DNA from: an uncultured Verrucomicrobiota bacterium
Lineage (GTDB): Bacteria > Verrucomicrobiota > Kiritimatiellia > RFP12 > UBA1067
DNA length: 64,000 bases
Reading direction: 5' to 3'
Assembly: GCA_946055075.1 (NCBI GenBank)
Contig: CAMGEN010000003.1
Span: forward strand, 13,036 to 77,035
The position numbers and the translations under genes were made by a program. Below are positions 1 to 64,000 of the stretch, piece by piece; within the stretch, counting starts at the first letter, position 1; each line of letters begins with the position of its first letter. The notes beneath the pieces are model-generated. The model was not told the origin of the DNA and ran no database searches. It saw nothing but the letters and a program-made list of their open reading frames with translations.

Positions 1-104
1 ACAGTCAAGCGAGCGACAACTTCGAAGCACAATGACTGAACCGCCGCAAATTGGGCGGAACTCCGCAAAACACCGAATTTCGCCCACATATCCGACATCT
101 CCGG

Positions 105-1490
105 CTAAGCGAGCGAACATGGACCGTTAACGCATCCGCCGGAACAGGCCATGACCTCGAGGAAATTCACCGGAAGCTTTCCGGAGGCGTAGAGCTTGAG
201 CATCGCGCACGACTTGCGGTCGATACCGTTGATCTGCTTCGCGTTCAGCTTGAAGCCCGGGACCTTCGCCGTAGCCTCGGTGAGCACCGCCTCGGTGACA
301 CCGCAACTGCGGGCGAAGTTTCTCGCCGTTGGATTCGCCGGCCTCGGAACGGGCCACGCCTCGCACGCCATCACGTCGATCCTCCGTCCGGCCAGGATCG
401 CTCCCAGCTCTTCAAAGGAAAGGACGTAATCCACGTCTTTCCGCCGCGCTTCGCTGCGTTTCGCGACGCAAGGGCCAACGAAGACCGTCTTCAGCTCCGG
501 ATCCTTCGCCTTCACGATCTCGCGCGTGTACACCATCGGACTCGGCGTGAGCGAGACGTGACCGACAAGCTCCGGCATGTGCTTGGCGATTAGGTTCACG
601 TAGGCGGGACAGCACGACGTGGTCATGAAGGTATTCGGATCCTTCGCCATCCGCTCGACAAACTCGGCGGTCTCGTGCTCGGTCGTCATCTCCGCCCCGA
701 GCGCCACTTCGATGACGTCCGAGAACCCGGCCTTCGAACAGGCCGTCAATAGCTGCTCGATCGTTCCGGGGAACTGTCGGTCGGCTGACGGCGCGACCAT
801 CGCGACCAGCCTCTCGCCGCGCTTCATCGCCTCAAGGACGTCCAGCAGCTGAGAGCGCTCCATGACCGCGCTAAACGGACACGCGTTGAAGCATTTGCCG
901 CAAAAGATGCACTTCTCAAAATCGATTTCGGCGACGCCCTGCGCATTCTTGCGAATCGCCCCGACGGGACACGCCTCCTCGCACGGGACCGTCGTCTTCA
1001 CGATCGCGTGATACGGGCAGGCGGTGATGCACTTGCCGCACTTGATGCACTTCTCCTGGTCGATCACGCTCCGTCCGTCCACCACCTCGACCGCCTTCTT
1101 CGGACAGTTGTAGACACACGGACGGGCGAAGCATCCGCGGCAGTTCGGCGTCGAAACCACCTTGGCGTCCGGACAGCCGCTGCATGCCGGTCCGCAGACG
1201 GAAAGCGGCGCGCTACGCCCAGCGTTCCCCTTTCCGGGCCTTTCGGCCAGATAGGCGTCGAGACGCTTGGTCTCGTCCGTCTCCTCCTCGACGGAAACGC
1301 CGAGAAGCGCCATGAGGCGGTATTTGATGACCGCACGGTCGTGATAAACGCAGCACCGTGACGATCCTCCGTCCTTCGGACGCAGACGTACGGCGATCTG
1401 GTCGATCTCGTCCGCCAGCGTCCCGGCGTCGAAGGCGCGCACGAGACGGATCATCAGCTCACGACGGATGAAAGTGGCACCGTTAAGCAT
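105..1490 (-). CDS. [FeFe]-hydrogenase-like protein (H-cluster domain preceded by 4Fe-4S ferredoxin-type clusters)
   Basis: ORF 105..1517. Contains motifs TSCCPAY, GPCVAKRSE and EVMACSGGCVNGPC plus several CxxCxxCxxxCP clusters. Start moved to ATG 1490, 1 nt after the stop of the upstream gene. Confidence 0.8.
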   Translation of the reverse strand: MLNGATFIRRELMIRLVRAFDAGTLADEIDQIAVRLRPKDGGSSRCCVYHDRAVIKYRLMALLGVSVEEETDETKRLDAYLAERPGKGNAGRSAPLSVCGPACSGCPDAKVVSTPNCRGCFARPCVYNCPKKAVEVVDGRSVIDQEKCIKCGKCITACPYHAIVKTTVPCEEACPVGAIRKNAQGVAEIDFEKCIFCGKCFNACPFSAVMERSQLLDVLEAMKRGERLVAMVAPSADRQFPGTIEQLLTACSKAGFSDVIEVALGAEMTTEHETAEFVERMAKDPNTFMTTSCCPAYVNLIAKHMPELVGHVSLTPSPMVYTREIVKAKDPELKTVFVGPCVAKRSEARRKDVDYVLSFEELGAILAGRRIDVMACEAWPVPRPANPTARNFARSCGVTEAVLTEATAKVPGFKLNAKQINGIDRKSCAMLKLYASGKLPVNFLEVMACSGGCVNGPCSLA

Positions 1491-1491
1491 G

Positions 1492-1749
1492 TCAGGCGAC
1501 CCCTTCCAGAAGTTCACGGACTCGCGAAATGACCTTCTCGGGCGTCGCCTGGCTCATGATTTCAGAACCGTTGAAGCGCACATAAGGAGCCCCGCCGAGA
1601 TGGTCTCGTTCGCACAGCTCGAGACAGGTCTTCGCCTCGATCTCGACCCGCCCCCGGCAGTTATCCGGAAGCTGTTCCTCGATATTCATCATCTTGGCAG
1701 CGCCCAGCAGATAGCAGGCGGTTCCACAGCAGATTTCGACTTTGATCAT
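1492..1749 (-). CDS. thioredoxin-like [2Fe-2S] ferredoxin (NuoE/HydC-type fold)
   Basis: 85 aa with the cysteine pattern CCGTAC...C..LC typical of NuoE-like 2Fe-2S modules. Tightly packed between the phosphatase and the hydrogenase-like gene. Confidence 0.65.
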   Translation of the reverse strand: MIKVEICCGTACYLLGAAKMMNIEEQLPDNCRGRVEIEAKTCLELCERDHLGGAPYVRFNGSEIMSQATPEKVISRVRELLEGVA

Positions 1750-1758
1750 GTTCGTGAC

Positions 1759-2946
1759 TCAGTAGTAGTTGACGGAAACTTGTTTACGGAAATTGCGTTC
1801 CAGGGCGACGGTCATCCGGCGGACGACGGACCGGCGCAGCTCGAGATCCTGCGGGATGTTGGGATCCTGATGCGACTCGTTAACCTTCGTGCCGATGACG
1901 AACTCGATCCGGTCATGGGCCATCATCCGTTCAAGGATGGCCCGCACCGCCGCAGGCTCCCCGCTCGGAGGACGCTTCTCCTCGAGCGCCATCGTGACCC
2001 TCGAGAGCGTGAGGATGCCCTCGGTCGCGATGCCAATCCCGTCGATCCGCCCGATCGGAGGCAGTCCGCCCGCGGTGCGGATGTCGGAGAGGTCGACCTT
2101 CACCTTGCGCCCGAGCTCGCGCTCGATGATGTTCGCCGTCGTTCCGCCGCATACCACGACGTGCTCGGGCCCGATCTTGGCCTGCCGAGCGAACTCGGCG
2201 TCATGTTCCTTGTAGTAGGGCGGGCCAGAAAGGACGCGCATGACTCGCGGACGCCGCAAGTAGACGACGACGCAGCTGATGTCGTCCTTACAGCCGCCGG
2301 GCGTCAGCATCAGCGCCCGGCTGGCGATCGAGGCCGACAGCTCCTTGGCCGATATGTCGGGGTCGAAGTGAATCAGCTCGCGTGCGTGCGCAAGGACTCC
2401 CGAGCGACGCCAGCCGAACTTCATGTCCTTACGGACGCCGAGTCCGGACTGCGTCACCCCATCCGAGCACATGATGATGCGGTCTCCGACACGGAAGTCC
2501 GCCTCGCACTCGCGCACCTCGCGGTCCGGCCAGTGATCCGAAACCACCTGGCCGTCCCGGAGCGGCGGCACCTCCTCCGACCCGCGCAGATGGATGTATC
2601 CGGGATTCCCCATCTCCGTGATCCGGGCGCGGCCGCCGAGGCGGAAATCGAAAAGCGAGAAGGTCGCATATCCGATCTTCCGCACTTCGCAGACCGGGAG
2701 CGAATCCATGATAATCTCGGCGGCCTCGAGCGTCGGGATGTTGGATTCGAGGAACTTCAGCGCCATCGAAGTCGTCATCGTCGCCAGGATATGCGCCTTC
2801 ACGCCGCTGCCGAGACCGTCGGAAAGCGCACAGAGATGCCGGTTCTCCTTCTCGACCGTCAGGAAGCGAACGTCGTCTCCGCACGCAGCCTGTCCGGTCT
2901 TCGTGTACTGCGACACCTCCATCTCGATGAAAACCCCGTCAGCCAT
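1759..2946 (-). CDS. PP2C/SpoIIE-family protein phosphatase with a ~200-aa C-terminal domain of unknown function
   Basis: The N-terminal half carries ACGDD, SDGLGSG and MCSDGV metal-site motifs of SpoIIE-type PP2C. I do not recognise the C-terminal half (PPYYKEHD...VNYY). Overlaps the upstream gene by 8 nt. Confidence 0.75.
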   Translation of the reverse strand: MADGVFIEMEVSQYTKTGQAACGDDVRFLTVEKENRHLCALSDGLGSGVKAHILATMTTSMALKFLESNIPTLEAAEIIMDSLPVCEVRKIGYATFSLFDFRLGGRARITEMGNPGYIHLRGSEEVPPLRDGQVVSDHWPDREVRECEADFRVGDRIIMCSDGVTQSGLGVRKDMKFGWRRSGVLAHARELIHFDPDISAKELSASIASRALMLTPGGCKDDISCVVVYLRRPRVMRVLSGPPYYKEHDAEFARQAKIGPEHVVVCGGTTANIIERELGRKVKVDLSDIRTAGGLPPIGRIDGIGIATEGILTLSRVTMALEEKRPPSGEPAAVRAILERMMAHDRIEFVIGTKVNESHQDPNIPQDLELRRSVVRRMTVALERNFRKQVSVNYY

Positions 2947-4663
2947 TCAGATAGCTCCCGTCGTCCTCTTCCCGGAGGCGTTTACCCTCCGTATGCGACT
3001 CGTACGCTCCCGCGATCTCGTTCAACATGATCTCGGTCTCGGCGATATGCTCGCCGAAGAGACGCGCCACCTGCTGGACCGTATAGACGTTCTTTCTGAT
3101 CACCTCACGGGCCTTGGCCGCGATCTCCTCGCGCAGACCCTCGTTCTGCGTCACGTCCTGGACGACGGCTCCGGCGAACTCGCCCTTCGCAATCGGGAAG
3201 ACGCTGACGTTCACGATCCGGTCCCGCCACGGCTGACGGTACTTGACGATCTCGCTTCCGTGCTCGAGCGCCCCGGTGAAGAGCTCCATGAACTCCTTCA
3301 TCAGCGTGGAGCCGTCGATACCCTCGAGATTGCCGAGCGCATCGAAGACACCGGTCTCGCCGCACATCTCGGCGAAAAGCCGGTTGCACTCGACCACGAC
3401 GCCGTGTCCATCGAGAATGACGACTCCGGCGGGGATGTACTTGATTAGCGCGTTCGACGTCCGCTGGAAGTTCTTCTTGAGGAACGTGTGACACTGCGCC
3501 TCCTCGGCCTTGCCGGCGAGGAGCGCCTTCGCGAACTCGCGGCACGTCTCGTATCCGCAGGCGCCGCAGTTCAGTTCGTCCGCCCTTGTGGTCTTGCCGA
3601 CGCGGGCTAGCGCCTCCGTCAGCTTCTCCTCCTCGGGTTCGGTCTCCACGATGGCCTCCGCCGGATAAGAGGCCGTTCCGCAATGCGTGAAGCAGCGGCT
3701 GGCGCTGGTCTGGAGCGGAGAGGCGGCGTCGGTCGCGAACAGCGTCGCGAGAGAGCCACCGTCAACCGGCATCGCGGGCCCGTTGACGCAGCCGCCGGGG
3801 CACGCGAGTACCTCTAGGAAGAGCTTGCGTCCTCCGGACGGACGGAAGCCGCCGTTCAGCATGCGGCGGAGGTTGTCCAGCCCCGAGACGCTGACATACC
3901 GCACGTCCGACCCTCCGTCCCGGAGCGTGTCGTTCATGCCGCCCTCGACCGAATAGAAGCGACCCTCTTCGGCCGGACCGAGCGCCAGCTCGGCCTCCTC
4001 GCCGAACGCGATGCCCTTCTCGACGAGAAGCTGTTCGAGAGCCGGGAACACGCAAGCCAGCGCAAGCACGTCCGGACAGGCGTCGGCCTCGTTCTTCTTG
4101 GCGGCGCACGGACCGAAGAAGACGACCTTGACGTCCGGCCCGTACTTCTCGCGCAGCAGCCCGCAATGCGCACGCACCGGCGAAGGCAACGGCGAGATAT
4201 ACCGCGCGTAATCCGGCAGATACCGGCGGATCATGTCCACCGCGGCCGGACAGGCACTGGAGATGACCAGCGGCTCGTCCGTATCCGCAAGCAGCCTGGC
4301 GACGTGCGCACTCACCGACTCGGCGCCGTGCGCCGTCTCGCTGACGCCTGCGAAACCGAGCTTCTCCAGCGCCGCGGCGAGCTGTCCGATCGTGACACCC
4401 TTGAACCAGCCGGCGTAACTCGGCGCGACGGAAGCATAGACCTTCGCGCCGGACGCGAGCAGCTCCTTGAGCCGCGCGAGATCGCTGCGGATCTTCTTGG
4501 CGTGCGCGGGACAGACCTTCACGCACGCCCCACAAGCAACGCAGGCCTCGGGAATAACCGAGGCCTTTCCATTGACGATGCGGATCGCCTTGACCGGGCA
4601 GTGCCGGACGCATTTGTAGCAGTCCTGGCACTCGTTCTCGATAGTGAATACGGGCGGAGTCAT
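2939..4663 (-). CDS. sensory-type [FeFe]-hydrogenase-like protein with C-terminal PAS-like domain (HydS/HfsB-like)
   Basis: ORF 2939..4840. Real start is at MTPPVFTIENECQDCYKC (4663), with an ATGA overlap onto the upstream stop. H-cluster motifs are degenerate: SSACPAAV, GPCAAKKNE, EVLACPGGCVNGP. The C-terminal ~200 aa look like a PAS fold (IPAGVVILDGHGVVVECN...). Confidence 0.8.
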   Translation of the reverse strand: MTPPVFTIENECQDCYKCVRHCPVKAIRIVNGKASVIPEACVACGACVKVCPAHAKKIRSDLARLKELLASGAKVYASVAPSYAGWFKGVTIGQLAAALEKLGFAGVSETAHGAESVSAHVARLLADTDEPLVISSACPAAVDMIRRYLPDYARYISPLPSPVRAHCGLLREKYGPDVKVVFFGPCAAKKNEADACPDVLALACVFPALEQLLVEKGIAFGEEAELALGPAEEGRFYSVEGGMNDTLRDGGSDVRYVSVSGLDNLRRMLNGGFRPSGGRKLFLEVLACPGGCVNGPAMPVDGGSLATLFATDAASPLQTSASRCFTHCGTASYPAEAIVETEPEEEKLTEALARVGKTTRADELNCGACGYETCREFAKALLAGKAEEAQCHTFLKKNFQRTSNALIKYIPAGVVILDGHGVVVECNRLFAEMCGETGVFDALGNLEGIDGSTLMKEFMELFTGALEHGSEIVKYRQPWRDRIVNVSVFPIAKGEFAGAVVQDVTQNEGLREEIAAKAREVIRKNVYTVQQVARLFGEHIAETEIMLNEIAGAYESHTEGKRLREEDDGSYLNG

Positions 4664-4914
4664 GATTTCGGAAACGTCCTTTCCAGAATATCCGTCATCA
4701 CGCCGCGGTCGACGTTCGTGTACATCTTCCCGTCGACGACGACTACAGGTCCCTTGGCGCAGTTCCCCGTGCAGAGGGACGCGCCGAGCTCGACATCGAC
4801 CTCGTCGCGAAGACCGCGCGCCGCGAGGAACTCCTCGCAAAGCGCAACGTTCTTCTCGTTACCGCGGGCAAAGCACGAGCTTCCCATGCAGATGGTGATC
4901 TTAGGTCTGGCCAT
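4660..4914 (-). CDS. thioredoxin-like [2Fe-2S] ferredoxin
   Basis: ORF 4660..5022. Start set to MARPKITICMGSSCFARG (4914), just after the stop of the upstream gene at 4923. NuoE-like Cys pattern. Confidence 0.65.
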   Translation of the reverse strand: MARPKITICMGSSCFARGNEKNVALCEEFLAARGLRDEVDVELGASLCTGNCAKGPVVVVDGKMYTNVDRGVMTDILERTFPKS

Positions 4915-4922
4915 GACGCACT

Positions 4923-5753
4923 TCACTCGATGTCGACGACGCTCGCCCAGTGGACGAGCAGCTCGCGGTTCTTGGGAGACTGCTCGCGCCCAGCCTCGGC
5001 GGCGGCCACGATCGGAAGCCACTTCTGCACTTCGCCGAGCTGCACCTTAAGCGCCGCGCAGGCGAGTTCCATGTACTTCTCGGCGGCGGCCACGTGCCCG
5101 GACAGCCAGAACAGGAGATAGGTCCGCGCGACATCCGCGCACGGATCGCCGAGACGAACGTGGCTCCAGTCGATCACGCGCCAGTCCCCCTTCGGGGTGA
5201 TGATCACGTTCGACGGATTGAAGTCGCCGTGGCAGAGCGAAGTGCCGCGCGGGAAGCTCTGGAGCTTCATGTGCAGGTCGTAACGCGTCACCTTCTCCAC
5301 CGGCGACGCCGAGATCTGCTTGTCGAGCTTGTCCGCGAGATTGCCCATGCGCTCGGAAGTCTTCGCAAAGATCGCGCACTGTATCGCCACGAACTCCTTG
5401 AGGTACCTGGCGAGGTTCTTGCGGTCCTTCGCCATCACGTCCGCCAGCGTGTCGCCGTCGATGAACTCGCGGCGGATGCACCAGTGGTCGCGCAGCTTCA
5501 GGACCTCGAGGACCTTCGCGACGGGAAGCCCCGTCTCGGCGGCCCGCGCCTCGTTCATCGCCTCGTTGAGGATCGACGAGACCTTGTAGCCGGGTCCGAA
5601 GATCTTCAACACCGTGTTCTTGTCACGGCAGATCACCTTGTCCGTCCGCTCCAGGAGGACGTTCGCGCCCTTCTTCGCGACGCTCTTCTTCGCGACGCCA
5701 CTCTTCGCGCCGGTCTTCTTTTCAACATTCTTCTTCTCGGCAGTATTCTTCAT
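4923..5753 (-). CDS. kinase-fold phosphotransferase (APH/choline-kinase-like) with Lys-rich N-terminal tail
   Basis: Catalytic-loop motif HGDFNPSNVII and metal-binding IDWSHVRLGDP. N-terminus is MKNTAEKKNVEKKTGAKSGVAKKSVAKK. Confidence 0.7.
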   Translation of the reverse strand: MKNTAEKKNVEKKTGAKSGVAKKSVAKKGANVLLERTDKVICRDKNTVLKIFGPGYKVSSILNEAMNEARAAETGLPVAKVLEVLKLRDHWCIRREFIDGDTLADVMAKDRKNLARYLKEFVAIQCAIFAKTSERMGNLADKLDKQISASPVEKVTRYDLHMKLQSFPRGTSLCHGDFNPSNVIITPKGDWRVIDWSHVRLGDPCADVARTYLLFWLSGHVAAAEKYMELACAALKVQLGEVQKWLPIVAAAEAGREQSPKNRELLVHWASVVDIE

Positions 5754-5770
5754 AAGTCAGAAACCTCCAC

Positions 5771-5808
5771 AATTCCTCATTATTCATTCATAGTTCTTCA
5801 CATTCTCA
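5771..5808 (-). repeat. heptamer-type purine-rich array upstream of the kinase-fold gene
   Basis: Minus strand reads GAGAATGTGAAGAACTATGAATGAATAATGAGGAATTGTGGAGG. Confidence 0.55.
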
Positions 5809-8448
5809 GACGACGTCGTGCTTGCCGTAGTAGGCGTTGAGGTACATCTGCCTGATCTCCTTCATCAGCGGATAGCGCGGGTTCGCGCCGGTGCACTGAT
5901 CGTCGAAGGCCTGCTCGGTCATGTCGTCGAGACGCGCAAGGAAGTCCTGCTCGTCAGGGACGTAATCGCGGATCGTCGGCTTGATGCCGATGCGCTTCTT
6001 GAGCTCGCGGATCTCCTTGAGGAAGTTCATGAACCGCTCGCCCTTGGTCTTGCCCTCGATGCCGAGCGCGTCCGCGATCTCGAGATAGCGCTCGAGCGTA
6101 TGCGGATGATCGTACTGCGGGAAGGTGCCCATCTTGCGCGGCACGGGGTCGGCATTGAACCTCAGCACCTCCTCCATCATCAGCGCGTTGGCGATGCCGT
6201 GCGGGATATGGTGGAACGCACCAAGCTTGTGGGCCATCGAGTGCATCACGCCGAGGAACGCGTTCGCAAAGGCCATGCCGGCCATGGTCGCGGCGTTGGC
6301 CATCTTCTCGCGCGCCTTCGGAGCGGCGTACTTGCCGACCGCCGCGTCGTAGCACTCCGGAAGGTACTTGAAGATGTCCTTGAGCGCCTGGATGGCGAGT
6401 CCGTCCGTATACGCCGTCGCGAGCATCGAGGCATATGCCTCGAGCGCGTGCGAGACGGCGTCGATGCCCGACGCGCTCGTGAGACCGGGAGGCGCCATCA
6501 TCTGCACGTCCGCGTCGACGATCGCCATCTTGGGCATCAGCTCGTAGTCCGCGAGCGGATACTTCGTCCCCGTCTTCTCATCGGTGATGACCGCGAACGG
6601 CGTCACTTCGGAGCCGGTTCCGGCCGAGGTCGGGATCGCGACGAAATAGGCCTTTTCGCCCATCTTCGGGAAGGTGTAGACGCGCTTGCGGATGTCCATG
6701 AAGCGCATCGCCATGTCCATGAAGTCGCACTCGGGATGCTCGTAGAGGACCCACATGATCTTCGCGGCGTCCATCGCCGAGCCGCCGCCGATAGCGATGA
6801 TGACGTCCGGCTTGAACCCGGCCATCAGCTTCGCGCCCTCCTTGGCGCAGGCGAGCGTCGGATCGGGAGCGACGTTGGAGAACGTCGTGAACATGATGCC
6901 CTGGCTTTCGAGCGACTTCTCGATCGGCTTCGTGTAGCCGTTCGAATAGAGGAAGGAGTCCGTCACGATGAACGCCTTCTTCTTCGCCATCACCTCGCCG
7001 AGTTCGCGGAGCGCCACCGCGAGGCACCCCTTCTTCTGGTACACCTTCTCGGGTGCGCGGAACCACAGCATGTTCTCTCTGCGAATGGCCATAGTCTTGA
7101 TGTTGATGAGGTGCTTGACGCCGACGTTCTCCGAAACCGAGTTGCCGCCCCAGCTGCCGCAGCCGAGCGTGAGGGACGGCGGCAGCGCGAAGTTGTAGAT
7201 GTCGCCGATGCCGCCGAGGGACGACGGCGAGTTGACGATCAGGCGGCACGCCTTCATGCGGTCCGCGAACCTGTCGAGCTTCTCCTTCTCGTTGAGTTCG
7301 TCGATCCAGATGACGGACGTGTGGCCGAGGCCACCGTTGTTGACGAGGAGCGCCTCCGCAATGTCGAGGGCGTTGTCGAAGTCCGTCGACCTGTACATGC
7401 CGAGGATGGTCGTCAACTTCTCGTGTCCGAACGCCTCGCTCGTATCGGTGGACGTCGCCTCGCCGATCAGCACCTTCGTGTCCTCCGGCACCTCGAAACC
7501 GGCCATCTTCGCAATCGTGACGGGACGCTGGCCGACGATCTTCGCGTTCAGCGCGCCGTTGATGAGCATCGTCTGACGGATGAGGTCCTTCTCCTTCTCG
7601 TTCAGGAAGTAGCAGCCGCGCTTCGTGAACTCGTCCTTCACGAGGTCGTAGATCTCCTGATCGACGATCACGGTCTGCTCGGTCGCGCAGATCATGCCGT
7701 TGTCGAAGGTCTTCGAATGGATGATCGAGTTGACGGCGTTGACGACGTCGCAGCTCGGATCGAGGATCGCCGACGCGTTGCCCGCGCCGACACCGAGCGC
7801 CGGCGTACCCGAACTGTAGGCGGCCTTCACCATGCCCGGACCGCCCGTCGCGAGGATGATGTCCACCTCCTTCATGAGGAGGTTCGTCTTCGGAAGCGAC
7901 GGCTGCTCGATCCACGCGATAATGTCCTTGGGCGCGCCCGCCTCGACGGCGGCGTCCAGGACGATCTTCGCCGCGGCGATCGTGCAGTTCTTCGCCCGGG
8001 GATGGGGACTGATCACGATGCCGTTGCGGGTCTTGAGCGCGAGAAGCGTCTTGAAGATCGCAGTCGAGGTCGGATTGGTGGTCGGAATCACCGCGCCGAT
8101 CACGCCGATCGGCTCGGCGAGCTTCTCGATTCCCGCCGCCTCGTCCTTCTCGATGACGCCGCAGGTCTTCACGTCCTTATACGCGTTGTATATGTACTCG
8201 GCGGCGTAATGGTTCTTGATCACCTTGTCCTCGACGATGCCCATGCCAGTCTCGGCGACCGCCTGCTTCGCGAGCGGTATACGCTGACGGTTCGCCGCCA
8301 GGGCCGCCGCCTTGAAGATCGCGTCCACCTGCTCCTGTGAATACGTGGAATACGTCCGCTGGGCAGCGCGTACACGCTCCAGCATCGCCTCGAATTCAGC
8401 CATTCCGTCATCCGGCCGATCTGCCGGGTTCGTCGCATTTTCCGCCAT
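5806..8448 (-). CDS. adhE: bifunctional acetaldehyde-CoA/alcohol dehydrogenase
   Basis: About 880 aa with an N-terminal aldehyde dehydrogenase domain and a C-terminal iron-type ADH domain. Start set to MAENATNP (8448), preceded by GGAGATAAC. The track ORF extends to 8637. Confidence 0.95.
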   Translation of the reverse strand: MAENATNPADRPDDGMAEFEAMLERVRAAQRTYSTYSQEQVDAIFKAAALAANRQRIPLAKQAVAETGMGIVEDKVIKNHYAAEYIYNAYKDVKTCGVIEKDEAAGIEKLAEPIGVIGAVIPTTNPTSTAIFKTLLALKTRNGIVISPHPRAKNCTIAAAKIVLDAAVEAGAPKDIIAWIEQPSLPKTNLLMKEVDIILATGGPGMVKAAYSSGTPALGVGAGNASAILDPSCDVVNAVNSIIHSKTFDNGMICATEQTVIVDQEIYDLVKDEFTKRGCYFLNEKEKDLIRQTMLINGALNAKIVGQRPVTIAKMAGFEVPEDTKVLIGEATSTDTSEAFGHEKLTTILGMYRSTDFDNALDIAEALLVNNGGLGHTSVIWIDELNEKEKLDRFADRMKACRLIVNSPSSLGGIGDIYNFALPPSLTLGCGSWGGNSVSENVGVKHLINIKTMAIRRENMLWFRAPEKVYQKKGCLAVALRELGEVMAKKKAFIVTDSFLYSNGYTKPIEKSLESQGIMFTTFSNVAPDPTLACAKEGAKLMAGFKPDVIIAIGGGSAMDAAKIMWVLYEHPECDFMDMAMRFMDIRKRVYTFPKMGEKAYFVAIPTSAGTGSEVTPFAVITDEKTGTKYPLADYELMPKMAIVDADVQMMAPPGLTSASGIDAVSHALEAYASMLATAYTDGLAIQALKDIFKYLPECYDAAVGKYAAPKAREKMANAATMAGMAFANAFLGVMHSMAHKLGAFHHIPHGIANALMMEEVLRFNADPVPRKMGTFPQYDHPHTLERYLEIADALGIEGKTKGERFMNFLKEIRELKKRIGIKPTIRDYVPDEQDFLARLDDMTEQAFDDQCTGANPRYPLMKEIRQMYLNAYYGKHDVV

Positions 8449-8505
8449 AGTTATCTCCTTCTTCGCTTTCACCGCCGAAAGACCTCTTCCGGCGCAACAA
8501 GTCAT

Positions 8506-8535
8506 AGTATAGCACTTTTTATATCGGTATGTCAA
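8506..8535 (-). promoter_or_regulatory. candidate adhE promoter TTGACA-18-TATACT
   Basis: Minus strand reads TTGACAtaccgatataaaaagtgcTATACT, about 50 nt upstream of the adhE SD and ATG. Confidence 0.6.
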
Positions 8536-8544
8536 TAGCGATAT
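8521..8544. promoter_or_regulatory. 24-bp palindrome ATATCGGTAT-gtca-ATAGCGATAT (candidate operator)
   Basis: Overlaps the -35 of the adhE promoter and lies about 20 nt upstream of the rex -10. A third half-site-like TATCGGTAT is at 8551-8559. Confidence 0.55.
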
Positions 8545-8579
8545 TCTTTTATCGGTATTTTTGGTATAATATGTGCGCA

Positions 8580-9221
8580 ATGAACGAAACCAAGCAATCC
8601 GCACCCTTGCCACTGCCGACGATCCGCCGGTTTCCAATCTATCTGAGATGCATCAGGGAGATGATCGCCGCCGGTGAACTGCACGTCTCCAGTGCCGTCG
8701 TGGCCGAGAGGCTGGGACTGGATCCGGTGCTGACGCGCAAGGACCTCGCGATGGCCGGGGTTCCCGGCAGACCGCGCCGCGGCTATCCCGCGCAGGAACT
8801 GCAGGACGCCATCAACCACGCCCTCGGCTGGGACGACACGACCGATGCCGTACTGGTCGGCGCGGGCTCGCTCGGCAACGCCCTTCTCGGCTATTCCGGC
8901 TTCGAGGAGCAGAACCTCTCCATCGCCGTGGCGTTCGATTCGAATCCAGGCATGTTCGGGCTCTCGCTCCACGGGGTGAAGGTCCGCCCGATGGAGGATC
9001 TTCCGCGTCTCGCCAAGCGCATGAACATCAAACTCGGCATCCTGACGGTGCCCAATTCCGCCGCCCAGTCGTGCGCAGACCAACTCATCGCCGCCGGCAT
9101 CCGCGGCATCTGGAACTTCACCTCGGTACAGCTCGACGTTCCGAAAGGCGTCGTCGTCCAGAACGTCGACCTCGCGCAGTCCCTCGCCGTCCTCTCGCAC
9201 TCGATCGCGACCGCGCCGTAG
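8580..9221 (+). CDS. rex: redox-sensing transcriptional repressor Rex
   Basis: Motifs IRRFPIYLRCI..., VSS, a VLVGAGSLGNAL Rossmann motif, and C-terminal GIRGIWNFT...VDL. ATG 8580 lies 9 nt after TATAAT (8565-8570). Confidence 0.9.
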   Translation: MNETKQSAPLPLPTIRRFPIYLRCIREMIAAGELHVSSAVVAERLGLDPVLTRKDLAMAGVPGRPRRGYPAQELQDAINHALGWDDTTDAVLVGAGSLGNALLGYSGFEEQNLSIAVAFDSNPGMFGLSLHGVKVRPMEDLPRLAKRMNIKLGILTVPNSAAQSCADQLIAAGIRGIWNFTSVQLDVPKGVVVQNVDLAQSLAVLSHSIATAP

Positions 9222-9417
9222 CCGGTCCGGGCGCCGCATCGGCGGAAGCGCGGAATCGATCCGACGGTGCATCAGTCCCCCCTCCCGCTCCGCAGCCACG
9301 CCTCGACCGCGAATCGAACGGCGCGTCGGAAGGCCGACACGCACCAGAAAACTACCATCCATGTTCTCACAAGTCCATATTATACCGAAAATCAGCCTAC
9401 CGCGACACGAGTTCTTT

Positions 9418-10701
9418 TCAGACCCGGGCCAGCGCCTGGTCGAGGTCGGCGATGATGTCGTCAATGTGCTCGATGCCGATGGAGAGGCGGATGAGCTCGG
9501 GCCTGAGTCCGGCGTCGATCTGCTCCCGTTCAGTTAGCTGGGAGTGGGTAGAAGACGCGGGATGGATCACGAGCGAACGCGCGTCGCCGACGTTGGCGAG
9601 CTGCGTGAAGAGCTTTAGTCCGTCCGCCACCTTGACGCCGGCCGTCGCACCGCCCTTGACGCCGAAGACGACCATTCCGCCCTGTCCGTTCGGCAGGTAC
9701 TTCGCCGCGAGTTCGTGGCTCGGATCTCCATCGAGACCTGGATAACGGACCCACGCCACCTTTTCGTGCGCCTGCAGGTAACGGGCGACGGCAAGCGCGT
9801 TCTCGCTGTGCCGCGCGATCCGGAGCGGCAGCGTCTCGACGCCCTGGAGGAAGATCCAGTTCGCGTCCGGCGAGAGCGTCGGACCCTGATTGCGGAGCCC
9901 GACCGTTCTGAGCCGCGTGATGAACGCGAGCTTGCCGATCGCCTCACCCCACCTGATGCCGTGGTAACCGGTGTCCGGATCGACGTAAAGGGGGTTGCCC
10001 TTCTGCGTCCAGTCGAAGTTTCCGCCGTCGATCACGACACCGCCGATCCCCGCGCCGTGTCCGCCGATCCACTTCGAGAGCGAATGGATGACGACATCCG
10101 CACCCCATCGGATCGGATGCTCGAGGATCGGAGTCGAGAACGTGGCGTCCACGACAAGCGGAATTCCGTGCCGATGCGCGACTTCCGCATACTTCTCGAT
10201 ATCGGCGACACCGAGCGTCGGATTGCCGATCGTCTCCACGTACACGAACCGCGTCATCTCGTCGACAGCCGCCTCGACGGCCGCGAAGTCGTTGAGATGC
10301 GTCCACTTCACACGGATGTTGTTCGACTGCGGCAGGATCGTGTTGAACTGCACGAACGTGCCGCCATAGACGTTATCGGCCGAAACGAAGTTCGAACCCG
10401 CCTCCGCGATGTTCGTGACCGTGAAGTAGATCGCCGCAGTACCCGATGCAAGCGTCAACGCCGCCGCACCGCCCTCCAGCGCCGCGAGACGCCGTTCGAG
10501 CACATCCTCCGTCGGATTCATCAGACGCGCGTAGATGTTGCCCGGCCTCTTCAACGCGAAGAGGTCGGCACCGTACTGCGCATTGTCGAAATTATAGGCC
10601 GTCGTCCGATAGACTGGCACGGCGCACGCATGCGTCGCGGGGTCGCCGTTCCATCCGGCATGAACCGCCAATGTCTCAGGATGTGTCTTCTTCTCGCTCA
10701 T
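9418..10701 (-). CDS. metY: O-acetylhomoserine/O-acetylserine sulfhydrylase (PLP-dependent)
   Basis: 427 aa. Cys/Met-metabolism PLP family, with HSLSKWIGGHG containing the PLP lysine. Confidence 0.85.
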   Translation of the reverse strand: MSEKKTHPETLAVHAGWNGDPATHACAVPVYRTTAYNFDNAQYGADLFALKRPGNIYARLMNPTEDVLERRLAALEGGAAALTLASGTAAIYFTVTNIAEAGSNFVSADNVYGGTFVQFNTILPQSNNIRVKWTHLNDFAAVEAAVDEMTRFVYVETIGNPTLGVADIEKYAEVAHRHGIPLVVDATFSTPILEHPIRWGADVVIHSLSKWIGGHGAGIGGVVIDGGNFDWTQKGNPLYVDPDTGYHGIRWGEAIGKLAFITRLRTVGLRNQGPTLSPDANWIFLQGVETLPLRIARHSENALAVARYLQAHEKVAWVRYPGLDGDPSHELAAKYLPNGQGGMVVFGVKGGATAGVKVADGLKLFTQLANVGDARSLVIHPASSTHSQLTEREQIDAGLRPELIRLSIGIEHIDDIIADLDQALARV

Positions 10702-10753
10702 GACGAATCCTCCTAACCGTTTAACTCCCTTCGGAACTTATCGCATTGTCGAA

Positions 10754-11674
10754 TTATTCAAACAGCCAAGTCGACAGATAACGCTCGCCTGTATCTGGCA
10801 ACAGCGCGACGATCGTCTTGCCGGCGTACTCCGGCCGCTTCGAGAGCTCGAGCGCCGCGTAAAGCGCCGCACCGGACGAGATGCCCACCAGCAGACCCTG
10901 CTGGGCCGCCGCAGCGCGGGCCGTCTTCCCGGCATTTTCCGCCGACACCGTCAACACCTCCGTGATCAGCGACCGGTCGAGGACCTGAGGAACGAAGCCC
11001 GCGCCGATGCCCTGGATCTTGTGCGGACCCGCCTTGCCCTGCGAGAGTACCGGACTCGTATCCGGCTCGACTGCATAGAGCGCGATGTCAGGCTTCTTCT
11101 CCCGCAGGAACCTTCCCGTTCCCGTCAGCGTGCCGCCCGTGCCGACACCGGCGACGAAAGCATCGACCTTTCCGTCCGTGTCCGCCCAGATCTCCGGACC
11201 CGTCGTGATGCGGTGATAGGCCGGGTTCGCCGGATTCTCGAACTGCTGCAGGATAACGCCGCCGCGCGTCTCGGCGATCTCCTTCGCCTTGACGATGGCG
11301 CCCTTCATGCCCTCAGATCCCGGCGTGAGCACGATCTCGGCGCCATAGGCCGCGGCAAGCTTACGTCGTTCGATACTCATCGTTTCCGGCATCGTGAGGA
11401 CGAGATGATACCCCTTCACCGCTGAAACCAGCGCAAGACCGACGCCCGTATTGCCGCTCGTCGGCTCGACCAGCGTCGCCCCCGGATTCAGCACGCCGCG
11501 CCTCTCGGCATCCTCGACCATCGCAAGCGCGACGCGGTCCTTCACGCTTCCGCCGGGATTGAAGAACTCGATCTTCGCGAGCACCTTCGCACCGCCCTTG
11601 TTCAACCTGTTGGAGATCTCAACGAGAGGCGTGCCTCCCACCTTCTCAAGAATCGTCTTATCAACCTTCGCCAT
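10754..11674 (-). CDS. cysK: cysteine synthase A (O-acetylserine sulfhydrylase)
   Basis: Motifs NPGGSVKDR and TSGNTG. ATG 11674 is one codon inside the GTG-started track ORF. Confidence 0.9.
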   Translation of the reverse strand: MAKVDKTILEKVGGTPLVEISNRLNKGGAKVLAKIEFFNPGGSVKDRVALAMVEDAERRGVLNPGATLVEPTSGNTGVGLALVSAVKGYHLVLTMPETMSIERRKLAAAYGAEIVLTPGSEGMKGAIVKAKEIAETRGGVILQQFENPANPAYHRITTGPEIWADTDGKVDAFVAGVGTGGTLTGTGRFLREKKPDIALYAVEPDTSPVLSQGKAGPHKIQGIGAGFVPQVLDRSLITEVLTVSAENAGKTARAAAAQQGLLVGISSGAALYAALELSKRPEYAGKTIVALLPDTGERYLSTWLFE

Positions 11675-11728
11675 CACGAACCTCGCTTTCTCAATTTATA
11701 CACTACCATGCCGGTAGTAATGACGCGT

Positions 11729-11758
11729 ATTATAGCAAACCGACGTCTTCTATGTCAA
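11729..11758 (-). promoter_or_regulatory. candidate cysK promoter TTGACA-18-TATAAT
   Basis: Minus strand reads TTGACAtagaagacgtcggtttgcTATAAT. Confidence 0.65.
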
Positions 11759-11974
11759 CCGCCAAAGTAGAAAAAGACAAGGACGCAGAAACCACCCCGC
11801 GGGGCATTACGCGGAGGCACGGACGGACTTGTCGCCCGCGTTCACCGCTTCGACGTGTAATAGTCGAGTCGTATCTCGGCCCGGCCGTTCGTATAGCTGG
11901 TCACGCGCTGAACGGCGTAGCCGACGGATAACCGAAGCGAATTCGGAACACCGCGTCTTCCGCATTCGCCGGCA

Positions 11975-12460
11975 TCAGATGCAAAAGTCCAGCGCCTGCG
12001 CCGCCTTCGGATCTCGCTTCAGAATGGAGGAAACGGTGATCTTGGCCAGCGTCGAGGCGAAGGACCGATTGACGTCTCTCCACACCCGTCGGGCGATGCA
12101 GGTCTTGAGCCGCGGGCATTCCGCACCCGACGCCAGGCAGTCCAGAACCGCCAACTGCCCCTGCATCGTCTCGACGATCTCCAGCAGCGTGATATCCTCG
12201 GCGCTCTTCGCCAGTCGGAAACCGCCGACGTTGCCTCGGACAGACCGGACGATACCGTGCTCACGGAGCGGAATGACGATCCGGGAAAGGAACTTCACGG
12301 AGATGTTCTGCGCCGCGGCGATGGCCGCGCCCGTGCGGGGTTTTGCATCCCCCGCGTGCGCCGCCACATCCAGCACGAACCGAAGCGCGTACCGGGCCTT
12401 TGCCGAAATCTTCAGCGCCTTCTGCGAACATGCCGCACTCGACTCAACCGCTCTCTTCAT
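11975..12460 (-). CDS. Rrf2-family transcriptional regulator (CymR/IscR-like)
   Basis: Only the last 161 aa of track ORF 11975..13486 are Rrf2-like (LKISAKARYALRFVLDVA..., CLASGAECPRLKTC). ATG 12460 is preceded by GGGGGTGAA and by TGGTATAAT. Confidence 0.8.
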   Translation of the reverse strand: MKRAVESSAACSQKALKISAKARYALRFVLDVAAHAGDAKPRTGAAIAAAQNISVKFLSRIVIPLREHGIVRSVRGNVGGFRLAKSAEDITLLEIVETMQGQLAVLDCLASGAECPRLKTCIARRVWRDVNRSFASTLAKITVSSILKRDPKAAQALDFCI

Positions 12461-12502
12461 TTCACCCCCGTCATTCTGCCGATGATTATACCATATTCGG
12501 TC

Positions 12503-14761
12503 ATGTCGAAACGGCACGGTGATTTTTTTGATATAATCGGCAGAGCGTCGGACGACGACAGAACAGGAGGTTTTTTGAGAGGCAGCGAACCAGAACGCCG
12601 CGGAGGATACGATTTCGGCACCTTCCAGGGGGTCTTCACCCCCAGCATCCTCACCATCATCGGCGTGGTCATGTACCTGCGCTTCGGATGGGTGCTCGGA
12701 AACGTCGGCATAGCCGGCTCGCTCGCCCTGGTGGCAATCGGCAGCGGCATCACCTTCCTGACGGGGCTTTCGATCTCGACCCTCGCCACCAACATGCGGA
12801 TGAAAGGCGGCGGCGCGTACTTCATGCTGTCCCGCTCGCTCGGACTCGAATCTGGGGCCGCGCTCGGCATCCCCCTCGCGCTCTCCCAAGCCATCGGCGT
12901 CTCGTTCTACATCGCTGGCTTCGCCGAGGCGCTGACGCAGTCCGGCCTGCCCTTCGTCTCCGGACTCGACGTGCGCGCGGTCGGGCTCGTGACACTGTCC
13001 GTCCTCGCCCTGGTCTCGACCCTCTCGGCCGACATCGCCCTCAAATCCCAGTACTTCATCATGGCGGCGATCGGCATCTCGCTCGTCTCGTTCTTCGCCG
13101 GTTCCGCCCCGCTGCCGCCCGCCGACCCAGTCGCCGCGCCGGAGCCGCTCGGCTTCTGGCCGGTGTTCGCGGTCTTCTTCCCAGCCGTCACCGGCATCCT
13201 CTCCGGACTCGGCATGTCCGGCGATCTCAGGAACCCCGGCCGCTCCATCCCCCTCGGCACCATCGCCGCGGTGCTGACGGGTTACGTCGTCTACACGGCC
13301 GTGCCGATGGTCATGAACACGTTCGTTACGGATTCCGCCTGGCTTAGGACGGACACGATGATCATGCTGAAATGCTCCCGCTGGCCGCTGCTCGTGCTCG
13401 TCGGCGTCTGGGCCGCGACGCTGTCCAGCGCCGTCGGAAGCTTCCTCTGCGCCCCGAGGGTGCTCCAGGCCCTCGCGAGGGACCACATCCTGCCGGGCTT
13501 CCTCGGACGCGGATTCGGGGTCACCGACGATCCCCGCGTATCCTCGGCGCTCTGCTTCGGCGTCGCCGCCGCGGGAATCGCCCTCGGCGACATCAACGCG
13601 ATCGCACCGATCCTCACGATGTTCAACCTCTCGACCTATGCGTTGTTAAACTTCGCAGCCGCCGCCGAATCGCTGCTTGCCAACCCCTTCTGGCGTCCCA
13701 CCTTCCGGGTCCCGGCGCTGTTCCCGACGATCGGATTCGCCGGCTGTCTCGGCGCGATGTTCATGATCAGTCCCGGCTGGTCCATGATCGCCCTCGGCTG
13801 CGAGGCCGGCATCTACATACTGGTGAAACGGCGTCAGCTTAGGACGCAGTTTGGCGACGTGCGCACCGGACTGCTCGCCGCGCTCGTGCGCTTCGCCCTC
13901 CGCCGGCTCGCCGCCGACCGCCACGCCGAACGCAACTGGCGTCCGAACCTCCTCGTGTTCTCCCGGCTGCCGATCCACAACCTCCGCATGCTCATGCTCG
14001 CCCGCGGCATCTCCGGCGGACGCAGTTTCGTGACCCTGACGAGCATAGTCAAGGACAAGGGCGCCTCCTTCGACCGGAAGGCGCTGCAGGATGCGGTGTC
14101 GCGCACCGGCGACGGCATCAGTCTCGAGCTGATGCCGAGGATCCACGTCGCGGACGACATCTGGAGCGGCATCACGGAAACCATCCGGTACTACGGCTTC
14201 GGTCCCGTTGCCCCCAACACAGTCCTCTTCGGACTCCCCGAGCCGGAACACCTGACCGATCTCGCGGGGGCGATCAGGACGGCATCGGCGGAGAAGCGCA
14301 ACGTGCTGCTCGTCAAATCGGCGGAACCGGCGTTACCCGACGGACACCTCGACATCTGGTGGCGCGGCGGCGGCGACAACGGCGCGCTGATGCTGTCCCT
14401 CGCCGTACTTCTGCGCCGTGACGGCACCTGGAGCCGTCTGACCCCTCGCGTCAACATGCTGATCCACAACCGCACCTCCGCCGAAGCCGAGCAACAGCTT
14501 TCGGAATTCCTGGTCCGCGCCCGCATAACTTCGAAAACCCGTATTCTCGACACGGAAGCGCAACCCTTCACGCAGGTGCTGTCCAAGGCCTCGTCGGATG
14601 CTGGGTTGTCGCTAATCGGACTCCGCGCGCCCCAAAACGACGAAACCGACGCGGCTTACGCCGAATACCTCGGACACCTCGTATCCGAACTCTCGGAGGT
14701 GCCGTCCCCGGTCTTCGTGCTCGCCGCGAGCGGACAGGAGCTGATCAGGATCTTCTCCTGA
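12503..14761 (+). CDS. APC-superfamily transporter with large cytoplasmic C-terminal domain (cation-chloride cotransporter/SLC12-like)
   Basis: GTFQGVFTPSILTIIGVVMYLRFGWVLG is followed by about 12 hydrophobic segments and a ~300-aa soluble tail. Start chosen at MSKRHG. Confidence 0.75.
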   Translation: MSKRHGDFFDIIGRASDDDRTGGFLRGSEPERRGGYDFGTFQGVFTPSILTIIGVVMYLRFGWVLGNVGIAGSLALVAIGSGITFLTGLSISTLATNMRMKGGGAYFMLSRSLGLESGAALGIPLALSQAIGVSFYIAGFAEALTQSGLPFVSGLDVRAVGLVTLSVLALVSTLSADIALKSQYFIMAAIGISLVSFFAGSAPLPPADPVAAPEPLGFWPVFAVFFPAVTGILSGLGMSGDLRNPGRSIPLGTIAAVLTGYVVYTAVPMVMNTFVTDSAWLRTDTMIMLKCSRWPLLVLVGVWAATLSSAVGSFLCAPRVLQALARDHILPGFLGRGFGVTDDPRVSSALCFGVAAAGIALGDINAIAPILTMFNLSTYALLNFAAAAESLLANPFWRPTFRVPALFPTIGFAGCLGAMFMISPGWSMIALGCEAGIYILVKRRQLRTQFGDVRTGLLAALVRFALRRLAADRHAERNWRPNLLVFSRLPIHNLRMLMLARGISGGRSFVTLTSIVKDKGASFDRKALQDAVSRTGDGISLELMPRIHVADDIWSGITETIRYYGFGPVAPNTVLFGLPEPEHLTDLAGAIRTASAEKRNVLLVKSAEPALPDGHLDIWWRGGGDNGALMLSLAVLLRRDGTWSRLTPRVNMLIHNRTSAEAEQQLSEFLVRARITSKTRILDTEAQPFTQVLSKASSDAGLSLIGLRAPQNDETDAAYAEYLGHLVSELSEVPSPVFVLAASGQELIRIFS

Positions 14762-14764
14762 CCG

Positions 14765-16300
14765 TCACTCCCACTCGATCGTGGCCGGCGGCTTCGAGGA
14801 GATGTCGTAGACCACGCGGTTGATGCCGCGAACCTCGTTGATGATGCGGTTCGACATCGTCGCCAGCGTCTCGTAGGGCAGATGCGTCCAGTCCGCCGTC
14901 ATCGCGTCGATGGAGTTGACCGAACGGATCGCGCAGGTGTACTCGTAAGTGCGCTGATCGCCCATCACGCCGACGGACTTCACCGGAAGCAGCACCGCGA
15001 AGGTCTGCCAGATGGTCTTGTAGTCGGGAAGCTTCTTCACCTCTTCCTGCACACGCAGATCGGCCTGCTGCAGGAGCTTCACCTTCTCTTCGGTGACCTC
15101 GCCGAGGATACGCACGCCGAGGCCCGGACCCGGGAACGGCTGGCGGTCCAGCAGCTCGTCGGCCATGCCGAGCACGCGTCCGACGGCACGCACCTCGTCC
15201 TTGAAGAGGTCACGAAGGGGCTCGCACAGCTCGAACTTGAGGTCCGGAGGCAGTCCGCCAACGTTATGATGCGACTTGATCGTCTGAGACGGACCCTTCA
15301 CCGCATGCGAGCTTTCGATGACGTCGGGATAGATCGTGCCCTGCCCGAGGAACCGGCAGTGCTTGAAGCGCCGCGCCTCGTCCGCGAAGACGTCGATGAA
15401 CGTCTTGCCGATCGCCTTGCGCTTGGCCTCGGGCTCGGAAAGCCCCTTGAGCGCCGCATAGAACCGGTCGGCGGCGCGGGCGACAGTCAAGTCCAGCCCC
15501 AGGTTCTTGCCGAACATCTCCTCGACCTGCTCGGCCTCGCGATAACGGAGCAACCCGTTATCCACGAAAATGCAGTGCAGCCGCCGTCCGATCGCCTTGT
15601 TGAGGAGAACCGCCGCGACCGAGCTGTCGACGCCACCGGACAGTCCAAGGACGACCTCGTCATCGCCCACCTGCGCCTTCAGCTTCGCGACCGTATCTTC
15701 GATCCAGGTTGTCAACTGCCAATCGGCGGCGGAGCCGCAGACTAGGAAGACGAAATTCGCGAGGATCTGGGTACCGTGTTCGGTATGGACCACTTCGGGA
15801 TGGAACTGGATGCCGAAGAAATGCTTCCCCTCATGGCGGACCGCAGCATAGGGGCAGTTGGCGGAAGTGGCGGACACCTTGAAGCCCTCGGGAATCGCCG
15901 CCACGCGGTCGCCGTGGCTCATCCAGACGACAAATTTATCCGGCAGACCCTTGAACAGCACATTGCCAGGCTCGACCGTCATCTCGGTTTTACCATACTC
16001 ACGCCGTTCGCCGGGCTGAACCCTTCCGCCGAGCTCCTGACTCATGAGCTGCATGCCGTAGCAGACACCGAGCACGGGGATGCCGAGGTCGAAGATGCCG
16101 TGGTCGATGCCGGGAGCACCGTCTTCGAAAACGCTGTTAGGTCCGCCAGAAAGGATAATGCCCTTGGGCCCCAACTCACGGACCTTCTCAGCCGTGATGG
16201 TGTAAGGAACGATTTCGGAATAGACGTGAAGCTCGCGGACACGACGGGCGATGAGCTGCGTATACTGCGAACCGTAATCAAGTATGATGATTCTATCCAT
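14765..16300 (-). CDS. guaA: GMP synthase (glutamine-hydrolysing)
   Basis: 511 aa with a GATase domain (GVCYGMQ), an ATP-PPase SGGVDSS motif and a C-terminal ...PPATIEWE. Confidence 0.95.
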   Translation of the reverse strand: MDRIIILDYGSQYTQLIARRVRELHVYSEIVPYTITAEKVRELGPKGIILSGGPNSVFEDGAPGIDHGIFDLGIPVLGVCYGMQLMSQELGGRVQPGERREYGKTEMTVEPGNVLFKGLPDKFVVWMSHGDRVAAIPEGFKVSATSANCPYAAVRHEGKHFFGIQFHPEVVHTEHGTQILANFVFLVCGSAADWQLTTWIEDTVAKLKAQVGDDEVVLGLSGGVDSSVAAVLLNKAIGRRLHCIFVDNGLLRYREAEQVEEMFGKNLGLDLTVARAADRFYAALKGLSEPEAKRKAIGKTFIDVFADEARRFKHCRFLGQGTIYPDVIESSHAVKGPSQTIKSHHNVGGLPPDLKFELCEPLRDLFKDEVRAVGRVLGMADELLDRQPFPGPGLGVRILGEVTEEKVKLLQQADLRVQEEVKKLPDYKTIWQTFAVLLPVKSVGVMGDQRTYEYTCAIRSVNSIDAMTADWTHLPYETLATMSNRIINEVRGINRVVYDISSKPPATIEWE

Positions 16301-16316
16301 GAGCCTTGTTCTCAGA

Positions 16317-17840
16317 TTAAACGATCCCAGCCTTCTTCATCTTGTAGCACATCATGCGCGGAGAGATGCCGAGCTCGCGCCCCGCGGCGCTCTGGTTGCC
16401 GCCGTGACGCCTGAGGGCATCCTCCAGCAGACGGCGCTCATACGCGGCAACCCTGTCGGCCATCGTCAGCGACTCACCATCAGCGTTGTCGAACTGACTT
16501 TCAAACACTCCCCCTGCTGCCTGCAGTGCAGGCGGCAGATTATAACCGTGAATACAGTCGTCTTTGGCAGTCAGCACCGAACGCTCGATGCAGTTTTCAA
16601 GCTCACGAACATTCCCAGGCCAGGAATAGGCCTGCAGCATAGTGATGGCCGGCACCGAGAAGCGCGTCACATTCTTGCCGTATTTAAGCCGCATCTTCGA
16701 AAGAAAATGCTGCGCGAGCAACAAGATATCGTCGGGGCGATCAGCGAGATCTGGCAGCACGATTGGGAAGACCGAAAGTCGATAGTAGAGATCCTCCCTA
16801 AAAAGCTTCTTCGCCATCAGATCCTCGAGATTACGGCTCGTAGCGGCAATAAACCGAACATTGCTCGTAAGCTCCGCATTCGATCCCACCCTACTGAAGG
16901 TACGCTCCTGAATGAAGCGAAGCAGCTTGACCTGCACGGGTATCGAAAGATCTCCGATCTCGTCAAGGAAAAGCGTCCCTCCGTCAGCCGCCTCGGCGCG
17001 ACCGATGCGCCGCTCGCGCGCGTCGGTGAACGCGCCCTTCTCATGACCGAAAAGCTCCGACTCGACGAGCGACTCCGGAAGCGCCGCGCAGTTGAGCACC
17101 ACGAACGGCTTGTCCTTGCGCGAGGAAAGCGCCTGAATCGCCTTCGCAACCAACTCCTTACCCGTCCCGCTCGAACCGCGAATCAGTACCGTCGCCTCGC
17201 TCGGGGCAACCTGACGGATCTGCTCGTAGACCGCCCGCATCTCCGGCGCATTGCCGACGATCCGCCCTAGATTCTCCGAAAGCATATTGCGAAGCCGCGC
17301 GTTCTCGTCGCGGAGGGCCTCCTGCTCCACCCCCTGCTCGCGACAGACCGAAGCCGCCTCCGCGCAGAGGTTGGCGATAATCTCCAGAAGCGCTACGTCA
17401 CGACCGAGTTCACTCGTCTCGCCGGTCATGATCCGGTCGACGGAAAGGGTACCGATCACCTGCCCAGCATGTCTGAGCGGCACACACACGAACGACAACG
17501 GCTCGTTGACCTTCCTCGCCCTGGTGCGGTTCAGGAAACGGCGGTCTTTGCGCACGTCCACAACAACCTCGGAACGGCCGGTCTTGGCGACGAGCCCGGT
17601 GATGCCCTCGCCGATATGGTACCTGCCGAGCGCACGCTCTTCGGAATTCAATCCGCGGGAGGAGGCCGCAATCCGCAGCTCGTCTCCATCAAGAAGCGTG
17701 AATGTGCCCCGCAACATGCCCATGGTCCGCTCTAGGATCTGAATCACTTCCTCGAGCAACTTATGGACATTCCGTTCTCGGGCAACCGCCGAAGCGATTT
17801 CCCGCAGCACGACGATCTCCGAAGACAGTGCTACTTTCAT
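16317..17840 (-). CDS. sigma54-dependent transcriptional activator (GAF sensor, AAA+ domain, Fis-type HTH)
   Basis: Motifs GSSGTGKE (Walker A), GAFTDA (a GAFTGA variant) and a C-terminal HTH. Start set to MKVALSS (17840). The upstream 23 codons of the track ORF are AT-rich promoter DNA. Confidence 0.85.
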   Translation of the reverse strand: MKVALSSEIVVLREIASAVARERNVHKLLEEVIQILERTMGMLRGTFTLLDGDELRIAASSRGLNSEERALGRYHIGEGITGLVAKTGRSEVVVDVRKDRRFLNRTRARKVNEPLSFVCVPLRHAGQVIGTLSVDRIMTGETSELGRDVALLEIIANLCAEAASVCREQGVEQEALRDENARLRNMLSENLGRIVGNAPEMRAVYEQIRQVAPSEATVLIRGSSGTGKELVAKAIQALSSRKDKPFVVLNCAALPESLVESELFGHEKGAFTDARERRIGRAEAADGGTLFLDEIGDLSIPVQVKLLRFIQERTFSRVGSNAELTSNVRFIAATSRNLEDLMAKKLFREDLYYRLSVFPIVLPDLADRPDDILLLAQHFLSKMRLKYGKNVTRFSVPAITMLQAYSWPGNVRELENCIERSVLTAKDDCIHGYNLPPALQAAGGVFESQFDNADGESLTMADRVAAYERRLLEDALRRHGGNQSAAGRELGISPRMMCYKMKKAGIV

Positions 17841-17849
17841 CAAAGCAAT

Positions 17850-17870
17850 ATTATAGCAAAAATCATGCCA
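17850..17870 (-). promoter_or_regulatory. TGGCATGATTTTTGCTATAAT promoter of the sigma54-activator gene
   Basis: Contains both a -24/-12-like TGGCAT-N5-TTGCT and an extended -10 TGCTATAAT. The ATG is 9 nt downstream. Confidence 0.5.
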
Positions 17871-17962
17871 TTCATTCCGCAAAGAACCGACATTCAAAAT
17901 TCCATTCATATCAGCAGATATTTCATTACATTTTCTGTAACATCAACCCACTATGCTTTACA

Positions 17963-17974
17963 CTTTACGTAAAG
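17963..17974. promoter_or_regulatory. perfect palindrome CTTTACGTAAAG (candidate activator binding site)
   Basis: Lies between the two divergent promoters, about 45 nt upstream of the gdhA TGGCAT. Confidence 0.35.
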
Positions 17975-18017
17975 AACTGCGGACAATTTCAGTTTTTCGA
18001 CTATTATTTGCCACCTT

Positions 18018-18038
18018 TGGCATGTCTTTTGCTATAAT
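18018..18038 (+). promoter_or_regulatory. TGGCATGTCTTTTGCTATAAT promoter of gdhA
   Basis: GG and GC are spaced exactly as in the sigma54 consensus TGGCAC-N5-TTGCW. It also overlaps an extended -10 TGCTATAAT. Confidence 0.5.
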
Positions 18039-18084
18039 ATCAACAATACGAGACACCAATAACAACAAATAACGAAAAACAATT

Positions 18085-19455
18085 ATGAATAAGTACATTG
18101 AACAGACCATCAAGGACCTCCGCGCCAAGAATGCGGACCAGCCGGAATTCCTCCAGGCCGCCGAAGAGGTTCTCTCGACCCTCGGTCCTGTCGTCGAGGC
18201 CCATCCCGAGTATCAGGCGAACGCGATTCTCGAGCGCATCGTCGAGCCGGAGCGCGTGATCATGTTCCGCGTCCCGTGGATCGACGACAAGGGCATCGTC
18301 CGCGTCAACCGCGGCTACCGCGTCCAGTACAACTCCGCGATCGGTCCGTTCAAGGGCGGTCTCCGTTTCGACCCGACCGTGAATCTCTCGGTCCTCAAGT
18401 TCCTCGGCTTCGAGCAGATCTTCAAGAACTCCCTCACCACCCTTCCGATGGGCGGCGGCAAGGGCGGATCCGACTTCAACCCGAAGCAGAGCCCCCACAC
18501 CCCCGGCCAGCGCTGCAGCGACCGCGAGGTGATGCGCTTCTGCCAGAGCTTCATGACCGAGCTCTTCCGTCACATCGGTCCCGATACCGACGTTCCCGCC
18601 GGCGACATGAACGTGGGCGGCCGTGAGATCGGCTACATGTACGGCCAGTACCGCAAGATCCGCAACGACTGGACGGGCGTGCTGACGGGCAAAGGCCTCT
18701 CCTTCGGCGGCTCGCTGATCCGTCCCGAGGCGACCGGCTACGGCTGCGTCTACTTCGCCGAGAACATGCTTGCGACGAAGAAGCAGAGCTTCAAGGGCAA
18801 AGTCTGCGCGATCTCCGGTTCGGGCAACGTCGCTTCCTTCGCCGCGCAGAAGCTCATCCAGCTCGGCGCGAAGGTCGTCACCCTTTCCGACCGTTCTGGC
18901 GCGATCTACATCAAGTCCGGCATCTCGCAGAAGGACCTCGAGAAGGTCATGTTCCTCAAGACGGTCACCCGCGGCGAGCTCGCCGACATCGCCAAGGAGA
19001 TCAAGGGCGCGAAGTTCGTCAAGGGCGTCAACTCCTGGCAGATCGTCGACAAGGTCGACTGCGCCTTCCCGTGCGCCCGTCAGAACGAGCTCAACGGCGC
19101 TGACGCCGCGTACCTCCTGAAGCACGGCTGCAAGCTCGTCGCCGAAGGCGCCAACATGCCTTCCACGCCGGACGCGGTCGAGGCATTCCTCAAGGCCGGC
19201 ATCCTCTACGCGCCGGGCAAGGCGTCCAACGCCGGCGGCGTCGCCACCTCTGGTCTCGAGATGTCGCAGAACTCCGAGCGTCTCTCCTGGAGCGCCAAGG
19301 AGGTCGATGCCAAGCTCAAGGGCATCATGGCTGCCATCCATAACAACGCCTACGAGGCCGCCGCGAAGTACGGCCACAAGGGCAACTACGTGATGGGCGC
19401 CAACATCGCCGGCTTCACCAAGGTCGCTGACGCGATGGTCGCTCAGGGCATCTGA
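18085..19455 (+). CDS. gdhA: NADP-specific glutamate dehydrogenase
   Basis: 456 aa, with GGGKGG and the other Glu/Leu/Phe/Val dehydrogenase signatures. Confidence 0.95.
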   Translation: MNKYIEQTIKDLRAKNADQPEFLQAAEEVLSTLGPVVEAHPEYQANAILERIVEPERVIMFRVPWIDDKGIVRVNRGYRVQYNSAIGPFKGGLRFDPTVNLSVLKFLGFEQIFKNSLTTLPMGGGKGGSDFNPKQSPHTPGQRCSDREVMRFCQSFMTELFRHIGPDTDVPAGDMNVGGREIGYMYGQYRKIRNDWTGVLTGKGLSFGGSLIRPEATGYGCVYFAENMLATKKQSFKGKVCAISGSGNVASFAAQKLIQLGAKVVTLSDRSGAIYIKSGISQKDLEKVMFLKTVTRGELADIAKEIKGAKFVKGVNSWQIVDKVDCAFPCARQNELNGADAAYLLKHGCKLVAEGANMPSTPDAVEAFLKAGILYAPGKASNAGGVATSGLEMSQNSERLSWSAKEVDAKLKGIMAAIHNNAYEAAAKYGHKGNYVMGANIAGFTKVADAMVAQGI

Positions 19456-19473
19456 TAGGTCGCATGTCCATTT

Positions 19474-19530
19474 GCGGCGCCGGGGGAATTTTCGTATTTG
19501 TTGAGCCCCCGACGCCGCTATTTCGCTTTT
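19474..19530 (+). terminator. stem-loop plus T-rich tract after gdhA
   Basis: GCGGCGCCGGGGG-18 nt-GCCCCCGACGCCGC, then TATTTCGCTTTT. Only about 30 nt before the nfnA start. Confidence 0.6.
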
Positions 19531-19561
19531 CACCATCAACAAATACGCAACAACAAATACG

Positions 19562-20416
19562 ATGAACAAAATCCTTAAGAAGCGCCGGCTGTCCGAAAAC
19601 GTGTACCGGATGGACCTCGAGGCGCCGCTGATCGCACGCAACCGCAAGGCTGGGCAGTTCGTCATCCTGATGGTCGACGCCGACAGGGGCGAGCGCATTC
19701 CGCTCACCATCGCCGATGCCGATGCGGAGCGCGGCACAATCACCATCATCTTCCAGACCGTCGGCGCGACCACGCTGAAGCTCGCTAAGCTCGGCGAAGG
19801 CGATTCGCTTCCCGCCGTCCTCGGTCCGCTCGGCCGTCCCACCCACATCTCCGGTCCCGGCCGCCGCATCGTCTGCGTAGGCGGCGGTATCGGCGTCGCG
19901 CCGATGCATCCGATCGCCCAGGCGTTCAAGGCCGCCGGTAACGACGTCACCATCATCATGGGAGCCAGGACGAAGGAGCTCTTCGTAATGGAGGAGGAGA
20001 TGCGCGCCATCGCCGGCGACAAGCTCGTGCTGATGACGGACGACGGTTCCACGGGACGCAAGGGACTCGTCACCGAGCCCCTCAAGGAGCTTTGCGAGGC
20101 GAAGCTGGTTGACGAGGTCATCGCCATCGGTCCGCCGATCATGATGAAGTTCTGCGCCAAGACCACCGAGCCCTACGGCGTGAAGACCACCGTCTCGCTC
20201 AATACGATCATGATCGACGGCACCGGCATGTGCGGCGGCTGCCGCGTCTCCGTCGGTGGAGAGACGAAGTTCGTCTGCGTCGACGGGCCGGAGTTCGACG
20301 GACACCAGGTCGACTGGGATCTGATGCTCAAGCGCATGGGCGCGTTCAAGCCGCAGGAGGTCTGGGCCAAGGAACACGTCTGCAACATGCTGAAGGCCGC
20401 GGAAGGCGAAAGGTAA
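19562..20416 (+). CDS. nfnA: ferredoxin-NADP+ reductase-like small subunit (NfnA/SudB type; FAD/NAD-binding with C-terminal 2Fe-2S)
   Basis: 284 aa with a PyrK-like fold and a C-terminal CGGCRV cluster. Sits immediately upstream of a GltD-like subunit. Confidence 0.75.
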   Translation: MNKILKKRRLSENVYRMDLEAPLIARNRKAGQFVILMVDADRGERIPLTIADADAERGTITIIFQTVGATTLKLAKLGEGDSLPAVLGPLGRPTHISGPGRRIVCVGGGIGVAPMHPIAQAFKAAGNDVTIIMGARTKELFVMEEEMRAIAGDKLVLMTDDGSTGRKGLVTEPLKELCEAKLVDEVIAIGPPIMMKFCAKTTEPYGVKTTVSLNTIMIDGTGMCGGCRVSVGGETKFVCVDGPEFDGHQVDWDLMLKRMGAFKPQEVWAKEHVCNMLKAAEGER

Positions 20417-20425
20417 GGTGAAGCG

Positions 20426-21838
20426 ATGACAGCAAAAGAGAAAATGGCCATTCCCGCGCAGGCGATGCCCGAACAGGACCCCGCGGTCCGCGCCCGCAAC
20501 ATGAACGAGGTCGCGCTCGGCTATTCCGCCGAGCAGGCGAAATGCGAGGCGAGCAGGTGCCTGCAGTGTCCGACCAAGCCCTGCATGCAGGGCTGCCCGG
20601 TGGCGATCGACATCCCCGCCTTCCTCGCGAAGGCCGCGGACGGCGATTTCGCCGGCGCGCTCGAGATTATCAGGAAGACATCGCTACTGCCGGCGGTGTG
20701 CGGACGCGTCTGCCCGCAGGAGAAGCAGTGCCAGAAGTTCTGCACCATGGGCAAGCTCCTCAAGGACGTCGAGAAGTCCGTCGCCATCGGACGCGTCGAG
20801 CGCTTCTGCGCCGATTTCGCCGCGGCGAACGGCGCCGGCGCGACAACCGCCCCGGCCGCGAAGAGCGGCAAGCGCATCGCGGTGATCGGCTCGGGTCCCG
20901 CCTCGATCACCTGCGCGGCGGACTGCGCGCGCTCGGGACACGACGTCACGATGTTCGAGGCCTTCCACAAGTGCGGCGGCGTGCTGGTCTACGGCATCCC
21001 CGAGTTCCGTCTCCCCAAGGCGATCGTCCAGCGCGAGATCGACGGACTCAAGGCCATGGGCGTGAAGATCGAAACCAACTTCTGCGTCGGCCGCACCGAG
21101 AAGGTCCAGGAGCTGCTCAAGGAATTTGACGCGGTCTTCGTCGGCACCGGCGCCGGACTCCCCAAGTTCATGGGCATCGACGGCGAGAACCTCAACGGCG
21201 TCTTCAGCGCCAACGAGTACCTCACGCGCGCCAACCTCATGAAGGCCTATGACGAAGGCAACGCCGACACGCCCTTCTGGCACAGCAAGCGCGTCGCGGT
21301 CCTCGGCGGCGGCAACGTCGCGATGGACGCCGCCCGCATGGCGCTGCGCCTCGGCGCCGAACAGGTCTACCTCATCTACCGCCGTTCGCTGGACGAAATG
21401 CCGGCGCGGCGCGAGGAGATCCACCACGCGAAAGAGGAAGGCGTCGACTTCAGGATGCTTCAGAACGCCAAGCGTATCCTCGGCGACGAGACCGGCAAGG
21501 TCGTCGGCATCGAGTGCCTCCAGTACGAGCTCGGCGAACCCGACGCCTCCGGGCGCCGCTCGCCGGTCGCGATTCCCGGCAGCGAATTCACGCTGGACGT
21601 CGACACGGTCATCGTGGCAGTCGGCAACGCGTCCAATCCGCTGATCCCCGCGACGACGGACGGACTCGAGGTCAACAAGCGCGGCAACATCGTCGTCGAC
21701 CCCGAAACGAACATGACATCGATCCCCGGCGTCTTCGCGGGCGGCGACATCGTGCTCGGCGCCGCCACGGTGATTCTCGCGATGGGCGAAGGACGCCGCG
21801 CGGCCGCCGGCATCAACGATTACCTCTCCGACAGATAA
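20426..21838 (+). CDS. nfnB: GltD-family NADPH oxidoreductase large subunit (NfnB/SudA type)
   Basis: 470 aa with two N-terminal 4Fe-4S Cys clusters and the dinucleotide motifs GSGPAS and GGGNVAMD. Confidence 0.8.
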   Translation: MTAKEKMAIPAQAMPEQDPAVRARNMNEVALGYSAEQAKCEASRCLQCPTKPCMQGCPVAIDIPAFLAKAADGDFAGALEIIRKTSLLPAVCGRVCPQEKQCQKFCTMGKLLKDVEKSVAIGRVERFCADFAAANGAGATTAPAAKSGKRIAVIGSGPASITCAADCARSGHDVTMFEAFHKCGGVLVYGIPEFRLPKAIVQREIDGLKAMGVKIETNFCVGRTEKVQELLKEFDAVFVGTGAGLPKFMGIDGENLNGVFSANEYLTRANLMKAYDEGNADTPFWHSKRVAVLGGGNVAMDAARMALRLGAEQVYLIYRRSLDEMPARREEIHHAKEEGVDFRMLQNAKRILGDETGKVVGIECLQYELGEPDASGRRSPVAIPGSEFTLDVDTVIVAVGNASNPLIPATTDGLEVNKRGNIVVDPETNMTSIPGVFAGGDIVLGAATVILAMGEGRRAAAGINDYLSDR

Positions 21839-21860
21839 CCGCAACCGCCGATCACGCATT

Positions 21861-21902
21861 CAGGCGCCCCGCCGTAACGAAGGCGGGGCGCCTGGTTCTT
21901 TT
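21861..21902. terminator. rho-independent terminator between convergent nfnB and bioB
   Basis: CAGGCGCCCCGCC-gtaacgaa-GGCGGGGCGCCTG, followed by GTTCTTTT. Confidence 0.85.
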
Positions 21903-21911
21903 AGCGGACGA

Positions 21912-22913
21912 TCACCCTCGTCCGCACGGCCCGAAACCGTAACCGGCGTCCAGCGCCAGCTGACGGTCATCGGCGAAGACCGCTCCCGGCGTCGTAAGAA
22001 GCGGACCCGCGATACCCGCCGAAATACCGACGTAGACCGCCCGCGCCGCCGTCGTGTCGCTCATGTCACGACGTCCGCCCGCGAAACGAAGCGCCGTCCG
22101 GGGATTCACCAGCCGCAGAACTGCGATGCCAGTGAGGATCTGCTCCTCCGTCGGCAATGGACTGTCGCCAAGCGGCGTTCCGGGAATCGGATGAAGGAAA
22201 TTCACGGGTATCGAATCCGGAGCGATCTCCTTCAGCGCGAAGGCGAATTCGACGAGTTCTTCCTGAGATTCACCCATGCCTAGGATACCTCCGCAGCAAA
22301 TCTGCAGACCGACCCTTCTCGCCGCGAGAAGCGTCCGCCGCTTCTCCTCGACCGTATGCGTCGAGCAAAGCGACGGAAAACGCGAAGGAGCGGTCTCAAG
22401 ATTACAGTGAAAACGCCGCAATCCCGCCTCCTTCAGCCGCACGAGCGCGGTCTCGGACAGCAGGCCGAGCGATGCGCACGGACAGAGATCGGTTTCCTTA
22501 GCGATACGACCGACCGCCTCGGCGATCACCTCGACTTCGCGTTCGGAAAGCGCCCTACCGGACGTCACCAGACCGAAACGGACCGCTCCGTTAGCAGCCG
22601 CCTCCTTCGCGGCCGCGACACACTCTTCCGCGGTACGAAGCCCCCACTCGTCGCAGCAGGTACGCCAACGGGCGGACTGCGCGCACCACTTGCAGTCCTC
22701 GCTGCACTTCCCGCTGCGCGCGTTCATGATCGAACAGAAGTCGAATGACTTCGCCTTGAACGCCTCGGTCACCCGGTGAGCGGCTTCGTACAGAGCCTCC
22801 TGGGGAGCGGTGGCGAGAAGCACGCGAACCTCCCGCTCCGTCAACTCGGCTCCGGAAAGGATCTTTTCCACCGCCGTCTCCGGCGTGATTCCGGATCGTG
22901 AATCCTCAGTCAT
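21912..22913 (-). CDS. bioB: biotin synthase
   Basis: Radical-SAM motif GKCSEDCKWCAQS. Overlaps the upstream bio gene by 8 nt. Confidence 0.9.
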   Translation of the reverse strand: MTEDSRSGITPETAVEKILSGAELTEREVRVLLATAPQEALYEAAHRVTEAFKAKSFDFCSIMNARSGKCSEDCKWCAQSARWRTCCDEWGLRTAEECVAAAKEAAANGAVRFGLVTSGRALSEREVEVIAEAVGRIAKETDLCPCASLGLLSETALVRLKEAGLRRFHCNLETAPSRFPSLCSTHTVEEKRRTLLAARRVGLQICCGGILGMGESQEELVEFAFALKEIAPDSIPVNFLHPIPGTPLGDSPLPTEEQILTGIAVLRLVNPRTALRFAGGRRDMSDTTAARAVYVGISAGIAGPLLTTPGAVFADDRQLALDAGYGFGPCGRG

Positions 22914-24879
22914 TACGCACCTCGGTTTCTCTTGTCTTCCCGCCGGTCGACCCGACCGAACCTGTCGTTTCCCGTGAAGAACGAACGACGCCCGCGATCG
23001 CCGCCGCGGCCATTCTGAGCTGTTCCGGTTCGTGCGCGCTCATCAGCGCGACGCGCAGCCGAGCCGTACCGCGGGCGACGGTCGGATAACGTATGGCCGG
23101 CACGATGACGCCCGCGCGCTCCAGCGCCGCACTGGCGGCAAGCGCCTTCCGCTCGTCTCCGATCAGGACAGGCACGATTGCCGACTCGCTCCGCACCGGG
23201 ACTCCGAGTCGGTTCAGTTCACCGACGAAGAGACCGACATTCCCGCGCAGACGCGCGACACGCCCGGGATCCGCCGCCAGCACACGGAGCGCGGCATGGG
23301 CAGCCGCCATCGCCGCGGCGCAAGGTGCCGTCGAGAAGATGAAGGATCGCGAAACGTTGCGAAGATAGTCGATCAGGAGCCGTGAGCCGCAGACAAACCC
23401 TCCCTCTGCGCCAAGCGCCTTCGACAGCGTGCCGACCAATACATCCGGATGCCCGCAACCGTAGTGTTCGGACAACCCTCTTCCAGTCGCACCGACGACA
23501 CCCGTCGCATGCGCCTCGTCAACCACCGAGAAGGCGTCGTACCGACGGGTGACCTCAAGGAACCGAGGCAGATCCAGCAGATCTCCGTCCATCGAGAACA
23601 CGCCGTCCGAAACGGCGAGCCGATGACGTCGCCCGCGGCATAGCGCAAGCTTGCGCTCGAGATCGTCCAGATCGCCGTGACGATAGACGAAGACATCCGC
23701 TCCCGACAGCCTGCAGCCGTCGATTATCGAAGCGTGGTTAAGCTCGTCGGAAACGACGGCGTCGCCTTTTCCGACAAGCGCCGAGATGACTCCGACGTTC
23801 GCCATGTAACCGGTTCCGTAGACCAAAGCGTCCTCCGACCCCTTGAACGCGGCAAGCTCCTGCTCCAGCTCGACATGCGGCGGCTGCGTACCCGTCGTCA
23901 GACGCGCGCCTCCGGAACCTGCGCCCCAGGCCGCCGCCGCCTCGGCGGCCGCTGAGGTGACGCGCGGATCACGTGCGAGATCTAGGTAGTCGTTCGACGC
24001 CAGGACGAGACAGGTTCTTCCCCCGACGACGGCGGTCGGACCGGTCGGCGACGCGAACGTCCGACAGGAGCGCGAAAGCCCGTCCCTGGCACGCGTGTCC
24101 AGCGTCGCCCGCAGACCGTCGAATCTATGCTCCTCCCGCGAAGCAGCAAGAACGGGAACGTCGGTCACCAGCACTGGCGTCCGTTCGAGGAAACGGAGCG
24201 TTTCCGAGACCTGATCACGCGGACCGCGATACAGGAAGATGCGGCCTCCGTTCGGATCCCCCTTCTCCTTGATGACGGTGATACGACGGTAACCTAGTTC
24301 ACGCGTCGCCACATACCCGGTCACGTAGTCGGGATCGTCCGACACACAGATCTCTCCCACGATGCCGGGCGCGTACTGGACCTTGGTCGCGAGCACGATC
24401 GCCTCAGAATAATGGTCCTTGACGGCAGCCAACCCCTTCTCCAATGAGGCGACGTCGTCCATATAGGTCGCGCGGACCCCGCGGGCGGGATCAGGATCGA
24501 GGCGCTCGAGGGTGTCGGCGTCAAGCAGCATTGCTCCGCGCAGCGAATGACTTTCCGGGAAACGCGCGAGGATTTCGGCGATACGGGATATTCCCGCCGT
24601 GGCAAGCAGCTCGCCCGCGAGACGACGTCCCTCCTCGGCGGAAGTTGTAACATGAGTCGTCACCGCCAGCGAAGGGATCCGCATGATCGACTCCGGCCCG
24701 GACTCGACCTTGATGTTCAGGAAATCCGGTGCGCCCTTCGGATGCGACAGCGCGCGAGAGGCAAGAAGCGCGGCGACCTTCGGTACCGAACCGACGGGAA
24801 CGATCTTCTCCGCTCCCGAGACATGCACTCCGCCCCGCGAGGCGCGCATCTTGACCGAACAGAGATGCTCGTCACTCAT
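22906..24879 (-). CDS. fusion of 6-carboxyhexanoate-CoA ligase (BioW) and 8-amino-7-oxononanoate synthase (BioF)
   Basis: The N-terminal ~250 aa carry SVKMRAS...SDDPDYVTGYVA, as in Bacillus BioW. The C-terminal ~390 aa form a PLP alpha-oxoamine synthase (TLSKALGAEGG). Confidence 0.85.
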   Translation of the reverse strand: MSDEHLCSVKMRASRGGVHVSGAEKIVPVGSVPKVAALLASRALSHPKGAPDFLNIKVESGPESIMRIPSLAVTTHVTTSAEEGRRLAGELLATAGISRIAEILARFPESHSLRGAMLLDADTLERLDPDPARGVRATYMDDVASLEKGLAAVKDHYSEAIVLATKVQYAPGIVGEICVSDDPDYVTGYVATRELGYRRITVIKEKGDPNGGRIFLYRGPRDQVSETLRFLERTPVLVTDVPVLAASREEHRFDGLRATLDTRARDGLSRSCRTFASPTGPTAVVGGRTCLVLASNDYLDLARDPRVTSAAAEAAAAWGAGSGGARLTTGTQPPHVELEQELAAFKGSEDALVYGTGYMANVGVISALVGKGDAVVSDELNHASIIDGCRLSGADVFVYRHGDLDDLERKLALCRGRRHRLAVSDGVFSMDGDLLDLPRFLEVTRRYDAFSVVDEAHATGVVGATGRGLSEHYGCGHPDVLVGTLSKALGAEGGFVCGSRLLIDYLRNVSRSFIFSTAPCAAAMAAAHAALRVLAADPGRVARLRGNVGLFVGELNRLGVPVRSESAIVPVLIGDERKALAASAALERAGVIVPAIRYPTVARGTARLRVALMSAHEPEQLRMAAAAIAGVVRSSRETTGSVGSTGGKTRETEVRND

Positions 24880-26176
24880 GGAAACCGTCCTCTGCCGGCG
24901 GCGGACCGGGAGGTGCAGAAGCCAGGTCCGTCATGGCATCCACGATGCGGTCGGCAGTCGCCCCGTCCGTAATCAGCGGCGGCATCGCATAGATGAAATT
25001 GCAAAACGGACGCAGCCAGACTCCGTGCGTACGGATAACTCGCTCGATATCGGCTACGGACGGCAGCCGTCCGACCTCGACGACTGCAGCGGCACCGAGC
25101 ACCCGCACGTCCGCTACGTTCGGACGTCCGCGTAACGGCGCCAGCCCGTCGGCGAAACGGCGCTCGAGACGCCGGACCGATGCTTCGTATCCACCCGCGG
25201 CGAAGAGATCCAGCGATGCGCACGCGGCCGCGCAAGCAAGCGGATTCGCCATATAAGTCGGACCGTGCATAAAGGCGGCCGGCCGGCCGTTCGAGATGAC
25301 GTCTGCGACCCTGGCGGTAGTCAGCGTCGCGGCCAGGGTGAGATGTCCGCCGGTCAGAGCCTTGCCGATGGTCATGACGTCGGGGACGATTCCAGCGCGC
25401 GTATGCGCCCAGCGCGGCCCCGTGCGGTAACAACCAGCCGCGATTTCGTCGAAGATCAGCAGTAGGCCGTACTCGTCGCAGATCTCGCGCATCGCCTTCA
25501 GATATGCCGGGTGATAGAAGTTCATCGCATTCGCGGCCTGAAAACAGGGTTCGCAGATAATCGCGGCGATTTCGTCCGCATGCTCTTCGACGATCCTCCT
25601 GAGCGAGGAGACGTCCGCGGCATCCCATGCCGCGTCAATCGCGACCGTAGGCTTCTCGGCGAAGAAATGCGGCGACATGAGCCCCTTGAAGAGCGTATGC
25701 ATGCCGTCGGGATCAGAGAGAGCCATGCAGAGCGATGTGTCGCCATGGTAACCGCCCTTAAGCGCCACGAGCCTGTTCCGCCCGGGACGACCGAGCGCGG
25801 ACTGGTACTGCACCGCCATCTTCGCCGCGACCTCTACGGAAATCGAACCCGAATCCGCGAAGAAGACGCGGTCGAGACCCGGCGGCGCGAAAGCGGCGAG
25901 CTTCTCCGCCAGTTCGATCGCGGGCTCATGCGTAAAGCCGCCGAACATCACATGACTCAGCCGTTCGGACTGATGCCTGACCGCCTCGACGATCGCGGGG
26001 TGACTGTATCCGTGGGCGACACACCACCAGCTCGAAACGGCGTCGACAAGCCGCGTCCCGTCGGCAAGCTCGATCTCGACGCCTGACGCCGACCTGGCCA
26101 TCCTCACCGGCGGCGGATTGCCGAGCGAGGCATAGGGATGCCAGATGTGCGTGCGGTCGTATTCCAATGCCGTCAT
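24872..26176 (-). CDS. bioA: adenosylmethionine-8-amino-7-oxononanoate aminotransferase
   Basis: Class III aminotransferase of 434 aa (DEIAAGCYRTG, TIGKALTGG). Lies in the bio context. Confidence 0.9.
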   Translation of the reverse strand: MTALEYDRTHIWHPYASLGNPPPVRMARSASGVEIELADGTRLVDAVSSWWCVAHGYSHPAIVEAVRHQSERLSHVMFGGFTHEPAIELAEKLAAFAPPGLDRVFFADSGSISVEVAAKMAVQYQSALGRPGRNRLVALKGGYHGDTSLCMALSDPDGMHTLFKGLMSPHFFAEKPTVAIDAAWDAADVSSLRRIVEEHADEIAAIICEPCFQAANAMNFYHPAYLKAMREICDEYGLLLIFDEIAAGCYRTGPRWAHTRAGIVPDVMTIGKALTGGHLTLAATLTTARVADVISNGRPAAFMHGPTYMANPLACAAACASLDLFAAGGYEASVRRLERRFADGLAPLRGRPNVADVRVLGAAAVVEVGRLPSVADIERVIRTHGVWLRPFCNFIYAMPPLITDGATADRIVDAMTDLASAPPGPPPAEDGFHE

Positions 26177-26856
26177 CCGAAGATCTCCGTGAAACCGATG
26201 TCAGGATAAGGTCCGTCCGGATCGAACCTCGGAACACGCACGACGACGGGCGGAAGCCCCCATCGCGCGAGATACCGACGCGTCGTTTCCGGCGTGTCGC
26301 GATCGATAAGCGGATCGACCCCGTCGCACCAGTTGTAGACGACACCCGCGACCGGAAGCCCCCGCGTCCTCGCCGCCTCAAGCGAAAGCAGCGTGTGATT
26401 CACCGATCCGAGACGGCCGCAGGTCACGAGCACGAGCGGCCACCCTTCCGACGCGGCGACATCGACGGAAAGCAGTTCGGACGTGAGAGGCACATGGAGT
26501 CCTCCGGCGGATTCGACGAGTACGATCTCATGTCGCTCGGCGCAGCTGCGCACGGCCCCGACGATCGCATCGACGTCAACCGTACGGCCCTCGAGCGAGG
26601 CCGCCAGCATCGGAGAAGACGGAAACCTGAACACCTGGGGCGCGGTAAGCCCGGCCTCGTCTTCCGGAAACCTGCGACCACCGCAGATCGCACGGTGCAC
26701 GTCGATATCCTCGGAACCGCCGACGTTTCCGGTCTGCACGAACTTGACGGTGATGACGTCACGGCCGCCCGCCGCAAGCGCACGGGCCATCAGACCGGTC
26801 ACAACGGTCTTGCCTACACCGGTGTCGATACCGGATACGAAATAGACCTTTCCCAT
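26173..26856 (-). CDS. bioD: dethiobiotin synthetase
   Basis: Start at MGKVYFVSGIDTGVGKT (P-loop). Its ATG shares one nucleotide with the thiE stop codon. Confidence 0.85.
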   Translation of the reverse strand: MGKVYFVSGIDTGVGKTVVTGLMARALAAGGRDVITVKFVQTGNVGGSEDIDVHRAICGGRRFPEDEAGLTAPQVFRFPSSPMLAASLEGRTVDVDAIVGAVRSCAERHEIVLVESAGGLHVPLTSELLSVDVAASEGWPLVLVTCGRLGSVNHTLLSLEAARTRGLPVAGVVYNWCDGVDPLIDRDTPETTRRYLARWGLPPVVVRVPRFDPDGPYPDIGFTEIFG

Positions 26857-27494
26857 CAGCTCCGTCCTCCTTCCCCGTCGAGCGTACGCGCGGCGATCTC
26901 CTTCAGCCTGCAAATAGCTCCGAACGGATCGTCGGAGGCGCAGACGGCGCGGACGACCGAATAGTTCCTAGCGCCGGCCCTGAGGAGCGCTGGAAGGCGT
27001 TCGAAGTCGATGCCGCCGATGCAGACCGCAGGGAACGGGACGCTCTTCGCCATCGCGACCGCAGTCTCGACTCCCAGCGTAGGATCGGGAATGTCCTTCG
27101 TCGGCGTCGCCCATACGGGACCGCAGCCGATGTAGTCCGGCTTCTGCGCGATCGCGTCCCGCGCCTGGTCGGGATTGTGCGTGGAGAGTCCGACGATCTT
27201 CAATGACGGATACTTCGCGCGAACTTCGGCGACGGACATGTCATCCTGTCCCACATGCACGCCGTCCGCCCCGACTTCGGCCGCAACAGACGGATCGTCG
27301 TTCACGATGAAGACCGTGTCCGTTCCAGCCGTCACGGCACGGACCTTCTTCGCCATCGCCACGACCTCCTCGCGCGGACTGTGCTTCATCCGGAGCTGAA
27401 TGATCTTCACGCCCGCCTTCACCGCGGCCTTCGCGCATTCGACGTACCCGACCTTCGGATTCGTCATCACCAGATAAAAGCCAATATCTTCCAT
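26856..27494 (-). CDS. thiE: thiamine-phosphate synthase
   Basis: Start at MEDIGFYLVMTNP (27494). TMP-synthase-like fold (IQLRMK..., VGLSTHN, IGCGPVWATPTK). Confidence 0.85.
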   Translation of the reverse strand: MEDIGFYLVMTNPKVGYVECAKAAVKAGVKIIQLRMKHSPREEVVAMAKKVRAVTAGTDTVFIVNDDPSVAAEVGADGVHVGQDDMSVAEVRAKYPSLKIVGLSTHNPDQARDAIAQKPDYIGCGPVWATPTKDIPDPTLGVETAVAMAKSVPFPAVCIGGIDFERLPALLRAGARNYSVVRAVCASDDPFGAICRLKEIAARTLDGEGGRS

Positions 27495-27531
27495 GACCGT
27501 CCCCTCTTCCCCGTTCACCGCAACCTGCTCG

Positions 27532-28644
27532 TCATATCCGGTTGTCCCAGTTCTTGTACACGACTTCCTGTCCGTTCGCCTTGATGGCCGCATAGACCTC
27601 GACGGGAGAACGCCGGTCCGTGAGCGTGAACTGCGCGACGTCCGGCGCATGCTCCTTCTCCAGCACCGCATAACCGCCCGGAGTCACGCGGCTGCCGGCG
27701 GACATGTTGTCCGCGGCGACCTGCACGATGTAGTCGCGGAACTTCGGCGCCTCACGCGTCGAGACCGTCATGCAGCACTGTGGGAACACGATGCGGAACG
27801 CGAGCATCATCAGGTCGACGTCCTCTTCGCTCACCTCATGCGGCGGAACGAATCCGCCATCGACGCGGCAGAAGCGCGGGAACGCGAACTGGATCTTCGA
27901 CTCGTAGCATTCCTTCATCAGGTAGAACGCGTGCGCACCGAGCGACGCGGCTTCAGGACGCCACGGACACAGTCCGAGCAGGAACGCACAGCCGAGCGTG
28001 CGGAAGCCCGCCTTGCCGGCTCGGAGCTGCGTCCAGAGACGCCATTCGTAATCCGACTTCGGGCCCTGCGGATGGAAGTACCGGTACTGCTCCGGATCGT
28101 AAGTCTCCTGGAAGCAGGTGAGCGACTCGTAGCCTGCCTCGAACATCGCACGGTAACCCGCTTCGGACTGCGGTGCGACCTCGAGCGACAGGTTCGAGAA
28201 CATCTTCTTCAGCATCACGCCGACTTCGCAGAAGTGCTCGACCGTGTTCACGCGCGGATCCTCACCCGCGACGATGAGCAGGTTGTCGATGCCCGTCGCC
28301 CTGATGGCCTCGGCCTCGAGCCTGATCTCATCCATCGTGAGGTTCCTGCGGACCGTCCCCGTGTGCGCCGCGCGGAAATCGCAGTAACGGCACGAGTTAA
28401 TGCACGTGTTGCCGATGTACAGTGGCGCATAGACGCTCACCGTCTTGCCGTAGTACCTGATGCGTGCCTTGCGTGCCTTCACGCGCATCTCGTCCATGAA
28501 CGGATACGCCGCGGGAGACAGCAGGTTCAGGAGATCGAACCAGTCGTGACGCTCCTTCGCGAGCGACGCACGCACCATCTCGGGCGTAACCTCAGTATAA
28601 TAGGCCTCGACCTGTTCTTGCGTGTATTTCAGAAGAGGAAACAT
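27532..28644 (-). CDS. thiH: 2-iminoacetate synthase (radical SAM)
   Basis: CINSCRYCDF motif, 370 aa, in the thi operon context. Confidence 0.85.
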   Translation of the reverse strand: MFPLLKYTQEQVEAYYTEVTPEMVRASLAKERHDWFDLLNLLSPAAYPFMDEMRVKARKARIRYYGKTVSVYAPLYIGNTCINSCRYCDFRAAHTGTVRRNLTMDEIRLEAEAIRATGIDNLLIVAGEDPRVNTVEHFCEVGVMLKKMFSNLSLEVAPQSEAGYRAMFEAGYESLTCFQETYDPEQYRYFHPQGPKSDYEWRLWTQLRAGKAGFRTLGCAFLLGLCPWRPEAASLGAHAFYLMKECYESKIQFAFPRFCRVDGGFVPPHEVSEEDVDLMMLAFRIVFPQCCMTVSTREAPKFRDYIVQVAADNMSAGSRVTPGGYAVLEKEHAPDVAQFTLTDRRSPVEVYAAIKANGQEVVYKNWDNRI

Positions 28645-28678
28645 AAGCCACCTTCACTCATCGCCTGTCACTCGACAC

Positions 28679-29443
28679 TCACTTGAAGATGTCCATCGGA
28701 CTCGTCGCGCTCGCAGTCGCACGTGCCGTCGGCGGGCCCGCCTGGACCGCGAGTTCCGCCGCCTGGATCGCGAGGCCGAAAGCCTTCGCCATCGCGACGG
28801 GATCATCCGCCGCGGCGACCGCGGTGTTCGCGAGGACGGCGTCCGCGCCGAGCTCGATCGCCTCCGCTGCGTGCGAGGGAAGTCCGATGCCGGCATCGAC
28901 GACGACCGGGATGTGGGACTGCTCGACGATGATCTCGATCATGTCGCGCGTGCGGATGCCGCGGTTGGATCCGATCGGCGAACCAAGCGGCATCACGGCA
29001 GCGGCTCCCGCATCCTCGCAGTGGCGCGCGAGAACGGGATCGGCGTTGATGTACGGAAGGACCACCATACCCATCTTCGCGCACTCCTTCACCGCCTCGA
29101 GCGTCTCGACAGGATCGGGCAGCAGATAACGGGCGTCAGGATGGACCTCGATCTTGATCCAGTTGTAGCCGGCCGCCTTGCCTAGCCTGGCGATGCGGAT
29201 CGCCTCGGCCGCATTGCGCGCACCGGACGTGTTGAGCATCACCTCGACCTTTGAGCGATCGATCACCCTGAGGATGTCGTCGTTCTCGGCGTCACCCTCA
29301 TGCACACGCGTCAAAGCAGTCGTGACAAGCTCCGTTCCGCTCGCCGCCAGCGCCTCGCGCAGCAGGTCGCCAGAGGCGAACTTGCCCGTTCCCAGGAAAA
29401 AGCGGCTTGAAAACCTCTTGCCGCCGATCACCAGATCTTTCAT
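28679..29443 (-). CDS. thiG: thiazole synthase
   Basis: 254 aa, a ThiG TIM-barrel family member (FLGTGKF..., KIEV, DAGIG). Confidence 0.9.
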   Translation of the reverse strand: MKDLVIGGKRFSSRFFLGTGKFASGDLLREALAASGTELVTTALTRVHEGDAENDDILRVIDRSKVEVMLNTSGARNAAEAIRIARLGKAAGYNWIKIEVHPDARYLLPDPVETLEAVKECAKMGMVVLPYINADPVLARHCEDAGAAAVMPLGSPIGSNRGIRTRDMIEIIVEQSHIPVVVDAGIGLPSHAAEAIELGADAVLANTAVAAADDPVAMAKAFGLAIQAAELAVQAGPPTARATASATSPMDIFK

Positions 29444-29470
29444 TGTCTCGATTCCTTCCTTCTGATTCTT

Positions 29471-30064
29471 CTAAAGCTCTTTCCCTAACAGGAGCGCCAC
29501 GACGGCATTTGCCTCCATCGCCGCGGCAATGCCCACGCGGGGCGAAACCGGCGCGACATCCTCCGCGACTTCCGTCTCTCCGTCGCCGATTGCGATGACA
29601 TCACGGCCCATCGTGCGGAGCCGGAGCGCATTGGAGCGTCCCCAGCCTGCGAGTCCGCTTGCGGTCACGACCTTCCTGCCGCTGCCGACAAACGCGCCCA
29701 GGAGCATCACCTTCGCGTCCACTGTATCAAACGCCTCGACAACGACCGGACAGTCCGCGAAGAGTTCGCGCGACGACAAGGCGTCGAGCCGCCTGTCGGC
29801 GATCTCGACCTCCGCCTCCGGATTGATCCGCAGGAGATTCGCCTTCAGCGCCTCGACCTTCTTCATGCCAAGCTGGTCGCGGAAGAAGAACTGGCGGTTG
29901 AGGTTCGATTCGCTGACGACATCGAAGTCGGCGATCACAAGACGCTTCACTCCGGCGCGCACGAGATGCATCGCGCAGTTCGAGCCGAGTCCGCCCGCCC
30001 CCGCGATGCCGACCTTCGCGTCTTCGAGTATCTCCCGCTCCGTCTTAGTGAGATATGTGTTCAC
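29471..30064 (-). CDS. thiF: ThiS adenylyltransferase (short ThiF/MoeB-type E1-like enzyme)
   Basis: Motifs GAGGLGS and NLNRQFF. Adjacent to thiS. Confidence 0.8.
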   Translation of the reverse strand: MNTYLTKTEREILEDAKVGIAGAGGLGSNCAMHLVRAGVKRLVIADFDVVSESNLNRQFFFRDQLGMKKVEALKANLLRINPEAEVEIADRRLDALSSRELFADCPVVVEAFDTVDAKVMLLGAFVGSGRKVVTASGLAGWGRSNALRLRTMGRDVIAIGDGETEVAEDVAPVSPRVGIAAAMEANAVVALLLGKEL

Positions 30065-30103
30065 GACAGAGGATCCGCCCTTCCATCACCCAACACCCGT
30101 CGT

Positions 30104-30304
30104 TCAACCGCCCGCCATCATCTTGAACACGTCGAGCTTAACGCCCGGCTTCAGTTCGACGGACGAGAAGTCCGCGCCCGGAGCGTAGACCTCGCCCGCG
30201 TATTCGACGATCGCCTTCGCGCCGTCAATCATCCGCTCCGCCAGAAACGCGGCGACGTTCGTCGCCTCCGTTTCAGTCTCCTCGCCCTGGTAGATGATCG
30301 TCAT
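30104..30304 (-). CDS. thiS: sulfur-carrier protein ThiS
   Basis: 66 aa, ubiquitin-like, with a C-terminal GG. Confidence 0.8.
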   Translation of the reverse strand: MTIIYQGEETETEATNVAAFLAERMIDGAKAIVEYAGEVYAPGADFSSVELKPGVKLDVFKMMAGG

Positions 30305-30322
30305 AGGTTTTTCCCTCGCTTC

Positions 30323-31624
30323 TTACAACCGAGCCGCGAGCTTCTTGATGCGACGCGAGGTACGGACGGCGCAGAACTGCTTGCCGCACATCGAGCAGTG
30401 GTCGTCGCAGTGCGCCTCATCCGTGATGGCGCGGGTCCTGAGCCAGCGGGCCCTCGCGCGTTCTGGATCGAGGCAGAGCGAGAACTGCTTGTCCCAATCG
30501 AATTCGGCACGGGCGACGGCCATCGCGTCATCGCGGTCGCGCGCACCCTTGAGGCCGCGGGCGACGTCACCGGCGTGGGCGGCGATCTTGTAGGCGATGC
30601 ATCCCTGACGGACCTCTTCGCCGTCCGGCAGACCGAGATGTTCGGCCGGGGTCACATAGCAGAGGAGCGAAGCACCGTAAGTCGCGGCCGCTGTCGCGCC
30701 GATCGCGGAGACGATGTGGTCGTAACCCGGGGCGATATCCGTCGTGACGGGACCCAGCACGTAGAACGGCGCCTTGTGGCAGACCTCCTGCTGACGCTCC
30801 ATGTTCATCTGTATCTGGTTGAACGGCACGTGGCCCGGACCCTCGACCATGACCTGCACGCCGCGTTCACGACATCGGTCGACGAGTTCGCCGAGAACGT
30901 CGAGTTCGCCGAACTGCGCGGCGTCCGAAGCGTCCGCAAGGCAGCCAGGACGCAGACCGTCGCCGAGCGACACGGTGACATCGTGCTCCACGAGGATGTC
31001 CAGAACTTCGTCCCAGTGGGTGTAAAGCGGATTCTCGACCTTGTTCTCCATCATCCACTCGGCCATGATCGCGCCACCGCGCGAGACGATGCCCATGACG
31101 CGCTTCATTGCGATCGGAATGAGCTTAGACAGAAGACCCGCATGGAGAGTCATGAAATCGACGCCCTGTTCGGCCTGTGCGCGAATAACGTCCAGCAGGA
31201 ACGTCGGATCCATCTGCGGGATGTCGCCCTCGAGACGCGAAATCGTCTCATAGACTGGCACGGTGCCGAGCGGCGCCGGACTCGCGTCGAGCATGCCCTG
31301 GCGGATCGCCTTGAGATCGTCAGAGCCGACCGAAAGATCCATCACGAAATCGGCCTTGCAGTCGAGCGCGATCTTCAGCTTCTCAAGCTCATCGCCCTTG
31401 CCAGAATGCGTGACGCTGCGGCCGAGATTGGCGTTTATCTTGGTGGTGAACATACGGCCGACGCCGACCGGATGCGCGTTCTTGTGATGGACGTTCAGGG
31501 GGATGACCGCTTCACCCGAAGCGACCGCTGCACGCACGGTCTCGACATCGACGTTCTCTTCGGCGGCCACGATCTTCATGGCCTCGGTCACGATACCCGA
31601 ACGGGCGGACTGCAACTGAGTCAT
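30323..31624 (-). CDS. thiC: phosphomethylpyrimidine synthase
   Basis: 433 aa with a C-terminal CSMCG cluster. A TPP riboswitch lies directly upstream. Confidence 0.95.
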   Translation of the reverse strand: MTQLQSARSGIVTEAMKIVAAEENVDVETVRAAVASGEAVIPLNVHHKNAHPVGVGRMFTTKINANLGRSVTHSGKGDELEKLKIALDCKADFVMDLSVGSDDLKAIRQGMLDASPAPLGTVPVYETISRLEGDIPQMDPTFLLDVIRAQAEQGVDFMTLHAGLLSKLIPIAMKRVMGIVSRGGAIMAEWMMENKVENPLYTHWDEVLDILVEHDVTVSLGDGLRPGCLADASDAAQFGELDVLGELVDRCRERGVQVMVEGPGHVPFNQIQMNMERQQEVCHKAPFYVLGPVTTDIAPGYDHIVSAIGATAAATYGASLLCYVTPAEHLGLPDGEEVRQGCIAYKIAAHAGDVARGLKGARDRDDAMAVARAEFDWDKQFSLCLDPERARARWLRTRAITDEAHCDDHCSMCGKQFCAVRTSRRIKKLAARL

Positions 31625-31627
31625 AAC

Positions 31628-31720
31628 GCTTCCTTTCCTACGCGGGCATTACCCCGATCAGGTTAACCGGTCTTTTCTCAGCCGGAACGCACCATGCGTC
31701 CAAGCACCCGGACTTCGGTA
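31628..31720 (-). promoter_or_regulatory. TPP (THI-box) riboswitch in the thiC leader
   Basis: The minus strand reads CCGGGUGC...GGCUGAGAAAAGACCGGUUAACCUGAUCGGGGUAAUGCCCGCGUAGGAAAGGAAG, followed by AUG. The conserved CUGAGA and ACCUGAUC-GG-UAAUGCC-GCGUAGG cores are present, and the SD lies at the 3' edge. Confidence 0.9.
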
Positions 31721-31721
31721 T

Positions 31722-31751
31722 ATCATAGCAAACTCGTCGGGAACATGTCAA
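31722..31751 (-). promoter_or_regulatory. sigma70-type promoter of the thi-bio array
   Basis: Minus strand reads TTGACA-18 nt-TATGAT, immediately upstream of the riboswitch. Confidence 0.7.
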
Positions 31752-31829
31752 CGGCAAACGTTGATTTACGATCAATGGCCAGCCCGAAAGGCGTTATCAC
31801 TGCAATTGGAAAACACGAAGACCGAGCCA

Positions 31830-32495
31830 TCAGCAGCGCAGCAGCGCCGCCAGTTCTTCAACACTACGGACCAGATATGTGGCACCTGCATCACGGAGTT
31901 CCGGTTCGTCACCATAGCCGAAGAGCACCCCTATCGAATCAATCCCGTTCGCTTTCGCGCCTTCGATATCGTAAAACCGGTCTCCGACCATAACCGCGCA
32001 GCCGACGTCCTGCGTATGCTTGAGCGCCCAGGCAATCACGTCGACCTTCTTGTTCCGTTTTTCGTCCATCGTAGCCCCGTGAACACCATCGAAATAGCCG
32101 AGCAACTCAAAATGTTCAAGAATCTGCCGCGCAAAGAGTTCCGGTTTGGACGTCGCGAGAACGATCTTGCATCCGCATTTCTTCAATGTCGACAGCAGAT
32201 CTGGGACACCGAAGAAAACCTCATTCTCGAATATGCCTTTTGAACCAAAATACTCGCGATAGTCGGCCAATCCGCGCACAGCCTCCTCGTGCGACCATCC
32301 GTAAAAACGCTCGAACGATTCAATGAGCGGAGGACCGATGAACCGATAAAGCCTCGAACGATCCGTCTCGACCACCCCGTGCTTTTCAAGCGCGTACATA
32401 ACGGCATTCGTAATCCCCACTCCAGGGTCTGTCAATGTGCCGTCTAAATCAAACAGTACCGTATCATACCGCATAGTCTGAGCAACAACTGCCAT
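31830..32495 (-). CDS. HAD-superfamily phosphatase (phosphoglycolate phosphatase-like)
   Basis: FDLDGTLTDP motif. ATG 32495 lies 9 nt downstream of TATAAT (32505-32510), which supports the track start. Confidence 0.8.
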   Translation of the reverse strand: MAVVAQTMRYDTVLFDLDGTLTDPGVGITNAVMYALEKHGVVETDRSRLYRFIGPPLIESFERFYGWSHEEAVRGLADYREYFGSKGIFENEVFFGVPDLLSTLKKCGCKIVLATSKPELFARQILEHFELLGYFDGVHGATMDEKRNKKVDVIAWALKHTQDVGCAVMVGDRFYDIEGAKANGIDSIGVLFGYGDEPELRDAGATYLVRSVEELAALLRC

Positions 32496-32579
32496 ATGCC
32501 GGTCATTATATCATAAACTCCGCCGCGACGATTTCCGGGGAATATCCTTTCACAACCTCATTGGCGGATCTGAATCCCC

Positions 32580-34637
32580 TTACTTCAATTCAAATGCCGC
32601 GGAATCGTAATCTCCGTTCAATTCGACGCCGAACCCACGGTCCATGAGTTCGGCGCCGGAGAGCTTGCAGCCCTCCGCGGCATGCAGTCTTTCGCCGCGG
32701 TTGATCTCGACGATTTCATAGGCCTTCTCTGGGTCAAGTCCGCGGCACTTCACCTGGACATCGGCTTGATATTCGCAGGAAGTTCCGAGCACGAAAACCG
32801 CGGCGTGATCCCGCTTCTCGTTCACGTACATGAGCGAAGCGTACTCATGCTCATAAGGCGAAGCGAGCCGATAGAGGTCGCCGAGCTGCACCACGGGACG
32901 GATCCGCTTGTAATCAGCGACCGCCTTCTTCGAGAACTCGATCTCCTCTCCTGACAGCTTCTCCGGAACGAGCTCGAAGCCGAGACGCGCGGTCATCGCG
33001 ACATCAAAGCGGTGCTTAAGCGGCGTGACGCGCTTCGTGGTCTGGTTCGGCACTTCCGTCACATGCGCGGCAAGCGCACAGGCGGGATAGAACAGCGATT
33101 CACCCCACTGGATGAAGATGCGCTGATACGAATCAGTATCGTCGCTCGCCCAGCATTCATCAGCGTAGCGGAGGAATCCGAAATCGACGTGTCCGCCGCC
33201 GGAAGCGCAGGCCTGGATCATCACCTGCGGATATTTCGCACGCATCGTCGCAAGCATATCGTAGAGTCCGATCGTGTAGTCATACCAGAGGTTCGGCTGA
33301 CGGTCCGCCGCGAGATAGGTTGAGCCAGGATTGGAGATGTGCTGATTGCAGTCCCACTTGATGTAGGCGAGAGAAGGCACGGATTTATAAAGTCCATCCA
33401 ACTGTTTCCACACGTGTTCGCGCACAGAGGGATTACAGAAGTCGAGCACCGTCTGCGTACCTCCGCGGCCGAGGGCCAGAGGACGTCCCTCTTCGCGTAA
33501 AAGCCACTCGGGATGCGCTTCCGCAAGCCAGCTTTTGGTGTTGACCATCTCCGGCTCTACCCAGAAGCCGAAGCCGAGTCCACGCTTCGCGGCGGCATCG
33601 GCGAGTCCGGAGAGTCCGTGGGGAAGGACCTCTGGATTGACCTCCCAGTCTCCGAGTCCCGCGGTATCGCGATTTTTCGCGTCGCGCGCGTACTTGCCGT
33701 GTCCGAACCAGCCGTCGTCCAGGACGAACATCTCGCCGCCCATGTCCTTCACGCCGTCCATCATCTTAGCGAGAATGTCCTCAGTGATGTCGAAGCCGGC
33801 CCCTTCCCAGTGATTGAGGAGGATGGGTCTGAGCGCCTCGCCATGCGGCATCAGGTGCTTCCTGGCCCAGCGGTGGTACTGGCGCGAAACCTCGCCGCGG
33901 CCCTTGTCAGACCTGACGATGATCGCCTTAGGAGAGACGAAGGTCTTACCCTGATCAAGCGTGTAAGGTCCGGTCGTCATGTCGACGCCAGCCATCACCG
34001 AAACCTCCTTGCCATTCCAATTACGGCGAATGCGGCGGCTCGTCGTGCCGGTCCATTCGAGCGCCACACCCAGGAACTCGCCATGTTCCTCGAAATAGTC
34101 TTTGTCGGCAAGACCGCAGCACTCGCCGTCCCGGAACGAAAGCATAATCGCGGCATTCGACTCCCATGCGTCGCGAGTACCTTCGCAGGACCTGAGCTCG
34201 ACGATCTGACCCGGCGCCACCGGCGCCACATGCAGATTCGCCTCGTAAGCCCAGGTGCCAGTGAGCGAGTGCACCTCGACCGTCCCCTTATCGGTCGTGA
34301 TCGTCGTCGCAAAGGAATCGGCGTGCAACAGCTTCACCGGACCGTTCTCGTCGTTCTTAACCTCGATCCAGGTCTCTACCGCGTCGCAGTCGTTCCAGGT
34401 ACGGATGCGCCGCGTCACCATCAGCGGCTGATACTCGTCCTGGAGCACGATCGTGTGGAGTTCGCCGTCAACGAGCGTCATGGCGGACCTCGAAGACTCC
34501 TTCAATCTCAACGTCACCGAGCCGTCGGCATGGATGACCTGGAGTCCCGCATGCTTCACTATCCGGTTCTGGTCCGACGGCACCAGTTGTCCGAAGAAAA
34601 GGTATCCCGCCATCGCGATCTGTAACGCAGTATTCAT
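32580..34637 (-). CDS. alpha-galactosidase, GH36
   Basis: Motifs YIKWDCNQ and CASGGGHVD. ATG 34637 is preceded by GGGAGGG. The track start 34652 is a TTG inside the SD. Confidence 0.9.
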   Translation of the reverse strand: MNTALQIAMAGYLFFGQLVPSDQNRIVKHAGLQVIHADGSVTLRLKESSRSAMTLVDGELHTIVLQDEYQPLMVTRRIRTWNDCDAVETWIEVKNDENGPVKLLHADSFATTITTDKGTVEVHSLTGTWAYEANLHVAPVAPGQIVELRSCEGTRDAWESNAAIMLSFRDGECCGLADKDYFEEHGEFLGVALEWTGTTSRRIRRNWNGKEVSVMAGVDMTTGPYTLDQGKTFVSPKAIIVRSDKGRGEVSRQYHRWARKHLMPHGEALRPILLNHWEGAGFDITEDILAKMMDGVKDMGGEMFVLDDGWFGHGKYARDAKNRDTAGLGDWEVNPEVLPHGLSGLADAAAKRGLGFGFWVEPEMVNTKSWLAEAHPEWLLREEGRPLALGRGGTQTVLDFCNPSVREHVWKQLDGLYKSVPSLAYIKWDCNQHISNPGSTYLAADRQPNLWYDYTIGLYDMLATMRAKYPQVMIQACASGGGHVDFGFLRYADECWASDDTDSYQRIFIQWGESLFYPACALAAHVTEVPNQTTKRVTPLKHRFDVAMTARLGFELVPEKLSGEEIEFSKKAVADYKRIRPVVQLGDLYRLASPYEHEYASLMYVNEKRDHAAVFVLGTSCEYQADVQVKCRGLDPEKAYEIVEINRGERLHAAEGCKLSGAELMDRGFGVELNGDYDSAAFELK

Positions 34638-34654
34638 CTTTTTCCCTCCCAATT

Positions 34655-34730
34655 ACCTTCTGTTTGTCCGCACTCAACTTCGCTGCAAACTGCTTCAACT
34701 GCTTCGCCGCTTCCTTCTGCTACTTGCGCG
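34655..34730 (-). repeat. purine-rich degenerate repeat in the GH36 5' leader
   Basis: Minus strand reads GCAGAAGGAAGCGGCGAAGCAGTTGAAGCAGTTTGCAGCGAAGTTGAGTGCGGA. Confidence 0.5.
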
Positions 34731-34756
34731 TCATGGCCGTATTATATCATCTTTAA

Positions 34757-35494
34757 CTACCGCAGAAAATGTTTCAGGTTCGATTCCGGATATTCAACGA
34801 GTTCACGAATTGAGTTGGTTATGTATTGGTAAAGGGAAGGATGCGCCATCGGGTCTTTAACGGAACGCAACACCGCCAACCGCTCACGACTGTACTTGTA
34901 TCTATGATCCGCCGCGCACATTCGCCAATCCATATGCTCAAAACTCCGGTTAGCCGTTTTCGCATAAACCAAAGCATTTGAAACGCCATACTCCCGAACA
35001 TCCGATGGTACAACGCGGTCACACACCGACCAGAAAAGGTCCCCGCAAACCTCGGACCTCACATCCTGAGACATGTTTGTCATACACAATAAGCCGTTGA
35101 CACAATCGATTGAATTTGACGTCACGCCGCAAATCCGCATTATCCCGCGGGCAGCTGGCACCGCCAATTCCGCATCCATTAAATACCCCTGCAAAAAAGC
35201 CAGGTCGTTAGTACTTCCATACCATCCAACATTGTTCAAAAGATTATACTTTGCCGTCCCGCTCGCAGAGGCTATAAGCTCCTTCGCTAGCCGAACAAAC
35301 CTATTGGTATCCCCCTCGCATTTCCGCATGGCTACTTTATGTTGCCATTCAGCATACTCCACACCGTCGATGACACTGCATTCGGCCAAAATGTGCCGTT
35401 TCACATCCGCATCGGTGAAATTCTTCGCTATGGCTGTAATCAATGACATAACGATCGTCAAAGCAATACACTTCTTGATTTCATTCATCATCAA
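34757..35494 (-). CDS. hypothetical N-terminally anchored alpha-helical (HEAT/PBS-like repeat) protein
   Basis: Hydrophobic N-terminus CIALTIVMSLITAI and a HEAT-like segment LNNVGWYGSTNDLAFLQGYLMDAELAVPAARGI. AT-rich. The track start is TTG followed by ATG ATG. Confidence 0.55.
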   Translation of the reverse strand: MMMNEIKKCIALTIVMSLITAIAKNFTDADVKRHILAECSVIDGVEYAEWQHKVAMRKCEGDTNRFVRLAKELIASASGTAKYNLLNNVGWYGSTNDLAFLQGYLMDAELAVPAARGIMRICGVTSNSIDCVNGLLCMTNMSQDVRSEVCGDLFWSVCDRVVPSDVREYGVSNALVYAKTANRSFEHMDWRMCAADHRYKYSRERLAVLRSVKDPMAHPSLYQYITNSIRELVEYPESNLKHFLR

Positions 35495-35527
35495 TCCTCA
35501 CTCATGCGGAAAATTTGCAGTGCCAAA

Positions 35528-36169
35528 TCAGTAAAACTTGAGCGGGCGGTCGATGACTCTCAAGAATTCAGTTTCTATTTCAGAGCGCTCCGCAGCGTCT
35601 TTCAGAAAACCCAATCTTATCATATCATTGATAAACTTCTCAACGAAATCCACTCGACGATTGCGAAGCTCCTCTTTGCTCCATAAAGCTTCCGCATCCA
35701 TCTTCGCAATATACGTCAGCCATGTATGCGTCATTTCCTTGACCGGCGCATTCATTTCATGCAATTTTACAAACACCTCCACCGAAACATTGCTCAACAG
35801 TCCCCGCAAGCGATCTCGCGGCACGCAATCCAAACCTTCCATCGACCCAAGCTTGTCCAACAAGAACCTGTAGCTAATATACCTCTCCTGCGCGGGTTCT
35901 AACGAATCAATCTGTGAGTACAGATCAAAGACCTCATGAAAATCCGATGGCGTATCACCTATTAACATTGCGCGAATTTTCGGCATTGCCTTTTCAACAA
36001 CCGAGAATCCTTGCGTTGAAACTATCTCATAATGTATATTGCATTCATCTCTCTTGGATACTTCATCGCCATTCTCATTGCAACCAGCGACTAAAAATCC
36101 GCAGAACAACCCCATCAGTGCCATCCGGGTTAAACTGTCAGTTTCCGCGCTATTCGGCTTCCGCTCCAT
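35528..36169 (-). CDS. hypothetical lipoprotein
   Basis: Start at MERKPN (36169), preceded by GGGGAGG. Lipobox is MALMGLFCGFLVAGC. Overlaps the stop of the upstream large ORF by 20 nt. AT-rich. Confidence 0.6.
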   Translation of the reverse strand: MERKPNSAETDSLTRMALMGLFCGFLVAGCNENGDEVSKRDECNIHYEIVSTQGFSVVEKAMPKIRAMLIGDTPSDFHEVFDLYSQIDSLEPAQERYISYRFLLDKLGSMEGLDCVPRDRLRGLLSNVSVEVFVKLHEMNAPVKEMTHTWLTYIAKMDAEALWSKEELRNRRVDFVEKFINDMIRLGFLKDAAERSEIETEFLRVIDRPLKFY

Positions 36170-38264
36170 CCTTGTACACCTCCCCAGTGATTTTCCTATA
36201 TGCTTTGTGTCCCAATTTACTAACACTTAGATCGCCGTTTGCAAATATTGTAAACGTCTGTCTCGTATCGCTGGCGAAAACACCAACAGGACTCATTACC
36301 GAACCCAATGAATTACTTGTCCAGCCAAACGGGATCTTCCATATCCGCTCTCCACCCATCCATCCAAATAGCTCATCGTCTGTAAATTCTCCATTCTGTT
36401 TGATCCTTGGAAGAACACCAACGAACGCTGCGCTGTCATAACCATCCGTTGAATTATCCTCATTCACATAATGCCAACGACCGGCACCAGCGCTTATATT
36501 ATGCGTGGCAGAAAGTCTGTTCGTCGGGAAATACTGAAAATAACCTGTTGGCGGAATCTCGTCGCCGCATGGCACTTCTTCAACAAGCAAACCGTTGAAC
36601 GAAACTGTCTTTGGCAATATCCTATACTTCTGATTAAGTTCAACCCCACCGCAAGATCCAGCCGGAACAGATAAACCGCGAGCCACTACATCATATCCTT
36701 CTATTCCACTTGGCGTCAATACTGATATCATTGGTTCGTACACAACTTCACCTAACGACAATCGCAAGAAGTGATTCGTCTCTGCAACTCCCCACCGTAT
36801 GATATTGTACGCAGAAAGCGATGATGTCATTTTCGCGTCTGAAATTTCAACTTCCATCTCGGAGTGACATGAAGACACTTCCAATATGAATGGCTCATTA
36901 ATTCCATATTCATGGCGATACAAACTCTCATTCTCAAATGCAATGTTTATCACTTTCAATTCAACACGCACAGAAGTCAACGTATCCGAATCGGTAAGCG
37001 CGGTACCGCCGTTGCGAGGCGTGAAGGTTCCAGTCGCGACGATGTCGTCTGCGGCTGTGCTCGGATCCTCGCCTTCATAGCACACGTCAAACGCGACCTT
37101 CTGCATCGGCGGAACGAAGGTGCGTTCCGGCAGCGATCCTTCGACCGCGGTCAGCCTGGAAGCGTTCGCGAGAGAGAACTCCGCAAAGCCGCCGGCGTAA
37201 CCGCCGTGAACTAGGCACGACAATGTCGTCTGCGTCGACCGCCGCGGCACTGTGCTCGTCGGATTGTTATTGTAGGCATCCTCAAATATTACTGCGGGGG
37301 CGGAGAAGCCGACCGTGATTCCTTCCGCATAGGGCCCATCATCCACCTGCGGATGCAGAGATTCGTCATTATGGTTCGGACAGTCGCAGTACCCGCCAAG
37401 GCATGGCAGCGAATACCCTTCATACTGATACGCACCGGCAGCGTAACATCCATTGCAAGTGCACTTCCCGGAATGAGCATACCAGAACTCATTGCCATTT
37501 CCGGTAATCGAGCAACAGGAATTCGTCCAGACGAACGCACCGCCAAGGTTCGACGGACGGACTCGCATCAGAAAGCTGAGCCCATTACCTTCTAACGCGG
37601 TGACACGAACCGGGCGAACGACCGAAAACGCGCATTCGGAGCCATTGCTCACGACTGCTTCCGTGTCAGACACGCCGACACAACTGATGGCGGTATTTGC
37701 ATTCGCGACATAGCCCTTCCCCATCAGCAGCTTCACGCGATTGGTCTCGCCGGGCACCGCCCAGAAGTCGGGATCAGGGAGATCGGAAGCACCATCACCA
37801 GTGAAGACGATGTGCGCGTGATCATCCGCGACGACGTCGATGGTGTAGTAGGCGTTCGTGTTCGAGGTCGGTGGCAAAGTCGGCTCCTCATAACGATTAT
37901 ACACCGTCGGATCACTGCCGAATCCAATCGTGTACTTCGTCGTCGTTCCCGCGACTGGAATTCTATATCCGGGCGGCGGCAGAATCGAATACGCTTGTGA
38001 CGGATCAAACGGCGAAACCATATTGGAGCAGGTGACCCCGAGCGGATAATACTGATCGTCAATCACGCCGTCACCGTCGGAATCCGCGGGAAAATCCAAA
38101 CCGAAGAAAGCCTGATTAAAAAACGAGGTCGGAAACTGCGACATATCGAATTGCACCGTCAGCGAAGATTCGTTTTCATAGTCATGCTCGTAGACGTTCG
38201 TCCATACCGGGTGCTCAAGATTGTCTGCGGCTTGGTGGCGCAGACATGTACTGTCACACCGCAC
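36150..38264 (-). CDS. large Cys-rich hypothetical protein with calcium-binding-like DSDGDGVIDD motif and a compositionally distinct C-terminal ~280 aa
   Basis: 704-aa ORF with a GTG start and no signal peptide in this frame. Cys-rich stretch KCTCNGCYAAG...CLGGYCDCPNH. I recognise no family. Confidence 0.6.
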   Translation of the reverse strand: MRCDSTCLRHQAADNLEHPVWTNVYEHDYENESSLTVQFDMSQFPTSFFNQAFFGLDFPADSDGDGVIDDQYYPLGVTCSNMVSPFDPSQAYSILPPPGYRIPVAGTTTKYTIGFGSDPTVYNRYEEPTLPPTSNTNAYYTIDVVADDHAHIVFTGDGASDLPDPDFWAVPGETNRVKLLMGKGYVANANTAISCVGVSDTEAVVSNGSECAFSVVRPVRVTALEGNGLSFLMRVRPSNLGGAFVWTNSCCSITGNGNEFWYAHSGKCTCNGCYAAGAYQYEGYSLPCLGGYCDCPNHNDESLHPQVDDGPYAEGITVGFSAPAVIFEDAYNNNPTSTVPRRSTQTTLSCLVHGGYAGGFAEFSLANASRLTAVEGSLPERTFVPPMQKVAFDVCYEGEDPSTAADDIVATGTFTPRNGGTALTDSDTLTSVRVELKVINIAFENESLYRHEYGINEPFILEVSSCHSEMEVEISDAKMTSSLSAYNIIRWGVAETNHFLRLSLGEVVYEPMISVLTPSGIEGYDVVARGLSVPAGSCGGVELNQKYRILPKTVSFNGLLVEEVPCGDEIPPTGYFQYFPTNRLSATHNISAGAGRWHYVNEDNSTDGYDSAAFVGVLPRIKQNGEFTDDELFGWMGGERIWKIPFGWTSNSLGSVMSPVGVFASDTRQTFTIFANGDLSVSKLGHKAYRKITGEVYKDGAEAE

Positions 38265-38413
38265 ATCAACATGAACAGCACAAATGAGATCGCGGTGCAG
38301 CGGCGGCTGGTGCGCCTTAATTCATCTGCGGCAGCCAACGCCAGTTGCCAGACCAATGCCACGGCAAATAACAGCGCCACAGACAGGATAATGGCTTGGC
38401 GGACCATGCTCAT
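38159..38413 (-). CDS. small hydrophobic ORF, either an independent membrane peptide or the frameshifted signal-peptide-bearing N-terminus of the 704-aa ORF
   Basis: MSMVRQAIILSVALLFAVALVWQLALAAA looks like a signal peptide or anchor. It overlaps ORF 36150..38264 by 106 nt in a different frame. Confidence 0.3.
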   Translation of the reverse strand: MSMVRQAIILSVALLFAVALVWQLALAAADELRRTSRRCTAISFVLFMLMCGVTVHVCATKPQTILSTRYGRTSTSMTMKTNLR

Positions 38414-38414
38414 A

Positions 38415-39254
38415 TCAAACAGAAATTGTTTGTAGATATTCTATCACATCCGTAAAGAAGTTTTCAGGCGTCGAGGCACCGGAGGTGACGCCGAGCACGG
38501 AAACGCCCGAGAAATCGATGGCCTTCACCTCGTCCAACGTTCCGGCGCGGAACACCTTAGCGCATTTCGCCACTTCGCAGAGACGACGGGTATTGGACGA
38601 ATTGACACTCCCGAGGACGAGTAGCGCATCGCCGACGAACGCCTTCACCGCATCCTGCCTCGCCTTGGTCGCGTTACAGACCTCGGCCATCGTCTCAACC
38701 TCGTATTCCCCACGAAGCTTCTCAACGACATCCGCCACCTCGTCTGCATTCATCGTCGTCTGAGAGACGACACCCAAAGTGAGTTGAGAAGTTGAGAAGT
38801 TGCGGGTTGAGGGGTTATAGACGACCGAATCAAGGACTTCGCCGGTGATGCCCTTCACTTCGGCATGATCGGGATTGCCAATAACGACGACCTGGCGCCC
38901 ACTAGACGCGAACTCCTTCGCGGCCTTATGCACCTTCTCGACAAACGGACACGTCGCGTCCACCACCATGAGCTTCCGCTCCTCGGCCTGAGCACGTACC
39001 GCAGGCGAGACGCCATGGGCAGAAAACAGCACCGTCGCCCCTTCCGGGACCTCATTCAGCGATTCAACGAAAACCATCCCGAGACGCTTCAAGTCGTTCA
39101 CGACGAGTTCGTTATGCACAAGTTCGTGAAGGCAGTAGACGGGTGCGGGGTGCTGGGTGCATGGTGCAGAGGGAGAGAGCAGAGACTGGGCTTTGCGCAG
39201 GGCGTTAGTGACTCCGGCGCAAAAACCGTGGGGCTCAATGACTTGAATACGCAT
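38415..39254 (-). CDS. ispH: 4-hydroxy-3-methylbut-2-enyl diphosphate reductase
   Basis: Start at MRIQVIEPHGFCAGV (39254). LytB family (HELVHN, SAHG, SQTT). The track start 39320 is a GTG inside the heptamer array. Confidence 0.9.
   Translation of the reverse strand: MRIQVIEPHGFCAGVTNALRKAQSLLSPSAPCTQHPAPVYCLHELVHNELVVNDLKRLGMVFVESLNEVPEGATVLFSAHGVSPAVRAQAEERKLMVVDATCPFVEKVHKAAKEFASSGRQVVVIGNPDHAEVKGITGEVLDSVVYNPSTRNFSTSQLTLGVVSQTTMNADEVADVVEKLRGEYEVETMAEVCNATKARQDAVKAFVGDALLVLGSVNSSNTRRLCEVAKCAKVFRAGTLDEVKAIDFSGVSVLGVTSGASTPENFFTDVIEYLQTISV
38779..38816 (+). repeat. GTTGAGA/GTTGAGG array inside ispH (in frame, pyrimidine strand is sense)
   Basis: AGTGAGTTGAGAAGTTGAGAAGTTGCGGGTTGAGGGGTT. 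Encodes NPSTRNFSTSQLT. Confidence 0.8.
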
Positions 39255-39262
39255 CAGCAGAC

Positions 39263-39336
39263 TTCCGCAACTCTTCACCCCGCACCCTGCACTCCGCACC
39301 CTGCACCCTGCACTCCGCACTCTTCACTTCTCTTAG
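39263..39336 (-). repeat. heptamer array (CACCCYG/CACTCCG units on the plus strand) with termini like those of the 44-nt element, at the mazG-ispH junction
   Basis: CTTCCGCAACTCTTC ACCCCG CACCCTG CACTCCG CACCCTG CACCCTG CACTCCG CACTCTT CACTTCT CTTAGC. Confidence 0.85.
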
Positions 39337-40117
39337 CTTTCTGCCAAAGCGCCTCCATCTCGTCAATCGTCATCTCCTTGAGCGACCTGCCCGAATCCTT
39401 CGCCGCGGCTTCGACAGTACGGAAACGTTTAGCGAATTTCGCGGTAGTGAGTTCAACGGCTGATTCCGCATCGACCTTGAGGTGACGCGCGAGGTTGGTG
39501 ACGGAAAAGATAAGATCGCCGAGCTCCTGCTTGACACGATCGGAATCCGCCGGATTCTCGCTCTTTCGGGCGGCGATCTCCGCTTCGAGCTCAGCCAGCT
39601 CCTCCTTGATCTTCGCGAGCGGACCTTCAGCATCGCGCCAGTCAAAGCCGACGCGCGAGGCCTTCTCCTGGGTGCGCTGCGCCTTGAGGAGCCCGGGCAA
39701 CGTCGGCGGAACCCCGTCCAACGCCGAATGCCGAGCCTCCTTCTTGTGCTCAAGCTGCTTGAGCTGCTCCCAGTTCTTCAACACCGTCGCGGGGTCATCC
39801 GCCTTCACGTCGCCGAACACGTGGGGATGGCGATGGACAAGCTTGTCGGCAACGCCATTGGCGACATCGTCGAAGGTAAACCGTCCCTCGTTCTCGGCCA
39901 TCACGCTCTGGAACATGATCTGAAGAAGCACGTCGCCGAGTTCCTCGATATAATTGACCTGATCATCGGGATTGTCCATCGCCGCAAGGAGTTCGTAGGT
40001 CTCTTCTAATACGCAAGGCTTAAGCGACTCCAGCGTCTGAACCCTATCCCAAGGACAACCCGTCCGAGGATTCCTCAGACGGGTCATAATCTCATGCAAC
40101 CGTTCTATTCCTGTCAT
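39275..40117 (-). CDS. mazG: nucleoside triphosphate pyrophosphohydrolase MazG
   Basis: Tandem MazG domains (EETYELLAAM..., ELGDLIFS...). The last ~17 aa (SEECGVQGAGCGVQGAG) are encoded by the heptamer array. Confidence 0.85.
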   Translation of the reverse strand: MTGIERLHEIMTRLRNPRTGCPWDRVQTLESLKPCVLEETYELLAAMDNPDDQVNYIEELGDVLLQIMFQSVMAENEGRFTFDDVANGVADKLVHRHPHVFGDVKADDPATVLKNWEQLKQLEHKKEARHSALDGVPPTLPGLLKAQRTQEKASRVGFDWRDAEGPLAKIKEELAELEAEIAARKSENPADSDRVKQELGDLIFSVTNLARHLKVDAESAVELTTAKFAKRFRTVEAAAKDSGRSLKEMTIDEMEALWQKAKRSEECGVQGAGCGVQGAG

Positions 40118-40198
40118 ATGTCACAAGTGGTAGCCAATAGTTGTAGTGGTACAGCGGAAATCGACCCTCCTTTGTACCACTACCACTTCCCACTACCA
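40118..40198. repeat. inverted GTGGTAG-type arrays forming a long hairpin with AAGGAGGG in the loop (between the HAD-like gene and mazG)
   Basis: Minus strand reads GTGGTAGTGGGAAGTGGTAGTGGTACA-AAGGAGGGTCGATTTCCGC-TGTACCACTACAACTATTGGCTACCAC. Confidence 0.8.
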
Positions 40199-40864
40199 CT
40201 AAATCCTAAGTATTTCCAACACCGTCTTCGCGGCCGGACCATTGAGCTCCTTCAAAAACTCGTCACAGCCGGTGAAATCCTGATACGCAGTGCGGGCATT
40301 CATCACCGCGACAGACCCCATTCCAGCCCTAAGCGCGGCCTTCACGCTGAACCCGGATCCGGCCACGGCTAACGCATTGTACGGACGCAGACGCGTCCGT
40401 ACGCACGCAAGCCGCCAAGCGTCCCACTTCATGCTACCATAGGTCGGCGACTCTTCCTGATAGAGCTCTACCAACGGATCAAGCAACGCGGCAAAAGTGC
40501 CGCGGACCTGCTCAACGTCGGCGCGAGTCACGATCACGACCTTCACTCCCTTCGCCGTCAGCGCCTTCACAAAGTTCACAAATGTCGCATTCAGAGGATT
40601 CATGACGGCAGCAGTGAACTCTTTACGAACCAGATCACTGAAATCTCGCGCCGCCTTAAGCGCGGTCTTCTTGGTCTTCACCACCTGGAAGTACTCCGCG
40701 AAGCAACCCTGATAACTGCCACCTGCAAAATGCCGCGCCTCAACCGCGGAATCAAAAGGAATCTCGCCGAGATCGGCGAGAAACCTTTCGGTTATCCGAG
40801 AAAGGAGCCCCGCGCCATCTATCGCCGCGAAGTCATATTCGATTATCACGCCTTTATCCGCCAT
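40199..40864 (-). CDS. HAD-like fold protein lacking the canonical DxDxT nucleophile motif
   Basis: N-terminus IIEYDFAAIDGAGL sits where HAD motif I would be. The rest resembles HAD cap and core. Confidence 0.5.
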   Translation of the reverse strand: MADKGVIIEYDFAAIDGAGLLSRITERFLADLGEIPFDSAVEARHFAGGSYQGCFAEYFQVVKTKKTALKAARDFSDLVRKEFTAAVMNPLNATFVNFVKALTAKGVKVVIVTRADVEQVRGTFAALLDPLVELYQEESPTYGSMKWDAWRLACVRTRLRPYNALAVAGSGFSVKAALRAGMGSVAVMNARTAYQDFTGCDEFLKELNGPAAKTVLEILRI

Positions 40865-40925
40865 GACAACTCCTTTCTTTTCCGTTCCATCTCAAGCTGG
40901 GCCCCTGGCCCAGATTACGCACCGC

Positions 40926-42167
40926 TTACTTAGCGATGCGTTTCTTACGGGGCTTGGGCTGCCCAATCTCCGAAAGGATCTTGCGGAAGCTACCCTTACG
41001 GACATTGAACGGCTTGCCGCCCTTGATACGCGGGAATTCGCACGCACGGATAACCGCGCTCGCGTTCTCGTCAGGACCAACGACGCCGGATACTCCCGTC
41101 ATGGCGCACTCGACAGCCTTGCGCGCACACTTCTCGATGAGCCCAAGATCCTTCTTGTTCGGAGCCGCCGCACGGGCGAAATAACCAGACTTGAAGACCT
41201 GCACCTTCTCGGCCTTGAGAAGCTCCCCGAAACGCTTACCGATGTACTGTCCGACATTGACCTTGTCAAGCCGCGGATGACCGAACGCATCAACCGGCAC
41301 CTCTTCGCCGCGCTTCTTCATCTCCTTAATGATGTCGTTGACACCCGCGCCTTCGGAAACGAAAATGTTGACGCTGTCGACCTTATCCATGATCGCGAGA
41401 AGACGCTTCGCCTCGGCCTTGAAGTCGATCTTGCACTCCGGAACGTATACGGCATGGACATCCTGACGAGCAAGAGTCTGATTGAACTCAGGAAGGAAGA
41501 GCCCCTTCGACTCCATCGACTTGAGCATCTTGCGATAATACTGCGCGGTCTTATAGGTAAGCCAACCGCAATTACGCCCCATGACCTCGTGAATCGTAAG
41601 CGCACGAGGATTCGCACTGTTCTCCTTGACGACGTTCATGAAGAACTTCGCACCCTCTTCAGCCGCCGTCCAGGCGCCGAGAGACTGCTTGATCGGATAA
41701 ACGTCGTTATCGATGGTCTTCGGAAGCCCGACGACGATCAACGGATAATTGTTCGTCGAAAGATAAGCCGCAAGATCGGCCGCCGTGGTGTTCGTGTCGT
41801 CACCGCCGATAGTATGAAGAACGTCAACCCCGTCCTTGACAAGCTGATCGGCCGCAACCTTAAGCGGATCCTCACCTTCCTTGACAAGCCCGCGCTTGAC
41901 GCAATCCTTAACATTCGTGAGCTTCACACGGCTGTTACCGATCGGAGAACCGCCATGCTTGGTGAGCACAAGCGCGTGCTTACGTACCTCGGGCGTAACC
42001 GGAATCGAATCACCCTTCAAAAGACCCATATATCCATTGACATAGCCGATCATTTCGACATTCGGCGCCTTCTTGTTGTACTCGTCAATCAGGAACCCAA
42101 TCGAACTGGAGAGACACGGAGCGAGACCGCCCGCGGTAAGAAACGCAACCTTCTTCACTTCTTTCAT
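40926..42167 (-). CDS. pfp: pyrophosphate-dependent phosphofructokinase
   Basis: 413 aa, PFK family, with FLTAGGLAPC, TIGGDDT and PKTIDND motifs. Confidence 0.85.
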   Translation of the reverse strand: MKEVKKVAFLTAGGLAPCLSSSIGFLIDEYNKKAPNVEMIGYVNGYMGLLKGDSIPVTPEVRKHALVLTKHGGSPIGNSRVKLTNVKDCVKRGLVKEGEDPLKVAADQLVKDGVDVLHTIGGDDTNTTAADLAAYLSTNNYPLIVVGLPKTIDNDVYPIKQSLGAWTAAEEGAKFFMNVVKENSANPRALTIHEVMGRNCGWLTYKTAQYYRKMLKSMESKGLFLPEFNQTLARQDVHAVYVPECKIDFKAEAKRLLAIMDKVDSVNIFVSEGAGVNDIIKEMKKRGEEVPVDAFGHPRLDKVNVGQYIGKRFGELLKAEKVQVFKSGYFARAAAPNKKDLGLIEKCARKAVECAMTGVSGVVGPDENASAVIRACEFPRIKGGKPFNVRKGSFRKILSEIGQPKPRKKRIAK

Positions 42168-42273
42168 TTTATTTTTTCTTTCACTTAATTATCAACAAAT
42201 CTTCTGCCCGCTATTCGTTGTCAACAGCAAGTAATCCTGTCACTGCTCCGCTGACAACCAATAACCTCGGCCT

Positions 42274-42732
42274 TCATATCGCCTTCACGACATTGACCAT
42301 TTCAATCGCCGAAACCATCGCCGAGAAACCCTTGTTGCCCTGCTTGGTGCCACAGCGCTCGACCGCCTGCTCAAGATTCTCGGCCGCGACAATACCGTCC
42401 AACACCGGAACGCCGGTCTTAAGCGAAATTTTCGTAAACGCCTCGGATGTCGCAGATTCAATAAGCATAGCATGAGGCGTAGCACCCTGCACAACCGCAC
42501 CCAGCGCAACAACGGCATCGTAATTCTTCTCCGCAAGCTTCAGCGCCGCAAGCGGAAGCTCGTATGCGCCAGGAACCTTGACTAGTGTGAGATTCTTCTC
42601 GTCGCCGCCATGCCGAACAAACGCATCAACCGCACCCTTAACGAGCTGTTCGGTGAGAAAACTATTGAATCGGCTGACAATTACCGCGACCTTCATGCTT
42701 TTCGCGGAAAGTTCACCATTGATTTCTTTCAT
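42274..42732 (-). CDS. ribH: 6,7-dimethyl-8-ribityllumazine synthase
   Basis: Start at MKEINGELSAKSMKVAVIVSRFNSF (42732). Lumazine synthase family. Confidence 0.9.
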   Translation of the reverse strand: MKEINGELSAKSMKVAVIVSRFNSFLTEQLVKGAVDAFVRHGGDEKNLTLVKVPGAYELPLAALKLAEKNYDAVVALGAVVQGATPHAMLIESATSEAFTKISLKTGVPVLDGIVAAENLEQAVERCGTKQGNKGFSAMVSAIEMVNVVKAI

Positions 42733-42783
42733 TGCCTTCTTTCCCTTTTTTCCAACAAAACGGCGCACATTTTATCAAATAAG

Positions 42784-43401
42784 TCAGTTTCTGTCAATCA
42801 TCCCACGCTGCCGCGCCAATGATACCGCTTCCGCACGATCTCCCGCTCCCAATTTGAAGAAAGCACGTTTAAGATGCATTTTCACGGAGTTTTCGCTGAT
42901 CCCCAGCTTTTCACCGATTTCGCGATTGCCAAGACCCTTACCAACTTCGGAAATCACTTCTGCCTCACGTGGGGACAGTCCCTTCATACCTTTGCGAGTT
43001 TCATAGATCTTCCGCACTTCTTCCGTCATATATACATCGCCGGACATCGCCGAACGAATAGCGGCAATAATGATCTCGACTGGACTTTCCTTCATCACAT
43101 AGCCGAGCGCACCCTCTTCAATGGACCGATACACGTCCTCAATGGTATCTGATGTCGTCAACATCACAACCCTAGCCTTCGGATTGGTTGCCAATATTTC
43201 CTTAAGAACTTCAATACCGTTCTCATCCGGCATACGCACATCCAACAATACCACATCCGGCTTAGTCTGCGCCACAAACTGCGCCGCACCCTTACCACCG
43301 GCAAAATCTCCGGCAAAACTCAACTCCGAATCGGACTCAATAATATACTTGAGCCCAGTCCTCACGACCACATGGTCATCAATTACCGCAACCTTAATCA
43401 T
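42784..43401 (-). CDS. NarL/FixJ-type response regulator (REC plus LuxR HTH); no kinase adjacent
   Basis: Receiver Asp in VVLLDVRMPD. C-terminal LSPREAEVISEVGKGLGNREIGEKLGISENSVKMH. Confidence 0.85.
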   Translation of the reverse strand: MIKVAVIDDHVVVRTGLKYIIESDSELSFAGDFAGGKGAAQFVAQTKPDVVLLDVRMPDENGIEVLKEILATNPKARVVMLTTSDTIEDVYRSIEEGALGYVMKESPVEIIIAAIRSAMSGDVYMTEEVRKIYETRKGMKGLSPREAEVISEVGKGLGNREIGEKLGISENSVKMHLKRAFFKLGAGDRAEAVSLARQRGMIDRN

Positions 43402-43439
43402 GCGGCTATTATATCATAAAGTTAGAGTATTTTGTCAAA

Positions 43440-44099
43440 TTAAACCACGCTTAACAAGTCGGCGAGAGATTCCATTCGCAGCGCATAACTAGACTCTCCC
43501 AGCGAACCGAAGCCATAGGCGCAGAACGCGCCCTTCACACCGGCGTTAGCCGCACAATCAAGATCAGTCCAGCTGTCACCGACCATCCAGTCCGCCGGCG
43601 TAAGCGTATGCCCGAGCCTTGCAGCACACTCCAGAAGCGGTTTCGCCGAAGGCTTCTTCTCGTCACAATCCCCGCCGGCGACCACCGCGGACCCGAACAG
43701 CTTATCAAGCTTAAAATGTTCGAGAATCGCCTTAGTAGCGAAATTAGGCTTCGAGGTATTAACCCCGAGCGGACACCCGCGACGCGCAAGTTCATGCAAC
43801 GTCTCCTCCACCCCAGGATAAAGCGCACAATGCTCCAGCATATGCTCGGCATAATGCGATCGGAATATCTCCCACAGGCGATTGGTTATCTCCTCCCGCG
43901 GCAAAGATGCCGCGTCTGCAAACGGCTCTGGAATCGCATGCGCAAGCAGATACTTCGCACCCTGTCCCACACACGCCAGCACCGCCTCCTGCGAAATCTC
44001 CGAAAGTCCGAGATCCCGACGCGTATGATTGACCGTCGCGGCGAGATCCGCACGCGAATCGATTATCGTACCGTCCATATCAAAAAAGAATGCTGGCAT
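43440..44099 (-). CDS. HAD phosphatase (phosphoglycolate phosphatase-like)
   Basis: FFFDMDGTIIDS motif, with GDSWTD in motif IV. Confidence 0.8.
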   Translation of the reverse strand: MPAFFFDMDGTIIDSRADLAATVNHTRRDLGLSEISQEAVLACVGQGAKYLLAHAIPEPFADAASLPREEITNRLWEIFRSHYAEHMLEHCALYPGVEETLHELARRGCPLGVNTSKPNFATKAILEHFKLDKLFGSAVVAGGDCDEKKPSAKPLLECAARLGHTLTPADWMVGDSWTDLDCAANAGVKGAFCAYGFGSLGESSYALRMESLADLLSVV

Positions 44100-44101
44100 A
44101 C

Positions 44102-44140
44102 GTAGTTGAGGGGTTGAGAGGTTGAGGGGTTGAGGGGTTT
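44102..44140 (+). repeat. GGTTGAGG octamer/heptamer array between rluA and the gph-like gene
   Basis: GTAGTTGAGGGGTTGAGAGGTTGAGGGGTTGAGGGGTTT. Confidence 0.85.
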
Positions 44141-44885
44141 AGAACGGGGAGGGAGACGAGAATTCCAACCACTCGGAGGTATGTGGATGCTTGAAACGGA
44201 GACGGAGAGCGTGAAGGTAAAGGCGGTCGGATCTAGTCCCGCCGTATTTCACGTCACCGACCACCGGGTGCCCCGCCTCCGAGAAATGCACGCGAATCTG
44301 ATTTTTGCGACCGGACTTGAGGGTGACTTCGACGAGGGAATGGGGAACGGGGGATGGGGAATGAGGAACGGGGGAGAGGAGCTTCCATTCGGTGCGGGCA
44401 AATTTGGGCTTTCTAGAATCAGAGCTACCGAAAACTCTTGATCCGCCGACTGCAACCGATCTGACCTTGTAACCATCAGCGTCTTCCAACAGATAAGACT
44501 CGAAAACTCCGTATGACTTTTCAAACCCACCCTGGACCTTCGCGATATAAGTCTTCTCGGTGAGTTCGTTCCAGTTCGAACGAAAATACTCGGCGACGGC
44601 TTCAGACTTCGCGAACATCATCACACCACTGGTCTCGCGGTCAAGACGATGGACAAGCCAGACACGGTTGCGGCTCTTGAGCTGTCCCTTCCGCACATAA
44701 TCGTTGAGAACGTTCTCCGCCGTCAGCTGCGCTTCCCGCGCCGCCCGCCCAACTACCTTTGTGTGCGTGGTGAGCATCCCCGCGGGCTTGTCGATCACGA
44801 TCACATCGCGATCTTCGTATAAAACGTCAAAGGGAAGCCGATGCCTTCCCTTTGCGCTTCCTGGGAATTTATCCACCGCTCTCAA
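44139..44885 (-). CDS. RluA-family pseudouridine synthase
   Basis: Motifs HRLDRETSGVMMFAK and GRKNQIRVH. The TTG track start lies inside a heptamer array, and a GTG at 44876 is an alternative. Confidence 0.85.
   Translation of the reverse strand: MRAVDKFPGSAKGRHRLPFDVLYEDRDVIVIDKPAGMLTTHTKVVGRAAREAQLTAENVLNDYVRKGQLKSRNRVWLVHRLDRETSGVMMFAKSEAVAEYFRSNWNELTEKTYIAKVQGGFEKSYGVFESYLLEDADGYKVRSVAVGGSRVFGSSDSRKPKFARTEWKLLSPVPHSPSPVPHSLVEVTLKSGRKNQIRVHFSEAGHPVVGDVKYGGTRSDRLYLHALRLRFKHPHTSEWLEFSSPSPF
44337..44379 (+). repeat. GGGGAAT/GGGGAAC array inside rluA (in frame)
   Basis: GGGAATGGGGAACGGGGGATGGGGAATGAGGAACGGGGGAGAGG. Encodes SPVPHSPSPVPHSL. Confidence 0.85.
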
Positions 44886-44913
44886 CCTTTGACCTCAACC
44901 TTCAACCTGACGG
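44876..44913 (-). repeat. GGTTGAR array between fmt and rluA, inverted relative to 44102-44140
   Basis: Minus strand reads CCGTCAGGTTGAAGGTTGAGGTCAAAGGTTGAGAGCGG. Confidence 0.8.
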
Positions 44914-45891
44914 TCACATTCCAAGCACTTCGCCTGCCATAAGGTTACGCCCGCGCAGAAACGCGCCGCCGTCCATCACGCCGGACCCCTCGGGCTTGAC
45001 CTTGGTAAGGAGCAGCGCGGTGTTGCCGCAGCGAACCACCGGACCGCGCTTGGTGACCTCGATCACCATGCCCGGAGAGGAAGAACGACGATCCTCCGCC
45101 ACCCTGCTCCAGATCTCGGATGCAAGTACCACGAGACGCCCAGAATTGCCCTTCTTGCGAAAACGATCCGGAAGGAACGTGTAACAACCGGGCCACGGAG
45201 AATACGCCCGGATCTTGCGCTCAATGTTGATCACGTCCTCGTTCCACCTGATCTCACCATCCGTCTTCTTAAGCTTATGCGCGAACGAGACGTCATTCTC
45301 ATCCTGCTCCACCGGCGGCGGCAACGCGTTACGCCACATGAGCTTGAGCGCTTTGGCCAGCGCCACACCGCCGGCGACCGCCAGCTCGTCCATTAGCTCC
45401 CCACCAGTGACATCGGAATAAATCGGCTCGTAGCTTTGTAACAGAATCGGACCGTCATCCATGCCGAGCCCCATCTTGATCACACTCACGCCCGTCATAC
45501 CGTCACCCGCCGCCAAGGCCGCTATCACCGGCGAGGCGCCGCGGTATTTCGGCAGCAGCGAGAAATGACAGTTGACACAGCCAAAGAGCGGAAGATTGAG
45601 GATCTCTGACTTGAGGAACTGACCGAACGCCACGACCGCGATGACATCTGGCTTCCACTGACGAATTCGCGCCAACGCCTCGGGCGCATTGACACTTTCT
45701 GGCGTGATAATCTCGGTAATGCCAGCACGCGTGGCAAAATCCTTGCACGGACATGGCGTGATCGCCTTGCCGCGCCCCACTGGGCGGTCAGGCTGCGTTA
45801 CGACGCCTACGACCTCTAGCTCCGGCTCGCGCATCAGCGCCCGGAGACAGGTGGCGCTCGCTGCGCTCGATCCCATGAATACAATCCGCAT
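44914..45891 (-). CDS. fmt: methionyl-tRNA formyltransferase
   Basis: Start at MRIVFMGSS (45891), 10 nt downstream of TATAAT. Also has HFSLLPKYRGASP. Confidence 0.9.
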   Translation of the reverse strand: MRIVFMGSSAASATCLRALMREPELEVVGVVTQPDRPVGRGKAITPCPCKDFATRAGITEIITPESVNAPEALARIRQWKPDVIAVVAFGQFLKSEILNLPLFGCVNCHFSLLPKYRGASPVIAALAAGDGMTGVSVIKMGLGMDDGPILLQSYEPIYSDVTGGELMDELAVAGGVALAKALKLMWRNALPPPVEQDENDVSFAHKLKKTDGEIRWNEDVINIERKIRAYSPWPGCYTFLPDRFRKKGNSGRLVVLASEIWSRVAEDRRSSSPGMVIEVTKRGPVVRCGNTALLLTKVKPEGSGVMDGGAFLRGRNLMAGEVLGM

Positions 45892-45922
45892 ATTGGCGGA
45901 TATTATAGCAAAAATGGCCCTG

Positions 45923-46318
45923 TCACGGGACGCGCTCGATAAGTGATTCAACCGAGCAGTATAATGCCGCGGCGATGGGGACTATCGTATCCAGCTGCGC
46001 CTTGTTGATATCCTTGCGACGCTGCTCGAACTCCTGAATCGTCCGAACGGACACACCGGAACGCAGGAACATATCCCAGAAATCCCCCGCCTCGAACTTC
46101 AGCTCGTTGCCGGCGAAATCCAACATCCTCCCCAGCGACTTCTTCGCCGGCGTCAGATATAGCATAGAATAGGCGCGAAAACCCATCCCGTAGTCGTTAT
46201 TCCGTTTTCCGAAACCGAACTGCGGACTCACGATTCTCTCAGCGGATCCATGAAGCAGCGTACGCATCGTCTTTTCCACCAGCCGCATGTTATACGCCCA
46301 CAGGCGGATAGTTGTCAA
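45923..46318 (-). CDS. hypothetical protein with C-terminal XRE-type HTH
   Basis: C-terminal VSVRTIQEFEQRRKDINKAQLDTIVPIAAALYCSVESLI. I do not recognise the N-terminal ~80 aa. Starts 10 nt after the stop of the PIN gene. Confidence 0.5.
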   Translation of the reverse strand: MTTIRLWAYNMRLVEKTMRTLLHGSAERIVSPQFGFGKRNNDYGMGFRAYSMLYLTPAKKSLGRMLDFAGNELKFEAGDFWDMFLRSGVSVRTIQEFEQRRKDINKAQLDTIVPIAAALYCSVESLIERVP

Positions 46319-46328
46319 CCCTCATCTT

Positions 46329-46763
46329 CTACAGTACAAATGACGACGGTGGGACGACCGCGATCGCCTTCGAATGGAAATGCGTCAGGTCACGGGTAAA
46401 GAGATGCGAACACCCTGCCTTGACGGCTGACTGCAACTGGATGTCATCCTCGAAGTCACGGTCGTGGAAATCAGCGGCTCGCTGCATCAGTTCCTTGTCG
46501 AGCGGAACGACGTTGAATACAGCGAGGATGCCGCGGACCGCGATCATGGCCGTAGTCTCGCTTTTCAGTCGCTCGGCGACATAATGCACGTTGTTGACGG
46601 TTAAGGCCGAGATGTACCCCTCGACCAGCCCTTCCTCGCATGCCGCCCACAACTTGAGCGCATCATAATAAAACGGTTCGCGCTCAAGGAAGAAGTCAAG
46701 GATGACATTCGTGTCCAGAAAGACCCGCCGCTTGCGGTAAACGCTCTTCGGATGCTTCTTCAT
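46329..46763 (-). CDS. PIN-domain toxin (VapC-like)
   Basis: Start at MKKHPK (46763), with an ATGA overlap onto the antitoxin stop. Motifs FLDTNVILDF and DFEDDIQ. Confidence 0.8.
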   Translation of the reverse strand: MKKHPKSVYRKRRVFLDTNVILDFFLEREPFYYDALKLWAACEEGLVEGYISALTVNNVHYVAERLKSETTAMIAVRGILAVFNVVPLDKELMQRAADFHDRDFEDDIQLQSAVKAGCSHLFTRDLTHFHSKAIAVVPPSSFVL

Positions 46764-47026
46764 CTGGCGCCGAACCTTTCCATCATCCGCTCGCCCAGCA
46801 GTTCGCGATAATCCCAGTCCGCCGGAAGCGGCGCACTCGGCTTCAACAACCCCTTCAGCTGACGCGTCCTCGGCGGCAGCTCCTCCTGACGGCTCTCCGC
46901 CTCGTCCAGCATGCACACCATGGAAACGAAAAGCTTCGAAATGCTGACCTTGCGAACCGCCGAATGATGCCGCGCCCGCTCCAGCACGCTCTCGTCCATA
47001 CTCAAAGACACCCGTGTCGCCGCCAT
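46760..47026 (-). CDS. VapB-like antitoxin
   Basis: 88 aa, upstream of and overlapping the PIN gene. Similar in layout to the second antitoxin at 62229. Confidence 0.65.
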   Translation of the reverse strand: MAATRVSLSMDESVLERARHHSAVRKVSISKLFVSMVCMLDEAESRQEELPPRTRQLKGLLKPSAPLPADWDYRELLGERMMERFGAR

Positions 47027-47039
47027 CTCAAACTCCGTT

Positions 47040-47101
47040 TATGCGTATTGTTTCCCTTAAAGTTATACGCATATTCTATCACACCTGTCTTTGACATGCA
47101 A
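47040..47101 (-). promoter_or_regulatory. candidate vapBC-1 promoter (TTGCAT-17-TAGAAT) with operator-like inverted repeat TATGCGTAT-N16-ATACGCATA just downstream
   Basis: Inverted-repeat arms at 47040-47048 and 47065-47073. The -10 is at 47073-47078 and the -35 at 47096-47101 (minus strand). Confidence 0.55.
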
Positions 47102-47170
47102 TACCACAAACTCAACCTCCATCAGAGCGAAGCCTCGTTACGCGAGCGAGAGCCAACAGTCGCGCGAGAG

Positions 47171-47266
47171 CACATTAACGGGGACGATGTGATTTCGACC
47201 CCCATAGTAAAGGGCGCGCGTGAAGGCGCGCGCGTCGAAATCATGTCGGGGTCCCCGATAATGTGC
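47171..47266. repeat. 96-nt imperfect palindrome (about 29-nt arms enclosing an inner GC hairpin)
   Basis: CACATTA-ac-GGGGACGATGTGATTTCGAC ... GTCGAAATCATGTC-ggg-GTCCCC-ga-TAATGTG. The inner part is GGCGCGCG-tgaag-GCGCGCGC. The two mismatch positions are T-G/G-T on the plus strand. Confidence 0.8.
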
Positions 47267-47285
47267 GGTTCGGGCGAGCTGTCGG

Positions 47286-47362
47286 TCTCGCACCCCTGCT
47301 AGGGCATCGCTTCGCGACTCGCTGCGCTCGGGGGATATGCGTAACCCGGAGCTTGGCTCCGG
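47286..47362 (+). repeat. structured extragenic element, copy 1 (TCTCGCACCCCTG...ATCGCTTCGC...GGGGGATATGCGTAACC plus the CCGGAGC-ttg-GCTCCGG hairpin)
   Basis: Shares three sequence blocks, in the same order and orientation, with 51624-51667. Confidence 0.75.
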
Positions 47363-47404
47363 TACTAAGATCGACTTGAACAACGTCGATCGCAAAATTT
47401 ATCC

Positions 47405-48760
47405 TCACCGCACGGTGATGAGTTCGGACCAGTTGGTGGTGGAACGCTTCGATAGCAACGAGCGCTTCATCTTCCATTCACGGACGATGCCTTCCGAGGC
47501 AGAGAACACCTTGTCGCGTCCGTACCGCGCGTTGAGCGCGTCGATCGCCTGATAGAGCTTCGAGGATTCACGCGGCGCGGATTCGGAAAAGAGATCGAGC
47601 TGCTGCGTCGCGCCGACATGTTCTAGTCCGAAGAAGACAACTCCCGACTTGCGATACCGCGCACCTGGAACCCAGAGCGCCTCGACCCCGTCACTGATCG
47701 CCTTGAGCATCTTGTTGGTCGCGTCCGTCGGCTCAGGAAACATCACGGTCTCGCTCACGAAGTTCGCCTCCCACCCTTCGTCACTTTCAAACATGCCGGG
47801 CTTCGCGAGCTGCGCGTAGATGTTGCAGCCGGACGCGAGGAGTCCGTGCTTGCGCAGCTTCACCGCCGCCTGGGAAGCGAAGGAGGCGACGGACTCCGAA
47901 AGCTCTTCAAGCGTCGTCACGGGACGCCCGAACGAACGCGAACACGAAACCGAATCCGGGTCCGCATCATAATCGCGATCTTGACTGCAGCCGACGCCAC
48001 GAAGCTCGGTCGCGGTCCTGAGCAGCGTCACGCCGCCGATCCTGCGCACCACGTCGTCGGGCGCGTCACGGAGATCCTTCGCACTCGCGATCCGATCGGC
48101 CATTAGCTTGTTGACAAGCCTACGTCCGACCCCCCACACCTCGCCCACTGGCAGCCGCGCAAGGATGTCCGTCGAATCTTCCGGGAGGATGTAGACGCCA
48201 CCAGGCAGTTTCTTGCCGATGTGATTCGCGATCTTGGCGAGCGTCTTCGTCGGCGCAAACCCAACCCCGCACGGGATCCCCGTCCACCGCAGTATCTTCT
48301 TCCTCAGCCTTCTCCCGTATTCTAAAAGCTTTTCCCTCCGCAACTCTTCACTCTTACCTCTTAACTCTTCACTTCTATCCGCCGGCTCCGCCGGCGGATA
48401 GATAAACGCCTCGTCAATCGAATACTGTTCGACATCCAGCGCCTCCTCACGGAGAATGGAGACTATCCGTCGGGACATGTCGCCGTAGAGTTCGTAATTC
48501 GACGAGCGGAAGATCAGCTCTCCAGTCTTCTCGCGGTCCTTCAGCTGGAAGTAAGGAGTGCCGCGCGGAATTCCGAGCGCCTTGAACTCGTTCGACATCG
48601 CGACGCAACAGCCGTCGTTGTTCGAAAGCACGGCAACCGGCTTCCCGACGAGCTTGCGGTCAAACACCCGCTCGCAGGAAACGTAGAAATTGTTACCGTC
48701 AACAAGTCCGATCACAGGGAATGGGGAATGGGGAATAGGGATAGATTCATTTTCCGCCAT
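47405..48760 (-). CDS. umuC: Y-family translesion DNA polymerase V catalytic subunit
   Basis: Motifs VDGNNFYVSCERVFD, YSIDEAF and PTKTLAKIANH. Carries heptamer-encoded segments at the N-terminus and after IDEAF. Confidence 0.9.
   Translation of the reverse strand: MAENESIPIPHSPFPVIGLVDGNNFYVSCERVFDRKLVGKPVAVLSNNDGCCVAMSNEFKALGIPRGTPYFQLKDREKTGELIFRSSNYELYGDMSRRIVSILREEALDVEQYSIDEAFIYPPAEPADRSEELRGKSEELRREKLLEYGRRLRKKILRWTGIPCGVGFAPTKTLAKIANHIGKKLPGGVYILPEDSTDILARLPVGEVWGVGRRLVNKLMADRIASAKDLRDAPDDVVRRIGGVTLLRTATELRGVGCSQDRDYDADPDSVSCSRSFGRPVTTLEELSESVASFASQAAVKLRKHGLLASGCNIYAQLAKPGMFESDEGWEANFVSETVMFPEPTDATNKMLKAISDGVEALWVPGARYRKSGVVFFGLEHVGATQQLDLFSESAPRESSKLYQAIDALNARYGRDKVFSASEGIVREWKMKRSLLSKRSTTNWSELITVR
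48334..48380 (-). repeat. 44-47-nt GTGAAGA-type element, in-frame copy in umuC
   Basis: Plus strand reads CCCTCCGCAACTCTTCACTCTTACCTCTTAACTCTTCACTTCTATCC. Encodes DRSEELRGKSEELRRE. Confidence 0.9.
48717..48744 (+). repeat. GGGGAAT array in the umuC 5' end
   Basis: GGGAATGGGGAATGGGGAATAGGGATAG. Encodes IPIPHSPFP. Confidence 0.85.
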
Positions 48761-49193
48761 TTTTAAACCTATGAATTACTGCCGTAACCATCCCAAAATA
48801 ATCCAACTCATGACCATCGTCAATTCGAATTACCGGATACTTATCATTACCAGGTTCCAGCACATATCTTTTTTTAACAGCCTTCTTCTTCCCATTCCCC
48901 ATTCCCAATTCCCCATTCCCTTCAACGCGCAAGCGTTTGACCGTAAATTCGCCGTCCACGGACGCAATGATGATATCACCGTCGACAGGTGTAAGCGAAC
49001 GATCCACCACCAGCAGATCGCCGGGATTGATGCCGGCATCGATCATCGAGTCGCCTTCTACACGGACGAAGTACGTCGCTGCGGGACGCTTCACCAAGAG
49101 CGCATTCAAGTCGAGCGGCGGTTCCAGATACTGCTCCGCCGGCGACGGAAATCCCGCCACCACCGATCCCGCGACTCTCGCCTTACCGGACAT
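48747..49193 (-). CDS. umuD: UmuD (S24 LexA-like self-cleaving peptidase)
   Basis: AG-FPSPAEQY cleavage region, GDSM serine and FTVKRL lysine. Overlaps umuC by 14 nt. Confidence 0.85.
   Translation of the reverse strand: MSGKARVAGSVVAGFPSPAEQYLEPPLDLNALLVKRPAATYFVRVEGDSMIDAGINPGDLLVVDRSLTPVDGDIIIASVDGEFTVKRLRVEGNGELGMGNGKKKAVKKRYVLEPGNDKYPVIRIDDGHELDYFGMVTAVIHRFKNGGK
48891..48920 (-). repeat. GGGGAAT array in umuD, inverted relative to 48717-48744
   Basis: Plus strand reads CCCATTCCCCATTCCCAATTCCCCATTCCC. Encodes EGNGELGMGNG. Confidence 0.85.
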
Positions 49194-49195
49194 TC

Positions 49196-49234
49196 ACCAC
49201 CTCTTTCTCGACCTCGACCTATAACCTGACACCT
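49196..49234 (-). repeat. GGTCGAG-type array between the radical SAM gene and umuD
   Basis: Minus strand reads GGTGTCAGGTTATAGGTCGAGGTCGAGAAAGAGGTGGTG. Confidence 0.7.
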
Positions 49235-50135
49235 ACTTCACCGTCCCGTGATCAGCGGACATGTTCTCGCCGAGCAGCGCCAGCTTCGGATCGCTCGCCT
49301 CATAGCCCTGAATCCATCCGTTCTCAAATCCGAAATCCGCCGCGGCCTCGGTGACGCTCTCGTATTCCTCCTTCGTCACGGACCGATTGAACGGCGGAGT
49401 CTCCAGAGCCTTGTACGCCGGAGTATATTGCGCCATAATTGAAACCGGAATCTCGCTCGAAAGTTCCGTCGCGAGCCACGCAAGATTCTCGATCGCCTCA
49501 TCCGCATGTCCCGGCAGCACTAACACTCTAACAATTAACCTCCGCAACTCTTCACTCTTCACTCTTACTTCTTCACTTCTCTCAAACGCCCACTTTACCG
49601 CGGCGCGGGAGGCCTCGACATAACCGGGGGCGGAACTCGCCTTGATCGCGGTCTCGTTTTTGGAGTAACGGAGATCGAAAAGCGCCCAATCACAGAGATC
49701 ACTGTATTCCTCCAATGTCTCAACGCGTTCATAGCCAGACGAATTCCAGACGAACGGAAGTCTGACACCTTCCTTGAAGAGCGGCTCGACCGCCTCGCGG
49801 ATATACGGCAGATACGGCGTCGGCGAAACAAGATTCCAGTTCTCCACCTTGTCCTTCACCGCCAGCTCGCGGAAGATCGCCGTCAGTTCGGGAATCGTCT
49901 TGTCAACGCCTTCACCCTTCCAGCTCCACGGCGAATTCTGACAGTAAAGACACTTCATCGTGCAACGAGAGAAGAACACGCAGCCGCTACCACGCTCACC
50001 GGTGATCGGCGGTTCCTCCCCGAAATGCGGCCCCCACCGGAATACCCGCGGCAAATCCGCCGCGCCGCAGTAACCGGGACGCTTGCCGCACTTTCTCGGA
50101 CACAGCTCGCAAATATCGAAACGGCAACTGCTCAC
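49233..50135 (-). CDS. radical SAM protein, PflX-like (pyruvate formate-lyase activase homologue)
   Basis: CTMKCLYCQN motif, 300 aa, GTG start. Contains an in-frame copy of the 44-nt element. Confidence 0.75.
   Translation of the reverse strand: MSSCRFDICELCPRKCGKRPGYCGAADLPRVFRWGPHFGEEPPITGERGSGCVFFSRCTMKCLYCQNSPWSWKGEGVDKTIPELTAIFRELAVKDKVENWNLVSPTPYLPYIREAVEPLFKEGVRLPFVWNSSGYERVETLEEYSDLCDWALFDLRYSKNETAIKASSAPGYVEASRAAVKWAFERSEEVRVKSEELRRLIVRVLVLPGHADEAIENLAWLATELSSEIPVSIMAQYTPAYKALETPPFNRSVTKEEYESVTEAAADFGFENGWIQGYEASDPKLALLGENMSADHGTVK
49537..49583 (-). repeat. 44-nt GTGAAGA-type element, in-frame copy in the radical SAM gene
   Basis: Plus strand reads AACCTCCGCAACTCTTCACTCTTCACTCTTACTTCTTCACTTCTCTC. 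Encodes ERSEEVRVKSEELRRL. Confidence 0.9.
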
Positions 50136-50224
50136 TGATCACCACTCCATGTTCACTGTCCCAGAAACTCGTTCACCCTCGTCTTGTTATCGGTGTAATC
50201 CTTGCCCCATACCTAATCCCTACC

Positions 50225-51511
50225 TTATATCCTGTCCTTTTCCAGAAAACGAAGGCGAGCCAGAAGGATGACAAGCGCACCAATGAGATAGAAGACGGAA
50301 AGCGAGGACATCGAAAGCGCCATATTACCGAAAACCTTCGCGAGCCAGGGGAGCACCGTGGAGGATAGCGAACCGACAAGGAAAGCGATGCACATCATGA
50401 TGCCGACGCCGGAAGCATGATAACGCGGATTGACCACATCAAAGAACGATGCAATAAAGTTCGAGTCGTAGACGCCGCGGAAGAATCCGAAGCCGAGCAT
50501 CGCGACACAACACGCGATGAAGGTCGGCGCGTTCGCCATCCAGATGATAAACGGAACCGAAAGCGCAAGTCCAGCCACGCCGAGCTCCAGACGGATTCCT
50601 GGACGGCGCTTCGCAACCTTGTCTCCGAAACGCGATCCAAGCATCACGCCGACGATCGCGCCTACATAATGCCAGACGACGGCATGAAACCCGTGCCAGG
50701 TCTTGAGGAATATGTTCTTACCCGCATCTAGATCCATGTAATGACCCTGCAGGAACGCCGGCATCCAGTTCTTGAAGCCGATGTCAACATAGATCATCAT
50801 CGCCAAGCCCAAAATCACGCAGATCGCTGTTGGCTTGGAGAAGACCGACGCGACCGCTTCGCGGATCGTCGGTTTTCCAGGTTGAAGGTCGGAGGCTGAA
50901 GGTTGAACGGCGGATTCGACCGGTTTGGTGTTCTTAAGGAACACGGAGAGCAGAACCGCCCAGCCAATACCGATCGCGCCGAAGGTCCAGAACGGAACAC
51001 GCCAGTGTTCGCCGCCCTGTCCCGCCACGAAACCAGCGAGCGTTCCGCAGCCGATGATGCCGAGGTAGAGCCCGAGCTGGAGGATGGACATCGCCGTCGC
51101 GCGCGAATCCTTATGAAGCTGCGACACCAGCGAGGTGGCCGAGGGATAGTAGAAGGTCTGGCCGAGTCCGTTAAGGACGCCGTACGTGACGACCAGCAGG
51201 CCGACGGATGCCACGAAGCCAGAGAGGAAGATGCCGAGACAGAACACCGCGACGCCGATCGTCACCATCCACTTGCGGCTGAAGAGGTCCGCGGTGATTC
51301 CGGCGATCGGCACGCAGATGCCGTACATCATCGCGAACACCGTTCCCACGACGCCGATCGCCACCTTCGCATCCTCCGGATCCGTGGTCGGCAACAACGT
51401 CGCACACATTGCCCCGAGGGACGGCCCGTACAACTGACGAGTACCCTGTTGAAGAAAGAACGCAACCCACAGCAGGATCAACGCCGTCCACTTGTAATCA
51501 AGTTTTTTCAT
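50225..51511 (-). CDS. MFS transporter (anion/sugar-acid symporter-like)
   Basis: About 12 TM segments. Start at MKKLDYKW (51511), 9 nt downstream of TATAAT. Confidence 0.8.
   Translation of the reverse strand: MKKLDYKWTALILLWVAFFLQQGTRQLYGPSLGAMCATLLPTTDPEDAKVAIGVVGTVFAMMYGICVPIAGITADLFSRKWMVTIGVAVFCLGIFLSGFVASVGLLVVTYGVLNGLGQTFYYPSATSLVSQLHKDSRATAMSILQLGLYLGIIGCGTLAGFVAGQGGEHWRVPFWTFGAIGIGWAVLLSVFLKNTKPVESAVQPSASDLQPGKPTIREAVASVFSKPTAICVILGLAMMIYVDIGFKNWMPAFLQGHYMDLDAGKNIFLKTWHGFHAVVWHYVGAIVGVMLGSRFGDKVAKRRPGIRLELGVAGLALSVPFIIWMANAPTFIACCVAMLGFGFFRGVYDSNFIASFFDVVNPRYHASGVGIMMCIAFLVGSLSSTVLPWLAKVFGNMALSMSSLSVFYLIGALVILLARLRFLEKDRI
50877..50910 (+). repeat. GGTTGAA/GGTCGGA array inside the MFS gene (central loop)
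   Basis: CCAGGTTGAAGGTCGGAGGCTGAAGGTTGAACGG. Encodes VQPSASDLQPG. Confidence 0.75.
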
Positions 51512-51516
51512 ACTAC

Positions 51517-51537
51517 GGGTATTATAACATATTACCC
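51517..51537. promoter_or_regulatory. palindrome GGGTAATATGTTATAATACCC overlapping the extended -10 (TGTTATAAT) of the MFS promoter
   Basis: Read on the minus strand. The arms GGGTAATAT and ATAATACCC differ at one position. Confidence 0.5.
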
Positions 51538-51623
51538 TCACCACAACGACATACTCCGTGGATATCGCATCGTCGCGGCTTCGGCAGAAGTCGTCTCAGT
51601 CACCGCTCGAACTCTTGATTTCT

Positions 51624-51667
51624 TCTCGCACCCCTGGTATCGCTTCGCTTGGGGGATATGCGTAACC
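51624..51667 (+). repeat. structured extragenic element, copy 2
   Basis: TCTCGCACCCCTG-gt-ATCGCTTCGC-tt-GGGGGATATGCGTAACC. Same orientation as copy 1. Confidence 0.75.
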
Positions 51668-51713
51668 GCGAGGCGCGAAGCACCGCAGCACCACACGATG
51701 GTTGCTCGCCGTT

Positions 51714-53723
51714 CTAACGACGGATGAAAGAGATATTACGGAGACGGATGTGCTCGGCGGTGGCGGTGGAGCGGAGATTAAGCGCTACGAGTTCGGTATG
51801 CGCGAGATCGAACGCGGTATCGAAGGCAAATTCGATCGGATGCCAGGCGTCATCACAGGGTAACGTCACCGGTTTGCCATGATAACGCGTCTCGTTGGAA
51901 AACAGAAGGAGCTCGAGCTGCGCATTGGAATCACCGGACAGCTTCACTTCGCCGGAAAAAACCCAGTGTCCGTTCCCCACCGACTTGAAACCCTCGGTCA
52001 CCACCGCCTGTACGCCGGCGTTCTTCTCACACTGGACAAGGTGATAGACCGCCGCGCCCTTCTCGTCCCGCTCCGTCGCCTCAAACTTTGTCATCCACGA
52101 GGGGAAGCGCGACCATACAGAATGCCGCGGCAGTTTCTCCGCGACGAGATTCGCATCCGCGACCTGCACCGCAGCGGGTTTGCCGCGGAACCTCCAACCG
52201 ACACTGACAACATCTGCGAACGCTGGAATTGCCGGCTCAGATTTCTCACCAGTGATCGTCAGCTCGAGTTCACCCGGCTCGCCCTGAACCATCCAGTCCG
52301 TTGGCGACGTCAGCCGCCTCCCGTCGTACCAACAGTTCGCAACCTTCACCACGAAATTCGACGAGACCAGCCATTTCTTCGGATCGTTGCGCACGATGAC
52401 CACCGGACCGAGCGACTTGCCTTTGTTCCTCCACCCGCTCACGCCGACCGCATGCGGGAACACGCAATCCTCGAAGACGAACGTCTTGGGCAGCGTGCCC
52501 ATGTTCTGTCCGCGGAAAAGCCAGCTGATATTCCCGCAATCAACCGCGGAGAGCCGCTTGAAGACGAAGTCGTTCTCCTGATGCTTCAGGTCCTGCGGAC
52601 CCGGCTCGCGCTTCTGCGCGGCGCCGTTCATCTCATTCCACTTGTTGTTACGCCGCAGCACTCCGTTGTATTCGTTGCCGACCAATCCCTCGTCCGCGCG
52701 GAAGACATTGATGTCCTCCATTAGCACGCGCATGTTGGTGCTCTGCGGAAACACCGCCTTGCAGGTAGTGCCGATCGTGACGTCACGATAAACTGCATCC
52801 CTTACGCCGCTTACCACGAGCGCATTGTCTCCGACATAAACCCATGAATGTTCAACCAGCGGATTCTTTCCGCCGTTGGTGAATCCGTCTGAACACATCA
52901 TCGTGGCAAGCAGCTTGACGTTGCGGAAAACCGCACCATCGGCCCAGCAGGTAATGTTGAACGTACGCGCATCGACGAGCTTCACGCCTTCCACCTTCGT
53001 GCCAATCCCGCCAATAGCGACAAGCCCCCGTCTCGTGTTCTGAGTCTGGTCATAACGGAAGATATCACTCATCGGATCGAGAATCATTCCGCGTCCGTGA
53101 AGATACATTCCCTTCGCCTTCAGCCTGAGCCGCGCATTCAACACCGCACCCGGCGCGATGTAGATCTCCTTGACGTCATCGGCGACTGGTAGCACTCCAT
53201 CCCTATCCGGAGCCTCAAGCCAGCCGTCGACGAAAAGACAACCTGGCTTATCCTTCGCCGGGACATCCGTTTCCGGCGCATCGGCGAAGACCGAAAGAAT
53301 CGTCTTATCGTAATCATTGATCCGCACTCCGAAATAATCCGGTTTATCCAGCCATACCGAAATTACGCCGTCTGTGAACGAATGACGGAACCGTTTCGCG
53401 GACGGAAAGACGTTATAGCTTTCGACATCTCCGTTGACCGCAATATCAACGCGCACCGGACCACCCTCGAAGGCGAACTCGCAGAAACGCCGGTTCACGT
53501 CCCCACCGTAAGTGCGATCGCGGAGCGCGTCCTTCTCGCAGTGATTCCACACTACAAGCGGCTTCGTCACCGAATCCTGCGTCACGGACACGCGATAGAA
53601 ATCGTCACGTTCGATCGCGGACGGATAATCCGGATAAACGACTAGCGCGTTTTGTGCCTGCGCACAAAACGCGGAAAGCCAGAAGGACAAAGCAAGAAGA
53701 AAAAAACGAGGAATATTCATCAT
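51714..53723 (-). CDS. secreted right-handed beta-helix (pectin-lyase-fold) glycoside hydrolase-like protein with C-terminal beta-sandwich region
   Basis: Signal peptide MMNIPRFFLLALSFWLSAFCAQA. Beta-helix-like repeats (VYVGDNALVVSG, DGFTNGG). The family assignment is tentative. Confidence 0.55.
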   Translation of the reverse strand: MMNIPRFFLLALSFWLSAFCAQAQNALVVYPDYPSAIERDDFYRVSVTQDSVTKPLVVWNHCEKDALRDRTYGGDVNRRFCEFAFEGGPVRVDIAVNGDVESYNVFPSAKRFRHSFTDGVISVWLDKPDYFGVRINDYDKTILSVFADAPETDVPAKDKPGCLFVDGWLEAPDRDGVLPVADDVKEIYIAPGAVLNARLRLKAKGMYLHGRGMILDPMSDIFRYDQTQNTRRGLVAIGGIGTKVEGVKLVDARTFNITCWADGAVFRNVKLLATMMCSDGFTNGGKNPLVEHSWVYVGDNALVVSGVRDAVYRDVTIGTTCKAVFPQSTNMRVLMEDINVFRADEGLVGNEYNGVLRRNNKWNEMNGAAQKREPGPQDLKHQENDFVFKRLSAVDCGNISWLFRGQNMGTLPKTFVFEDCVFPHAVGVSGWRNKGKSLGPVVIVRNDPKKWLVSSNFVVKVANCWYDGRRLTSPTDWMVQGEPGELELTITGEKSEPAIPAFADVVSVGWRFRGKPAAVQVADANLVAEKLPRHSVWSRFPSWMTKFEATERDEKGAAVYHLVQCEKNAGVQAVVTEGFKSVGNGHWVFSGEVKLSGDSNAQLELLLFSNETRYHGKPVTLPCDDAWHPIEFAFDTAFDLAHTELVALNLRSTATAEHIRLRNISFIRR

Positions 53724-53768
53724 CCACAATATCGGACCGATGGGGCGATGGCGCCCCACCTCCAATTG

Positions 53769-54473
53769 TCAACCGGGGAGCGAAAGCCCACCGTCGATCA
53801 TGATCGTCGCGCCGGTGATGTAACGGCCCGCGTCAGATGCAAGGAGGAGCGCGGTGCCGGCGGCATCCTCGGGCATCGCGTAGTCGTGCATCGGGATCGC
53901 GTTCGTGACCTTCTTCGCGTATTCGGGATTGCCGAGGCACTCCCTGTTGCGATCGGTGAAGAACACTCCGGGACAGAGGTTGTTGACCGTAATACCCTCG
54001 GACGCGACCTGACGGGCGATGCCGCGGACGAGGTTCTCCTGGGCGGACTTCGTGGCGGCATAGACGCACATGTCGGGATGGGGACGGCGTTCGTTGACCG
54101 ACCCGACGACGATGAACCGACCCCACTTCTGCGCCTTCATCTTCGGATAGCAGCGCTGGAACATCCGCAGGGTCGCGAATAAGTTGACCTGCACCTCCTT
54201 CTGCGCCTCGTCAAGCGGGAACTCAGTCCACGGGATCTTCGCCTGGATCGACGCGTTGGCAACAAGGATGTCCGGCATCTCGCCCTTCGTCTCGAGTCCG
54301 TCGAAGAACGCGTCAATCGCCTGCGGATCGGAGAGATCACAAACCTTGGAATTATGGCGAATCACCTTCGCGCCGTATTCCTCGAGCGCATCGCCGATGG
54401 CCTTGCCGATTCCGCGGGTCGAGCCCGTGACCAACGCCGTCTTACCGGTAAGATCGAACTTCTCCTTGAGCAT
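53769..54473 (-). CDS. short-chain dehydrogenase/reductase (KduD/gluconate-5-dehydrogenase-like)
   Basis: TGSTRGIGKA and a YAATKSA catalytic motif. Confidence 0.85.
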   Translation of the reverse strand: MLKEKFDLTGKTALVTGSTRGIGKAIGDALEEYGAKVIRHNSKVCDLSDPQAIDAFFDGLETKGEMPDILVANASIQAKIPWTEFPLDEAQKEVQVNLFATLRMFQRCYPKMKAQKWGRFIVVGSVNERRPHPDMCVYAATKSAQENLVRGIARQVASEGITVNNLCPGVFFTDRNRECLGNPEYAKKVTNAIPMHDYAMPEDAAGTALLLASDAGRYITGATIMIDGGLSLPG

Positions 54474-54474
54474 C

Positions 54475-55938
54475 TCAATTCTCCTTTACGTGATAAACCG
54501 CGAACCCATACGCACCCAGCCTGAAGACGTTCGCGCCCGTCTTCTCCGCGCGTCTCGATATCAGCGGTTCCGCGGCAAAAGTGCCGCGGAGAGAGCGATC
54601 CGGGGACACCTCGACCGTGTCCGTCGTCTTGGTGACGGCCTTAAGCTCGAAATCCACCGAGACGTCGACTGACCGGTCGGACCAGTTCTGCACGACGAAC
54701 ATCGTCTCGCCCTTTCCGCGGCGGACGAACGCCGTGACCTCGTCCGGCTGCGAGGTCTGCAGCCAGATCATTCCGTCGAACCCGCTCACCGCGGTGAACG
54801 CGGGATGTTCGCGACGGATCGCGGAGAGCTTCTGCACGAGCGCGTGACGGTACCTGCCGTAGTCCGTCTCGAGCGCAGACCAGTCGAGCGGCGTACGACC
54901 GAACATCGAATGCTTCTCATCCGCTTCGGCGAATTCGTTGCCGTTGAAGAAGAGCGGAATTCCGTCCGCCGTCAGCAGCCACACGCAGACCTGGTCCATC
55001 GCCTCGTGTCCGAACGCATTCTCGCGACGGGGACGCACATCGGTCGCGATGTCGTGGTTGTCGTAGTGATTGACGAAACGTGAACCGCGCGGATGAACCG
55101 CGGTCTGACTGTCCCAACGGCGGCGAATGCACTGCGCGTCCCGCTTCCCGTCCTTGAGGAACACCTCGCACGGGAACCAGCCGTAGTCGGCGTCGAACGC
55201 CTTCTGCTGGTTCGCGCAGTTCTGTCCCTCGCAGATCATCGCGGCATGATTGGCAGTGACCGCGTTCATCATGTCGCGGGCGTCGCACCAGAAATCCAGC
55301 GGCACCTGGTCTCCGACATCGCAGCGAAAGCCGTCGCAGCCGTATTCGGTGAGCAGATAGCGCATGTTGCCGATCAGGTATTCGCGCAGCTTCGGCTCCT
55401 CGAAGTTAAGCTTCGGAAAACGCCACGGTCCCTTCTTCACCGTGCCGTCGCCATTCCAATAGGTGAACTCGGGATGTTCCTTCAGAAACGGCGCGGCCGG
55501 ACCGCAGTGAAGATACACTAGGTCGAACATCACGTACATCCCGAGCTGATGCGCCGCCGCGACGAAGTCCTTGAGGTCCTGGTCGGTGCCGTACTCCGGA
55601 TCGACATGGAAGTAGTCCGCCATACGGTACTGGTTCCTCGGACAGTTGAAGCCGCTCTTGATCTGTCTCGGACTCCAGAAGCTCTGGTCCATGTCCTCAT
55701 CCATCTTCATCACCGGAACGAGATAGAGGATAGTGAAGCCAGAGTCCTTCAGATACGGAAGCTTTGCCTCCGCAGCCTTCAAGGTCCCTTCCTTAGTGAA
55801 CGCCCGCGGCTGGATCTGACAAATGACACCTTTCGTAAACCACTCCGGTGCCTTTCGCGCATTCGTGTAGCACGTATTGTCTGCAAGCGCCACCGCCGCC
55901 ACCAGTCCGAGCATCAACGTAATGATTTTTCCCACCAT
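54475..55938 (-). CDS. secreted GH13 (alpha-amylase family) enzyme
   Basis: Signal peptide, GFRCDVGDQ (region II) and NHYDNHD (region IV). Confidence 0.75.
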   Translation of the reverse strand: MVGKIITLMLGLVAAVALADNTCYTNARKAPEWFTKGVICQIQPRAFTKEGTLKAAEAKLPYLKDSGFTILYLVPVMKMDEDMDQSFWSPRQIKSGFNCPRNQYRMADYFHVDPEYGTDQDLKDFVAAAHQLGMYVMFDLVYLHCGPAAPFLKEHPEFTYWNGDGTVKKGPWRFPKLNFEEPKLREYLIGNMRYLLTEYGCDGFRCDVGDQVPLDFWCDARDMMNAVTANHAAMICEGQNCANQQKAFDADYGWFPCEVFLKDGKRDAQCIRRRWDSQTAVHPRGSRFVNHYDNHDIATDVRPRRENAFGHEAMDQVCVWLLTADGIPLFFNGNEFAEADEKHSMFGRTPLDWSALETDYGRYRHALVQKLSAIRREHPAFTAVSGFDGMIWLQTSQPDEVTAFVRRGKGETMFVVQNWSDRSVDVSVDFELKAVTKTTDTVEVSPDRSLRGTFAAEPLISRRAEKTGANVFRLGAYGFAVYHVKEN

Positions 55939-55942
55939 AACG

Positions 55943-55976
55943 CTTCAGTATTCACTATTCACTGTTCACTTGACAG
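55943..55976 (-). repeat. GTGAATA array upstream of the GH13 gene
   Basis: Plus strand reads CTTCAGTATTCACTATTCACTGTTCACTTGACAG. Confidence 0.75.
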
Positions 55977-55986
55977 ACAGTGGTCC

Positions 55987-57309
55987 TTAGGACCAGCGCC
56001 GGTCATTGGCCCATTCCTTGTCCCACTCCTTCGTGGAAGCCCACGGCGCGGGAAATTCCTTGCACGCCTGCTTCTTGATGAGCTTTTCGTTGAGCTCGTC
56101 AATACCGAGTCCGGGTCTGGTCGGAACCTTGATGAATCCCCCCTCGTACGAAAGCGCGGGCTTCACGAGATCTCCCCACCACGGGACATCGACGGAATGG
56201 AGTTCGAGGGCCATGAAGTTTCGGGTCGCCGCGGCAACATGGACGGCCGCCATGCAGGCGATCGGAGATTCGGCCATGTGGATGTTCATCTGCACGCCGT
56301 AGTCCTCGGCCATGTCGCCGACCTTCTTCGTCTCCATCATGCCGCCGCAGGTGAGGAGGTCGGGATGAACGACCGCGAGCGCATGCGACTCAAGGAGCGG
56401 CTTGAAATCCTCTTTGAGATAGATGTCCTCGCCGGTCCCGAGCGGAGTCGTGGTCGCGGCGTGAAGCTCGCGCCACTGCTCAACGTTGCGCCACGGAAGG
56501 ACGTCCTCGGCCCAAGAGAGATGATATTTCTCGAGACGGCGGAGGAGATTGACGCAGTCCTCGTAAGGGATATGTCCGAGATGATCGATCGCGATCGGCA
56601 CCTCCCAGCCGATGACATCACGGACGTCGGACATGTATTTCTCGAGATAGTCGAGCCCCTTCTCCGTGATATGGATACCGGTGTGTCCGTGCGCGGTCGT
56701 GAAAAGCTCGAACGCCTCGCCGCGCATCGAGCGCGGATCGATCGAACCGTGCGGCGTCTGGACGACGTGCTTCATCTTACGCATGTAGTCGAGATAACCG
56801 AGCGGCGCGATCAGCGCGTCCTTGACGTTCGTCAGGAGTTCGATGCCGAGATCCATCTTGAGGAAGGTGAAGCCCATCGCCATACGCTCCTTGAGCGCCT
56901 TGCCCATATCGCGTCCGCCGCCTTCAGAATCGGTGTCGCAGTAGCAGCGGATCTCGTCGCGCCACTTGCCGCCAAGGAGCTGCCAGCAGGGAACGCCCCA
57001 GGCCTTGCCCGCGAGGTCCATGCACGCGAGTTCAACCGCACAGACGCCGCCGGCCTGACGCGAATCGCCGCCGAACTGCTTGATCCGGCGGAAGATCTTC
57101 TCGACGTTGCACGGATTCTCGCCGAGGATGCGGCTCTTGAGCATCGCGGCGTAGGTGCGTGAAGAGGCGTCACGGACTTCACCGTAACCGACGAGTCCCT
57201 GGTTGGTATAGAGCTTGAGGAGCGTGCAACGCTTCGGCGCGCCGTCGATGTCGGCAAAGCGCATGTCGGTGATCTTGAGCGTCGCGGGATTGATCTTGTT
57301 GATTCGCAT
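55987..57309 (-). CDS. enolase-superfamily sugar-acid dehydratase (mandelate racemase/galactonate-mannonate dehydratase-like)
   Basis: Start at MRINKINPATLKITDMRF (57309). MR/MLE N- and C-terminal domains. Confidence 0.8.
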   Translation of the reverse strand: MRINKINPATLKITDMRFADIDGAPKRCTLLKLYTNQGLVGYGEVRDASSRTYAAMLKSRILGENPCNVEKIFRRIKQFGGDSRQAGGVCAVELACMDLAGKAWGVPCWQLLGGKWRDEIRCYCDTDSEGGGRDMGKALKERMAMGFTFLKMDLGIELLTNVKDALIAPLGYLDYMRKMKHVVQTPHGSIDPRSMRGEAFELFTTAHGHTGIHITEKGLDYLEKYMSDVRDVIGWEVPIAIDHLGHIPYEDCVNLLRRLEKYHLSWAEDVLPWRNVEQWRELHAATTTPLGTGEDIYLKEDFKPLLESHALAVVHPDLLTCGGMMETKKVGDMAEDYGVQMNIHMAESPIACMAAVHVAAATRNFMALELHSVDVPWWGDLVKPALSYEGGFIKVPTRPGLGIDELNEKLIKKQACKEFPAPWASTKEWDKEWANDRRWS

Positions 57310-57314
57310 AATAA

Positions 57315-57347
57315 CAGTTGAAGTATGAAGTTGAAGTTGAAGAGCGG
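57315..57347 (+). repeat. AGTTGAA array between the GH10 and dehydratase genes (pyrimidine strand in the mRNA)
   Basis: CAGTTGAAGTATGAAGTTGAAGTTGAAGAGCGG. Confidence 0.8.
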
Positions 57348-57356
57348 ATGAACTCT

Positions 57357-59444
57357 TTACTTGAAGGTGAGTTCGTTCTTCGGATCCATGAGCATGAGCG
57401 AGCACCACCAGTTGCCAGAGCTGCCGCAACGGGTCTTGAACTCGATCGTATTCTCGCCCTCCTTGAGCTGGATCTTGACGCGCTTCCACTCGTCCGTAGT
57501 ACCGCTGAAGCTGCGAATATAACCGCCGTTAACGGTGAGCTCGCCGAACCAGTCGTTCATCTCGCCGATTTCGAGTTGCATATCCCGCGGCGCGACGACA
57601 TTGAAAGTCAGCGAGACGTTCTCGACGCCGTCCGCATTAAGCACGGGAACATAACCCGTGGGACCGTTCAGCTGGAAACGTCCGTCAACATCCGTCTTGA
57701 GCGGGATAACGCCCTTCTTGCAGGTTAGCGTCGCCTGCTCGACGAGGCGCGCTCCGCGCGGAAGCGCCGTGCCGACATTGTCGACGTACGCATCATTGAG
57801 CGTTTCCTTAATTCCGTCGCCTTCAAGATGGATGACTCGCCAGAAAACGTGTCCGCTCTGCGGATCCTTCCACGAGAGACGGTACTTGCCACGGAAGCCG
57901 CGGAACTTCACGAACGCCGCGCACTCGTCGCCACCTTCGGCCGCGACCTTGAGATTCGTCTTCCACTCATGGTTGATGAGCTGATCGAGCGCCTCGTAGG
58001 CGGGCTTCTTCTTCATGTCCGTGGTGAAGAGTCCGGAGACGAGCGGCTCGCCCTTCACGCCTCCGCCGTCGACGGTGTTCCACCAGGTGATGCCCATCAG
58101 GGACTTGTGGGAGAACCACTTGCGGTAGATATTACGCGTAAGCACGGCCTGGATCATACGGCTTCTGGCATCCGATCCCGGCGAGGTGATGGTTATCTCG
58201 GAGACGTGGATGGGCTTGCCGGTCTTCGCCATCATGTCGAGGCGATCCTGGATCGTCCTGGGCGTGCCGACCCAGTTGATGTTCGTCTCGCCCTGCGCGA
58301 GCCGTGCGCAGTCATTGGTGTTGAAGATGTGCATCTGGCAGCCGACGATATCGATCTTCGCGCCCTGCTGCTCGAGGTCCTTGACCTGGGCGAGGAAGTC
58401 GTCACAGATGTTATAGTCGTTAATGTTGAGCTTCGCCCACGCTGGGAACGCCTCCTTGGCGTCGAGGAGCGCATGGAGCGGATAGTCGCCGGGCATGAGT
58501 CCGTAGAGCGAGAACCACACCGGGAGCCCCGTGCGCGACTTGCGGTAACGCGACCAGTCGCGCGAACTCTCGTTCACGACGTCCCAGCTGTCCACGAGTT
58601 CTCCGTAGTCCTTAGCGACATCGAAGACGCGCTTGCGGAAGATGCGGCGCATCGCCTGCGTGAACTCTGGGAGCTTTTCGCCGACTTCCTTTTCGGTCAC
58701 GGCATCATAGACGCGGTTCCAGCGCGACTTCCACGAACCGTTCCAGCCGCCGTCCCAGTTGTTGACATCGTCAACAGACTCGCCGAAACGCGGAATGCCG
58801 AGGTGCTCGATGTAGCGCTTCTCGTTCTCGGGACAGTAGTCAGTGTAGATCCAGGTCGGCTTGGCGCTACCCCAGATGAGGATGTGTCCGTGAACCCTCA
58901 CGCCCTTCTCCTTGCAGAAGGTCACGATCGGTCCAGGCGCAGGACGGCGCCAGAAAGGATGCGCCATCGCCTCATCGCGCGTAAGCGAATTCCAGAAGTA
59001 GGGAGTGTCCTCGAAATCGCCGAACGCGCGGAGGCGTCCCGGCACCGGCTCATAGCAGTTCCAGTAGTACGCGACAGTCGCAGAATTAAAGATGCCGCCG
59101 CGTCCGTAGCTCGCCTTGTAGACATCGTTGTATTCCTTCTTCCCGAGCTGGTCGAAGTTGAAGATGTGGGCGCCGAACTTGAACTCGTGGTCGAGCTGTT
59201 CGACCGTTACTTCGGTTCCCTGCGAGACCGGCAGCGCCACTACGGCGTCCGCCTTGCGGTTCGCCTCGATGTCAGCATCGATCTTCGCCTGTTCGGCGTC
59301 ATTCCAGATCTCCCAGTACTTCTCGCTCATCACCGACGGGTCGATCTTGAAGTCCGCCGAAGCCAGCGCCGTGAAAGCTACGAACAGTGAGCAGTGTGCA
59401 ATGATCAGTTGCGGAATCTTGAATTTCGTCTTGTCAGCTTTCAT
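57357..59444 (-). CDS. secreted GH10-like glycoside hydrolase with C-terminal beta-sandwich extension
   Basis: Motifs GHILIWG, WDVVNES, NDYN, GCQMH and HVSEITIT (nucleophile Glu). N-terminal signal/anchor. Confidence 0.8.
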   Translation of the reverse strand: MKADKTKFKIPQLIIAHCSLFVAFTALASADFKIDPSVMSEKYWEIWNDAEQAKIDADIEANRKADAVVALPVSQGTEVTVEQLDHEFKFGAHIFNFDQLGKKEYNDVYKASYGRGGIFNSATVAYYWNCYEPVPGRLRAFGDFEDTPYFWNSLTRDEAMAHPFWRRPAPGPIVTFCKEKGVRVHGHILIWGSAKPTWIYTDYCPENEKRYIEHLGIPRFGESVDDVNNWDGGWNGSWKSRWNRVYDAVTEKEVGEKLPEFTQAMRRIFRKRVFDVAKDYGELVDSWDVVNESSRDWSRYRKSRTGLPVWFSLYGLMPGDYPLHALLDAKEAFPAWAKLNINDYNICDDFLAQVKDLEQQGAKIDIVGCQMHIFNTNDCARLAQGETNINWVGTPRTIQDRLDMMAKTGKPIHVSEITITSPGSDARSRMIQAVLTRNIYRKWFSHKSLMGITWWNTVDGGGVKGEPLVSGLFTTDMKKKPAYEALDQLINHEWKTNLKVAAEGGDECAAFVKFRGFRGKYRLSWKDPQSGHVFWRVIHLEGDGIKETLNDAYVDNVGTALPRGARLVEQATLTCKKGVIPLKTDVDGRFQLNGPTGYVPVLNADGVENVSLTFNVVAPRDMQLEIGEMNDWFGELTVNGGYIRSFSGTTDEWKRVKIQLKEGENTIEFKTRCGSSGNWWCSLMLMDPKNELTFK

Positions 59445-59451
59445 TAGAATT

Positions 59452-59495
59452 ACCTCCTCAACTCTTAACTCTTCACTCTTACTTCTTCACTTATC
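59452..59495 (-). repeat. 44-nt GTGAAGA-type element, intergenic copy upstream of the GH10 gene
   Basis: Plus strand reads ACCTCCTCAACTCTTAACTCTTCACTCTTACTTCTTCACTTATC. It differs at 3 of 44 positions from 49538-49581. Its GAGGAGG end serves as the SD of the GH10 gene. Confidence 0.9.
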
Positions 59496-59497
59496 GC

Positions 59498-60253
59498 TTA
59501 GAAGTATCCGCCCTTGTCGATGATCTCGCTGATCGTGTCTCCCTGACGGACCCACGAGAAGATGTCGACCTCGTTACGCTCGATGCCTTCGGCGCGGAGC
59601 AGCACCTCGTACGCGATCTCGCGCGGAATGCAGATCACACCGTCGATATCTCCCATGATGATGTCGCCGGGGCGGACCGTCACCTTGCCGATCTTGATCG
59701 GGGTCTGATAGTGGGTGATCATGCAGCGCCCGAGCGATCCGTTGGAGACGCGGTACTTGTAGAAGATCGGGAACGGCTGTTCGAGGATCTGCTTGGTGTC
59801 GCGGATGCCGCCGGCGATGACGGCGCCGCGGATGCCCTTCGAAAGCGCGGTCGCGGTCATCACGCCGCCCCAGAGCGAGGCCTCGACGTCGGACGACGTA
59901 TCCCACACGACGACGCCGTTCGGCTTGAAGTCGTCCAGCATCTGCGCACGGAAAGTCATCTCGCCTTCGATCATGCAGTTCGGCGCGCTCTTGACGGTGA
60001 ACGCCTCGCCGCAGACGACCATCTCGTCGCGGAGCGGCATGATGTCATGCGGCAGGTTCTGGTCGAGGAGCGTGAGCTCGCGCATCACGTCGTTGACGCA
60101 GCCCGTATAGAGCTTCTCGAAACGCTCGCAGAGCTCCTTCACCGGGATCGGGAAATCGTTGGTGGGGATATGCTGACGCTTTTCGATCAGCTTATCAAGT
60201 TTCATGAGGCCGGCTTCCTTGGCCTTCGTACGCATATTGGCTAGACTTGGCAT
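59498..60253 (-). CDS. RraA-family protein (4-hydroxy-4-methyl-2-oxoglutarate aldolase/oxaloacetate decarboxylase-like)
   Basis: GDIIMGDIDGVICIPRE. ATG 60253 is preceded by AAGGAG and by an extended -10 TGTTATCAT. Confidence 0.75.
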   Translation of the reverse strand: MPSLANMRTKAKEAGLMKLDKLIEKRQHIPTNDFPIPVKELCERFEKLYTGCVNDVMRELTLLDQNLPHDIMPLRDEMVVCGEAFTVKSAPNCMIEGEMTFRAQMLDDFKPNGVVVWDTSSDVEASLWGGVMTATALSKGIRGAVIAGGIRDTKQILEQPFPIFYKYRVSNGSLGRCMITHYQTPIKIGKVTVRPGDIIMGDIDGVICIPREIAYEVLLRAEGIERNEVDIFSWVRQGDTISEIIDKGGYF

Positions 60254-60277
60254 GATTGCTCCTTTGGTTTCTTAAGA

Positions 60278-60300
60278 CGTGAATATGATAACACTTCACG
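60278..60300. promoter_or_regulatory. inverted repeat CGTGAA-N11-TTCACG spanning the -10 (TATCAT) of the RraA-like gene promoter
   Basis: Minus strand reads GGCGTGAAGTGTTATCATATTCACGTC. Confidence 0.45.
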
Positions 60301-60644
60301 CCGTCCGGGACAATAAACGATTCGGCACGAACTTCCTCATCTTTTGAGCAATCGCGTCGACGTGGCGGCATTGAGCTTCGTTTCGCGCATTCCTAATTGA
60401 CCGCGATTTGACGCCGCCCGATAATCCTTCTCATGGGGCCCCCGCCCCATGTCATCAAAACAGCTTCAATTCCAAAAGCGAATCAAAAATCAAACCAGCC
60501 TCAAAGCGAGAATCATCGCGAATCCGGCAAATCCTCGCGAATCAACACGACAGGACGAACAAAGACGCGGTCGGAGTGAGTCCGTAAAACACCTCATTAT
60601 CGGCATGCCAAATTCACCGTCCTCAGTGCGTATGAATTTTAACC

Positions 60645-60682
60645 CCTTCTGCCTTCGACCTCAACCTCAAAATCACTTCACG
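60645..60682 (-). repeat. degenerate heptamer array in the 560-nt non-coding region
   Basis: Plus strand reads CCTTCTGCCTTCGACCTCAACCTCAAAATCACTTCACG. Confidence 0.55.
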
Positions 60683-60813
60683 AGCCGGCTTCACCCTTCC
60701 CGCGACCAGCATCTCCACACCCGCCATCGTACCCGCACCGCTGCATAGCACTGCAAGATCTCCTCGCCCAACTTGGTGAGATGTTTAAACAAACCATCAT
60801 GAAAGCATCAGCA

Positions 60814-61155
60814 TCAAGGCGCGACAAGCATAACACCAAAAACAAACCAGCAGATTAAGCTAATAACACCGTCAATTATATTGCCGTAAAGAGCGAACAT
60901 AAAGCCGCGCTCCTTACCAATTAATGCCCCTACCAGCAACCCCAAAACAGGAAACATCATGCCCAAAACAAAGCACAGCCCTTCATGACAATCGTTTTTC
61001 TGTTGCCCAACATTAACAGAAGATATTGGATGTGTTTTACGTTGCCGAACCTTGACATAAAACTCATTACTACAATGAGGACAAAAAGTTGTCGAGCCAA
61101 TATACGAATCATCGACATCTACAATCGCACTGCATGATGGACATACTGTTCTCAC
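60814..61155 (-). CDS. zinc-ribbon membrane protein
   Basis: CPSC...CPHC ribbon followed by two hydrophobic helices. Low GC. Confidence 0.6.
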   Translation of the reverse strand: MRTVCPSCSAIVDVDDSYIGSTTFCPHCSNEFYVKVRQRKTHPISSVNVGQQKNDCHEGLCFVLGMMFPVLGLLVGALIGKERGFMFALYGNIIDGVISLICWFVFGVMLVAP

Positions 61156-61194
61156 ATCTACCTCCTTGTTGCATCTACTCGCACACCATTACTT

Positions 61195-61794
61195 TCACTT
61201 TTCATCCTTATCTTTCGCGTTTTTCTTTGCTTTTAAGTCAATCCTCTCAACTGTCGTTTTTTTCTCCAACGGAGATCCTTCCAATGCTGTTTGAACCCAA
61301 CATTTCTTATCGTCAAATTTCAGTTTTTTGTACTTAGTATCACTTGTAGTCTTTCTCTTCAAAACATTTCCTTCTTCATCTTGGATTTCCACAATCAGTC
61401 CATCAATTTGATATCCAGAATTAAGATCTATACCATACTGGCCCCTCGCATTATCTTTTATCGCAATCACCGAACATGTCTCAACCTTAAATTTATCCTT
61501 TTTGCTCTTTGCGGGAGTACACGCGCATTCCGCTGAATCTTGAATCATAAACATACCTTTAGACGAAGCAGAGCTAACAACAGTTCCAACAACCACTTTA
61601 TATGAATTCGTCTCATTCGCCAAAACACTTACTGTCACCTCATATTCTCGTGATTTTAATTCTGTCTTTGAAAACTCTGACTTCTCCGTTGTCACGTTGT
61701 TTGATTTAACGAATTTTAGTTGCACCGTCATTGCATGTGCCGCAACCGCTAAAAGAAGCAATGCTGCCACCATAGAGTAACGTAACACCTTCAT
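61195..61794 (-). CDS. secreted Lys-rich hypothetical protein
   Basis: Start at MKVLRYSMVAALLLLAVAAHA (61794), preceded by GGGAGG. About 32% G+C in a counted line. Confidence 0.6.
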   Translation of the reverse strand: MKVLRYSMVAALLLLAVAAHAMTVQLKFVKSNNVTTEKSEFSKTELKSREYEVTVSVLANETNSYKVVVGTVVSSASSKGMFMIQDSAECACTPAKSKKDKFKVETCSVIAIKDNARGQYGIDLNSGYQIDGLIVEIQDEEGNVLKRKTTSDTKYKKLKFDDKKCWVQTALEGSPLEKKTTVERIDLKAKKNAKDKDEK

Positions 61795-62171
61795 ATGCAC
61801 CTCCCATCCTAATGAATTTGCCCGACAAAGTATTTCACCGGAATACACTTTTGCGGGCAAAGAAAAAGCGCACCCCTTAGCAGATCTCGAACGAGGCACG
61901 ACCAAGCGCCCAACTAGAAATCTGAAAGAGGTGCGCAAAGTGGGGGCATACAATTAGCCCGATACACTCTGCACAACCATCTAGCCAGCTTCCAGTTTGA
62001 AATTTTGGTCGTTTCGTTCGAAGCCAGATACACAGTTACGCGTATCACCTTGTTTTCACAAGGATTTCCGATGCGGAGATATTATCCCCGCGTATCAAAG
62101 ATCAAGTCATCGGCAAGCGATTCTCACCACCCGCCTCTGGCAAATTAAATTATATCAAAATTCATCGCCGC

Positions 62172-62211
62172 TTGACGAATGTCATACAATTTTGATATTA
62201 TGTTCATACAA
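62172..62211 (+). promoter_or_regulatory. candidate vapBC-2 promoter (TTGACG-18-TATTAT) with direct repeats TCATACAA flanking the -10
   Basis: TTGACG at 62172-62177 and TATTAT at 62196-62201. Repeats at 62182-62189 and 62204-62211. Confidence 0.5.
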
Positions 62212-62228
62212 AGAAAGGACATCAGGCC

Positions 62229-62483
62229 ATGAACGACGCCCGAATGACAATCCGACTCCCCGGCGACACCTTGGCGTTTGCCCAGGGGTACGCCGCCAAA
62301 TGCAACATTTCCCTCACCGATCTCGTTGTCAGATATTTCGAACGGTTGCGCGAATCGCTAACGCTACAGGATGAAGACGCATCGCCCGCGCTTTGCGCCC
62401 TGACAGGCGCTATCAAATCCGACATTTCGGATGCTGACGAGCGTGCGCTGTATCGAAAACATCTTTCGGAGAAGCACACGTGA
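62229..62483 (+). CDS. VapB-like antitoxin
   Basis: 84 aa. A 4-nt overlap with the downstream PIN gene. Same layout as 46760..47026. Confidence 0.65.
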   Translation: MNDARMTIRLPGDTLAFAQGYAAKCNISLTDLVVRYFERLRESLTLQDEDASPALCALTGAIKSDISDADERALYRKHLSEKHT

Positions 62484-62884
62484 AAATCCTCGTCGACCTC
62501 AATGTCTTCATGGATGTCATCCATGCGAGAAAAGACTTCGTCGCCGAATCACGGAAAATCCTATCACTCGTCGAACGAGGGAAGCACCAGGGGTGCTTCG
62601 CATCCCACACCGTGACGACCGCCTATTACCTGACCGACAACCAAGGCGGCAAGGCAATCGCGGAAAGCGCAATCGGCTATCTGCTCGACCACTTCGAAAT
62701 CGTGCCGATCGGGAAAGACGAACTCCAGAAGGCGCGCCTACTGTCATTCAAGGATTTCGAAGATGCGGTAGTCGCGACAGCTGCGGTTAAGGCGAAGTGC
62801 AAGTACATCATCACGCGCAACACACGCGACTTCGCCGCCTCGCCGATTCCGGCGCTCACGCCAGCCGAATTCCTGGCGCTTTAA
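62480..62884 (+). CDS. PIN-domain toxin (VapC-like)
   Basis: LVDLNVFMDV and FKDFEDAVV acidic motifs. Paralogous to 46329..46763. Confidence 0.8.
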   Translation: MKILVDLNVFMDVIHARKDFVAESRKILSLVERGKHQGCFASHTVTTAYYLTDNQGGKAIAESAIGYLLDHFEIVPIGKDELQKARLLSFKDFEDAVVATAAVKAKCKYIITRNTRDFAASPIPALTPAEFLAL

Positions 62885-62906
62885 CTGCCGATAACAAGAA
62901 CTTCCA

Positions 62907-64000
62907 ATGAAACGTGTGCTCGTAGCGTTGCGGTTGCAGGGGATCGCGGGACAGGAGAAATTGAGCGGCATCTTCCGCTATCTCGGCGACTCGCCTGAAT
63001 GGGATGTGAGGTTCATCCGTTCGGCACAGGAGTTCACCGCCGCACGGGTGAAGACCGCGATCGCGGACGGATATGACGGCTTCATCGTATCCATACCGGA
63101 CGCCGAACGCGCGGCGGAACCGCTCGCCGATACCGACATCCCGACGATCGTGATGGATATCCACAGTCCCGCCCTTTCCGCCCGCCGGAAGAACATCGTC
63201 TTCATCCGCAACTCGCCGGAAGAGATCGGGAGGTCCGCGGCGAACCACCTGCTTTCCATCGGACGCTGCCGGTCCTACGCCTTCGTGCATCATCAGTCCG
63301 TCATGCAGTGGAGCGTCGACCGCTTCAACGCCTACCGCGACACCTTGCGCGAACACGGCTTCGAATGTCACGAACTGAAATCGCCCGAAGGCATCGAGAA
63401 GCTGGAGCGTCCCGTCGGCGTCTTCGCCGCGAACGATGACCGCGGTTACGATGTGATCGAGTTCTGCCGCGCGAATCAGCTGCGAGTTCCCGAAGATATC
63501 GCGGTGATCGGCATTAACAATGACACGCTCGTCTGCGAGAACTGTCATCCTCGCCTCTCCTCCATCCAGCCCGACTTCGAACAAGAGGGCTATCTCGCGG
63601 CGGAAACCCTCTCGCGCATGATGCACCCCGCACCCTGCACCCCGCACCCTGCACCCCGCACCCTCTTCGTCGGCGTGAAGCAGGTGGTCCGTCGCGAATC
63701 TACCGCGGAACTTTCACTCTCGGGCAAGCTCGTCCAGCGCGCGCTCGTCTATATCCGCAAGAACGCGCTCAAGGGCATTTCGGTAACGGACGTCGCGGCG
63801 CATCTCCATGTCTCACGCCGCCTCGCCGACCTCAGATTCCGCGAACTCCAGGGCACGACCATCGGCGAGACCATCATCAGCGAACGGCTCACGGAAGTGA
63901 AGCGGCTGCTGCGCGAGACGAAGGACCCGATCGACGCGATCGCGGTCCGTTGCGGCTACGAGAACCCCAACTACCTGAAGAACCTCTTCAAGCGCCGCTT
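62907..64000 (+). CDS. XylR-like regulator (periplasmic-binding-protein-like sensor domain plus AraC HTH), truncated by the window end
   Basis: Not in the ORF track because there is no stop in the window. My own translation reads MKRVLVALRLQGIAGQEKL...GVFAANDDRGYDVIEF...AraC-type C-terminus (RCGYENPNYLKNLFKRR). Confidence 0.8.
   Translation, partial: MKRVLVALRLQGIAGQEKLSGIFRYLGDSPEWDVRFIRSAQEFTAARVKTAIADGYDGFIVSIPDAERAAEPLADTDIPTIVMDIHSPALSARRKNIVFIRNSPEEIGRSAANHLLSIGRCRSYAFVHHQSVMQWSVDRFNAYRDTLREHGFECHELKSPEGIEKLERPVGVFAANDDRGYDVIEFCRANQLRVPEDIAVIGINNDTLVCENCHPRLSSIQPDFEQEGYLAAETLSRMMHPAPCTPHPAPRTLFVGVKQVVRRESTAELSLSGKLVQRALVYIRKNALKGISVTDVAAHLHVSRRLADLRFRELQGTTIGETIISERLTEVKRLLRETKDPIDAIAVRCGYENPNYLKNLFKRR
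63624..63665 (+). repeat. six CACCCYG heptamers, in frame in the XylR-like linker
   Basis: CACCCCG CACCCTG CACCCCG CACCCTG CACCCCG CACCCTC. Encodes HPAPCTPHPAPRTL. Same unit as 39276-39320. Confidence 0.9.

Follow-up and report, generated by a model that had tools for sequence, protein, structure and literature searches.

A 44-nt heptamer-based element lies between genes and in frame within unrelated genes of a Kiritimatiellia-like bacterium and recurs in other gut bacteria

How does nearly the same 44-nt sequence come to lie in an intergenic spacer and, in frame, inside unrelated genes? This question is raised by a 64,000-nt stretch of DNA from an uncultured Verrucomicrobiota bacterium (contig CAMGEN010000003.1; the window), for which the original prediction held that such copies imply recent copying by mobility, gene conversion or templated insertion rather than independent slippage. 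The observation itself is confirmed and its interpretation is partly supported.

The element is present in the window as copies A to D (Table 1), which are co-oriented and lie within 20 kb. As predicted, copies A and B differ at 3 of 44 positions, and a search with the 44-mer allowing up to three mismatches returned only these two sites (0.00 expected from shuffles). Copy C, which is 47 nt as delimited and follows the hairpin TCCGCCGGC-GGA-GCCGGCGGA, aligns in register with copy B, with four internal mismatches and differences at the ends. Copy D keeps the termini, AAGTGAAG on one side and GTGAAGAGTTGCGGAAG on the other, and has seven GGTGCRG-type units inside, as described earlier. Because the host genes are all on the minus strand, the sense form of the element is the purine-rich reverse complement, which reads AAGTGAAG-(AGTGAAG-like)n-AGTTG[C/A]GGA[G/A]G.

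That copies B and C are in frame in unrelated genes and copy A is intergenic also held, and copy D was found to be partly coding: it supplies the last ~23 codons of MazG, whose TGA stop falls within the array, as well as the ispH leader (ATG at 39258-39260). Copy A is bounded by an RraA-like gene (59498-60253) and a GH10 gene (57357-59444). The ribosome-binding site of the latter comes from copy A, whose inner end, GGAGG, is 8 nt 5' of the GH10 ATG. Copy A is unchanged at a same-species locus. Copy B occupies a permissive loop, where its length equals that of the native segment in distant homologues, and copy C lies at the boundary between the SIDEAF catalytic strand of UmuC and the next helix.

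Table 1. Copies of the element and other heptamer arrays in the window.
Feature	Position	Strand	Location
Copy A	59452..59495	-	solo arm, RraA-like/GH10 spacer of 53 nt
Copy B	49538..49581	-	in frame, radical SAM gene (49233-50135), residues about 186-200, ERSEEVRVKSEELRR
Copy C	48334..48380	-	in frame, umuC (47405-48760), peptide RSEELRGKSEELRRE in UmuC
Copy D	39263..39336	-	family termini, GGTGCRG core; MazG tail and ispH leader
AGTTGAGA/GTTGAGG array	38782..38816	+	within ispH
GGGTGCR array	39141..39171	+	in frame in ispH; 6-aa insertion vs E. coli IspH
GTGGTA-type inverted array pair I2	40126..40200		HAD-mazG spacer, 9-nt loop
GTTGAGGG array	44105..44139	+	RluA-HAD spacer, abuts HAD start codon from upstream
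GGGAAYG array	44336..44375	+	in frame, RluA-type gene (44139-44885)
AGGTTGA array	44882..44908	-	Fmt-RluA spacer; kept in L003
GGGAATG array	48716..48741	+	umuD/umuC junction; missing in L003
GGGAATG array	48891..48921	-	in frame in umuD, peptide GNGELGMGNG
AGGTTGA-type array	50879..50907	+	in frame, MFS transporter gene; kept in L003
AGTGAAT array	55944..55970	-	MR_MLE-amylase spacer
AGTTGAAG array	57316..57342	+	GH10 stop to next start codon; identical in L003
GGGTGCR array, 6 units	63622..63664	-	5' end of ORF 62856-63647

The pattern AAGTGAAGARKTAAGAGKKAAGAGT, built from copies A-C, gave at least 124 matches in metagenome contigs, with at least 119 distinct flanks (loci). The metagenome arm is 32-43 nt long and sharply bounded, AAGTGAAG AGTKAAG AGTGAAG AGTGAAG AAT TTGCTACCGCC; among the matches listed, a consensus was absent upstream of AAGTGAAG, and the consensus GAAGAATTTGCTNCCGC, which was not set by the pattern, was seen downstream. 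Among the same matches, 71 of the 119 loci fall within ORFs of 150 codons or more, every one in the same frame with the peptide SEELRVKSEE, a fraction that is biased since the pattern fixed a stop-removing variant, and 14 are antisense within ORFs. Hosts include aroC (chorismate synthase), pyrG (CTP synthase), argS, miaB, lacZ (LacZ-type beta-galactosidase), T9SS-type proteins and ABC transporter proteins. Moreover, 34 arms found outside the pattern selection share these ends and the four-unit structure; the five in sense within ORFs all carry a TGA-removing change, and the pure arms seen among the 34 are antisense or outside ORFs.

Arms are also carried by Segatella hominis and Phocaeicola massiliensis replicons and by 5 viral contigs, and PVC-type arms ending AGTTGAGGARG were found in Verrucomicrobia MAGs. 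The outer ~30 nt of the Bacteroidota and PVC subfamilies are identical at 27-29 positions, a short TTGC match being their only link at the inner end. No Rfam family was matched by the element. These searches establish family membership, a sharp outer boundary, many unrelated hosts and in-frame use; the element is not unique to the window, and gut bacteria from at least two phyla carry it, both in intergenic DNA and in the reading frame of unrelated genes. Because the non-periodic, sharply bounded arm is shared by at least 119 metagenome loci and by the Segatella and Phocaeicola replicons, the copies descend from, or were templated by, a common sequence, and independent slippage is inadequate, as the original prediction held.

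The common or templated origin in the original prediction thus stands, but its recency does not. Copy B is orthologous in L003 (genome ~84% identical), where 35 of 44 positions are identical and there is no indel, and the termini of copy C recur in umuC alleles from strains and species whose amino-acid identity is as low as 81%; at this site, arrays of differing units are present in orthologues down to 70% identity. Close orthologues without the segment do exist at the site of copy C. The filled and empty alleles differ by 54 nt (about 48336-48389), and this difference is the only presence/absence polymorphism and lies inside a locally divergent tract. Because that tract matches the allele of another species, the polymorphism is an allelic recombination tract and not a fresh insertion. 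In total, the window copies are old residents, and recent mobility is not supported.

Between the window and the L023 allele, umuC diverges by 5.6% gene-wide, whereas 10 of 28 core positions differ, seven of them at two of the seven unit phases and two at a third; the length and termini of copy C are unchanged. Similarly, the array in the MR_MLE-amylase spacer has as its counterpart in L003 an AAGAATT array of equal length, with 13 of 39 positions differing, nearly all at phases 2, 4 and 6. Over about 22 kb of within-species comparison, no array changed in length, and the only large indel was that in umuC. These comparisons establish the age of copies B and C, the length stability of the arrays and the periodic replacement of cores. 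Periodic core changes are as in gene conversion, one of the options named originally and the best description of copy evolution here.

The element of copies A-D is one of at least six families of 7-nt arrays in 38-64 kb of the window, across which 6-8-nt arrays are numerous; nine strict period-7 arrays were observed vs 0.4 expected, with none in 1-34 kb. The GGGTGCR array in ispH is the inverted partner of the copy D core (pair I1; 84% complementary, 99 nt apart), the pair enclosing the ispH start, and the array at the umuD/umuC junction is inverted relative to 48896-48921 (pair I3). In L003, the umuD site holds a GGTTGAR array instead and the site in the RluA-type gene another heptamer family, CACTAGG, and the GTTGAGGG array is orthologous there and of equal length. 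The array at the lowest coordinates in Table 1 contains AAGTTGCGGG, which is similar to the inner terminus of the 44-nt element family. Many heptamer families likewise coexist at locus L017, and this coexistence favours a general heptamer-generating process over a single transposable family.

A Pfam scan of about 55 window ORFs revealed no transposase, integrase or reverse transcriptase, in agreement with the original prediction. Target-site duplications were looked for at the element copies and none was found, nor was there a strong target motif, the flank preference (T-rich/A-rich) being weak; no filled/empty pair with clean junctions was found, and no insertion event was caught. Two inverted pairs in the window enclose native gene sequence, namely the 5' end of ispH and the 3' end of umuD, so the arms of each of these pairs arrived separately.

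Our preferred reading, which we hold with about even confidence, is that the 44-nt element may be a half-site: a solo arm belonging to a family of palindromic insertion sequences that are small and non-autonomous and whose arms consist of AGTGAAG-type heptamers. In an arm, the outer end would be fixed (AAGTGAAG) and followed by about four heptamers; the inner end would be AGTTG[C/A]GGA[G/A]G in PVC-type genomes, including this Kiritimatiellia-like one, vs AATTTGCTACCGCC in Bacteroidota. A full element would consist of arm, variable loop and inverted arm, spanning 65-190 nt with the purine-rich arm always first; the loops are mutually unrelated, which would not usually be expected if all were copied from a single master element. 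Pure (AGTGAAG)n contains TGA in each of the three sense frames, and the in-gene copies have one or two base changes exactly at the would-be in-frame TGA positions. Since these changes leave one open frame, charged and SEELRVKSEE-like, and every frame of the reverse arm is open, the element is tolerated in surface loops, protein ends and intergenic spacers, and in spacers the inner GGAGG may be co-opted as a ribosome-binding site. We infer arrival by insertion long ago via a putative trans-acting activity, followed by homogenisation through gene-conversion-like exchange, both inside single arrays and among neighbouring ones, inverted partners included; such exchange would have kept the termini, swapped the cores and held copies A, B and C alike.

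It is unlikely that the arrays are instead selected cis-elements, either a purine-rich SD leader or mRNA-pairing arms around start codons (ispH, umuC) that couple or throttle translation, with the coding copies incidental. Copies A and D do place GGAGG or GGAAG 7-8 nt before start codons, the order array-GAGGAGG-ATG is seen in other genomes, arrays fill many short spacers directly 5' of start codons, pairs I1 and I3, which fold well (z -3.3 and -4.6), surround start codons, and TAACTGA repeats were proposed as translational regulators by MacGregor (PMC4679880). However, copies B and C lie far within genes, the arrays before start codons occur in both orientations, some being pyrimidine-rich without SD, and unit families are swapped freely among orthologous arrays. 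Moreover, the sense transcript was no stabler than the antisense (6 vs 10) in 16 in-ORF full elements.

A purely local history, by which one array was duplicated or converted into its neighbours and the likeness elsewhere is coincidental, is quite unlikely. It would fit the clustering and shared orientation of copies A-D, the closer similarity of copy C to copy B, 1.2 kb off, than to its own L023 allele, the similarity of the L023 umuC core to the GGGAATG arrays of neighbouring umuD, and the smaller distance between A and B (3 differences) than between B and its orthologue (8-9), but the family is widespread with identical ends and the termini of B and C are older than species splits. Local conversion, moreover, belongs to the preferred reading and is not an alternative origin.

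We consider it improbable that these are ordinary heptanucleotide SSRs that slipped in place and resemble one another by convergence on a favoured unit and anti-stop selection. Period-7 arrays of many units are over-represented in the window and at other loci, a heptamer SSR excess in bacteria is mentioned in a passage of PMC4692102 citing Mrazek 2007, and the stop-removing changes lie exactly where selection predicts. By contrast, slippage would not account for four-unit arms with the same non-periodic ends at at least 119 unrelated loci in at least two phyla, for a unit number invariant within species and an array length kept at ~84% identity, for the irregular units that intergenic copy A shares with coding copy B, or for inverted partners that are strictly purine-first.

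Just as improbable is templated repeat addition, in which an RT-, telomerase- or primase-polymerase-like activity extends 3' break ends with the purine-rich arm, the joined ends giving arm, filler and inverted arm. This would explain why the outer boundary is sharp and constant, why the inner end varies and the loops are unrelated, why target-site duplication is lacking and why the polarity is strict: an inverted partner lies downstream in 36 of the 119 listed loci and upstream in none and, when the heptamer families are taken together, 38 close inverted pairs are purine-first vs 4 that are not. However, the polarity is also explained by the whole palindrome as the mobile unit, solo arms outnumber pairs, pairs around native gene sequence are incompatible with one break, and no such enzyme is present among the window ORFs. 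We know of no enzyme of this kind that writes into bacterial chromosomes. A homologous peptide module shared by ancestry, which could have spread by domain shuffling in T9SS-type cargo, where arms sit at one relative position right before the C-terminal sorting domain, is barely credible given unrelated folds (radical SAM, Y-family polymerase, MazG, AroC, PyrG, ArgS, MiaB), a DNA identity of 41/44, far above the need of a 14-aa peptide, intergenic placement of one window copy and many metagenome copies, and close orthologues that lack the segment.

Among known systems, MITEs likewise have terminal inverted repeats, about 65-190 nt, no transposase coding capacity and occasional in-frame fusions, but the element lacks a target-site duplication and its internal sequence is unconserved; to our knowledge, it has no parent IS. 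REP/REPIN sequences, which depend on RAYT (Y1 transposases), are non-autonomous singlets and inverted doublets forming long hairpins (PMC3116915, PMC3733652). They share with the element fixed doublet polarity, non-autonomy and no target-site duplication; however, REPs are extragenic with GTAG/CGTC tags, whereas the element is largely intragenic with ends AAGTGAAG, and a RAYT gene was not seen in the window.

The closest analogues are Rickettsia palindromic elements (RPEs) and dispersed heptamer repeats. RPEs are small palindromic non-autonomous repeats; besides lying in intergenic DNA, they occur with unusual frequency in frame in housekeeping genes that are unrelated to one another, adding a conserved peptide at tolerated protein positions (PMC10969869). 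The element resembles them in size, palindromic form, non-autonomy and placement; it differs in its hosts (gut/rumen Bacteroidota and PVC bacteria), tandem heptamer arms, unconserved loops, common solo arms and cores exchanged between unit families, and a sequence relationship to RPEs is not expected. Heptamer arrays are known as GGGAATC in Xanthomonas, GGGGAYT in Nostoc, TAACTGA in Beggiatoaceae and STRR in cyanobacteria, and a four-heptamer element has 49 copies within and between genes of Geobacter metallireducens (PMC4692102, PMC4679880, PMC2700814). Unlike these, the element has fixed non-periodic ends, the same across phyla, and a fixed length, and at the sampled loci it is mostly in frame in genes. 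It shares with them 7-nt tandem units that are strongly strand-asymmetric, numerous copies per genome, a place mostly in short spacers by start or stop codons with some copies in ORFs, inverted pairs now and then, and altered sequence at orthologous sites.

The original prediction of a near-identical 44-nt element in unrelated contexts was correct, with all four copies at the predicted positions. When the window was searched with the 44-mer at a threshold of up to 3 mismatches, copies A and B were the sole sites (3 mismatches; expected 0.00). Copy C aligns in register with copy B with four internal mismatches, while copy D has seven GGTGCRG-type units between the termini AAGTGAAG and GTGAAGAGTTGCGGAAG. 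All host genes of the element are on the minus strand, and on the sense strand the element is purine-rich, running from AAGTGAAG through AAGTAAG, AGTTAAG and AGTGAAG units to AGTTG[C/A]GGA[G/A]G. The in-gene arrays of the window are in frame in all strains compared, and their repeats are degenerate rather than perfect. A shared ancestral peptide module in the host proteins was rejected. In UmuC, the insert may extend a helix, as hinted at by an AlphaFold model (20-sequence alignment) whose mean pLDDT of 55 is too low for use.

Copies of the 44-nt element and close inverted array pairs in the window
Feature	Position	Context
Copy A	59452-59495	spacer between RraA-like and GH10 genes; terminal GGAGG 8 nt upstream of ATG
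Copy B	49538-49581	within radical SAM protein; codes for ERSEEVRVKSEELRR
Copy C	48334-48380	within UmuC; codes for RSEELRGKSEELRRE
Copy D	39263-39336	MazG C-terminal tail (coding) and ispH leader
Inverted pair	39141-39171 / 39271-39301	encloses 99 nt of native sequence including the ispH start
Inverted pair	40126-40158 / 40168-40200	
Inverted pair	48716-48741 / 48896-48921	encloses 154 nt: umuD end and umuC start

Several families of tandem arrays with 6-8-nt units occur in the window (AGTGAAG, GGGTGCR, GGGAATG, AGGTTGA/GTTGAGG, AGTGAAT and GTGGTA), and the element belongs to one of them. Strict period-7 arrays number 9 versus 0.4 in shuffles, and the remaining periods are at background. Arrays are found only at 38-64 kb and are absent from 1-34 kb despite the ordinary housekeeping genes there. 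They fill short spacers beside start and stop codons, and they are in frame in ispH (two), an RluA-type gene, umuD, umuC, the radical SAM gene and an MFS transporter gene. The four window members of the AGTGAAG-type family are all solo arms. In each of the three close inverted array pairs of the window the G/A-rich (purine-rich) arm comes first, and the ispH and umuD/umuC pairs fold as long stems (z of -3.3 and -4.6, respectively).

Regarding base composition, window 1-34000 (GC 0.57-0.66; hydrogenase, AdhE, biotin, thiamine and GuaA genes) has no period-7 arrays, and all of them lie in window 38000-64000 (GC 0.46-0.60). This contrast could stem from recent acquisition of DNA, from a chimeric assembly or from an array-forming process that is regionally heterogeneous. 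Array density differs greatly from lineage to lineage: positions 1-8000 of L017, from an uncultured bacterium with a GC of 0.64, contain 17 or more heptamer arrays from at least 8 unit families in and between ORFs, while by the same criterion the 20 kb of the Kiritimatiellia locus L024 contain none. The source organism of the window is Kiritimatiellia-like (PVC), as judged from the source names on UmuC and GH10 homologues.

The history of the window copies was followed in syntenic loci of the same species (L001, L002 and L021; 95.6-99.97% identical, L001 being essentially the window sequence) and of another species (L003; ~84% identical). In the ~22 kb within-species comparison, no array changed in length and the sole large indel was a 54-nt umuC allele; even at ~84% identity, array lengths are mostly kept. 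Copy A is identical in L021; for an orthologue of its site in a more distant species, look-ups of RraA homologues gave L026 and L027, which are not syntenic, and a GH10 search gave only the same-species L021 or the non-syntenic L022. Copy B is present in L003 at the orthologous site with equal length and 35/44 identical positions, and its segment has the length of the native segment in distant radical SAM homologues. Because other lineages hold inserts of 30-90 aa at this site, it is a permissive loop. Thus, the copying that had been proposed as recent is not recent in the window.

An empty site, sought as a sign of mobility, does exist in umuC, where copy C is missing in L002 and L003, but it reads as allelic recombination and not as insertion. 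The 54-nt filled/empty difference (48336-48389) comes with replacement of a 13-nt flank and sits in ~150 nt of elevated divergence, over which L002 agrees with the allele of L003. These observations point to recombination between old filled and empty alleles across species boundaries. In UmuC orthologues down to 70% identity, the site of copy C holds arrays of quite different units in either orientation. The UmuC of L023 (95% amino acid identity) has an array with the same length and termini as in the window, GATAGAAG...TGCGGAG, and a core of GGAACAG/GGAATAT units; 10/28 core positions differ, compared with a gene-wide divergence of 5.6%, and of these differences seven fall at two of the seven unit phases and two at a third. 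Similarly, the array at 55944 differs at 13/39 positions, at phases 2, 4 and 6, with unchanged length, and copy B also shows periodic replacement with unchanged length. In L003, a different heptamer family occupies the orthologous position in the RluA gene and in umuD, and at the umuD/umuC inverted pair one site has another unit family and the other has no array. In total, we conclude from these strain and species comparisons that the arrays are long-lived, length-stable and not slippage-prone, and that the cores of the old window copies have been replaced in a periodic pattern along the sequence.

These patterns suggest that arrays evolve through homogenisation between units and between arrays, with the ends left untouched, which would account for the conserved termini and variable core of copy D and of the umuC alleles. 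Copies A and B differ at 3 positions while B and its orthologue differ at 8-9, and copy C is nearer to B than to its own L023 allele. On these small numbers, the likeness of A and C to B suggests exchange between neighbours. Elsewhere in the window, 120 nt at 57280-57400, including a AGTTGAAG array, are ~98% identical to L003 in surroundings that average ~84%.

Outside the window, a search for the two-termini pattern across genomes, one per species, yielded 16 hits. Seven of these are real arrays, from MAGs of Verrucomicrobia, Bacteroidetes and other groups (two of identical sequence), and nine are chance matches in ordinary coding sequence. In metagenome contigs, a 25-nt pattern from the outer half of copies A-C gave at least 124 matches with at least 119 distinct flanks. 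For the family, therefore, the original prediction of copying rather than independent slippage was right. Among the matches listed (119 flanks), there is no consensus directly upstream of AAGTGAAG, while the downstream consensus continues as GAAGAATTTGCTNCCGC, which the pattern does not impose. Among the same matches, 71 of 119 loci fall within ORFs of 150 codons or more and share one open frame (SEELRVKSEE...), and 14 of 119 lie antisense in ORFs. The 25-nt pattern is biased toward a stop-removing variant, which also biases the coding/intergenic ratio, the pure-arm pattern being AAGTGAAGAGTGAAGAGTGAAGAGTGAAGAAT. In 34 pattern-independent arms, the default is AAGTGAAG followed by three AGTGAAG units and AAT, with four units fixed, and 5/5 of those in sense ORFs carry a G-to-T change that abolishes an in-frame TGA. 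We conclude that the arms form a defined sequence family with many unrelated hosts, which is compatible with one reading frame and carries stop-removing variants exactly at the positions needed.

Over the first ~30 nt, the window copies match the default arm at 27-29 positions and then share TTGC, beyond which they depart into the PVC-type inner end; this inner end is also present in Verrucomicrobia loci and in a full element of L003 (~53.7 kb window equivalent). Intergenic arms are usually pure among the pattern-independent arms, a small sample, and the irregular units of the intergenic copy A modestly point to a coding-type source.

Arm hosts identified by NCBIfam include chorismate synthase, MiaB, CTP synthase, arginyl-tRNA synthetase, LacZ-type beta-galactosidase and ABC transporter proteins. 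As judged from translations, many arms lie just ahead of an apparent C-terminal sorting domain of T9SS-type cargo proteins, and one such host matches a T9SS-dependent endonuclease family weakly, below the cut-off. Together with contig GC, mostly 0.40-0.55 at arm loci, these hosts point to Bacteroidota as the source of the metagenome arms; moreover, BLAST detected arms in replicons of Segatella hominis and Phocaeicola massiliensis. In T9SS-type cargo proteins, the arm has a constant relative position (...SEELRVKSEEFATATEWYxLxGRK..., e.g. L029, L037, L063 and L065), which could reflect target preference or shuffling of a domain-plus-arm module. In two phage-classified contigs, L148 (5635-5659) and L149 (985-1009), an arm is in frame in a reverse-transcriptase ORF with group II intron/Drt2-like matches.

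Among the matches listed, 36 of 119 arms have an inverted partner arm of ~32-43 nt 10-130 nt downstream, and none has one upstream. Counting every heptamer family in 1.1 Mb, the purine-rich arm comes first in 38 close inverted pairs and second in 4. The full elements measured (n = 26) are 65-186 nt long and fold at about -18 to -74 kcal/mol, and the loops between arms are unrelated in sequence except for an often-present inner inverted repeat, TTTGCTACCGCC/GGCGGTAGCAAA. Transcript stability, more stable in sense for 6 and in antisense for 10, gave no signal of RNA-level selection on full elements. The proposed search for target-site duplications was negative: of 32 full elements, 18 had none and 14 had 1-3-nt matches of varying length and sequence, some right ends of these 14 being placed imprecisely. 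The 5' flank is weakly T-rich and, by eye, the 3' flank is A-rich at the best-defined ends; no target motif was found in the flanks beyond this weak T/A preference. L054 (region of 7753-7777) and L047 (region of 3005-3029) come from two assemblies of one locus. Within the TTTGCTACC part of its element, L054 contains a further palindromic segment of ~33 nt, suggestive of a second family of small insertions.

The element is best classed among in-frame palindromic insertion sequences, as a cross-phylum variant built from heptamer arrays. Rickettsia palindromic elements (RPE) are palindromic repeats found in frame in unrelated genes (PMC10969869). Here, similarly, one short repeat encoding a conserved peptide is in frame in unrelated genes (radical SAM, UmuC and MazG in the window and at least 71 metagenome ORFs), and the arm-loop-inverted arm structure at 36 of 119 loci among the matches listed corresponds to the ~100-150-nt palindrome of RPE. 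By analogy, the element appears to work like RPE, of which we do not claim it to be a member; homology to the named Rickettsia RPE families is unlikely, given the taxa involved and the sequence of the arm.

We propose that a non-autonomous palindromic element, or half of it, was inserted after being moved by a putative activity, and that selection would keep copies in permissive loops, protein ends and spacers. In spacer copies (A and D), the inner GGAGG may serve as a Shine-Dalgarno site. Later gene-conversion-like homogenisation would also involve nearby arrays and inverted partners. Consistent with the original prediction, no transposase or integrase, and no Y1 (RAYT) transposase or reverse transcriptase, was found among the ~55 window ORFs, and the whole window has no Rfam match at gathering score. 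This insertion model does not explain the unrelated loops, the arm pairs around native gene sequence, the coexistence of many unit families or the array-free 34 kb.

Alternatively, the arms would be explained by an activity that adds repeats strand-specifically at DNA ends. It covers their sharp outer and variable inner edges, the missing target-site duplication and the purine-first polarity, but has no candidate gene, and we know of no precedent for it. We regard it as improbable that the arms and their sister heptamer families are written and rewritten by a dedicated enzymatic activity, or that a hairpin-specific ssDNA transposase is responsible. Such a dedicated activity would be strand-specific, would step in 7-nt units at nicks or breaks, and would operate in some Bacteroidota and PVC lineages; the strict purine-first arm pairs and the array-free, GC-rich 34 kb would be its footprints. 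If so, the arms and sister arrays would constitute a new, cross-phylum class of selfish element with the effect of remodelling surface loops in essential proteins.

In descriptive terms, the element falls among the dispersed heptamer repeats known from cyanobacteria, Xanthomonas, Beggiatoaceae and Geobacter metallireducens; the Geobacter element consists of four heptamers and occupies 49 inter- and intragenic sites (PMC4692102, PMC4679880, PMC2700814). The arrays share period-7 tandem units above chance with heptanucleotide SSR/STRR-type arrays, but lack slippage-type variation in unit number between close strains. Elhai reportedly described small dispersed repeats in Nostoc heptamer arrays. 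As regards intragenic invertons, the inverted pairs here enclose parts of ispH and umuD-umuC. MITEs have terminal inverted repeats like the arms; however, target-site duplications are missing here, and no parent insertion sequence with matching ends came to light in the window or in the loci retrieved. REPIN doublets are similar in architecture (PMC3116915), but REP/REPIN-RAYT elements are extragenic, whereas most sampled copies here are in ORFs and have AAGTGAAG as outer end instead of a GTAG/CGTC tag. The in-frame, degenerate arrays without length variation among strains exclude a phase-variable contingency locus. A CRISPR array is dismissed because the copies are irregularly placed, 1.2-10 kb apart, within or between ordinary genes.

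Searches of the literature for the arm sequence, the encoded peptides, Kiritimatiellae repeats and Bacteroidetes MITEs gave no description of the element, which does not prove novelty. If our reading is true, in-frame "selfish" palindromic elements are no Rickettsia curiosity but are common in abundant gut and rumen bacteria, with host genes including aroC, pyrG, argS, miaB, ispH and umuC. For annotation, they give odd low-complexity peptides (SEELRVKSEE, LFTLHSSL) and can spuriously extend ORFs; for protein evolution, they mark permissive loops and supply charged segments. The family also links an excess of heptamer repeats with intragenic palindromic repeats, both poorly explained, and it is a defined, searchable sequence for tracing the responsible enzyme.

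Finally, the spacer between the MFS gene (50225-51544) and the ORF at 51714-53765 is a defence-island hotspot (~51625-51640). It is an empty site in the window, holds 3.7 kb with a DNA methylase and GmrSD/HNH in L002, and holds 3.1 kb with a DNA methylase and a HindVP-type restriction enzyme at the identical point in L021. Synteny with L021 stops at 60355, and window 60355-62000 has the lowest GC of the window (0.46 over ~2 kb) and small ORFs without family matches. PIN-domain genes are present at 46329-46916 and 62480-62884.

Follow-up and report, generated by a model that had tools for sequence, protein, structure and literature searches.

Cyanobacteria, xanthomonads and sulfur bacteria have for decades been known to carry tandem heptanucleotide arrays, for which, to our knowledge, there is no accepted origin or function. 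We also know of no role for the S23p/Avd-like proteins of rRNA intervening sequences (IVSs) outside diversity-generating retroelements. The S23p/Avd-like (PF05635) product is a small four-helix bundle, and the protein is pentameric. Heptamers and an S23p ORF have been described together in the IVS of Coxiella, where RNase III cuts a terminal stem of 28 bp and variable heptamers (GACAGAT) lie 5' of the ORF (PMC4990558). Literature searches combining S23p/PF05635 with heptamers returned nothing besides this Coxiella paper, and searches on Kiritimatiellae and heptamer repeats returned nothing on the arrays of that group described below. The umuDC locus reported here, from a Kiritimatiellae genome of the pig/ruminant gut, links heptamer arrays with S23p/Avd-like proteins. 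The stretch of DNA analysed, 64,000 nucleotides in all, is referred to as the window; its umuDC operon carries three period-7 arrays.

The umuDC operon and its heptamer arrays

The umuD and umuC genes are adjacent and overlapping (Table 1). Comparison with orthologues showed that the Ala-Gly cleavage site (A13-G14) and the Ser-Lys dyad (S49 and K86) of UmuD, and the catalytic Asp/Glu residues D21, D116 and E117 of UmuC, are invariant; the two proteins make up DNA polymerase V. Sequence matches to Pfam and PDB establish their folds. A pseudogene reading was rejected, since both ORFs are intact. An apparent split of umuC in one contig (L094) is a run of N and not a real break, and a partial umuC match in another (L045) reflects a rearranged or chimeric contig and not an array frameshift. 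Codon 16 of the umuC ORF, at which the core of the protein starts, is GTG in the window and ATG in strains L087, L088 and L092.

TRF reported period-7 arrays in the operon at 48342-48373 (AACTCTT, 4.6 copies), 48717-48741 (GGGAATG, 3.6 copies) and 48891-48920 (CCCATTC, 4.3 copies). These calls bear out the original prediction, made from the letters of the window, that period-7 arrays in umuD and umuC are real, as does the count of arrays with period 7, 14 or 21 in 699 kb of the window and related loci (70 observed vs 4 in shuffles). Period-7 arrays numbered 41, vs 1–11 for each of the periods 5, 6 and 8–11. Their copy number has its mode at 4.0–4.5 (17/41), and 2.5–3.5 copies are rarer. The locus accordingly shares the period-7 excess and the preference for about four units of the known heptameric simple-sequence repeats (SSRs). 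Units that lack G-tracts have the same four-unit mode, evidence against G-quadruplexes as its sole cause; the UmuD array has five G3+ tracts and the AAGAGTG-family arrays have none.

The window contains many solo arrays and at least eight families of units. About half of its 16 arrays fall within ORFs, and arrays fill the spacers 5' of the amylase, MR_MLE (enolase-superfamily), GH10, pseudouridine synthase and lytB genes. No strand bias relative to transcription was seen among the solo arrays, purine-rich and pyrimidine-rich forms both being present on the mRNA strand. A search for known RNA families gave no Rfam match at E <= 0.1 across 46900-51800. An assembly artefact was rejected on the strength of identical arrays in ~20 independent contigs from other samples. 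Short heptanucleotide arrays of about four units pervade the genome of this gut Kiritimatiellae, and they have inserted or persisted only at sites where the gene products tolerate them.

Table 1. Features of the umuDC region (positions in the window)
Feature	Position	Strand	Remarks
umuC ORF as read	47405..48760	-	451 aa; Pfam IMS + IMS_C + DUF4113
UmuC palm-loop insertion EPADRSEELRGKSEELRR	48335..48389	-	54 nt, in frame; after the catalytic strand with SIDEAF and before the helix that follows
AAGAGTG-family array + GCGGAGG end	48335..48379	-	copy of the radical SAM gene array
Perfect 13-bp hairpin TCTATCCGCCGGC-GGA-GCCGGCGGATAGA	48374..48402	-	DNA fold dG -16.9 kcal/mol, z -5.0
umuC core start as in orthologues	GTG 48715-48713 (codon 16)	-	orthologues begin MIGLVD
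CATTCCC array, C-rich in mRNA sense, abutting the umuC core start upstream	48717..48741	-	3' arm; reads IPIPHSPFP
S23p/PF05635 gene remnant ATGGCGGAAAATGAATC, coding MAENES	48744..48760	-	start codon overlaps umuD stop by 14 nt
umuD	48747..49193	-	148 aa; Peptidase_S24; 1e-29 match to E. coli UmuD'
GGGAATG array, G-rich in mRNA sense, tip of UmuD beta-hairpin (EGNGELGMGNG)	48891..48920	-	5' arm
In-frame AAGAGTG-family array in radical SAM gene (RSEEVRVKSEELRR)	49539..49583	-	paralogous to umuC array

The peptides predicted for the array regions are GNGELGMGNG, IPIPHSPFP, SEELRGKSEELRR and MAENESIPIPHSPFPV. The translations quoted in the original prediction are exact, and the 7-aa periodicity that it attributed to the array peptides is correct. 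Its placing of the inserts at loop positions agrees with AlphaFold models, in which pLDDT is <50 at residues 94-104 of UmuD, between strands 82-91 and 109-113, and at residues 1-13 and 126-135 of UmuC; the helix after the UmuC insert is extended through SEELRREK. An alignment of orthologues from 70 species-level loci, with short ancestral loops, showed the segments to be lineage-specific, and their reading as conserved family features was rejected.

The UmuD array lies in the beta-hairpin following the catalytic Lys, where the ancestral turn is TYRRDKDGVR (30 nt) and most orthologues have a 10-aa turn; L002 has VEVEKG where the window has GNGELG. Within the longer segment that had been proposed as the UmuD insert, only EGNGELGMGNG is array-encoded; KKKAVKK is part of a lineage-specific linker, found also in L002 with a different array. 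The hairpin site is array-occupied across many lineages, among them the S23p-free lineages L008, L022 and L029. UmuD is 148, 160, 167, 172 or 174 aa long between close relatives and 146, 151 or 181 aa in another lineage, and in one MAG (L050) umuD is frameshifted within the array. A hairpin beside the UmuD array was not significant (z -1.5).

Paired arms and the S23p gene

The array in the UmuD hairpin and that of the umuD/umuC junction are a single object, the two arms of an inverted repeat. The UmuD array and positions 48716-48741 are 92% complementary over 26 nt. The predicted RNA stem of the two arms is ~29 bp (z -4.2) and ends 1 nt 5' of the umuC start; the arm duplex has a dG of -50 kcal/mol, vs -26 +/- 3.6 for shuffled arms. 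The corresponding stems of L043 and L134 have z values of -7.0 and -5.5. The arms are terminal inverted repeats of the IVS type (stem ~25–30 bp or more). The three segments had been regarded in the original prediction as equivalent peptide inserts, a view that does not stand, as two of them form the complementary pair and the palm-loop insert is a separate array. The pair itself, the S23p gene that it flanks and the origin of the UmuC N-terminal extension had been missed there.

The window is the same as L103 up to ATGGCGGAAAATGAATC, after which L103 runs on as a 126-aa PF05635 gene that terminates in a C-rich array. No PF05635 gene is present in the 64-kb window, in which only the first 17 nt remain. 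Judged from this comparison, the N-terminal extension of UmuC is a deletion remnant, with the first six S23p codons fused to the umuC leader array. The N-terminus, earlier described as encoded by an array, is an ORF extension made by this deletion; the orthologues start at MIGLVD.

The S23p link to the window rests on relatives. An S23p gene is found between umuD and umuC in L103, L105, L043, L037, L050, L006 and L125-129, and in L043, L037, L050, L006 and L125-127 the same C-rich array follows the S23p stop codon and precedes the umuC ATG. Every examined umuD-S23p-umuC operon (L043, L037, L006, L050, L103, L105 and L125-129, where the contig reaches) has a G-rich array in the UmuD hairpin and a C-rich array ending at the umuC ATG, and the lengths of the two arms co-vary between strains. 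S23p is present in 4/6 species-level loci with the junction array (the window included) vs 0/~70 loci without it. The 5' arm is located ~150 nt upstream of the S23p start, within umuD. Genuine umuD sequence intervenes, and the arms therefore cannot have come as one contiguous cassette. Covariation in unit type of the two umuDC arms across species was discarded as evidence because each genome favours one unit type.

Metagenomic loci show the same arrangement. Of the 80 PF05635 loci compared, an array is found upstream in 55, downstream in 46 and on both sides in 38, with an array density of 4.69/kb near the PF05635 gene vs 0.49/kb further off. The upstream and downstream flanks are complementary in 44/74 loci, vs 5.5% for mismatched loci. 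Of the 61 upstream arrays, 59 are skewed, 57 of them with G>C, and downstream arrays have C>G in 45/48; in unrelated S23p loci the units are lineage-specific, G-rich upstream and in reverse complement downstream. As in IVSs, the heptamers are tied to the S23p ORF and are strain-variable.

The palm-loop array of UmuC and the radical SAM gene

Measured against the empty conspecific allele, the UmuC insert is 54 nt (18 aa) long and not the 42 nt, six heptamers and ~14 residues previously estimated. It consists of the left flank copied in inverted orientation (13 nt), a loop of 3 nt, ~4.6 units and GCGGAG. The left arm of the resulting hairpin is formed by the ancestral I-Y-P-P codons and the right arm by inserted DNA; in other species, the equivalent inverted copy corresponds to the flank of each species itself. 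Comparison of filled and empty palm-loop sites showed the replacement of six target nucleotides and no target-site duplication.

Positions 48335..48379 and 49539-49583 form a 45-nt direct repeat with 89% identity, and the termini of the umuC copy are common to copies at 39262 and 59453. In other strains the radical SAM (rSAM) array gives way to a TCAACCT-type array of the same length, and this array is the peak of nucleotide diversity in a 4.4-kb region. Pairing between the umuC and rSAM arrays was rejected, as they have the same sense and a dG of -3.7 kcal/mol.

Most orthologues have 10–13 aa after SIDEAF. This linker has its ancestral length of 30–39 nt in most of ~70 loci and reaches 51–159 nt, with arrays, in 13 loci that are all Kiritimatiellae and patchily distributed. 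In L006, L015, L044 and L050, the UmuC loop contains a G-rich array and then its C-rich complement with no ORF; these pairs look like ORF-less derivatives.

Variation among strains

The population set consisted of 22 related contigs, of which 21 had 95.6–100% nucleotide identity to the window and L002 (~90%) served as outgroup. The palm-loop site has three alleles within the species: the insert is present, is absent (L001/L096, L100, L101 and also L002), or is replaced by an equally long GGGAAYA-type array (12/22 compared contigs). Conspecific strains that are ~98% identical either lack the UmuC insert or have the unrelated peptide REQGIGNREQ there. Throughout the MFS-rSAM-umuD-umuC block, indels occur only at the arrays and all are in frame. 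The observed indels all have lengths divisible by 3 (54, 6, +21 and +36 nt), and this keeps the reading frame; the explanation offered earlier, multiples of three heptamers (21 nt), fails, as the arrays measure 32, 25 and 30 nt and none is a multiple of 21 nt. Of ~40 alleles, many of them retrieved regardless of frame, all are in frame except L050, and the same array allele recurs identically across many samples. Nucleotide diversity is 0.30 in the rSAM array and 0.15 in the umuC array, with a mean of 0.028. GC3 is 0.46 within arrays vs 0.71 outside, and rare codons dominate within them.

Proposed explanation and alternatives

The paired arms were probably left by a small, selfish S23p cassette of the type found in rRNA genes, which is deleted in this strain, with the palm-loop array a solo array and the arrays acting as nucleic acid, their peptides being passengers. 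The inverted repeat brackets an S23p/Avd-like gene inserted between umuD and umuC in both close and distant relatives. In this strain, the S23p body has been deleted in frame; the S23p start codon and six codons are joined to umuC via the 3' arm, and the 5' arm is retained in frame within UmuD. The UmuC palm-loop insert is a separate solo array, copied from that of the adjacent radical SAM gene, with its own flank as a fold-back copy ahead of it. Within the umuDC mRNA, the arms would pair as the ~29-bp stem ending 1 nt before the umuC start. This stem is likely to be an RNase III substrate, because of the analogy with the S23p-bearing intervening sequences of 23S rRNA, and/or a device for the translational coupling of umuC to umuD. 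We infer that the arrays matter at the nucleic-acid level and that GNGELGMGNG, IPIPHSPFP and SEELRGKSEELRR are passenger loops, filtered only for frame and avoidance of stops. The repeats, as DNA or RNA, probably preceded the peptides, which are most likely a by-product. Against this count the lack of an S23p gene in the window, the umuD sequence between the 5' arm and the S23p start, UmuD arrays in lineages free of S23p, the many arrays of the window without an evident partner, array complementarity that may in part stem from the favouring of one unit family throughout the genome, and the occupancy of the UmuD site in many lineages, which leaves room for a benefit of a long flexible loop. A broader suggestion, put forward only tentatively, is that the heptamer arrays of bacterial genomes are no ordinary microsatellites and belong to a widespread selfish S23p/Avd-like cassette of the IVS type that colonises mRNAs and rRNA. 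They would be its paired arms and perhaps its binding repeats, with solo arrays and ORF-less hairpins inside genes, the UmuC and UmuD loops among them, as the footprints it leaves.

Generic simple-sequence repeats unrelated to S23p could arise anywhere by slippage or template switching, with selection sparing loops and spacers and with incidental complementarity. The variety of units (at least eight families) and the many solo arrays of the window fit such an origin, as do UmuD arrays in lineages without S23p, the fold-back flank copy at the umuC site, which is a typical product of template switching, and the four-unit-mode heptamer excess described in Xanthomonas and Nostoc (PMC4692102) and seen here too. 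This origin is nevertheless considered unlikely, for it leaves unaccounted for the period of 7 that unrelated units strictly keep, the polarity around S23p ORFs (57/59 and 45/48), the lineage-specific reverse-complement units up- and downstream, and the co-occurrence of junction array and S23p (4/6 vs 0/~70). Adaptive peptides have a far smaller chance of being the explanation. A protein-level role, such as modulation of UmuD cleavage or dimerisation by a flexible loop rich in Gly or acidic residues, or UmuC contacts with RecA or the clamp, would agree with the filling of the UmuD hairpin site in many lineages and with the helix modelled through SEELRREK. However, strains ~98% identical do without the UmuC insert or carry REQGIGNREQ, L002 has VEVEKG for GNGELG, pLDDT is low over the inserts, and it is the DNA periodicity that is conserved and not the peptide, with atypical codon usage within.

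A phase-variation switch, in which gain or loss of one unit turns umuD or umuC off for stochastic control of an error-prone polymerase, was also considered. A one-unit change would shift the frame, because 7 is not divisible by 3; the copy number of the UmuD array does differ between close relatives, and umuD of L050 is frameshifted in the array, although short-read assembly may have collapsed the repeat there. The arrays have few, imperfect units (72–94% matches; 3.6–4.6 units), one allele is identical across many samples, and ~1/40 alleles (L050) is out of frame, compared with neuO, which is phase-OFF in 65.6% of genomes (PMC13001214). The locus does not have the properties of a phase-variable contingency locus, no support was found for phase variation, and its probability is put lower still. 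Lowest is that of a classical mobile mini-element, a MITE- or RPE-like unit transposing whole and inserting in frame. The near-identical 42–45-nt copies in rSAM, umuC and the GH10 leader, with ends in common, might be so read, together with the G-array/C-complement pairs without an ORF in the UmuC loop of L006, L015, L044 and L050, and RPEs are a precedent for in-frame insertion (PMC10969869). Yet length and unit content vary, no transposase and no target-site duplications were found, and the distance from the arms to the S23p ORF varies, with host coding sequence in the gap. The arrays do not show the combination of defined ends, terminal inverted repeats and target-site duplication that marks MITE- or RPE-like elements.

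Significance

The in-frame survival of arms in the operon of a DNA-damage polymerase, and the existence of natural alleles with and without the gene and the arrays, make several questions testable now: the recognition of heptamers by S23p, the stems as RNase III sites that reshape operon expression, and the share of low-complexity loops in the proteome that is a by-product of array DNA. Should the cassette reading be true, the heptamer excess of cyanobacteria (STRR), Xanthomonas, Beggiatoaceae and Kiritimatiellae would have a common origin, and RNase III-dependent processing of host operons would be predicted. For annotation, loops of these genomes that are rich in Gly/Asn/Glu or in Pro/Ser/His are not to be taken as functional motifs, and ORF extensions across leader arrays can be mis-called starts.

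Comparison with known systems

The S23p IVSs of 23S rRNA in Coxiella burnetii and Leptospira (PMC4990558) resemble this locus in having a PF05635 ORF within inverted repeats that form a ~28-bp stem, tandem heptamers upstream of the ORF in strain-variable number, decay or deletion of the ORF in some strains, and a sporadic distribution. They are located in helix 45 of 23S rRNA, whereas the element described here occupies a protein-coding operon, umuD-S23p-umuC. Both of its arms, unlike those of the IVSs, are heptamer arrays and lie in frame within the flanking genes, translated or translatable. IVSs that carry the ORF differ also from the window, which has lost it. Processing by RNase III is known for the IVSs and here would follow by inference.

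Heptameric SSRs have been described as GGGAATC in Xanthomonas and GGGGAYT (STRR-type) in Nostoc (PMC4692102), and as TAACTGA in Beggiatoaceae (PMC4679880). The period of 7, the genome-wide spread, the ~4-unit mode and the similar unit (GGGAATG here) are shared with them; their preference for short spacers between co-directional genes and for sites just 5' of start codons may be shared too, with arrays in several such spacers of the window and about half of its arrays within ORFs. These papers make no link to S23p genes (PMC4692102, PMC4679880). Unlike in the known cases, at least seven arrays in 26 kb fall within conserved enzymes here, and several unrelated unit families coexist. The neuO VNTR of E. 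coli K1 (PMC13001214) likewise has heptanucleotides inside a coding sequence and a 7-aa periodic peptide when in frame; its arrays are long and perfect (3–53 units) and it is phase-OFF in most genomes, whereas those reported here are short, imperfect and essentially always in frame. The RPEs of Rickettsia (PMC10969869) are selfish repeats found in frame in unrelated housekeeping genes at fold-compatible positions, a likeness that the present arrays share; RPEs are units of ~150 bp with a conserved sequence and a peptide of their own, in contrast to the variable heptamers without fixed element boundaries of the umuDC locus.

Arrays in the umuDC locus

The uncultured Kiritimatiellae bacterium that carries this locus comes from pig and ruminant gut metagenomes, and one of the contigs compared with it (these carry L numbers), L084, was identical to the window across 4.3 kb. 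The genes and their short period-7 tandem repeats (arrays) are listed below; Tandem Repeats Finder detected about 12 further period-7 arrays in other regions of the window. UmuD was aligned with E. coli UmuD' (1e-29) through FTVKRLRV, resuming at LEPGN, and UmuC matched Dpo4/Dbh polymerases with about 12 additional residues past SIDEAF. Arrays also occupy the short spacer immediately 5' of the start codon in each of the amylase, enolase-superfamily (MR_MLE), glycoside hydrolase family 10 (GH10), pseudouridine synthase and lytB genes, and lie in frame within a pseudouridine synthase, LytB, an AraC-type regulator and the central loop of an MFS transporter.

Genes and period-7 arrays of the umuDC locus
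Feature	Position	Strand	Detection
Radical SAM gene	49233-50135	minus	
umuD	48747-49193	minus	
umuC	47405-48760	minus	
Period-7 array	48342-48373		Tandem Repeats Finder
Period-7 array	48717-48741		Tandem Repeats Finder
Period-7 array	48891-48920		Tandem Repeats Finder
Period-7 array	49547-49577		Tandem Repeats Finder

L002 (about 90% nucleotide identity to the window) has GAATTAA x5 in the spacer 5' of the amylase gene, a unit family differing from that of the same window spacer, and an inverted pair (GAAAAAT)n ... (ATTTTTC)n where the window spacer has no array (L002:1445-1492, L002:3663-3773). The MFS-radical SAM-umuD-umuC block is flanked by a dispersed direct repeat of about 50 nt (47286-47351 and 51624-51672; GGTTACGCATATCCCCC...CAGGGGTGCGAGA, 85-88% identity) that had no Rfam match; in some strains (L093-L102) a DNA methylase/GmrSD island adjoins its upstream copy. 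A PIN-domain/DUF6364 toxin-antitoxin-like pair lies 3' of umuC (46329-47026) in the window, L083 and L086, and is missing from L093-L095, in which a formyltransferase gene directly follows umuC.

The UmuC palm loop

The linker from SIDEAF to YG..LR measures 30-39 nt in about 70 species-level loci, the ancestral state, and is an array-built 51-159 nt in 13 loci, all Kiritimatiellae and interspersed with empty relatives. Among 21 contigs with 95.6-100% identity to the window, co-aligned with the more distant L002, the site has three alleles: the AAGAGTG-type array of the window, an array of unrelated GGGAACA/GGGAATA-type units of exactly equal length, and an empty site reading ATCTATCCRCCGGCG, GTTGAC, CTCATTGAA. 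The original prediction of extra residues after IDEAF is borne out, although not as about 14 residues from 42 nt or six heptamers: the insert is 54 nt long and is made up of 13 nt copied in inverted orientation from the left flank, then about 4.6 units, then GCGGAG. With the left flank, this inverted copy folds into a perfectly matched hairpin (dG -16.9 kcal/mol, z -5.0). In other species the inverted copy matches each species' own flank (AACGCCTCCG...CGGAGGCGTT in L015/L044; CGTTCCGCCAAA followed by TTTGGCGGAACG in L050), the outcome expected of either fold-back template switching or ongoing palindrome correction.

Over 45 nt the umuC array shares 89% identity, as well as its reading frame, with the radical SAM array 1.2 kb away. 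Its ends recur in the copies at 39262 and 59453, so it arose by copying and not as an independent expansion. Its unit variants are positioned so that in-frame TGA/TAA never occur, which gives a 21-nt super-period and the predicted 7-residue periodicity SEELRGK/SEELRRE. In a lineage 86-87% identical in UmuC (L106:1661-3004, L107:1110-2456), the loop carries an array of hexamers (GGTGAA/GGTGGA) whose length differs between the two contigs by 42 nt. What overlaps the umuC start (ATGA) there is an ORF of 447-448 aa that had no Pfam match, rather than umuD.

The UmuD hairpin and the encoded peptides

The UmuD hairpin, ancestrally FTVKTYRRDKDGVRLEPANP, has had its turn substituted by arrays in a dozen lineages, with an AGGTTGA-type array in L002 at the same position as that of the window. 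UmuD is 160-174 aa long in very close relatives vs 148 in the window, owing to blocks of +21 and +36 nt that were duplicated in frame. Residues 94-104 lie between strands 82-91 and 109-113 with pLDDT <50 in the AlphaFold model. Out-of-frame alleles are about 1/40, L050 alone: in this goat-rumen MAG, umuD is frameshifted within the heptamer array (GNGEWWGD*, L050:3440-3520), which may reflect a genuine off-state, a pseudogene or an assembly-collapsed repeat.

The arrays are in frame, polymorphic and located in loops. In four genes compared among strains, indels occurred only at arrays, where nucleotide diversity was also highest. GC3 is 0.46 within arrays vs 0.71 outside, and AGA/AGG, AGT, TTG and GGG codons are favoured within them. 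The encoded peptides look like passengers.

The UmuC N-terminus and the paired arms

The umuD-umuC interval of L043, L037, L050, L006, the close relatives L103 and L105, and L125-129 contains a 116-126-aa gene matching Pfam PF05635 (23S_rRNA_IVP; the bAvd match was weak), here called the S23p gene. In contigs carrying it, the stretch between its stop codon and the umuC ATG is taken up by a C-rich array. Window and L103 sequences agree exactly as far as ATGGCGGAAAATGAATC, the start of the S23p gene, which in both has a 14-nt overlap with the umuD stop; the window then skips to the array. MAENES-IPIPHSPFP-V is therefore what the deletion left behind, joined in frame to umuC. The N-terminus, also predicted to be array-encoded, is array-encoded in IPIPHSPFP; MAENES is S23p gene remnant, and orthologues begin MIGLVD. 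The window ORF has GTG at codon 16, where L087, L088 and L092 have ATG. The retained ATG serves relatives as a genuine start codon, so the extension may well be translated; AlphaFold models it as disordered (pLDDT <50 for residues 1-13).

The G-rich 5' arm in the UmuD hairpin and the C-rich 3' arm before the umuC core start, both of GGGAATG type, are 92% complementary over 26 nt (48716-48741 vs 48896-48921). The predicted mRNA stem of about 29 bp (z -4.2) encloses the 3' third of umuD and stops 1 nt short of the GTG; the arm duplex has a dG of -50 kcal/mol vs -26 +/- 3.6 for shuffled arms. The same arrangement gave z -7.0 in L043, where the S23p gene is present, and z was -5.5 at an unrelated S23p locus (L134). 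Every umuD-S23p-umuC operon examined whose contig extends that far has the G-rich arm in the umuD hairpin, and arm lengths co-vary between strains (10 + 5 units in L125, 19 + 8 in L127). We infer that the arms pair in vivo, and RNase III or translational coupling may act on them.

Two additional complementary pairs occur in the window, both G-rich 5' and C-rich 3' in mRNA sense. One (44882-44908 with 44105-44139; dG -33.8) joins leader and trailer of the pseudouridine synthase gene, bracketing it whole. The other (39264-39328 with 39141-39167; dG -52.6, approached by 1/300 shuffles) joins the mazG-lytB junction with lytB codons 38-46, enclosing the lytB start and first ~40 codons; its 3' arm is read in frame within LytB, and strain L093 has no junction array. 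Inverted (AGTGGTA)n/(TACCACT)n arrays stand back-to-back in the spacer 5' of mazG (40126-40200; 33-nt arms, 9-nt gap) and look like an ORF-less hairpin built from arrays.

S23p genes and inverted arrays

S23p genes are generally associated with inverted heptamer arrays of nearly constant polarity. Among 80 metagenomic loci (L139-L218) gathered by aligning S23p proteins (43-70% identity to the query), 55 had a heptamer array within 150 nt upstream, 46 had one downstream and 38 had both, and array density was 4.69/kb close to the gene vs 0.49/kb further off. Units vary widely and are lineage-specific, with upstream and downstream units mutually reverse complements (AGGGATG/CTCATCC, CGGGACT/AGTCCCG, GGTCATT/GACCAAT, AGACGTT/AACGTCT); flanks were complementary in 44/74 loci vs 5.5% for flanks paired across different loci. 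Upstream arrays (about 5 units) end a median 41 nt before the S23p start and downstream arrays (about 5 units) start a median 12 nt past the stop. Arm-to-ORF distance is variable, with intervening host coding sequence. This flanking spans very diverse lineages (L139-L218; L108-L138). Copy number at the same locus varies by sample (13 units in L108, 9 in L110).

Polarity is near-absolute: G exceeds C in 57 of 59 skewed upstream arrays (61 in total) and C exceeds G in 45/48 downstream arrays. Since it follows the ORF, it argues for an effect on the transcript and not on DNA alone. Solo arrays may derive from this S23p-linked system, and S23p may recognise heptamer repeats.

Comparison with known systems

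In Coxiella burnetii, the 23S rRNA intervening sequence (IVS) is a selfish element of 428-444 nt with an S23p ORF, a 28-bp terminal stem cut by RNase III, and 2 or 3 tandem GACAGAT heptamers 5' of the ORF, depending on the strain (PMC4990558). Xanthomonas S23p is a homopentamer (PMC4990558), and PF05635 is the Avd-like family of diversity-generating retroelements (PMC10053308). Our literature search found no paper that generalised the heptamer-S23p link or put such S23p elements in mRNA operons or coding sequence. Known heptamer arrays of Xanthomonas and Nostoc (PMC4692102) and of Beggiatoaceae (PMC4679880) are reported as mostly intergenic or limited to protein ends.

In 699 kb (the window and related loci), 70 arrays of period 7/14/21 were found vs 4 in shuffled sequence; a stricter count gave 41 period-7 arrays vs 1-11 for each of periods 5, 6 and 8-11. 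Copy number peaks at 4-4.5 units instead of decaying monotonically, which reproduces the 'four-unit preference' of the GGGAATC and GGGGAYT arrays of Xanthomonas and Nostoc (PMC4692102). Unlike in those arrays, the preference here extends to units without G-tracts (AAGAGTG, AGGTTGA, AGTGAAY; 48342-48373, 49547-49577, 50879-50907, 55944-55970), which argues against G-quadruplex formation as its general cause. The system also differs from neuO, a known translated heptanucleotide VNTR: 65.6% of neuO genomes are phase-OFF (PMC13001214), whereas here nearly all alleles stay in frame.
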